Source of the DNA: Naegleria gruberi | Taxonomy: Eukaryota | Length of the DNA stretch: 37,613 nucleotides | Reading direction: 5' to 3' (one strand) | NCBI GenBank assembly: GCA_000004985.1 | Contig: GG739158.1 | Shown: piece after piece, positions 1 through 37,613 of the stretch | Layout of the letters: each line of letters begins with the position of its first letter | Position numbering within the stretch: position 1 is the first letter of the stretch | Made by a program: the position numbers and the translations under genes | The notes under the pieces: generated by a model | The model's input: the letters and a program-made list of their open reading frames with translations, nothing else | Database searches by the model: none | What the model was told of the DNA's origin: nothing

Positions 1-38
1 GTATTTGGATATCACACATTTAGGTAAGGATTAAATAG

Positions 39-359
39 AATATTGAAAATTTATTGAACTATTTACAAAGACAATGTATTTATGGGGCTGCTCTTGCTCT
101 TGTTTCAGTTTATTCCATTACTAAAGTAATGATAATTGCCAGAAAACAAAACTTTAGCTTGTTGGTATTGTTGTTAAACATTAGCTTTTTAAGTTTGAGC
201 TTTTTCACTAGATATTCATGGGAAAGTTATAGCCAAGTAGATGAAAAATCTGAAAAGAGAAGCATGTTCAACGTTTACTTACCAGGAATGGTTGCGATTG
301 GCGTCCTTTTATTGTCAGAAACCTATGTTGGCTCTACCGAAAAACAATCCAATCATTAA
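39..359 (+). CDS. C-terminal exon (or whole small ORF from ATG 126) of a hydrophobic multi-pass membrane protein; family not recognised
   Basis: Open frame from after the TAG at 36-38 to the TAA at 357-359. The track's 'M' at 54 is a TTG and is not credible; the first in-frame ATG is at 126. Two clear hydrophobic segments are visible (FSLLVLLLNISFLSLSFF and GMVAIGVLLLSETYVG), and codon composition looks coding. A hydrophobic stretch before the first ATG suggests upstream exons lie outside the window. Confidence 0.3.
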   Translation, partial: NIENLLNYLQRQCIYGAALALVSVYSITKVMIIARKQNFSLLVLLLNISFLSLSFFTRYSWESYSQVDEKSEKRSMFNVYLPGMVAIGVLLLSETYVGSTEKQSNH

Positions 360-364
360 ATAAT

Positions 365-1081
365 TTATTGACTTTCTAGATATTCAATTTCTTCTGGAGT
401 ACTTTCTCTTCCTAAGGCCTTATTTCTATATGGGAATCTTCCAAACTTTTGAATGACTTCTCTGTGGTTAATAGCATACTTATTGAAAAGAGCCATAGCT
501 TCATGTTCTTCAACGAGTTTACCAAAAAGTTCGCATGACATGTCTTGTAATTCTGCATCTTCAGCGTGTTCTAATGGGAAGTAGAACCAGATCTTTTGTA
601 ATGGGAATTCAAATTGTTGGTCAATTTGGTTTTCAATACACCATAATGAAAGCTTGACTGCAACATCATCAAAAGCAAAACTCTTTGCACTATTTCTGTA
701 CATATTTCTTGGAAATTGATCCAACATGATCATAGCAGATAGCAAGGTTTCCTTAGATTGCTTCTTCAAAACTGCATCAATTTCTTCGAATGACTTTTCA
801 AAGAGAAGTTCAAGCTTATTGGAAAGGGCAGCAACATGGGATTCGAATAATTTCTTAATACCTTGATCAATGGTTGGACTTGACTTGAACCACCATTGTT
901 GAGGAGCCATGTCACCTTGGAACCAAAATTCCAAAACCTTATCTCTTATTGGATAGAATACCATCATGTCATTCAATTGATACAAGAGGGATAAATCTGT
1001 TGGTGTAACAAGAGCTTGTGATTGAATTTCTGGATAACAAGAAATGAGTCTCATAATAGCATGACGTACAACAATTGGCAT
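365..1081 (-). CDS. DUF924-family protein, single visible exon; coordinates include stop codon 365-367; possible ATG start at 1079-1081 abuts the N-run
   Basis: A continuous 238-codon frame. Family-typical motifs are present: VLEFWF..QQWWFKS near the N-terminus, DQFPRN in the middle, and a C-terminal FGRFPYRNKALGRESTPEEIEYL matching the DUF924 hallmark (RFPHRN..LGRxSTxEE..FL). Codon usage is biased to C-ending codons (TTC, AAC, ATC, AAG). Confidence 0.75.
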   Translation of the reverse strand: MPIVVRHAIMRLISCYPEIQSQALVTPTDLSLLYQLNDMMVFYPIRDKVLEFWFQGDMAPQQWWFKSSPTIDQGIKKLFESHVAALSNKLELLFEKSFEEIDAVLKKQSKETLLSAMIMLDQFPRNMYRNSAKSFAFDDVAVKLSLWCIENQIDQQFEFPLQKIWFYFPLEHAEDAELQDMSCELFGKLVEEHEAMALFNKYAINHREVIQKFGRFPYRNKALGRESTPEEIEYLESQ

Positions 1082-1083
1082 AG

Positions 1084-2194
1084 NNNNNNNNNNNNNNNNN
1101 NNNNNNNNNNNNNNNNNNNNNNNNNNNNNNNNNNNNNNNNNNNNNNNNNNNNNNNNNNNNNNNNNNNNNNNNNNNNNNNNNNNNNNNNNNNNNNNNNNNN
1201 NNNNNNNNNNNNNNNNNNNNNNNNNNNNNNNNNNNNNNNNNNNNNNNNNNNNNNNNNNNNNNNNNNNNNNNNNNNNNNNNNNNNNNNNNNNNNNNNNNNN
1301 NNNNNNNNNNNNNNNNNNNNNNNNNNNNNNNNNNNNNNNNNNNNNNNNNNNNNNNNNNNNNNNNNNNNNNNNNNNNNNNNNNNNNNNNNNNNNNNNNNNN
1401 NNNNNNNNNNNNNNNNNNNNNNNNNNNNNNNNNNNNNNNNNNNNNNNNNNNNNNNNNNNNNNNNNNNNNNNNNNNNNNNNNNNNNNNNNNNNNNNNNNNN
1501 NNNNNNNNNNNNNNNNNNNNNNNNNNNNNNNNNNNNNNNNNNNNNNNNNNNNNNNNNNNNNNNNNNNNNNNNNNNNNNNNNNNNNNNNNNNNNNNNNNNN
1601 NNNNNNNNNNNNNNNNNNNNNNNNNNNNNNNNNNNNNNNNNNNNNNNNNNNNNNNNNNNNNNNNNNNNNNNNNNNNNNNNNNNNNNNNNNNNNNNNNNNN
1701 NNNNNNNNNNNNNNNNNNNNNNNNNNNNNNNNNNNNNNNNNNNNNNNNNNNNNNNNNNNNNNNNNNNNNNNNNNNNNNNNNNNNNNNNNNNNNNNNNNNN
1801 NNNNNNNNNNNNNNNNNNNNNNNNNNNNNNNNNNNNNNNNNNNNNNNNNNNNNNNNNNNNNNNNNNNNNNNNNNNNNNNNNNNNNNNNNNNNNNNNNNNN
1901 NNNNNNNNNNNNNNNNNNNNNNNNNNNNNNNNNNNNNNNNNNNNNNNNNNNNNNNNNNNNNNNNNNNNNNNNNNNNNNNNNNNNNNNNNNNNNNNNNNNN
2001 NNNNNNNNNNNNNNNNNNNNNNNNNNNNNNNNNNNNNNNNNNNNNNNNNNNNNNNNNNNNNNNNNNNNNNNNNNNNNNNNNNNNNNNNNNNNNNNNNNNN
2101 NNNNNNNNNNNNNNNNNNNNNNNNNNNNNNNNNNNNNNNNNNNNNNNNNNNNNNNNNNNNNNNNNNNNNNNNNNNNNNNNNNNNNNNNNNNNNN
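1084..2194. other. Unresolved/masked sequence (1,111 N)
   Basis: A run of n characters. It must hide the 3' half of the PhoPQ-like gene and the 5' end or promoter of the DUF924 gene. Confidence 1.
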
Positions 2195-2240
2195 CCCCAT
2201 TGCTTCAGGCCAAAAACAAAGTGAATTATATGTATGTTCT

Positions 2241-2272
2241 ATATTTTACAATAATTTACAATAATTTACAAT
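2241..2272. repeat. Tandem decamer repeat (ATAATTTACA, about 3 copies with 1 mismatch)
   Basis: Read directly as atattttaca ataatttaca ataatttaca at. It lies in an AT-rich non-coding stretch (intron or 3' region) downstream of the PhoPQ-like coding exon on the minus strand. Confidence 0.8.
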
Positions 2273-2295
2273 CCAGTCAATAAGAATTTCATAGT

Positions 2296-3147
2296 TCAAT
2301 ATACAACTAGTTCAATAAAAAGAAAAAAAAACATACCCAATACTTCTCTTGTTTTCCAAATTGGAATAACAATAGGAATAATACTCTTAACTCTCTGATC
2401 AACAACACCAACAAGATTTGTCGTCCAACCTCTCTTTGAAGCACCAGCAACATGAAAATCTTCAACCTTAATATTAAGATTTTTCAATAAATATTCTTGA
2501 ACTAAATCCATAGCAAATAGAGTTGACTTGACCATTGGAAGTCTTGGAATCCATTCAGTATTACTTTTCAATTCATCATTTTCCTGTGTTAAATTCATAA
2601 ATCTTGCCCAAGCAAATGCTAAAATTGCATCTTCAACTCGACTCTTCTTTTCTGGATCTGATAAGAAAGTGAGTGGTTGATTTGGAATTTGATGAATGGT
2701 ACAAACAATTGATTTTGTTAAAACACCCATTTGAATTAATTCCTTGTCAAGTGTTGGAACTTGTGAATTTGATGATCCACCTGCAATTAACATGAGTGCT
2801 TGTTTAGTTTGAGTTATTTGATAGGGAACAACAATTTCAACAAAATGATACCACTCACTACGTGACACTTCCTTGTTAGTTAACCATTTGACACTTGTCA
2901 TGTTAAATACATAAAATTTAGCAGTGTTTGGAATGTCAACCGAATTTAAAAGTTGATATTTAAAATTTTCATTAGAACGATCTTTCATATAGTCAAAAAT
3001 TACTTGATGATAATTAATGTCATTATTGACATGAGAAGTGACAGGATGATTATTTAATGATACACATGTTGCCATGTTAATGATCATTAAAAATATGGCA
3101 ATAAATGTAATCAACTTCATTGTTAATGATGAATTAACTTGTTGCAT
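2296..3147 (-). CDS. PhoPQ-activated pathogenicity-related protein family (Dictyostelium AprA-like secreted alpha/beta-hydrolase-fold protein), 5' portion. Start ATG at 3145-3147 (alternative ATG at 3118-3120). The true 3' end of this exon is uncertain (about 2330-2345), and the rest of the gene is in the N-run.
   Basis: The N-terminus MQQVNSSLTMKLITFIAIFLMIINMATCVS is a classic signal peptide. The body has family-like motifs: LIAGGSSN, IPNQPLTFLSDPE, PMVKSTLFAMD, and a nucleophile-elbow-like HVAGASKRGWTT followed by VDQRV..IIPIV. The readable part codes about 275 aa whereas family members are about 450-500 aa, and the frame's last codons (..KTREVLGMFFFLFIELVVY*) look non-coding. Confidence 0.55.
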   Translation of the reverse strand: MQQVNSSLTMKLITFIAIFLMIINMATCVSLNNHPVTSHVNNDINYHQVIFDYMKDRSNENFKYQLLNSVDIPNTAKFYVFNMTSVKWLTNKEVSRSEWYHFVEIVVPYQITQTKQALMLIAGGSSNSQVPTLDKELIQMGVLTKSIVCTIHQIPNQPLTFLSDPEKKSRVEDAILAFAWARFMNLTQENDELKSNTEWIPRLPMVKSTLFAMDLVQEYLLKNLNIKVEDFHVAGASKRGWTTNLVGVVDQRVKSIIPIVIPIWKTREVLGMFFFLFIELVVY

Positions 3148-3178
3148 TTTTTTTTAACAAATCGTCCTTCTAAAAAAA
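3148..3178. promoter_or_regulatory. Extremely short divergent intergenic region between head-to-head genes (T9 tract, then ..ctaaaaaa before the + strand ATG)
   Basis: The minus-strand ATG at 3145-3147 is preceded by A9 on its own strand, and the plus-strand ATG at 3179 is preceded by AAAAAAA. Only 31 nt separate the two start codons (58 nt if the minus gene starts at 3120). Confidence 0.45.
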
Positions 3179-4210
3179 TGCCTCAACATGACCACCCTCC
3201 GGATACGGAAGGGAGTACTCTGCTCGCTAACAGAATCTTTGTGTTAGAGAGAGCATTAGAAACCTCCCAAAAGGAAAACACATGTCTCCGGGAATCTATT
3301 CAAAATTTTGTAAATATTATAAGCGACCACATACTAAATAATAATAATAACGGTCCAATCACACTTGTAAATAATCTAATGGATGAGGCAAATAAGTTTA
3401 CATCTATTACACAAAAAAGTGGAAATCCATCAAATGATGGAAATCTATCAAATAATAGAAATCTATCAAATTGTGGAAAAACTACTGAATCGGAAATTAT
3501 TCCAGATGACAGTGGTAAAACTAAAAATAGACCTGCTACATATTCAGAAATAACAAGGTCAACTCCTATTAAAAGTCAACCAAATATTAAAAAAGTAATA
3601 GCTAAACAAAACACAGCAACTAATAAGATGAAAAGAAATATGGCTACTAATTATAAATCTAATAAGCGTAGATTAACTACAAATCCTAATCTAATTATTA
3701 ATGTTATCTGCTATAAAGATGCAACTAATGAATTAGTTGAACAAATTTCAGACCTCCTTGATAACTTTCCCCCAGTCAGGATTAATCGTTATTGTAAAAA
3801 TGTTATCAATGTCATTTGTACTAATGACTCTGACTATAAGCAATATTTTAATATTTTAAATGAATGTGTTGTTGATAGGAAATTTGTATTAGAATGTTTC
3901 CCATCTCCAGCAATCTTTACTCCAAAACCTCTTGCTTTATGTCATTCTACTAGTTCCAAAAATATTCATTATAGACTATTGGAAAAAATTATTGAATATT
4001 ATATTATTGAAAAGGGAATTAATGTTGAAGGATTATATACCAACTATTCCCATAAACAATATATTACTAGAATATCATTTGATAATGAGAAAACGTGCTC
4101 TGAACTTGCTTCAGCTCTTGATTTACAACACTATAAAACAGTAGAGCAAATCAGAAGTGAACAAAAGAGACAACATCTCAATGCACATTCCCTATTCAAT
4201 TTACTGATAA
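3179..4210 (+). CDS. Uncharacterised protein, N-terminal 344 aa, with a coiled-coil-like N-terminus, an Asn5 tract, (G/R)N(P/L)SN(D/N/C) hexapeptide repeats, and a Cys-containing C-terminal region. It runs into the 31.9-kb N block. Possibly an orphan or mobile-element-derived gene.
   Basis: An uninterrupted 1,032-nt open frame in an AT-rich genome where random frames close quickly. The ATG at 3179 has an AAAAAAATGC context, and an in-frame TGA lies upstream at 3130-3132. Codon usage is strongly A/T-ending (AAT, AAA, ATT, TTA), unlike the neighbouring genes. No family is recognised. Confidence 0.6.
3421..3474 (+). repeat. 18-nt imperfect tandem repeat x3 within coding sequence (ggaaatcCatcaaatGat / ggaaatcTatcaaatAat / Agaaatctatcaaattgt), encoding GNPSND-GNLSNN-RNLSNC
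   Basis: Read directly from the sequence. An (AAT)5 microsatellite encoding N5 also lies upstream at about 3337-3352. Confidence 0.85.
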
Positions 4211-7200
4211 NNNNNNNNNNNNNNNNNNNNNNNNNNNNNNNNNNNNNNNNNNNNNNNNNNNNNNNNNNNNNNNNNNNNNNNNNNNNNNNNNNNNNNNNNN
4301 NNNNNNNNNNNNNNNNNNNNNNNNNNNNNNNNNNNNNNNNNNNNNNNNNNNNNNNNNNNNNNNNNNNNNNNNNNNNNNNNNNNNNNNNNNNNNNNNNNNN
4401 NNNNNNNNNNNNNNNNNNNNNNNNNNNNNNNNNNNNNNNNNNNNNNNNNNNNNNNNNNNNNNNNNNNNNNNNNNNNNNNNNNNNNNNNNNNNNNNNNNNN
4501 NNNNNNNNNNNNNNNNNNNNNNNNNNNNNNNNNNNNNNNNNNNNNNNNNNNNNNNNNNNNNNNNNNNNNNNNNNNNNNNNNNNNNNNNNNNNNNNNNNNN
4601 NNNNNNNNNNNNNNNNNNNNNNNNNNNNNNNNNNNNNNNNNNNNNNNNNNNNNNNNNNNNNNNNNNNNNNNNNNNNNNNNNNNNNNNNNNNNNNNNNNNN
4701 NNNNNNNNNNNNNNNNNNNNNNNNNNNNNNNNNNNNNNNNNNNNNNNNNNNNNNNNNNNNNNNNNNNNNNNNNNNNNNNNNNNNNNNNNNNNNNNNNNNN
4801 NNNNNNNNNNNNNNNNNNNNNNNNNNNNNNNNNNNNNNNNNNNNNNNNNNNNNNNNNNNNNNNNNNNNNNNNNNNNNNNNNNNNNNNNNNNNNNNNNNNN
4901 NNNNNNNNNNNNNNNNNNNNNNNNNNNNNNNNNNNNNNNNNNNNNNNNNNNNNNNNNNNNNNNNNNNNNNNNNNNNNNNNNNNNNNNNNNNNNNNNNNNN
5001 NNNNNNNNNNNNNNNNNNNNNNNNNNNNNNNNNNNNNNNNNNNNNNNNNNNNNNNNNNNNNNNNNNNNNNNNNNNNNNNNNNNNNNNNNNNNNNNNNNNN
5101 NNNNNNNNNNNNNNNNNNNNNNNNNNNNNNNNNNNNNNNNNNNNNNNNNNNNNNNNNNNNNNNNNNNNNNNNNNNNNNNNNNNNNNNNNNNNNNNNNNNN
5201 NNNNNNNNNNNNNNNNNNNNNNNNNNNNNNNNNNNNNNNNNNNNNNNNNNNNNNNNNNNNNNNNNNNNNNNNNNNNNNNNNNNNNNNNNNNNNNNNNNNN
5301 NNNNNNNNNNNNNNNNNNNNNNNNNNNNNNNNNNNNNNNNNNNNNNNNNNNNNNNNNNNNNNNNNNNNNNNNNNNNNNNNNNNNNNNNNNNNNNNNNNNN
5401 NNNNNNNNNNNNNNNNNNNNNNNNNNNNNNNNNNNNNNNNNNNNNNNNNNNNNNNNNNNNNNNNNNNNNNNNNNNNNNNNNNNNNNNNNNNNNNNNNNNN
5501 NNNNNNNNNNNNNNNNNNNNNNNNNNNNNNNNNNNNNNNNNNNNNNNNNNNNNNNNNNNNNNNNNNNNNNNNNNNNNNNNNNNNNNNNNNNNNNNNNNNN
5601 NNNNNNNNNNNNNNNNNNNNNNNNNNNNNNNNNNNNNNNNNNNNNNNNNNNNNNNNNNNNNNNNNNNNNNNNNNNNNNNNNNNNNNNNNNNNNNNNNNNN
5701 NNNNNNNNNNNNNNNNNNNNNNNNNNNNNNNNNNNNNNNNNNNNNNNNNNNNNNNNNNNNNNNNNNNNNNNNNNNNNNNNNNNNNNNNNNNNNNNNNNNN
5801 NNNNNNNNNNNNNNNNNNNNNNNNNNNNNNNNNNNNNNNNNNNNNNNNNNNNNNNNNNNNNNNNNNNNNNNNNNNNNNNNNNNNNNNNNNNNNNNNNNNN
5901 NNNNNNNNNNNNNNNNNNNNNNNNNNNNNNNNNNNNNNNNNNNNNNNNNNNNNNNNNNNNNNNNNNNNNNNNNNNNNNNNNNNNNNNNNNNNNNNNNNNN
6001 NNNNNNNNNNNNNNNNNNNNNNNNNNNNNNNNNNNNNNNNNNNNNNNNNNNNNNNNNNNNNNNNNNNNNNNNNNNNNNNNNNNNNNNNNNNNNNNNNNNN
6101 NNNNNNNNNNNNNNNNNNNNNNNNNNNNNNNNNNNNNNNNNNNNNNNNNNNNNNNNNNNNNNNNNNNNNNNNNNNNNNNNNNNNNNNNNNNNNNNNNNNN
6201 NNNNNNNNNNNNNNNNNNNNNNNNNNNNNNNNNNNNNNNNNNNNNNNNNNNNNNNNNNNNNNNNNNNNNNNNNNNNNNNNNNNNNNNNNNNNNNNNNNNN
6301 NNNNNNNNNNNNNNNNNNNNNNNNNNNNNNNNNNNNNNNNNNNNNNNNNNNNNNNNNNNNNNNNNNNNNNNNNNNNNNNNNNNNNNNNNNNNNNNNNNNN
6401 NNNNNNNNNNNNNNNNNNNNNNNNNNNNNNNNNNNNNNNNNNNNNNNNNNNNNNNNNNNNNNNNNNNNNNNNNNNNNNNNNNNNNNNNNNNNNNNNNNNN
6501 NNNNNNNNNNNNNNNNNNNNNNNNNNNNNNNNNNNNNNNNNNNNNNNNNNNNNNNNNNNNNNNNNNNNNNNNNNNNNNNNNNNNNNNNNNNNNNNNNNNN
6601 NNNNNNNNNNNNNNNNNNNNNNNNNNNNNNNNNNNNNNNNNNNNNNNNNNNNNNNNNNNNNNNNNNNNNNNNNNNNNNNNNNNNNNNNNNNNNNNNNNNN
6701 NNNNNNNNNNNNNNNNNNNNNNNNNNNNNNNNNNNNNNNNNNNNNNNNNNNNNNNNNNNNNNNNNNNNNNNNNNNNNNNNNNNNNNNNNNNNNNNNNNNN
6801 NNNNNNNNNNNNNNNNNNNNNNNNNNNNNNNNNNNNNNNNNNNNNNNNNNNNNNNNNNNNNNNNNNNNNNNNNNNNNNNNNNNNNNNNNNNNNNNNNNNN
6901 NNNNNNNNNNNNNNNNNNNNNNNNNNNNNNNNNNNNNNNNNNNNNNNNNNNNNNNNNNNNNNNNNNNNNNNNNNNNNNNNNNNNNNNNNNNNNNNNNNNN
7001 NNNNNNNNNNNNNNNNNNNNNNNNNNNNNNNNNNNNNNNNNNNNNNNNNNNNNNNNNNNNNNNNNNNNNNNNNNNNNNNNNNNNNNNNNNNNNNNNNNNN
7101 NNNNNNNNNNNNNNNNNNNNNNNNNNNNNNNNNNNNNNNNNNNNNNNNNNNNNNNNNNNNNNNNNNNNNNNNNNNNNNNNNNNNNNNNNNNNNNNNNNNN

Positions 7201-10200
7201 NNNNNNNNNNNNNNNNNNNNNNNNNNNNNNNNNNNNNNNNNNNNNNNNNNNNNNNNNNNNNNNNNNNNNNNNNNNNNNNNNNNNNNNNNNNNNNNNNNNN
7301 NNNNNNNNNNNNNNNNNNNNNNNNNNNNNNNNNNNNNNNNNNNNNNNNNNNNNNNNNNNNNNNNNNNNNNNNNNNNNNNNNNNNNNNNNNNNNNNNNNNN
7401 NNNNNNNNNNNNNNNNNNNNNNNNNNNNNNNNNNNNNNNNNNNNNNNNNNNNNNNNNNNNNNNNNNNNNNNNNNNNNNNNNNNNNNNNNNNNNNNNNNNN
7501 NNNNNNNNNNNNNNNNNNNNNNNNNNNNNNNNNNNNNNNNNNNNNNNNNNNNNNNNNNNNNNNNNNNNNNNNNNNNNNNNNNNNNNNNNNNNNNNNNNNN
7601 NNNNNNNNNNNNNNNNNNNNNNNNNNNNNNNNNNNNNNNNNNNNNNNNNNNNNNNNNNNNNNNNNNNNNNNNNNNNNNNNNNNNNNNNNNNNNNNNNNNN
7701 NNNNNNNNNNNNNNNNNNNNNNNNNNNNNNNNNNNNNNNNNNNNNNNNNNNNNNNNNNNNNNNNNNNNNNNNNNNNNNNNNNNNNNNNNNNNNNNNNNNN
7801 NNNNNNNNNNNNNNNNNNNNNNNNNNNNNNNNNNNNNNNNNNNNNNNNNNNNNNNNNNNNNNNNNNNNNNNNNNNNNNNNNNNNNNNNNNNNNNNNNNNN
7901 NNNNNNNNNNNNNNNNNNNNNNNNNNNNNNNNNNNNNNNNNNNNNNNNNNNNNNNNNNNNNNNNNNNNNNNNNNNNNNNNNNNNNNNNNNNNNNNNNNNN
8001 NNNNNNNNNNNNNNNNNNNNNNNNNNNNNNNNNNNNNNNNNNNNNNNNNNNNNNNNNNNNNNNNNNNNNNNNNNNNNNNNNNNNNNNNNNNNNNNNNNNN
8101 NNNNNNNNNNNNNNNNNNNNNNNNNNNNNNNNNNNNNNNNNNNNNNNNNNNNNNNNNNNNNNNNNNNNNNNNNNNNNNNNNNNNNNNNNNNNNNNNNNNN
8201 NNNNNNNNNNNNNNNNNNNNNNNNNNNNNNNNNNNNNNNNNNNNNNNNNNNNNNNNNNNNNNNNNNNNNNNNNNNNNNNNNNNNNNNNNNNNNNNNNNNN
8301 NNNNNNNNNNNNNNNNNNNNNNNNNNNNNNNNNNNNNNNNNNNNNNNNNNNNNNNNNNNNNNNNNNNNNNNNNNNNNNNNNNNNNNNNNNNNNNNNNNNN
8401 NNNNNNNNNNNNNNNNNNNNNNNNNNNNNNNNNNNNNNNNNNNNNNNNNNNNNNNNNNNNNNNNNNNNNNNNNNNNNNNNNNNNNNNNNNNNNNNNNNNN
8501 NNNNNNNNNNNNNNNNNNNNNNNNNNNNNNNNNNNNNNNNNNNNNNNNNNNNNNNNNNNNNNNNNNNNNNNNNNNNNNNNNNNNNNNNNNNNNNNNNNNN
8601 NNNNNNNNNNNNNNNNNNNNNNNNNNNNNNNNNNNNNNNNNNNNNNNNNNNNNNNNNNNNNNNNNNNNNNNNNNNNNNNNNNNNNNNNNNNNNNNNNNNN
8701 NNNNNNNNNNNNNNNNNNNNNNNNNNNNNNNNNNNNNNNNNNNNNNNNNNNNNNNNNNNNNNNNNNNNNNNNNNNNNNNNNNNNNNNNNNNNNNNNNNNN
8801 NNNNNNNNNNNNNNNNNNNNNNNNNNNNNNNNNNNNNNNNNNNNNNNNNNNNNNNNNNNNNNNNNNNNNNNNNNNNNNNNNNNNNNNNNNNNNNNNNNNN
8901 NNNNNNNNNNNNNNNNNNNNNNNNNNNNNNNNNNNNNNNNNNNNNNNNNNNNNNNNNNNNNNNNNNNNNNNNNNNNNNNNNNNNNNNNNNNNNNNNNNNN
9001 NNNNNNNNNNNNNNNNNNNNNNNNNNNNNNNNNNNNNNNNNNNNNNNNNNNNNNNNNNNNNNNNNNNNNNNNNNNNNNNNNNNNNNNNNNNNNNNNNNNN
9101 NNNNNNNNNNNNNNNNNNNNNNNNNNNNNNNNNNNNNNNNNNNNNNNNNNNNNNNNNNNNNNNNNNNNNNNNNNNNNNNNNNNNNNNNNNNNNNNNNNNN
9201 NNNNNNNNNNNNNNNNNNNNNNNNNNNNNNNNNNNNNNNNNNNNNNNNNNNNNNNNNNNNNNNNNNNNNNNNNNNNNNNNNNNNNNNNNNNNNNNNNNNN
9301 NNNNNNNNNNNNNNNNNNNNNNNNNNNNNNNNNNNNNNNNNNNNNNNNNNNNNNNNNNNNNNNNNNNNNNNNNNNNNNNNNNNNNNNNNNNNNNNNNNNN
9401 NNNNNNNNNNNNNNNNNNNNNNNNNNNNNNNNNNNNNNNNNNNNNNNNNNNNNNNNNNNNNNNNNNNNNNNNNNNNNNNNNNNNNNNNNNNNNNNNNNNN
9501 NNNNNNNNNNNNNNNNNNNNNNNNNNNNNNNNNNNNNNNNNNNNNNNNNNNNNNNNNNNNNNNNNNNNNNNNNNNNNNNNNNNNNNNNNNNNNNNNNNNN
9601 NNNNNNNNNNNNNNNNNNNNNNNNNNNNNNNNNNNNNNNNNNNNNNNNNNNNNNNNNNNNNNNNNNNNNNNNNNNNNNNNNNNNNNNNNNNNNNNNNNNN
9701 NNNNNNNNNNNNNNNNNNNNNNNNNNNNNNNNNNNNNNNNNNNNNNNNNNNNNNNNNNNNNNNNNNNNNNNNNNNNNNNNNNNNNNNNNNNNNNNNNNNN
9801 NNNNNNNNNNNNNNNNNNNNNNNNNNNNNNNNNNNNNNNNNNNNNNNNNNNNNNNNNNNNNNNNNNNNNNNNNNNNNNNNNNNNNNNNNNNNNNNNNNNN
9901 NNNNNNNNNNNNNNNNNNNNNNNNNNNNNNNNNNNNNNNNNNNNNNNNNNNNNNNNNNNNNNNNNNNNNNNNNNNNNNNNNNNNNNNNNNNNNNNNNNNN
10001 NNNNNNNNNNNNNNNNNNNNNNNNNNNNNNNNNNNNNNNNNNNNNNNNNNNNNNNNNNNNNNNNNNNNNNNNNNNNNNNNNNNNNNNNNNNNNNNNNNNN
10101 NNNNNNNNNNNNNNNNNNNNNNNNNNNNNNNNNNNNNNNNNNNNNNNNNNNNNNNNNNNNNNNNNNNNNNNNNNNNNNNNNNNNNNNNNNNNNNNNNNNN

Positions 10201-13200
10201 NNNNNNNNNNNNNNNNNNNNNNNNNNNNNNNNNNNNNNNNNNNNNNNNNNNNNNNNNNNNNNNNNNNNNNNNNNNNNNNNNNNNNNNNNNNNNNNNNNNN
10301 NNNNNNNNNNNNNNNNNNNNNNNNNNNNNNNNNNNNNNNNNNNNNNNNNNNNNNNNNNNNNNNNNNNNNNNNNNNNNNNNNNNNNNNNNNNNNNNNNNNN
10401 NNNNNNNNNNNNNNNNNNNNNNNNNNNNNNNNNNNNNNNNNNNNNNNNNNNNNNNNNNNNNNNNNNNNNNNNNNNNNNNNNNNNNNNNNNNNNNNNNNNN
10501 NNNNNNNNNNNNNNNNNNNNNNNNNNNNNNNNNNNNNNNNNNNNNNNNNNNNNNNNNNNNNNNNNNNNNNNNNNNNNNNNNNNNNNNNNNNNNNNNNNNN
10601 NNNNNNNNNNNNNNNNNNNNNNNNNNNNNNNNNNNNNNNNNNNNNNNNNNNNNNNNNNNNNNNNNNNNNNNNNNNNNNNNNNNNNNNNNNNNNNNNNNNN
10701 NNNNNNNNNNNNNNNNNNNNNNNNNNNNNNNNNNNNNNNNNNNNNNNNNNNNNNNNNNNNNNNNNNNNNNNNNNNNNNNNNNNNNNNNNNNNNNNNNNNN
10801 NNNNNNNNNNNNNNNNNNNNNNNNNNNNNNNNNNNNNNNNNNNNNNNNNNNNNNNNNNNNNNNNNNNNNNNNNNNNNNNNNNNNNNNNNNNNNNNNNNNN
10901 NNNNNNNNNNNNNNNNNNNNNNNNNNNNNNNNNNNNNNNNNNNNNNNNNNNNNNNNNNNNNNNNNNNNNNNNNNNNNNNNNNNNNNNNNNNNNNNNNNNN
11001 NNNNNNNNNNNNNNNNNNNNNNNNNNNNNNNNNNNNNNNNNNNNNNNNNNNNNNNNNNNNNNNNNNNNNNNNNNNNNNNNNNNNNNNNNNNNNNNNNNNN
11101 NNNNNNNNNNNNNNNNNNNNNNNNNNNNNNNNNNNNNNNNNNNNNNNNNNNNNNNNNNNNNNNNNNNNNNNNNNNNNNNNNNNNNNNNNNNNNNNNNNNN
11201 NNNNNNNNNNNNNNNNNNNNNNNNNNNNNNNNNNNNNNNNNNNNNNNNNNNNNNNNNNNNNNNNNNNNNNNNNNNNNNNNNNNNNNNNNNNNNNNNNNNN
11301 NNNNNNNNNNNNNNNNNNNNNNNNNNNNNNNNNNNNNNNNNNNNNNNNNNNNNNNNNNNNNNNNNNNNNNNNNNNNNNNNNNNNNNNNNNNNNNNNNNNN
11401 NNNNNNNNNNNNNNNNNNNNNNNNNNNNNNNNNNNNNNNNNNNNNNNNNNNNNNNNNNNNNNNNNNNNNNNNNNNNNNNNNNNNNNNNNNNNNNNNNNNN
11501 NNNNNNNNNNNNNNNNNNNNNNNNNNNNNNNNNNNNNNNNNNNNNNNNNNNNNNNNNNNNNNNNNNNNNNNNNNNNNNNNNNNNNNNNNNNNNNNNNNNN
11601 NNNNNNNNNNNNNNNNNNNNNNNNNNNNNNNNNNNNNNNNNNNNNNNNNNNNNNNNNNNNNNNNNNNNNNNNNNNNNNNNNNNNNNNNNNNNNNNNNNNN
11701 NNNNNNNNNNNNNNNNNNNNNNNNNNNNNNNNNNNNNNNNNNNNNNNNNNNNNNNNNNNNNNNNNNNNNNNNNNNNNNNNNNNNNNNNNNNNNNNNNNNN
11801 NNNNNNNNNNNNNNNNNNNNNNNNNNNNNNNNNNNNNNNNNNNNNNNNNNNNNNNNNNNNNNNNNNNNNNNNNNNNNNNNNNNNNNNNNNNNNNNNNNNN
11901 NNNNNNNNNNNNNNNNNNNNNNNNNNNNNNNNNNNNNNNNNNNNNNNNNNNNNNNNNNNNNNNNNNNNNNNNNNNNNNNNNNNNNNNNNNNNNNNNNNNN
12001 NNNNNNNNNNNNNNNNNNNNNNNNNNNNNNNNNNNNNNNNNNNNNNNNNNNNNNNNNNNNNNNNNNNNNNNNNNNNNNNNNNNNNNNNNNNNNNNNNNNN
12101 NNNNNNNNNNNNNNNNNNNNNNNNNNNNNNNNNNNNNNNNNNNNNNNNNNNNNNNNNNNNNNNNNNNNNNNNNNNNNNNNNNNNNNNNNNNNNNNNNNNN
12201 NNNNNNNNNNNNNNNNNNNNNNNNNNNNNNNNNNNNNNNNNNNNNNNNNNNNNNNNNNNNNNNNNNNNNNNNNNNNNNNNNNNNNNNNNNNNNNNNNNNN
12301 NNNNNNNNNNNNNNNNNNNNNNNNNNNNNNNNNNNNNNNNNNNNNNNNNNNNNNNNNNNNNNNNNNNNNNNNNNNNNNNNNNNNNNNNNNNNNNNNNNNN
12401 NNNNNNNNNNNNNNNNNNNNNNNNNNNNNNNNNNNNNNNNNNNNNNNNNNNNNNNNNNNNNNNNNNNNNNNNNNNNNNNNNNNNNNNNNNNNNNNNNNNN
12501 NNNNNNNNNNNNNNNNNNNNNNNNNNNNNNNNNNNNNNNNNNNNNNNNNNNNNNNNNNNNNNNNNNNNNNNNNNNNNNNNNNNNNNNNNNNNNNNNNNNN
12601 NNNNNNNNNNNNNNNNNNNNNNNNNNNNNNNNNNNNNNNNNNNNNNNNNNNNNNNNNNNNNNNNNNNNNNNNNNNNNNNNNNNNNNNNNNNNNNNNNNNN
12701 NNNNNNNNNNNNNNNNNNNNNNNNNNNNNNNNNNNNNNNNNNNNNNNNNNNNNNNNNNNNNNNNNNNNNNNNNNNNNNNNNNNNNNNNNNNNNNNNNNNN
12801 NNNNNNNNNNNNNNNNNNNNNNNNNNNNNNNNNNNNNNNNNNNNNNNNNNNNNNNNNNNNNNNNNNNNNNNNNNNNNNNNNNNNNNNNNNNNNNNNNNNN
12901 NNNNNNNNNNNNNNNNNNNNNNNNNNNNNNNNNNNNNNNNNNNNNNNNNNNNNNNNNNNNNNNNNNNNNNNNNNNNNNNNNNNNNNNNNNNNNNNNNNNN
13001 NNNNNNNNNNNNNNNNNNNNNNNNNNNNNNNNNNNNNNNNNNNNNNNNNNNNNNNNNNNNNNNNNNNNNNNNNNNNNNNNNNNNNNNNNNNNNNNNNNNN
13101 NNNNNNNNNNNNNNNNNNNNNNNNNNNNNNNNNNNNNNNNNNNNNNNNNNNNNNNNNNNNNNNNNNNNNNNNNNNNNNNNNNNNNNNNNNNNNNNNNNNN

Positions 13201-16200
13201 NNNNNNNNNNNNNNNNNNNNNNNNNNNNNNNNNNNNNNNNNNNNNNNNNNNNNNNNNNNNNNNNNNNNNNNNNNNNNNNNNNNNNNNNNNNNNNNNNNNN
13301 NNNNNNNNNNNNNNNNNNNNNNNNNNNNNNNNNNNNNNNNNNNNNNNNNNNNNNNNNNNNNNNNNNNNNNNNNNNNNNNNNNNNNNNNNNNNNNNNNNNN
13401 NNNNNNNNNNNNNNNNNNNNNNNNNNNNNNNNNNNNNNNNNNNNNNNNNNNNNNNNNNNNNNNNNNNNNNNNNNNNNNNNNNNNNNNNNNNNNNNNNNNN
13501 NNNNNNNNNNNNNNNNNNNNNNNNNNNNNNNNNNNNNNNNNNNNNNNNNNNNNNNNNNNNNNNNNNNNNNNNNNNNNNNNNNNNNNNNNNNNNNNNNNNN
13601 NNNNNNNNNNNNNNNNNNNNNNNNNNNNNNNNNNNNNNNNNNNNNNNNNNNNNNNNNNNNNNNNNNNNNNNNNNNNNNNNNNNNNNNNNNNNNNNNNNNN
13701 NNNNNNNNNNNNNNNNNNNNNNNNNNNNNNNNNNNNNNNNNNNNNNNNNNNNNNNNNNNNNNNNNNNNNNNNNNNNNNNNNNNNNNNNNNNNNNNNNNNN
13801 NNNNNNNNNNNNNNNNNNNNNNNNNNNNNNNNNNNNNNNNNNNNNNNNNNNNNNNNNNNNNNNNNNNNNNNNNNNNNNNNNNNNNNNNNNNNNNNNNNNN
13901 NNNNNNNNNNNNNNNNNNNNNNNNNNNNNNNNNNNNNNNNNNNNNNNNNNNNNNNNNNNNNNNNNNNNNNNNNNNNNNNNNNNNNNNNNNNNNNNNNNNN
14001 NNNNNNNNNNNNNNNNNNNNNNNNNNNNNNNNNNNNNNNNNNNNNNNNNNNNNNNNNNNNNNNNNNNNNNNNNNNNNNNNNNNNNNNNNNNNNNNNNNNN
14101 NNNNNNNNNNNNNNNNNNNNNNNNNNNNNNNNNNNNNNNNNNNNNNNNNNNNNNNNNNNNNNNNNNNNNNNNNNNNNNNNNNNNNNNNNNNNNNNNNNNN
14201 NNNNNNNNNNNNNNNNNNNNNNNNNNNNNNNNNNNNNNNNNNNNNNNNNNNNNNNNNNNNNNNNNNNNNNNNNNNNNNNNNNNNNNNNNNNNNNNNNNNN
14301 NNNNNNNNNNNNNNNNNNNNNNNNNNNNNNNNNNNNNNNNNNNNNNNNNNNNNNNNNNNNNNNNNNNNNNNNNNNNNNNNNNNNNNNNNNNNNNNNNNNN
14401 NNNNNNNNNNNNNNNNNNNNNNNNNNNNNNNNNNNNNNNNNNNNNNNNNNNNNNNNNNNNNNNNNNNNNNNNNNNNNNNNNNNNNNNNNNNNNNNNNNNN
14501 NNNNNNNNNNNNNNNNNNNNNNNNNNNNNNNNNNNNNNNNNNNNNNNNNNNNNNNNNNNNNNNNNNNNNNNNNNNNNNNNNNNNNNNNNNNNNNNNNNNN
14601 NNNNNNNNNNNNNNNNNNNNNNNNNNNNNNNNNNNNNNNNNNNNNNNNNNNNNNNNNNNNNNNNNNNNNNNNNNNNNNNNNNNNNNNNNNNNNNNNNNNN
14701 NNNNNNNNNNNNNNNNNNNNNNNNNNNNNNNNNNNNNNNNNNNNNNNNNNNNNNNNNNNNNNNNNNNNNNNNNNNNNNNNNNNNNNNNNNNNNNNNNNNN
14801 NNNNNNNNNNNNNNNNNNNNNNNNNNNNNNNNNNNNNNNNNNNNNNNNNNNNNNNNNNNNNNNNNNNNNNNNNNNNNNNNNNNNNNNNNNNNNNNNNNNN
14901 NNNNNNNNNNNNNNNNNNNNNNNNNNNNNNNNNNNNNNNNNNNNNNNNNNNNNNNNNNNNNNNNNNNNNNNNNNNNNNNNNNNNNNNNNNNNNNNNNNNN
15001 NNNNNNNNNNNNNNNNNNNNNNNNNNNNNNNNNNNNNNNNNNNNNNNNNNNNNNNNNNNNNNNNNNNNNNNNNNNNNNNNNNNNNNNNNNNNNNNNNNNN
15101 NNNNNNNNNNNNNNNNNNNNNNNNNNNNNNNNNNNNNNNNNNNNNNNNNNNNNNNNNNNNNNNNNNNNNNNNNNNNNNNNNNNNNNNNNNNNNNNNNNNN
15201 NNNNNNNNNNNNNNNNNNNNNNNNNNNNNNNNNNNNNNNNNNNNNNNNNNNNNNNNNNNNNNNNNNNNNNNNNNNNNNNNNNNNNNNNNNNNNNNNNNNN
15301 NNNNNNNNNNNNNNNNNNNNNNNNNNNNNNNNNNNNNNNNNNNNNNNNNNNNNNNNNNNNNNNNNNNNNNNNNNNNNNNNNNNNNNNNNNNNNNNNNNNN
15401 NNNNNNNNNNNNNNNNNNNNNNNNNNNNNNNNNNNNNNNNNNNNNNNNNNNNNNNNNNNNNNNNNNNNNNNNNNNNNNNNNNNNNNNNNNNNNNNNNNNN
15501 NNNNNNNNNNNNNNNNNNNNNNNNNNNNNNNNNNNNNNNNNNNNNNNNNNNNNNNNNNNNNNNNNNNNNNNNNNNNNNNNNNNNNNNNNNNNNNNNNNNN
15601 NNNNNNNNNNNNNNNNNNNNNNNNNNNNNNNNNNNNNNNNNNNNNNNNNNNNNNNNNNNNNNNNNNNNNNNNNNNNNNNNNNNNNNNNNNNNNNNNNNNN
15701 NNNNNNNNNNNNNNNNNNNNNNNNNNNNNNNNNNNNNNNNNNNNNNNNNNNNNNNNNNNNNNNNNNNNNNNNNNNNNNNNNNNNNNNNNNNNNNNNNNNN
15801 NNNNNNNNNNNNNNNNNNNNNNNNNNNNNNNNNNNNNNNNNNNNNNNNNNNNNNNNNNNNNNNNNNNNNNNNNNNNNNNNNNNNNNNNNNNNNNNNNNNN
15901 NNNNNNNNNNNNNNNNNNNNNNNNNNNNNNNNNNNNNNNNNNNNNNNNNNNNNNNNNNNNNNNNNNNNNNNNNNNNNNNNNNNNNNNNNNNNNNNNNNNN
16001 NNNNNNNNNNNNNNNNNNNNNNNNNNNNNNNNNNNNNNNNNNNNNNNNNNNNNNNNNNNNNNNNNNNNNNNNNNNNNNNNNNNNNNNNNNNNNNNNNNNN
16101 NNNNNNNNNNNNNNNNNNNNNNNNNNNNNNNNNNNNNNNNNNNNNNNNNNNNNNNNNNNNNNNNNNNNNNNNNNNNNNNNNNNNNNNNNNNNNNNNNNNN

Positions 16201-19200
16201 NNNNNNNNNNNNNNNNNNNNNNNNNNNNNNNNNNNNNNNNNNNNNNNNNNNNNNNNNNNNNNNNNNNNNNNNNNNNNNNNNNNNNNNNNNNNNNNNNNNN
16301 NNNNNNNNNNNNNNNNNNNNNNNNNNNNNNNNNNNNNNNNNNNNNNNNNNNNNNNNNNNNNNNNNNNNNNNNNNNNNNNNNNNNNNNNNNNNNNNNNNNN
16401 NNNNNNNNNNNNNNNNNNNNNNNNNNNNNNNNNNNNNNNNNNNNNNNNNNNNNNNNNNNNNNNNNNNNNNNNNNNNNNNNNNNNNNNNNNNNNNNNNNNN
16501 NNNNNNNNNNNNNNNNNNNNNNNNNNNNNNNNNNNNNNNNNNNNNNNNNNNNNNNNNNNNNNNNNNNNNNNNNNNNNNNNNNNNNNNNNNNNNNNNNNNN
16601 NNNNNNNNNNNNNNNNNNNNNNNNNNNNNNNNNNNNNNNNNNNNNNNNNNNNNNNNNNNNNNNNNNNNNNNNNNNNNNNNNNNNNNNNNNNNNNNNNNNN
16701 NNNNNNNNNNNNNNNNNNNNNNNNNNNNNNNNNNNNNNNNNNNNNNNNNNNNNNNNNNNNNNNNNNNNNNNNNNNNNNNNNNNNNNNNNNNNNNNNNNNN
16801 NNNNNNNNNNNNNNNNNNNNNNNNNNNNNNNNNNNNNNNNNNNNNNNNNNNNNNNNNNNNNNNNNNNNNNNNNNNNNNNNNNNNNNNNNNNNNNNNNNNN
16901 NNNNNNNNNNNNNNNNNNNNNNNNNNNNNNNNNNNNNNNNNNNNNNNNNNNNNNNNNNNNNNNNNNNNNNNNNNNNNNNNNNNNNNNNNNNNNNNNNNNN
17001 NNNNNNNNNNNNNNNNNNNNNNNNNNNNNNNNNNNNNNNNNNNNNNNNNNNNNNNNNNNNNNNNNNNNNNNNNNNNNNNNNNNNNNNNNNNNNNNNNNNN
17101 NNNNNNNNNNNNNNNNNNNNNNNNNNNNNNNNNNNNNNNNNNNNNNNNNNNNNNNNNNNNNNNNNNNNNNNNNNNNNNNNNNNNNNNNNNNNNNNNNNNN
17201 NNNNNNNNNNNNNNNNNNNNNNNNNNNNNNNNNNNNNNNNNNNNNNNNNNNNNNNNNNNNNNNNNNNNNNNNNNNNNNNNNNNNNNNNNNNNNNNNNNNN
17301 NNNNNNNNNNNNNNNNNNNNNNNNNNNNNNNNNNNNNNNNNNNNNNNNNNNNNNNNNNNNNNNNNNNNNNNNNNNNNNNNNNNNNNNNNNNNNNNNNNNN
17401 NNNNNNNNNNNNNNNNNNNNNNNNNNNNNNNNNNNNNNNNNNNNNNNNNNNNNNNNNNNNNNNNNNNNNNNNNNNNNNNNNNNNNNNNNNNNNNNNNNNN
17501 NNNNNNNNNNNNNNNNNNNNNNNNNNNNNNNNNNNNNNNNNNNNNNNNNNNNNNNNNNNNNNNNNNNNNNNNNNNNNNNNNNNNNNNNNNNNNNNNNNNN
17601 NNNNNNNNNNNNNNNNNNNNNNNNNNNNNNNNNNNNNNNNNNNNNNNNNNNNNNNNNNNNNNNNNNNNNNNNNNNNNNNNNNNNNNNNNNNNNNNNNNNN
17701 NNNNNNNNNNNNNNNNNNNNNNNNNNNNNNNNNNNNNNNNNNNNNNNNNNNNNNNNNNNNNNNNNNNNNNNNNNNNNNNNNNNNNNNNNNNNNNNNNNNN
17801 NNNNNNNNNNNNNNNNNNNNNNNNNNNNNNNNNNNNNNNNNNNNNNNNNNNNNNNNNNNNNNNNNNNNNNNNNNNNNNNNNNNNNNNNNNNNNNNNNNNN
17901 NNNNNNNNNNNNNNNNNNNNNNNNNNNNNNNNNNNNNNNNNNNNNNNNNNNNNNNNNNNNNNNNNNNNNNNNNNNNNNNNNNNNNNNNNNNNNNNNNNNN
18001 NNNNNNNNNNNNNNNNNNNNNNNNNNNNNNNNNNNNNNNNNNNNNNNNNNNNNNNNNNNNNNNNNNNNNNNNNNNNNNNNNNNNNNNNNNNNNNNNNNNN
18101 NNNNNNNNNNNNNNNNNNNNNNNNNNNNNNNNNNNNNNNNNNNNNNNNNNNNNNNNNNNNNNNNNNNNNNNNNNNNNNNNNNNNNNNNNNNNNNNNNNNN
18201 NNNNNNNNNNNNNNNNNNNNNNNNNNNNNNNNNNNNNNNNNNNNNNNNNNNNNNNNNNNNNNNNNNNNNNNNNNNNNNNNNNNNNNNNNNNNNNNNNNNN
18301 NNNNNNNNNNNNNNNNNNNNNNNNNNNNNNNNNNNNNNNNNNNNNNNNNNNNNNNNNNNNNNNNNNNNNNNNNNNNNNNNNNNNNNNNNNNNNNNNNNNN
18401 NNNNNNNNNNNNNNNNNNNNNNNNNNNNNNNNNNNNNNNNNNNNNNNNNNNNNNNNNNNNNNNNNNNNNNNNNNNNNNNNNNNNNNNNNNNNNNNNNNNN
18501 NNNNNNNNNNNNNNNNNNNNNNNNNNNNNNNNNNNNNNNNNNNNNNNNNNNNNNNNNNNNNNNNNNNNNNNNNNNNNNNNNNNNNNNNNNNNNNNNNNNN
18601 NNNNNNNNNNNNNNNNNNNNNNNNNNNNNNNNNNNNNNNNNNNNNNNNNNNNNNNNNNNNNNNNNNNNNNNNNNNNNNNNNNNNNNNNNNNNNNNNNNNN
18701 NNNNNNNNNNNNNNNNNNNNNNNNNNNNNNNNNNNNNNNNNNNNNNNNNNNNNNNNNNNNNNNNNNNNNNNNNNNNNNNNNNNNNNNNNNNNNNNNNNNN
18801 NNNNNNNNNNNNNNNNNNNNNNNNNNNNNNNNNNNNNNNNNNNNNNNNNNNNNNNNNNNNNNNNNNNNNNNNNNNNNNNNNNNNNNNNNNNNNNNNNNNN
18901 NNNNNNNNNNNNNNNNNNNNNNNNNNNNNNNNNNNNNNNNNNNNNNNNNNNNNNNNNNNNNNNNNNNNNNNNNNNNNNNNNNNNNNNNNNNNNNNNNNNN
19001 NNNNNNNNNNNNNNNNNNNNNNNNNNNNNNNNNNNNNNNNNNNNNNNNNNNNNNNNNNNNNNNNNNNNNNNNNNNNNNNNNNNNNNNNNNNNNNNNNNNN
19101 NNNNNNNNNNNNNNNNNNNNNNNNNNNNNNNNNNNNNNNNNNNNNNNNNNNNNNNNNNNNNNNNNNNNNNNNNNNNNNNNNNNNNNNNNNNNNNNNNNNN

Positions 19201-22200
19201 NNNNNNNNNNNNNNNNNNNNNNNNNNNNNNNNNNNNNNNNNNNNNNNNNNNNNNNNNNNNNNNNNNNNNNNNNNNNNNNNNNNNNNNNNNNNNNNNNNNN
19301 NNNNNNNNNNNNNNNNNNNNNNNNNNNNNNNNNNNNNNNNNNNNNNNNNNNNNNNNNNNNNNNNNNNNNNNNNNNNNNNNNNNNNNNNNNNNNNNNNNNN
19401 NNNNNNNNNNNNNNNNNNNNNNNNNNNNNNNNNNNNNNNNNNNNNNNNNNNNNNNNNNNNNNNNNNNNNNNNNNNNNNNNNNNNNNNNNNNNNNNNNNNN
19501 NNNNNNNNNNNNNNNNNNNNNNNNNNNNNNNNNNNNNNNNNNNNNNNNNNNNNNNNNNNNNNNNNNNNNNNNNNNNNNNNNNNNNNNNNNNNNNNNNNNN
19601 NNNNNNNNNNNNNNNNNNNNNNNNNNNNNNNNNNNNNNNNNNNNNNNNNNNNNNNNNNNNNNNNNNNNNNNNNNNNNNNNNNNNNNNNNNNNNNNNNNNN
19701 NNNNNNNNNNNNNNNNNNNNNNNNNNNNNNNNNNNNNNNNNNNNNNNNNNNNNNNNNNNNNNNNNNNNNNNNNNNNNNNNNNNNNNNNNNNNNNNNNNNN
19801 NNNNNNNNNNNNNNNNNNNNNNNNNNNNNNNNNNNNNNNNNNNNNNNNNNNNNNNNNNNNNNNNNNNNNNNNNNNNNNNNNNNNNNNNNNNNNNNNNNNN
19901 NNNNNNNNNNNNNNNNNNNNNNNNNNNNNNNNNNNNNNNNNNNNNNNNNNNNNNNNNNNNNNNNNNNNNNNNNNNNNNNNNNNNNNNNNNNNNNNNNNNN
20001 NNNNNNNNNNNNNNNNNNNNNNNNNNNNNNNNNNNNNNNNNNNNNNNNNNNNNNNNNNNNNNNNNNNNNNNNNNNNNNNNNNNNNNNNNNNNNNNNNNNN
20101 NNNNNNNNNNNNNNNNNNNNNNNNNNNNNNNNNNNNNNNNNNNNNNNNNNNNNNNNNNNNNNNNNNNNNNNNNNNNNNNNNNNNNNNNNNNNNNNNNNNN
20201 NNNNNNNNNNNNNNNNNNNNNNNNNNNNNNNNNNNNNNNNNNNNNNNNNNNNNNNNNNNNNNNNNNNNNNNNNNNNNNNNNNNNNNNNNNNNNNNNNNNN
20301 NNNNNNNNNNNNNNNNNNNNNNNNNNNNNNNNNNNNNNNNNNNNNNNNNNNNNNNNNNNNNNNNNNNNNNNNNNNNNNNNNNNNNNNNNNNNNNNNNNNN
20401 NNNNNNNNNNNNNNNNNNNNNNNNNNNNNNNNNNNNNNNNNNNNNNNNNNNNNNNNNNNNNNNNNNNNNNNNNNNNNNNNNNNNNNNNNNNNNNNNNNNN
20501 NNNNNNNNNNNNNNNNNNNNNNNNNNNNNNNNNNNNNNNNNNNNNNNNNNNNNNNNNNNNNNNNNNNNNNNNNNNNNNNNNNNNNNNNNNNNNNNNNNNN
20601 NNNNNNNNNNNNNNNNNNNNNNNNNNNNNNNNNNNNNNNNNNNNNNNNNNNNNNNNNNNNNNNNNNNNNNNNNNNNNNNNNNNNNNNNNNNNNNNNNNNN
20701 NNNNNNNNNNNNNNNNNNNNNNNNNNNNNNNNNNNNNNNNNNNNNNNNNNNNNNNNNNNNNNNNNNNNNNNNNNNNNNNNNNNNNNNNNNNNNNNNNNNN
20801 NNNNNNNNNNNNNNNNNNNNNNNNNNNNNNNNNNNNNNNNNNNNNNNNNNNNNNNNNNNNNNNNNNNNNNNNNNNNNNNNNNNNNNNNNNNNNNNNNNNN
20901 NNNNNNNNNNNNNNNNNNNNNNNNNNNNNNNNNNNNNNNNNNNNNNNNNNNNNNNNNNNNNNNNNNNNNNNNNNNNNNNNNNNNNNNNNNNNNNNNNNNN
21001 NNNNNNNNNNNNNNNNNNNNNNNNNNNNNNNNNNNNNNNNNNNNNNNNNNNNNNNNNNNNNNNNNNNNNNNNNNNNNNNNNNNNNNNNNNNNNNNNNNNN
21101 NNNNNNNNNNNNNNNNNNNNNNNNNNNNNNNNNNNNNNNNNNNNNNNNNNNNNNNNNNNNNNNNNNNNNNNNNNNNNNNNNNNNNNNNNNNNNNNNNNNN
21201 NNNNNNNNNNNNNNNNNNNNNNNNNNNNNNNNNNNNNNNNNNNNNNNNNNNNNNNNNNNNNNNNNNNNNNNNNNNNNNNNNNNNNNNNNNNNNNNNNNNN
21301 NNNNNNNNNNNNNNNNNNNNNNNNNNNNNNNNNNNNNNNNNNNNNNNNNNNNNNNNNNNNNNNNNNNNNNNNNNNNNNNNNNNNNNNNNNNNNNNNNNNN
21401 NNNNNNNNNNNNNNNNNNNNNNNNNNNNNNNNNNNNNNNNNNNNNNNNNNNNNNNNNNNNNNNNNNNNNNNNNNNNNNNNNNNNNNNNNNNNNNNNNNNN
21501 NNNNNNNNNNNNNNNNNNNNNNNNNNNNNNNNNNNNNNNNNNNNNNNNNNNNNNNNNNNNNNNNNNNNNNNNNNNNNNNNNNNNNNNNNNNNNNNNNNNN
21601 NNNNNNNNNNNNNNNNNNNNNNNNNNNNNNNNNNNNNNNNNNNNNNNNNNNNNNNNNNNNNNNNNNNNNNNNNNNNNNNNNNNNNNNNNNNNNNNNNNNN
21701 NNNNNNNNNNNNNNNNNNNNNNNNNNNNNNNNNNNNNNNNNNNNNNNNNNNNNNNNNNNNNNNNNNNNNNNNNNNNNNNNNNNNNNNNNNNNNNNNNNNN
21801 NNNNNNNNNNNNNNNNNNNNNNNNNNNNNNNNNNNNNNNNNNNNNNNNNNNNNNNNNNNNNNNNNNNNNNNNNNNNNNNNNNNNNNNNNNNNNNNNNNNN
21901 NNNNNNNNNNNNNNNNNNNNNNNNNNNNNNNNNNNNNNNNNNNNNNNNNNNNNNNNNNNNNNNNNNNNNNNNNNNNNNNNNNNNNNNNNNNNNNNNNNNN
22001 NNNNNNNNNNNNNNNNNNNNNNNNNNNNNNNNNNNNNNNNNNNNNNNNNNNNNNNNNNNNNNNNNNNNNNNNNNNNNNNNNNNNNNNNNNNNNNNNNNNN
22101 NNNNNNNNNNNNNNNNNNNNNNNNNNNNNNNNNNNNNNNNNNNNNNNNNNNNNNNNNNNNNNNNNNNNNNNNNNNNNNNNNNNNNNNNNNNNNNNNNNNN

Positions 22201-25200
22201 NNNNNNNNNNNNNNNNNNNNNNNNNNNNNNNNNNNNNNNNNNNNNNNNNNNNNNNNNNNNNNNNNNNNNNNNNNNNNNNNNNNNNNNNNNNNNNNNNNNN
22301 NNNNNNNNNNNNNNNNNNNNNNNNNNNNNNNNNNNNNNNNNNNNNNNNNNNNNNNNNNNNNNNNNNNNNNNNNNNNNNNNNNNNNNNNNNNNNNNNNNNN
22401 NNNNNNNNNNNNNNNNNNNNNNNNNNNNNNNNNNNNNNNNNNNNNNNNNNNNNNNNNNNNNNNNNNNNNNNNNNNNNNNNNNNNNNNNNNNNNNNNNNNN
22501 NNNNNNNNNNNNNNNNNNNNNNNNNNNNNNNNNNNNNNNNNNNNNNNNNNNNNNNNNNNNNNNNNNNNNNNNNNNNNNNNNNNNNNNNNNNNNNNNNNNN
22601 NNNNNNNNNNNNNNNNNNNNNNNNNNNNNNNNNNNNNNNNNNNNNNNNNNNNNNNNNNNNNNNNNNNNNNNNNNNNNNNNNNNNNNNNNNNNNNNNNNNN
22701 NNNNNNNNNNNNNNNNNNNNNNNNNNNNNNNNNNNNNNNNNNNNNNNNNNNNNNNNNNNNNNNNNNNNNNNNNNNNNNNNNNNNNNNNNNNNNNNNNNNN
22801 NNNNNNNNNNNNNNNNNNNNNNNNNNNNNNNNNNNNNNNNNNNNNNNNNNNNNNNNNNNNNNNNNNNNNNNNNNNNNNNNNNNNNNNNNNNNNNNNNNNN
22901 NNNNNNNNNNNNNNNNNNNNNNNNNNNNNNNNNNNNNNNNNNNNNNNNNNNNNNNNNNNNNNNNNNNNNNNNNNNNNNNNNNNNNNNNNNNNNNNNNNNN
23001 NNNNNNNNNNNNNNNNNNNNNNNNNNNNNNNNNNNNNNNNNNNNNNNNNNNNNNNNNNNNNNNNNNNNNNNNNNNNNNNNNNNNNNNNNNNNNNNNNNNN
23101 NNNNNNNNNNNNNNNNNNNNNNNNNNNNNNNNNNNNNNNNNNNNNNNNNNNNNNNNNNNNNNNNNNNNNNNNNNNNNNNNNNNNNNNNNNNNNNNNNNNN
23201 NNNNNNNNNNNNNNNNNNNNNNNNNNNNNNNNNNNNNNNNNNNNNNNNNNNNNNNNNNNNNNNNNNNNNNNNNNNNNNNNNNNNNNNNNNNNNNNNNNNN
23301 NNNNNNNNNNNNNNNNNNNNNNNNNNNNNNNNNNNNNNNNNNNNNNNNNNNNNNNNNNNNNNNNNNNNNNNNNNNNNNNNNNNNNNNNNNNNNNNNNNNN
23401 NNNNNNNNNNNNNNNNNNNNNNNNNNNNNNNNNNNNNNNNNNNNNNNNNNNNNNNNNNNNNNNNNNNNNNNNNNNNNNNNNNNNNNNNNNNNNNNNNNNN
23501 NNNNNNNNNNNNNNNNNNNNNNNNNNNNNNNNNNNNNNNNNNNNNNNNNNNNNNNNNNNNNNNNNNNNNNNNNNNNNNNNNNNNNNNNNNNNNNNNNNNN
23601 NNNNNNNNNNNNNNNNNNNNNNNNNNNNNNNNNNNNNNNNNNNNNNNNNNNNNNNNNNNNNNNNNNNNNNNNNNNNNNNNNNNNNNNNNNNNNNNNNNNN
23701 NNNNNNNNNNNNNNNNNNNNNNNNNNNNNNNNNNNNNNNNNNNNNNNNNNNNNNNNNNNNNNNNNNNNNNNNNNNNNNNNNNNNNNNNNNNNNNNNNNNN
23801 NNNNNNNNNNNNNNNNNNNNNNNNNNNNNNNNNNNNNNNNNNNNNNNNNNNNNNNNNNNNNNNNNNNNNNNNNNNNNNNNNNNNNNNNNNNNNNNNNNNN
23901 NNNNNNNNNNNNNNNNNNNNNNNNNNNNNNNNNNNNNNNNNNNNNNNNNNNNNNNNNNNNNNNNNNNNNNNNNNNNNNNNNNNNNNNNNNNNNNNNNNNN
24001 NNNNNNNNNNNNNNNNNNNNNNNNNNNNNNNNNNNNNNNNNNNNNNNNNNNNNNNNNNNNNNNNNNNNNNNNNNNNNNNNNNNNNNNNNNNNNNNNNNNN
24101 NNNNNNNNNNNNNNNNNNNNNNNNNNNNNNNNNNNNNNNNNNNNNNNNNNNNNNNNNNNNNNNNNNNNNNNNNNNNNNNNNNNNNNNNNNNNNNNNNNNN
24201 NNNNNNNNNNNNNNNNNNNNNNNNNNNNNNNNNNNNNNNNNNNNNNNNNNNNNNNNNNNNNNNNNNNNNNNNNNNNNNNNNNNNNNNNNNNNNNNNNNNN
24301 NNNNNNNNNNNNNNNNNNNNNNNNNNNNNNNNNNNNNNNNNNNNNNNNNNNNNNNNNNNNNNNNNNNNNNNNNNNNNNNNNNNNNNNNNNNNNNNNNNNN
24401 NNNNNNNNNNNNNNNNNNNNNNNNNNNNNNNNNNNNNNNNNNNNNNNNNNNNNNNNNNNNNNNNNNNNNNNNNNNNNNNNNNNNNNNNNNNNNNNNNNNN
24501 NNNNNNNNNNNNNNNNNNNNNNNNNNNNNNNNNNNNNNNNNNNNNNNNNNNNNNNNNNNNNNNNNNNNNNNNNNNNNNNNNNNNNNNNNNNNNNNNNNNN
24601 NNNNNNNNNNNNNNNNNNNNNNNNNNNNNNNNNNNNNNNNNNNNNNNNNNNNNNNNNNNNNNNNNNNNNNNNNNNNNNNNNNNNNNNNNNNNNNNNNNNN
24701 NNNNNNNNNNNNNNNNNNNNNNNNNNNNNNNNNNNNNNNNNNNNNNNNNNNNNNNNNNNNNNNNNNNNNNNNNNNNNNNNNNNNNNNNNNNNNNNNNNNN
24801 NNNNNNNNNNNNNNNNNNNNNNNNNNNNNNNNNNNNNNNNNNNNNNNNNNNNNNNNNNNNNNNNNNNNNNNNNNNNNNNNNNNNNNNNNNNNNNNNNNNN
24901 NNNNNNNNNNNNNNNNNNNNNNNNNNNNNNNNNNNNNNNNNNNNNNNNNNNNNNNNNNNNNNNNNNNNNNNNNNNNNNNNNNNNNNNNNNNNNNNNNNNN
25001 NNNNNNNNNNNNNNNNNNNNNNNNNNNNNNNNNNNNNNNNNNNNNNNNNNNNNNNNNNNNNNNNNNNNNNNNNNNNNNNNNNNNNNNNNNNNNNNNNNNN
25101 NNNNNNNNNNNNNNNNNNNNNNNNNNNNNNNNNNNNNNNNNNNNNNNNNNNNNNNNNNNNNNNNNNNNNNNNNNNNNNNNNNNNNNNNNNNNNNNNNNNN

Positions 25201-28200
25201 NNNNNNNNNNNNNNNNNNNNNNNNNNNNNNNNNNNNNNNNNNNNNNNNNNNNNNNNNNNNNNNNNNNNNNNNNNNNNNNNNNNNNNNNNNNNNNNNNNNN
25301 NNNNNNNNNNNNNNNNNNNNNNNNNNNNNNNNNNNNNNNNNNNNNNNNNNNNNNNNNNNNNNNNNNNNNNNNNNNNNNNNNNNNNNNNNNNNNNNNNNNN
25401 NNNNNNNNNNNNNNNNNNNNNNNNNNNNNNNNNNNNNNNNNNNNNNNNNNNNNNNNNNNNNNNNNNNNNNNNNNNNNNNNNNNNNNNNNNNNNNNNNNNN
25501 NNNNNNNNNNNNNNNNNNNNNNNNNNNNNNNNNNNNNNNNNNNNNNNNNNNNNNNNNNNNNNNNNNNNNNNNNNNNNNNNNNNNNNNNNNNNNNNNNNNN
25601 NNNNNNNNNNNNNNNNNNNNNNNNNNNNNNNNNNNNNNNNNNNNNNNNNNNNNNNNNNNNNNNNNNNNNNNNNNNNNNNNNNNNNNNNNNNNNNNNNNNN
25701 NNNNNNNNNNNNNNNNNNNNNNNNNNNNNNNNNNNNNNNNNNNNNNNNNNNNNNNNNNNNNNNNNNNNNNNNNNNNNNNNNNNNNNNNNNNNNNNNNNNN
25801 NNNNNNNNNNNNNNNNNNNNNNNNNNNNNNNNNNNNNNNNNNNNNNNNNNNNNNNNNNNNNNNNNNNNNNNNNNNNNNNNNNNNNNNNNNNNNNNNNNNN
25901 NNNNNNNNNNNNNNNNNNNNNNNNNNNNNNNNNNNNNNNNNNNNNNNNNNNNNNNNNNNNNNNNNNNNNNNNNNNNNNNNNNNNNNNNNNNNNNNNNNNN
26001 NNNNNNNNNNNNNNNNNNNNNNNNNNNNNNNNNNNNNNNNNNNNNNNNNNNNNNNNNNNNNNNNNNNNNNNNNNNNNNNNNNNNNNNNNNNNNNNNNNNN
26101 NNNNNNNNNNNNNNNNNNNNNNNNNNNNNNNNNNNNNNNNNNNNNNNNNNNNNNNNNNNNNNNNNNNNNNNNNNNNNNNNNNNNNNNNNNNNNNNNNNNN
26201 NNNNNNNNNNNNNNNNNNNNNNNNNNNNNNNNNNNNNNNNNNNNNNNNNNNNNNNNNNNNNNNNNNNNNNNNNNNNNNNNNNNNNNNNNNNNNNNNNNNN
26301 NNNNNNNNNNNNNNNNNNNNNNNNNNNNNNNNNNNNNNNNNNNNNNNNNNNNNNNNNNNNNNNNNNNNNNNNNNNNNNNNNNNNNNNNNNNNNNNNNNNN
26401 NNNNNNNNNNNNNNNNNNNNNNNNNNNNNNNNNNNNNNNNNNNNNNNNNNNNNNNNNNNNNNNNNNNNNNNNNNNNNNNNNNNNNNNNNNNNNNNNNNNN
26501 NNNNNNNNNNNNNNNNNNNNNNNNNNNNNNNNNNNNNNNNNNNNNNNNNNNNNNNNNNNNNNNNNNNNNNNNNNNNNNNNNNNNNNNNNNNNNNNNNNNN
26601 NNNNNNNNNNNNNNNNNNNNNNNNNNNNNNNNNNNNNNNNNNNNNNNNNNNNNNNNNNNNNNNNNNNNNNNNNNNNNNNNNNNNNNNNNNNNNNNNNNNN
26701 NNNNNNNNNNNNNNNNNNNNNNNNNNNNNNNNNNNNNNNNNNNNNNNNNNNNNNNNNNNNNNNNNNNNNNNNNNNNNNNNNNNNNNNNNNNNNNNNNNNN
26801 NNNNNNNNNNNNNNNNNNNNNNNNNNNNNNNNNNNNNNNNNNNNNNNNNNNNNNNNNNNNNNNNNNNNNNNNNNNNNNNNNNNNNNNNNNNNNNNNNNNN
26901 NNNNNNNNNNNNNNNNNNNNNNNNNNNNNNNNNNNNNNNNNNNNNNNNNNNNNNNNNNNNNNNNNNNNNNNNNNNNNNNNNNNNNNNNNNNNNNNNNNNN
27001 NNNNNNNNNNNNNNNNNNNNNNNNNNNNNNNNNNNNNNNNNNNNNNNNNNNNNNNNNNNNNNNNNNNNNNNNNNNNNNNNNNNNNNNNNNNNNNNNNNNN
27101 NNNNNNNNNNNNNNNNNNNNNNNNNNNNNNNNNNNNNNNNNNNNNNNNNNNNNNNNNNNNNNNNNNNNNNNNNNNNNNNNNNNNNNNNNNNNNNNNNNNN
27201 NNNNNNNNNNNNNNNNNNNNNNNNNNNNNNNNNNNNNNNNNNNNNNNNNNNNNNNNNNNNNNNNNNNNNNNNNNNNNNNNNNNNNNNNNNNNNNNNNNNN
27301 NNNNNNNNNNNNNNNNNNNNNNNNNNNNNNNNNNNNNNNNNNNNNNNNNNNNNNNNNNNNNNNNNNNNNNNNNNNNNNNNNNNNNNNNNNNNNNNNNNNN
27401 NNNNNNNNNNNNNNNNNNNNNNNNNNNNNNNNNNNNNNNNNNNNNNNNNNNNNNNNNNNNNNNNNNNNNNNNNNNNNNNNNNNNNNNNNNNNNNNNNNNN
27501 NNNNNNNNNNNNNNNNNNNNNNNNNNNNNNNNNNNNNNNNNNNNNNNNNNNNNNNNNNNNNNNNNNNNNNNNNNNNNNNNNNNNNNNNNNNNNNNNNNNN
27601 NNNNNNNNNNNNNNNNNNNNNNNNNNNNNNNNNNNNNNNNNNNNNNNNNNNNNNNNNNNNNNNNNNNNNNNNNNNNNNNNNNNNNNNNNNNNNNNNNNNN
27701 NNNNNNNNNNNNNNNNNNNNNNNNNNNNNNNNNNNNNNNNNNNNNNNNNNNNNNNNNNNNNNNNNNNNNNNNNNNNNNNNNNNNNNNNNNNNNNNNNNNN
27801 NNNNNNNNNNNNNNNNNNNNNNNNNNNNNNNNNNNNNNNNNNNNNNNNNNNNNNNNNNNNNNNNNNNNNNNNNNNNNNNNNNNNNNNNNNNNNNNNNNNN
27901 NNNNNNNNNNNNNNNNNNNNNNNNNNNNNNNNNNNNNNNNNNNNNNNNNNNNNNNNNNNNNNNNNNNNNNNNNNNNNNNNNNNNNNNNNNNNNNNNNNNN
28001 NNNNNNNNNNNNNNNNNNNNNNNNNNNNNNNNNNNNNNNNNNNNNNNNNNNNNNNNNNNNNNNNNNNNNNNNNNNNNNNNNNNNNNNNNNNNNNNNNNNN
28101 NNNNNNNNNNNNNNNNNNNNNNNNNNNNNNNNNNNNNNNNNNNNNNNNNNNNNNNNNNNNNNNNNNNNNNNNNNNNNNNNNNNNNNNNNNNNNNNNNNNN

Positions 28201-31200
28201 NNNNNNNNNNNNNNNNNNNNNNNNNNNNNNNNNNNNNNNNNNNNNNNNNNNNNNNNNNNNNNNNNNNNNNNNNNNNNNNNNNNNNNNNNNNNNNNNNNNN
28301 NNNNNNNNNNNNNNNNNNNNNNNNNNNNNNNNNNNNNNNNNNNNNNNNNNNNNNNNNNNNNNNNNNNNNNNNNNNNNNNNNNNNNNNNNNNNNNNNNNNN
28401 NNNNNNNNNNNNNNNNNNNNNNNNNNNNNNNNNNNNNNNNNNNNNNNNNNNNNNNNNNNNNNNNNNNNNNNNNNNNNNNNNNNNNNNNNNNNNNNNNNNN
28501 NNNNNNNNNNNNNNNNNNNNNNNNNNNNNNNNNNNNNNNNNNNNNNNNNNNNNNNNNNNNNNNNNNNNNNNNNNNNNNNNNNNNNNNNNNNNNNNNNNNN
28601 NNNNNNNNNNNNNNNNNNNNNNNNNNNNNNNNNNNNNNNNNNNNNNNNNNNNNNNNNNNNNNNNNNNNNNNNNNNNNNNNNNNNNNNNNNNNNNNNNNNN
28701 NNNNNNNNNNNNNNNNNNNNNNNNNNNNNNNNNNNNNNNNNNNNNNNNNNNNNNNNNNNNNNNNNNNNNNNNNNNNNNNNNNNNNNNNNNNNNNNNNNNN
28801 NNNNNNNNNNNNNNNNNNNNNNNNNNNNNNNNNNNNNNNNNNNNNNNNNNNNNNNNNNNNNNNNNNNNNNNNNNNNNNNNNNNNNNNNNNNNNNNNNNNN
28901 NNNNNNNNNNNNNNNNNNNNNNNNNNNNNNNNNNNNNNNNNNNNNNNNNNNNNNNNNNNNNNNNNNNNNNNNNNNNNNNNNNNNNNNNNNNNNNNNNNNN
29001 NNNNNNNNNNNNNNNNNNNNNNNNNNNNNNNNNNNNNNNNNNNNNNNNNNNNNNNNNNNNNNNNNNNNNNNNNNNNNNNNNNNNNNNNNNNNNNNNNNNN
29101 NNNNNNNNNNNNNNNNNNNNNNNNNNNNNNNNNNNNNNNNNNNNNNNNNNNNNNNNNNNNNNNNNNNNNNNNNNNNNNNNNNNNNNNNNNNNNNNNNNNN
29201 NNNNNNNNNNNNNNNNNNNNNNNNNNNNNNNNNNNNNNNNNNNNNNNNNNNNNNNNNNNNNNNNNNNNNNNNNNNNNNNNNNNNNNNNNNNNNNNNNNNN
29301 NNNNNNNNNNNNNNNNNNNNNNNNNNNNNNNNNNNNNNNNNNNNNNNNNNNNNNNNNNNNNNNNNNNNNNNNNNNNNNNNNNNNNNNNNNNNNNNNNNNN
29401 NNNNNNNNNNNNNNNNNNNNNNNNNNNNNNNNNNNNNNNNNNNNNNNNNNNNNNNNNNNNNNNNNNNNNNNNNNNNNNNNNNNNNNNNNNNNNNNNNNNN
29501 NNNNNNNNNNNNNNNNNNNNNNNNNNNNNNNNNNNNNNNNNNNNNNNNNNNNNNNNNNNNNNNNNNNNNNNNNNNNNNNNNNNNNNNNNNNNNNNNNNNN
29601 NNNNNNNNNNNNNNNNNNNNNNNNNNNNNNNNNNNNNNNNNNNNNNNNNNNNNNNNNNNNNNNNNNNNNNNNNNNNNNNNNNNNNNNNNNNNNNNNNNNN
29701 NNNNNNNNNNNNNNNNNNNNNNNNNNNNNNNNNNNNNNNNNNNNNNNNNNNNNNNNNNNNNNNNNNNNNNNNNNNNNNNNNNNNNNNNNNNNNNNNNNNN
29801 NNNNNNNNNNNNNNNNNNNNNNNNNNNNNNNNNNNNNNNNNNNNNNNNNNNNNNNNNNNNNNNNNNNNNNNNNNNNNNNNNNNNNNNNNNNNNNNNNNNN
29901 NNNNNNNNNNNNNNNNNNNNNNNNNNNNNNNNNNNNNNNNNNNNNNNNNNNNNNNNNNNNNNNNNNNNNNNNNNNNNNNNNNNNNNNNNNNNNNNNNNNN
30001 NNNNNNNNNNNNNNNNNNNNNNNNNNNNNNNNNNNNNNNNNNNNNNNNNNNNNNNNNNNNNNNNNNNNNNNNNNNNNNNNNNNNNNNNNNNNNNNNNNNN
30101 NNNNNNNNNNNNNNNNNNNNNNNNNNNNNNNNNNNNNNNNNNNNNNNNNNNNNNNNNNNNNNNNNNNNNNNNNNNNNNNNNNNNNNNNNNNNNNNNNNNN
30201 NNNNNNNNNNNNNNNNNNNNNNNNNNNNNNNNNNNNNNNNNNNNNNNNNNNNNNNNNNNNNNNNNNNNNNNNNNNNNNNNNNNNNNNNNNNNNNNNNNNN
30301 NNNNNNNNNNNNNNNNNNNNNNNNNNNNNNNNNNNNNNNNNNNNNNNNNNNNNNNNNNNNNNNNNNNNNNNNNNNNNNNNNNNNNNNNNNNNNNNNNNNN
30401 NNNNNNNNNNNNNNNNNNNNNNNNNNNNNNNNNNNNNNNNNNNNNNNNNNNNNNNNNNNNNNNNNNNNNNNNNNNNNNNNNNNNNNNNNNNNNNNNNNNN
30501 NNNNNNNNNNNNNNNNNNNNNNNNNNNNNNNNNNNNNNNNNNNNNNNNNNNNNNNNNNNNNNNNNNNNNNNNNNNNNNNNNNNNNNNNNNNNNNNNNNNN
30601 NNNNNNNNNNNNNNNNNNNNNNNNNNNNNNNNNNNNNNNNNNNNNNNNNNNNNNNNNNNNNNNNNNNNNNNNNNNNNNNNNNNNNNNNNNNNNNNNNNNN
30701 NNNNNNNNNNNNNNNNNNNNNNNNNNNNNNNNNNNNNNNNNNNNNNNNNNNNNNNNNNNNNNNNNNNNNNNNNNNNNNNNNNNNNNNNNNNNNNNNNNNN
30801 NNNNNNNNNNNNNNNNNNNNNNNNNNNNNNNNNNNNNNNNNNNNNNNNNNNNNNNNNNNNNNNNNNNNNNNNNNNNNNNNNNNNNNNNNNNNNNNNNNNN
30901 NNNNNNNNNNNNNNNNNNNNNNNNNNNNNNNNNNNNNNNNNNNNNNNNNNNNNNNNNNNNNNNNNNNNNNNNNNNNNNNNNNNNNNNNNNNNNNNNNNNN
31001 NNNNNNNNNNNNNNNNNNNNNNNNNNNNNNNNNNNNNNNNNNNNNNNNNNNNNNNNNNNNNNNNNNNNNNNNNNNNNNNNNNNNNNNNNNNNNNNNNNNN
31101 NNNNNNNNNNNNNNNNNNNNNNNNNNNNNNNNNNNNNNNNNNNNNNNNNNNNNNNNNNNNNNNNNNNNNNNNNNNNNNNNNNNNNNNNNNNNNNNNNNNN

Positions 31201-34200
31201 NNNNNNNNNNNNNNNNNNNNNNNNNNNNNNNNNNNNNNNNNNNNNNNNNNNNNNNNNNNNNNNNNNNNNNNNNNNNNNNNNNNNNNNNNNNNNNNNNNNN
31301 NNNNNNNNNNNNNNNNNNNNNNNNNNNNNNNNNNNNNNNNNNNNNNNNNNNNNNNNNNNNNNNNNNNNNNNNNNNNNNNNNNNNNNNNNNNNNNNNNNNN
31401 NNNNNNNNNNNNNNNNNNNNNNNNNNNNNNNNNNNNNNNNNNNNNNNNNNNNNNNNNNNNNNNNNNNNNNNNNNNNNNNNNNNNNNNNNNNNNNNNNNNN
31501 NNNNNNNNNNNNNNNNNNNNNNNNNNNNNNNNNNNNNNNNNNNNNNNNNNNNNNNNNNNNNNNNNNNNNNNNNNNNNNNNNNNNNNNNNNNNNNNNNNNN
31601 NNNNNNNNNNNNNNNNNNNNNNNNNNNNNNNNNNNNNNNNNNNNNNNNNNNNNNNNNNNNNNNNNNNNNNNNNNNNNNNNNNNNNNNNNNNNNNNNNNNN
31701 NNNNNNNNNNNNNNNNNNNNNNNNNNNNNNNNNNNNNNNNNNNNNNNNNNNNNNNNNNNNNNNNNNNNNNNNNNNNNNNNNNNNNNNNNNNNNNNNNNNN
31801 NNNNNNNNNNNNNNNNNNNNNNNNNNNNNNNNNNNNNNNNNNNNNNNNNNNNNNNNNNNNNNNNNNNNNNNNNNNNNNNNNNNNNNNNNNNNNNNNNNNN
31901 NNNNNNNNNNNNNNNNNNNNNNNNNNNNNNNNNNNNNNNNNNNNNNNNNNNNNNNNNNNNNNNNNNNNNNNNNNNNNNNNNNNNNNNNNNNNNNNNNNNN
32001 NNNNNNNNNNNNNNNNNNNNNNNNNNNNNNNNNNNNNNNNNNNNNNNNNNNNNNNNNNNNNNNNNNNNNNNNNNNNNNNNNNNNNNNNNNNNNNNNNNNN
32101 NNNNNNNNNNNNNNNNNNNNNNNNNNNNNNNNNNNNNNNNNNNNNNNNNNNNNNNNNNNNNNNNNNNNNNNNNNNNNNNNNNNNNNNNNNNNNNNNNNNN
32201 NNNNNNNNNNNNNNNNNNNNNNNNNNNNNNNNNNNNNNNNNNNNNNNNNNNNNNNNNNNNNNNNNNNNNNNNNNNNNNNNNNNNNNNNNNNNNNNNNNNN
32301 NNNNNNNNNNNNNNNNNNNNNNNNNNNNNNNNNNNNNNNNNNNNNNNNNNNNNNNNNNNNNNNNNNNNNNNNNNNNNNNNNNNNNNNNNNNNNNNNNNNN
32401 NNNNNNNNNNNNNNNNNNNNNNNNNNNNNNNNNNNNNNNNNNNNNNNNNNNNNNNNNNNNNNNNNNNNNNNNNNNNNNNNNNNNNNNNNNNNNNNNNNNN
32501 NNNNNNNNNNNNNNNNNNNNNNNNNNNNNNNNNNNNNNNNNNNNNNNNNNNNNNNNNNNNNNNNNNNNNNNNNNNNNNNNNNNNNNNNNNNNNNNNNNNN
32601 NNNNNNNNNNNNNNNNNNNNNNNNNNNNNNNNNNNNNNNNNNNNNNNNNNNNNNNNNNNNNNNNNNNNNNNNNNNNNNNNNNNNNNNNNNNNNNNNNNNN
32701 NNNNNNNNNNNNNNNNNNNNNNNNNNNNNNNNNNNNNNNNNNNNNNNNNNNNNNNNNNNNNNNNNNNNNNNNNNNNNNNNNNNNNNNNNNNNNNNNNNNN
32801 NNNNNNNNNNNNNNNNNNNNNNNNNNNNNNNNNNNNNNNNNNNNNNNNNNNNNNNNNNNNNNNNNNNNNNNNNNNNNNNNNNNNNNNNNNNNNNNNNNNN
32901 NNNNNNNNNNNNNNNNNNNNNNNNNNNNNNNNNNNNNNNNNNNNNNNNNNNNNNNNNNNNNNNNNNNNNNNNNNNNNNNNNNNNNNNNNNNNNNNNNNNN
33001 NNNNNNNNNNNNNNNNNNNNNNNNNNNNNNNNNNNNNNNNNNNNNNNNNNNNNNNNNNNNNNNNNNNNNNNNNNNNNNNNNNNNNNNNNNNNNNNNNNNN
33101 NNNNNNNNNNNNNNNNNNNNNNNNNNNNNNNNNNNNNNNNNNNNNNNNNNNNNNNNNNNNNNNNNNNNNNNNNNNNNNNNNNNNNNNNNNNNNNNNNNNN
33201 NNNNNNNNNNNNNNNNNNNNNNNNNNNNNNNNNNNNNNNNNNNNNNNNNNNNNNNNNNNNNNNNNNNNNNNNNNNNNNNNNNNNNNNNNNNNNNNNNNNN
33301 NNNNNNNNNNNNNNNNNNNNNNNNNNNNNNNNNNNNNNNNNNNNNNNNNNNNNNNNNNNNNNNNNNNNNNNNNNNNNNNNNNNNNNNNNNNNNNNNNNNN
33401 NNNNNNNNNNNNNNNNNNNNNNNNNNNNNNNNNNNNNNNNNNNNNNNNNNNNNNNNNNNNNNNNNNNNNNNNNNNNNNNNNNNNNNNNNNNNNNNNNNNN
33501 NNNNNNNNNNNNNNNNNNNNNNNNNNNNNNNNNNNNNNNNNNNNNNNNNNNNNNNNNNNNNNNNNNNNNNNNNNNNNNNNNNNNNNNNNNNNNNNNNNNN
33601 NNNNNNNNNNNNNNNNNNNNNNNNNNNNNNNNNNNNNNNNNNNNNNNNNNNNNNNNNNNNNNNNNNNNNNNNNNNNNNNNNNNNNNNNNNNNNNNNNNNN
33701 NNNNNNNNNNNNNNNNNNNNNNNNNNNNNNNNNNNNNNNNNNNNNNNNNNNNNNNNNNNNNNNNNNNNNNNNNNNNNNNNNNNNNNNNNNNNNNNNNNNN
33801 NNNNNNNNNNNNNNNNNNNNNNNNNNNNNNNNNNNNNNNNNNNNNNNNNNNNNNNNNNNNNNNNNNNNNNNNNNNNNNNNNNNNNNNNNNNNNNNNNNNN
33901 NNNNNNNNNNNNNNNNNNNNNNNNNNNNNNNNNNNNNNNNNNNNNNNNNNNNNNNNNNNNNNNNNNNNNNNNNNNNNNNNNNNNNNNNNNNNNNNNNNNN
34001 NNNNNNNNNNNNNNNNNNNNNNNNNNNNNNNNNNNNNNNNNNNNNNNNNNNNNNNNNNNNNNNNNNNNNNNNNNNNNNNNNNNNNNNNNNNNNNNNNNNN
34101 NNNNNNNNNNNNNNNNNNNNNNNNNNNNNNNNNNNNNNNNNNNNNNNNNNNNNNNNNNNNNNNNNNNNNNNNNNNNNNNNNNNNNNNNNNNNNNNNNNNN

Positions 34201-36082
34201 NNNNNNNNNNNNNNNNNNNNNNNNNNNNNNNNNNNNNNNNNNNNNNNNNNNNNNNNNNNNNNNNNNNNNNNNNNNNNNNNNNNNNNNNNNNNNNNNNNNN
34301 NNNNNNNNNNNNNNNNNNNNNNNNNNNNNNNNNNNNNNNNNNNNNNNNNNNNNNNNNNNNNNNNNNNNNNNNNNNNNNNNNNNNNNNNNNNNNNNNNNNN
34401 NNNNNNNNNNNNNNNNNNNNNNNNNNNNNNNNNNNNNNNNNNNNNNNNNNNNNNNNNNNNNNNNNNNNNNNNNNNNNNNNNNNNNNNNNNNNNNNNNNNN
34501 NNNNNNNNNNNNNNNNNNNNNNNNNNNNNNNNNNNNNNNNNNNNNNNNNNNNNNNNNNNNNNNNNNNNNNNNNNNNNNNNNNNNNNNNNNNNNNNNNNNN
34601 NNNNNNNNNNNNNNNNNNNNNNNNNNNNNNNNNNNNNNNNNNNNNNNNNNNNNNNNNNNNNNNNNNNNNNNNNNNNNNNNNNNNNNNNNNNNNNNNNNNN
34701 NNNNNNNNNNNNNNNNNNNNNNNNNNNNNNNNNNNNNNNNNNNNNNNNNNNNNNNNNNNNNNNNNNNNNNNNNNNNNNNNNNNNNNNNNNNNNNNNNNNN
34801 NNNNNNNNNNNNNNNNNNNNNNNNNNNNNNNNNNNNNNNNNNNNNNNNNNNNNNNNNNNNNNNNNNNNNNNNNNNNNNNNNNNNNNNNNNNNNNNNNNNN
34901 NNNNNNNNNNNNNNNNNNNNNNNNNNNNNNNNNNNNNNNNNNNNNNNNNNNNNNNNNNNNNNNNNNNNNNNNNNNNNNNNNNNNNNNNNNNNNNNNNNNN
35001 NNNNNNNNNNNNNNNNNNNNNNNNNNNNNNNNNNNNNNNNNNNNNNNNNNNNNNNNNNNNNNNNNNNNNNNNNNNNNNNNNNNNNNNNNNNNNNNNNNNN
35101 NNNNNNNNNNNNNNNNNNNNNNNNNNNNNNNNNNNNNNNNNNNNNNNNNNNNNNNNNNNNNNNNNNNNNNNNNNNNNNNNNNNNNNNNNNNNNNNNNNNN
35201 NNNNNNNNNNNNNNNNNNNNNNNNNNNNNNNNNNNNNNNNNNNNNNNNNNNNNNNNNNNNNNNNNNNNNNNNNNNNNNNNNNNNNNNNNNNNNNNNNNNN
35301 NNNNNNNNNNNNNNNNNNNNNNNNNNNNNNNNNNNNNNNNNNNNNNNNNNNNNNNNNNNNNNNNNNNNNNNNNNNNNNNNNNNNNNNNNNNNNNNNNNNN
35401 NNNNNNNNNNNNNNNNNNNNNNNNNNNNNNNNNNNNNNNNNNNNNNNNNNNNNNNNNNNNNNNNNNNNNNNNNNNNNNNNNNNNNNNNNNNNNNNNNNNN
35501 NNNNNNNNNNNNNNNNNNNNNNNNNNNNNNNNNNNNNNNNNNNNNNNNNNNNNNNNNNNNNNNNNNNNNNNNNNNNNNNNNNNNNNNNNNNNNNNNNNNN
35601 NNNNNNNNNNNNNNNNNNNNNNNNNNNNNNNNNNNNNNNNNNNNNNNNNNNNNNNNNNNNNNNNNNNNNNNNNNNNNNNNNNNNNNNNNNNNNNNNNNNN
35701 NNNNNNNNNNNNNNNNNNNNNNNNNNNNNNNNNNNNNNNNNNNNNNNNNNNNNNNNNNNNNNNNNNNNNNNNNNNNNNNNNNNNNNNNNNNNNNNNNNNN
35801 NNNNNNNNNNNNNNNNNNNNNNNNNNNNNNNNNNNNNNNNNNNNNNNNNNNNNNNNNNNNNNNNNNNNNNNNNNNNNNNNNNNNNNNNNNNNNNNNNNNN
35901 NNNNNNNNNNNNNNNNNNNNNNNNNNNNNNNNNNNNNNNNNNNNNNNNNNNNNNNNNNNNNNNNNNNNNNNNNNNNNNNNNNNNNNNNNNNNNNNNNNNN
36001 NNNNNNNNNNNNNNNNNNNNNNNNNNNNNNNNNNNNNNNNNNNNNNNNNNNNNNNNNNNNNNNNNNNNNNNNNNNNNNNNNN
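4211..36082. other. Unresolved/masked sequence (31,872 N), 85% of the window
   Basis: A run of n characters. Gene D enters it from the left on the plus strand, and the Arp gene enters it from the right on the minus strand. Confidence 1.
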
Positions 36083-36894
36083 ATCATAAGGATCTGATCT
36101 GTTGACTGCTCATTGATATTAGCATAGTACAATAGCAAATACTCTTCAATGACGTAAATATTGTTCAACCTTAATGCTGAACCATGTTCAAAACATTTCT
36201 GAATAGCTTTGAAAATGTTCAATTTGTAGAGAGCTTTCACATGTTGTGGTGTACCAGTTGGAACTGTAAAAATGAAGGTATCAACTTTTCTGGTGAATTT
36301 CGTTTGTTTCTTCCTCCATGTAATTGCACTGAGAAGCTTTTCAATGAATTTAAACATTAAAAGGGATACATTCAATGGAAAACTAGTGCCATTCTCATCC
36401 TTTACAATGTAGGTATTGGCTTCCAATACAGTGAAAAGTTTCTTGAGGGAATGGATAGGAATGGAATCAGAGTTTGGGTTCTTATATAGGGAATATTCAT
36501 CAGTTGATGGTGTGTAATATAGAATGGTTCGTGCAAACTCTGAAGCTATCGCTCTTGGAGTAACATTAAATCTGATCGATTCTTCTTTGAATTTTCCATT
36601 TGAATCTTTGGTAAATATCATTCCTTTCGAAAAGGAAGATCCCTGATCGATGACCACAACTGATCCTGTATCGTTGGACATTGAAAAATGTGATTGAATG
36701 TTGCAATCCTTCTCTTCCAATTTTTCAATGGCTAAACCTCCAACCGTTTCAAATAGATCTTCTTTCTCCTCTCGATCCAGTAGTGTAACATCTTTCTCCT
36801 CTTGAGCATCATGTTCGTCACTTTGATCAACGGCTTTTTCTTCTTTATCGTTACGAATTCTCTTTGATCTGGTTGGTAATCCTTGTTGACTCAT
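36083..36894 (-). CDS. Actin-related protein (Arp family; Arp5/Arp8-like, INO80-type features), N-terminal 270 aa including an acidic extension of about 80 aa. Start ATG at 36892-36894.
   Basis: After an acidic N-terminus (DEHDAQEEKDVTLLDREEKEDLFE) comes SVVVIDQGSSFSKGMIF, which matches the actin-fold phosphate-1 motif (actin LVCDNGSGLVKAGFA, with the Lys at the same offset). Further on, IFTVPTGTPQHVKALYKLNIFKAIQ matches the actin [22 protein letters not shown] region (Arp8 has QHVKEL), and IYVIEEYLLLYYANI matches MYVAIQAVLSLYASG. It is a continuous frame with no stops, in the context aaacaaATGAG. Confidence 0.7.
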
Positions 36895-36896
36895 TT

Positions 36897-36989
36897 GTTT
36901 TGTGTTTGTGTTTTAGCAAGACTGAGCAGATTTGGCCTTTAAATTTATTTTTAAAATTGAAAAAACAAAAATTCTGGTTTTGTGTTTGT
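36897..36989. repeat. Direct repeat of the 13-mer GTTTTGTGTTTGT (36897-36909 and 36977-36989). The second copy is part of a perfect hairpin, TTGTGTTT-gttg-AAACACAA (36980-36999).
   Basis: Read directly from the sequence. On the Arp gene's strand these are CA-rich elements (ACAAACACAAAAC). GT/CA-rich boxes are known developmental promoter elements (G-box binding factor sites) in Dictyostelium. Confidence 0.7.
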
Positions 36990-37187
36990 TGAAACACAAT
37001 TTCAAGATTGCTTGATCAGATGCAAACGTATATGATTCACAAATAAATTGAATTGTATCATTGGTTGCAAAAGGAGCCATGTTGTTTGTTCTTAAGTCAT
37101 CTTTCAGTAAGTAATGAAGAAGGACTTTTGAATTAAACTAATCACTACTAGTAGGTCATCTTCGGATTTTATTGGAATTTTATGTAA

Positions 37188-37200
37188 GGCGTGCCGGAGC
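37188..37200. promoter_or_regulatory. GC-rich 13-mer GGCGTGCCGGAGC in an otherwise AT-rich promoter, about 22-34 nt upstream of the ATG at 37222
   Basis: A local composition outlier seen directly in the sequence. Function unknown; it is a possible transcription-factor site or transcription-start-proximal element. Confidence 0.3.
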
Positions 37201-37221
37201 TTTGAAACTCCAATTTAAAAA

Positions 37222-37613
37222 ATGGCATTAAATCTGCTGCCCATGAAAAATATTCGATCACCATGTTTTTTGCTGGTGATTACATTGCTCATCTCCTATG
37301 CATTGATTCTTTCTATTGGTCTTGTTGAAGGAAGAGAAGAACCATCTAATATTGATTTGGATCCAAAGGATAGACACAAGACAACATTTTGTACTTGTCA
37401 GTGTTGCTCCGATACCATGTGTAGTAATATTCCTAATGCTACCTTTGCTGTGGCCTCTTGTTTTGAATGTACCAAGTATGTGTGTGATGCTTTGGATTAT
37501 CCTTGTAAGACAACACTGTACCGAGCACAATGTATTCAAAAGAATGATGTCGTCTCACAGATCATTATCATTATTGTGTTTATTTGGATTTTTTCCCTGA
37601 TTGTTGCTTCCAT
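37222..37613 (+). CDS. Small cysteine-rich type I membrane/secreted protein (partial, runs off the window end): signal peptide, a 10-Cys module of about 50 aa, then a transmembrane segment
   Basis: The ATG at 37222 sits in a tttaaaaaATGGC context with an in-frame TAA at 37216-37218 just upstream; a second in-frame ATG is at 37243. The translation is MALNLLPMKNIRSPCFLLVITLLISYALILSIGLVEG | REEPSNIDLDPKDRHKTTFCTCQCCSDTMCSNIPNATFAVASCFECTKYVCDALDYPCKTTLYRAQCIQKNDVVSQ | IIIIIVFIWIFSLIVAS... There are no stops through 37613. This frame differs from both track ORFs (37316..37600 + and 37258..37539 -), which lack such features. Confidence 0.6.
   Translation, partial: MALNLLPMKNIRSPCFLLVITLLISYALILSIGLVEGREEPSNIDLDPKDRHKTTFCTCQCCSDTMCSNIPNATFAVASCFECTKYVCDALDYPCKTTLYRAQCIQKNDVVSQIIIIIVFIWIFSLIVAS

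What the first reader, a model, noticed from the sequence alone, without database searches (positions are those of the whole stretch)
4211..36082. 31.9 kb of the window is unreadable, and both flanking genes are truncated by it
85% of the window is N. The run length (31,872) is not a round number, which suggests hard-masked real sequence rather than a fixed-size scaffolding gap. Gene D (+, from 3179) and the Arp gene (-, from 36894) both read straight into it, so at least their distal exons lie inside. Repeat clusters and transposon arrays are the usual cause of long unresolved blocks in dictyostelid assemblies. If the window does hold an undescribed system, this is where it most likely sits, and it cannot be evaluated from this input.
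Basis: seen in the sequence. Interest (0 to 1): 0.5.

Follow-up and report, generated by a model that had tools for sequence, protein, structure and literature searches.

The report
Assembly gap in a Naegleria scaffold
The 31.9 kb of N is an ordinary unsequenced gap, sized from clone-end pairs, in a small leftover scaffold of the 2010 Naegleria gruberi draft genome; it is not hidden or masked sequence, so there is nothing biological to evaluate in it.

Summary
Positions 4211-36082 are one unbroken run of 31,872 N, and open reading frames run into it from both sides.

- **Source:** the window is a complete 37,613-bp scaffold of the Sanger-era Naegleria gruberi NEG-M assembly, not a dictyostelid. 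It has three short contigs (1,083, 2,016 and 1,531 bp) joined by two N runs.
- **Gaps are native:** GenBank gene models on this scaffold are cut exactly at the smaller N run (1084-2194).
- **N counts are estimates:** that run has 1,111 N. It must hold at least 1,557 nt of coding sequence, and a 99%-identical metagenome contig has 1,740 nt there. So the N count is a size estimate, not a base-for-base mask.
- **Redundancy:** the left two contigs nearly duplicate two adjacent genes (NAEGRDRAFT_64151 and 64152) on a 695-kb scaffold, so this is probably a haplotig.
- **Gene D:** it belongs to a small Naegleria-only family. One paralog model continues into RNase H and CCHC retroelement parts. The left contig therefore probably ends inside a non-LTR retrotransposon, which explains the break.
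- **The 'Arp' gene:** it has no actin or Arp signal and no detectable homolog.

Verdict: assembly artefact, low interest.

The parts
4211..36082 (.). Scaffold gap 2: 31,872 N joining contig 2 to contig 3. The length is an estimate from clone-end pairs, not sequence.
   Evidence: One search gives the run coordinates. By analogy with gap 1 on the same scaffold, the N count is an estimate. N. gruberi has 1,977 contigs in 784 scaffolds (PMC6125883 Table 1).
1084..2194 (.). Scaffold gap 1: 1,111 N. The real content is the rest of PhoPQ exon 2, an intergenic spacer and the N-terminal 304 codons of the NUDIX-DUF924 gene, about 1.7 kb in all.
   Evidence: L001 has 1,740 nt between the flanks; at least 1,557 nt of coding sequence is required; model P0129 starts at the gap edge.
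3178..4210 (+). Gene D, 5' part (344 codons, open into gap 2). It is a member of a Naegleria-only multi-copy family and is probably the ORF1-like 5' ORF of a non-LTR retrotransposon.
   Evidence: only 3 hits among 1.84 billion representatives; all three are Naegleria proteins; 52% identity to P0126 over residues 1-334. P0126 carries RNase H, a GGLG motif and a CCHC motif; residues 170-320 are predicted at pLDDT 80-93 as two beta-alpha-beta-beta-alpha-beta modules.
36083..36894 (-). Gene E, 5' part (270 codons, open into gap 2). It is an unannotated ORFan; the 'Arp' label is not supported.
   Evidence: open frame. (no Pfam family). (no PDB relative). (no homolog). (no related locus). (AF2 pLDDT 36.7).
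2195..3147 (-). PhoPQ-related (PF10142) gene NAEGRDRAFT_76795. Exon 1 is 2336-3147, a 96-nt GT-AG intron is 2240-2335, and exon 2 is 2195-2239 and is cut by gap 1 after 15 codons.
   Evidence: Pfam E=1.4e-56. (P0001 100% identical, its only contig is 37,613 bp). (exon 2 reads EHTYNSLCFWPEAMG, as in twin P0121).
365..1083 (-). 3' part (238 codons plus stop) of the NUDIX-DUF924 gene NAEGRDRAFT_76794, cut by gap 1.
   Evidence: DUF924 E=2.8e-54. (P0129 equals residues 305-542 of P0128 at 100% identity).
37222..37613 (+). Gene F: start of a small Cys-rich protein with a signal-anchor-like N-terminus. It runs off the scaffold end. It is only a neighbour of the gap.
   Evidence: translation. (no Pfam family). 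Its homolog search was invalid.

Best explanation
The N run is not a biological feature. It is a gap that the assembler inserted between two short contigs of a minor three-contig scaffold of the Sanger whole-genome-shotgun assembly of Naegleria gruberi NEG-M.

**Shown**
- The window is that whole scaffold.
- The gaps were already there when the scaffold was annotated.
- The number of N in the testable gap is an estimate that differs from the true length.
- The two left contigs are a near-identical second copy of two adjacent genes on a 695,587-bp scaffold.

**Inferred**
- The scaffold is a haplotig. Reads of one haplotype could not be merged into the main scaffold where that haplotype differs.
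- The difference is probably a retrotransposon copy (gene D is its 5' ORF) lying 30 nt from the PhoPQ start codon. Contig 2 stops inside that repeat.
- Large-insert (fosmid-size) clone-end pairs then tied contig 2 to contig 3. The assembler wrote insert size minus covered bases, 31,872, as N. The whole scaffold (37.6 kb) is about one fosmid insert long.
- The real DNA of the interval should begin with about 150-200 more codons of gene D and probably a reverse-transcriptase ORF, and should end with the 3' part of gene E. What lies between is unknown. It may largely be represented, as the other haplotype, in the main assembly.
For: **Source identity**
- P0001 (EFC35551.1, NAEGRDRAFT_76795) is 100% identical to window 2299-3147(-), and its only contig is 37,613 bp, the window length.
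- P0129 (EFC35550.1, NAEGRDRAFT_76794, 238 aa) is also on a 37,613-bp contig.

**The gap is native**
- P0129 starts at the first Met after the gap edge and equals residues 305-542 of the 542-aa twin P0128.
- P0001 (283 aa) ends in intron read-through because exon 2 is cut after 15 codons. The twin P0121 has 500 aa.

**The N count is an estimate**
- Gap 1 has 1,111 N but needs 645 + 912 = 1,557 nt of coding sequence.
- It corresponds to 1,740 nt in the 99%-identical contig L001.

**Redundant copy**
- P0121 and P0128 are NAEGRDRAFT_64151 and 64152, consecutive loci on one 695,587-bp scaffold.

**Gaps are routine in this assembly**
- It has 1,977 contigs in 784 scaffolds and 5.1% repeats (PMC6125883 Table 1) and was Sanger sequenced (PMC9928731 Table 1).

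**Repeat at the gap edge**
- Gene D has paralogs on at least 3 other N. gruberi scaffolds and in N. lovaniensis.
- Paralog model P0126 has RNase H (PF00075, 31.5 bits against a cutoff of 25.8), GGLG at residue 569 and C-x2-C-x7-H-x4-C at 835-851.
Against: - The deposited record or its AGP file could not be fetched. N. gruberi is not in the gene-position index. Nativeness of gap 2 itself is therefore inferred from gap 1, not seen directly.
- The length mismatch of gap 1 is measured against a twin copy and a metagenome contig, not against this haplotype. A 450-630-nt deletion here could formally reconcile the numbers, but it would destroy one of the two genes.
- The fosmid origin of the 31.9-kb estimate and the use of the Jazz assembler rest on my own knowledge of JGI Sanger projects. 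The genome paper is not held.
- The retrotransposon reading of gene D rests on one probably chimeric paralog model. The fold search gave no significant match, and no reverse-transcriptase Pfam domain was found in P0126.
- Gene E has no twin in the annotated proteome, so contig 3 is not demonstrably part of a haplotig.
Confidence: 0.88

Rival explanations
1. Hard mask: real, known sequence of exactly 31,872 bases was replaced by N, either by a repeat masker or by whoever prepared the window. An analysable locus would then be hidden there.
For: The length is not round.
Against: - The companion N run on the same scaffold cannot be base-for-base: 1,111 N against at least 1,557 nt required, and 1,740 nt in L001.
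- The 2010 GenBank gene models stop at its edges.
- Repeat maskers produce patchy masks bounded by repeat copies, not one 32-kb block that starts mid-ORF and ends mid-ORF of an ORFan with no repeats (inference).
- No protein model of gene E exists anywhere, as expected if its 3' part was never assembled.
- Non-round N runs are the normal output of assemblers that estimate gap sizes from mate pairs (PMC1185649).
Confidence: 0.05
2. Mis-scaffolding: the gap does not correspond to any contiguous 32-kb stretch. Contig 2 ends in a dispersed retrotransposon copy, so the mate-pair links to contig 3 could come from another copy of the element or from a chimeric clone. Genes D and E would then not be neighbours at all.
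For: - Contig 2's last kilobase is a multi-copy family.
- The scaffold is 88% gap, built from three contigs of 1-2 kb, so few reads support it.
- Contigs 1-2 have a twin on the 695-kb scaffold, but contig 3's gene E has no twin in the proteome.
Against: - Mates anchored in the unique part of contig 2 (PhoPQ gene, 2195-3147) would give a valid link.
- Gene D is only 52-58% identical to its known paralogs at protein level, so read misplacement between copies is unlikely unless closer copies exist.
- No data here speak directly to the links.
Confidence: 0.07

Closest known systems
[quoted passage not shown]
   Same: It is an uninterrupted N run between short contigs. The length is non-round and differs from the true length where that could be tested. 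Gene models are truncated at the edges. The assembly is known to hold 1,977 contigs in 784 scaffolds.
   Different: Nothing differs in kind. It is unusual only in proportion: 88% of the scaffold is gap, because the scaffold is little more than the two ends of a large-insert clone.
Haplotigs (redundant alternate-haplotype contigs) in assemblies of heterozygous genomes
   Same: Two adjacent genes are duplicated at about 100% protein identity (a single 1-aa indel) and in the same order as NAEGRDRAFT_64151 and 64152 on a 695-kb scaffold. N. gruberi is reported as heterozygous (PMC9928731).
   Different: A recent segmental duplication cannot be excluded without the DNA of the large scaffold. Contig 3 has no detected twin.
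Non-LTR (LINE-like) retrotransposon, 5' ORF1 (for gene D at the left gap edge)
   Same: - It is a lineage-restricted multi-copy family.
- It has a long N-terminal helix followed by two ferredoxin-like (RRM-like) modules.
- A paralog model continues into a GGLG motif, an RNase H domain and a C-terminal CCHC motif, as LINE ORF2 tails do.
   Different: No reverse-transcriptase or endonuclease domain was detected (the PDB R2 reverse-transcriptase hit has E=0.65). There is no significant structural match to L1 ORF1p. The element's ends and target-site duplication are not visible, and ORF2 would lie in the gap.

Membership tests
Assembler-inserted sized scaffold gap | Unbroken run of N between contigs, with no interspersed bases or soft masking | tested here: met
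   a single run at 4211-36082, with only A, C, G, T and N in the window and no lower case.
Assembler-inserted sized scaffold gap | The gap is already present in the deposited assembly, so annotation stops at it | tested here: met
   For gap 1, P0129 (238 aa) starts at the gap edge and P0001 (283 aa) lacks exon 2, while the twins have 542 and 500 aa. For gap 2 the evidence is only indirect: no model of gene E exists.
Assembler-inserted sized scaffold gap | The N count is an estimate and need not equal the true length | tested here: met
   Gap 1 has 1,111 N against 1,740 nt in L001 and at least 1,557 nt of required coding sequence. This is not testable for gap 2.
Assembler-inserted sized scaffold gap | Mate-pair linkage evidence of matching insert size in the AGP file or trace data | not testable with these tools
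The 37.6-kb scaffold length is about one fosmid insert (my own knowledge).
Hard-masked (base-for-base) sequence | The masked length equals the real length | tested here: not met
   Gap 1 on the same scaffold is 446-629 nt too short. Gap 2 is not directly testable.
   Proteins are 100% identical to Naegleria gruberi (Heterolobosea). The next best hit is N. fowleri at 58%.
Actin / actin-related protein (Arp), Pfam PF00022, for gene E | Significant match to the actin family profile or to a solved actin-fold protein | tested here: not met
   No Actin or HSP70 hit at E<=10. The PDB phmmer search at E<=10 gave one unrelated sigma-factor hit. AF2 was uninformative, with pLDDT 36.7. Only a loose motif resemblance (VVVIDQGSSFSKG) remains.
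Non-LTR retrotransposon ORF1, for gene D | Multi-copy, lineage-restricted family | tested here: met
   paralogs on N. gruberi scaffolds of 5,345, 182,562 and 502,116 bp, and one in N. lovaniensis. Nothing was found outside Naegleria among 1.84 billion representatives.
Non-LTR retrotransposon ORF1, for gene D | Followed by an ORF2 with endonuclease and reverse transcriptase | tested here: inconclusive
   In the window ORF2 would lie in the gap. Paralog model P0126 has RNase H (31.5 bits), GGLG and CCHC motifs, but no RVT Pfam hit. The R2 reverse-transcriptase hit has E=0.65.
Non-LTR retrotransposon ORF1, for gene D | Coiled coil plus RRM-type nucleic-acid-binding fold | tested here: inconclusive
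   The AF2 model (5-sequence alignment) has a helix at 10-54 and two beta-alpha-beta-beta-alpha-beta modules at pLDDT 80-93. Foldseek against PDB gave no hit at E<=1e-3. The top hits are tandem ACT and RRM folds.
PhoPQ_related (PF10142) and DUF924 (PF06041), for the left-hand genes | Score above the Pfam gathering threshold | tested here: met
   192.3 bits (cutoff 20.3) and 184.4 bits (cutoff 27).

The most novel reading that the evidence does not exclude
The roughly 30 kb that was never assembled could be a haplotype-specific insertion, such as a cluster of retrotransposons or an integrated mobile or viral element. It would be bounded on one side by the retroelement-like gene D and on the other by the ORFan gene E, which has no relative among 5.8 billion protein clusters. 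This would explain why this haplotype could not be merged with the 695-kb scaffold. Nothing in the readable 4.6 kb tests this.
Probability: 0.1. Interest if true: 0.3.

Novelty: not a real feature. Interest (0 to 1): 0.05.

Why it matters
It matters mainly as a negative result. This window should not be carried forward as a candidate hiding an undescribed system, because 88% of it is an assembler placeholder.

Three practical points follow:
1. Non-round N runs in Sanger-era JGI scaffolds are size estimates. The one that could be tested here was off by about 36%.
2. Two GenBank N. gruberi proteins, EFC35550.1 and EFC35551.1, are gap-truncated duplicates of NAEGRDRAFT_64152 and 64151 and inflate gene counts.
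3. A long-read assembly of N. gruberi would settle the content of the interval at once.

Tried and rejected
**Attempts to recover the missing sequence**
- Exact look-ups of P0001 and P0121 in the gene-position index found nothing. N. gruberi is not indexed.
- Scans of JGI metagenome contigs for relatives of gene D and gene E found nothing.
- Scans of viral contigs for D and E found nothing.
- Only gap 1 could be bridged, through metagenome contig L001.
- L002 is a 54%-identical PhoPQ locus from the same metagenome. It has no gene-D-like ORF in the 908 nt upstream of the gene and does not bear on the gap.

**Homolog searches**
- Gene E gave no hit.
This was probably caused by its N-rich and I-rich words. 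It returned nothing and missed paralogs that the exhaustive search later found. One search is therefore void, and gene F and the 101-aa ORF remain unsearched.
- For the same reason I cannot say that no model of gene D's own allele exists. The exhaustive library lists only one representative per 50%-identity cluster.

**Structure**
- Single-sequence AF2 of gene E was useless (pLDDT 36.7).
- The AF2 model of gene D was good only for residues 170-320. Its Foldseek search against PDB was non-specific.

**RNA**
- There are no Rfam families or tRNAs in the readable parts.

**Overlap check**
- The three contigs share no significant similarity with each other, so the gaps are not collapsed overlaps.

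**Literature**
- The N. gruberi genome paper (Cell 2010) is not held.
- Searches for '784 scaffolds' and for Naegleria non-LTR elements gave nothing directly usable.

**Rejected readings**
- Dictyostelid origin, Arp identity and a hard mask, for the reasons given above.
Full report
**1. The observation**

The window has 37,613 bases, of which 32,983 are N. They lie in two runs: 1084-2194 (1,111 N) and 4211-36082 (31,872 N). The small run was not mentioned. The readable DNA is three blocks of 1,083, 2,016 and 1,531 bases at 32.5% GC, all upper case.

- The + strand ORF from ATG 3178 (not 3179) is open for 344 codons up to the N run.
- The - strand ORF from ATG 36894 is open for 270 codons down to it.
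- With a stop-codon frequency of 0.074, such frames have chance probabilities near 3e-12 and 9e-10.

Both are therefore real coding regions cut by the run.

**2. Where the window comes from**

The ORF at 2299-3147(-) is a PhoPQ_related protein (PF10142, E=1.4e-56), and 368-1081(-) is a DUF924 domain (E=2.8e-54).

- A database search with the PhoPQ exon returned P0001. It is 100% identical, 283 aa, 'predicted protein [Naegleria gruberi]' (EFC35551.1, NAEGRDRAFT_76795), and its only contig is 37,613 bp long.
- The DUF924 fragment is P0129 (EFC35550.1, NAEGRDRAFT_76794, 238 aa), also on a 37,613-bp contig.

The window is therefore one complete scaffold of the N. gruberi NEG-M assembly. It is not a dictyostelid. 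That assembly was made from Sanger reads (PMC9928731 Table 1). It consists of 1,977 contigs in 784 scaffolds, with 40.9 Mb, 35% GC and 5.1% repeats (PMC6125883 Table 1). It thus holds about 1,200 intra-scaffold gaps, and this scaffold has two of them.

**3. Are the N runs native gaps or masks?**

Gap 1 can be tested. Both genes next to it have full-length twins in the same proteome:

- P0121 (NAEGRDRAFT_64151, 500 aa)
- P0128 (NAEGRDRAFT_64152, 542 aa)

These are consecutive loci on one 695,587-bp scaffold.

The window's PhoPQ gene has exon 1 (2336-3147), a 96-nt GT-AG intron (2240-2335) and exon 2. Exon 2 reads EHTYNSLCFWPEAMG, exactly as in P0121, and then hits the N run after 15 codons. The deposited model P0001 instead reads through the intron to a stop (…GMFFFLFIELVVY). 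That is what a gene caller does when exon 2 is missing.

P0129 equals residues 305-542 of P0128 at 100% identity and starts at the first Met after the gap edge. So the gap was in the assembly when it was annotated.

The N count is also not the real length.

- The missing parts of the two genes alone need 645 + 912 = 1,557 nt.
- An ENA metagenome contig, L001 (3,721 bp), is 98.7-99.0% identical to the flanks and has 1,740 nt where the window has 1,111 N.

The run is an estimate that is about 630 nt too short.

For gap 2 the same conclusion is by analogy. It is supported by the absence of any protein model of gene E in a collection that contains the N. gruberi proteome. I could not fetch the record itself.

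**4. Why the gap is there (inference)**

The left two contigs duplicate NAEGRDRAFT_64151 and 64152 almost perfectly. There is one 1-aa indel in 270 aa of PhoPQ and 238/238 identical residues in DUF924. The scaffold is most simply a haplotig of a heterozygous genome. Heterozygosity of N. gruberi is noted in PMC9928731, and polymorphism is known to split contigs in Jazz and Celera assemblies (PMC1185649).

Gene D starts only 30 nt from the PhoPQ start codon, on the other strand. An exhaustive HMMER search of 1.84 billion representatives found just three relatives, all from Naegleria:

| Protein | Length | Location |
|---|---|---|
| P0123 | 173 aa | N. gruberi, 5,345-bp scaffold |
| P0124 | 387 aa | N. 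gruberi, 182-kb scaffold |
| P0125 | 306 aa | N. lovaniensis |

P0123 shares its 90% cluster with P0126 (938 aa, 502-kb scaffold).

P0126 is 52% identical to gene D over residues 1-334. It then continues into a GGLG motif (residue 569), an RNase H domain (PF00075, 31.5 bits, cutoff 25.8) and a C-x2-C-x7-H-x4-C motif (835-851). From general knowledge of LINE ORF2 proteins, this is the layout of an ORF2 tail.

An AF2 model of gene D built on a 5-sequence alignment shows a long N-terminal helix and two ferredoxin-like modules at pLDDT 80-93. Foldseek found only non-significant tandem ACT and RRM folds.

I therefore read gene D as the ORF1-like 5' ORF of a Naegleria non-LTR retrotransposon, with a confidence of about 0.6. 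On this reading contig 2 stops inside a dispersed repeat. The alignment with P0124 and P0125 suggests that about 150-200 more codons of this ORF lie in the gap.

The 37.6-kb total length matches one fosmid insert. The 31,872 figure is then the insert-size estimate minus the covered ends (own knowledge of JGI libraries, not testable here).

**5. The right flank**

Gene E has no detectable identity.

- It has no Pfam family, even at E<=10.
- The PDB search at E<=10 gave only one unrelated chain, a sigma factor.
- It has no homolog among 5.8 billion clusters.
- No related locus was found in metagenome or viral contigs.
- The structure model is useless.

The 'Arp' label rests only on a loose motif (VVVIDQGSSFSKG) and is unsupported. 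Gene E is an unannotated ORFan. Because it has no twin, contig 3 is not demonstrably part of the haplotig. A mis-join through the repeat at the end of contig 2 remains possible; I put it at about 0.07.

**6. Comparison with what is known, novelty and verdict**

The feature is a sized scaffold gap in a draft assembly, inside a probable haplotig, next to a probable retroelement. All three are ordinary.

The only open point is what the unsequenced ~30 kb holds in the organism. A haplotype-specific insertion of mobile DNA is possible (about 0.1) but cannot be addressed from 4.6 kb of flanks.

Interest is 0.05. Classification: not a real feature.

Noticed in passing
window 1084-2194: A second N run of 1,111 bases, not mentioned in the finding, also truncates two genes: PhoPQ exon 2 and the N-terminal 304 codons of the NUDIX-DUF924 gene. 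Its true length in a 99%-identical contig is 1,740 nt.
   Followed up: yes
window 2195-3147 (-) and 365-1083 (-): GenBank proteins EFC35551.1 (283 aa) and EFC35550.1 (238 aa) are gap-truncated duplicates of NAEGRDRAFT_64151 (500 aa) and 64152 (542 aa). The last 12 residues of EFC35551.1 (MFFFLFIELVVY) are read-through of a 96-nt GT-AG intron (2240-2335).
   Followed up: yes
L001 1-3721 (ENA ERZ929261, run ERR1078381, project PRJEB11402): A metagenome contig is 98.7-99.0% identical to the left end of the window. It carries the complete 544-aa NUDIX-DUF924 gene, so an N. gruberi-like amoeba was present in that sample. It differs from the window by an indel of about 79 nt between the convergent gene ends near window 359-374.
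   Followed up: partly
window 36083-36894 (-): Gene E is a 270-codon open frame with an acidic N-terminus. It has no annotated model and no detectable relative in any library searched, so it is a Naegleria ORFan cut by the gap.
   Followed up: partly
window 37222-37613 (+): Gene F is an unannotated small Cys-rich protein with a hydrophobic N-terminal segment and a second hydrophobic stretch at the scaffold end. It has no Pfam family. Its only homolog search was void because of the candidate cap.
   Followed up: no
window 3147-3178: The start codons of the PhoPQ gene (-) and gene D (+) are head to head, only 30 nt apart. Similarity to the paralog P0126 already begins 2-3 codons upstream of gene D's ATG (SKKMPQHD against MKKIPQQD). 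The repeat's 5' end must therefore lie within about 20 nt of the PhoPQ start.
   Followed up: partly
P0126 (EFC45516.1, NAEGRDRAFT_66315; not in the window): This 938-aa N. gruberi gene model looks like a chimera. It splices a gene-D-like ORF1 (residues 1-330) onto the tail of a retroelement ORF2 (GGLG motif, RNase H, CCHC) and skips the endonuclease and most of the reverse transcriptase.
   Followed up: partly
window 1-359 (+): The 101-aa ORF at 54-359 is identical to an ORF in L001, where a 174-aa hydrophobic ORF lies just upstream. The two are probably exons of one membrane-protein gene that runs off the left end of the scaffold. It has only a weak DUF92 hit (E=0.028).
   Followed up: no
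window 2245-2275: There is a short tandem repeat (about three copies of 'tgtaaattat' on the - strand) inside the PhoPQ intron.
   Followed up: no
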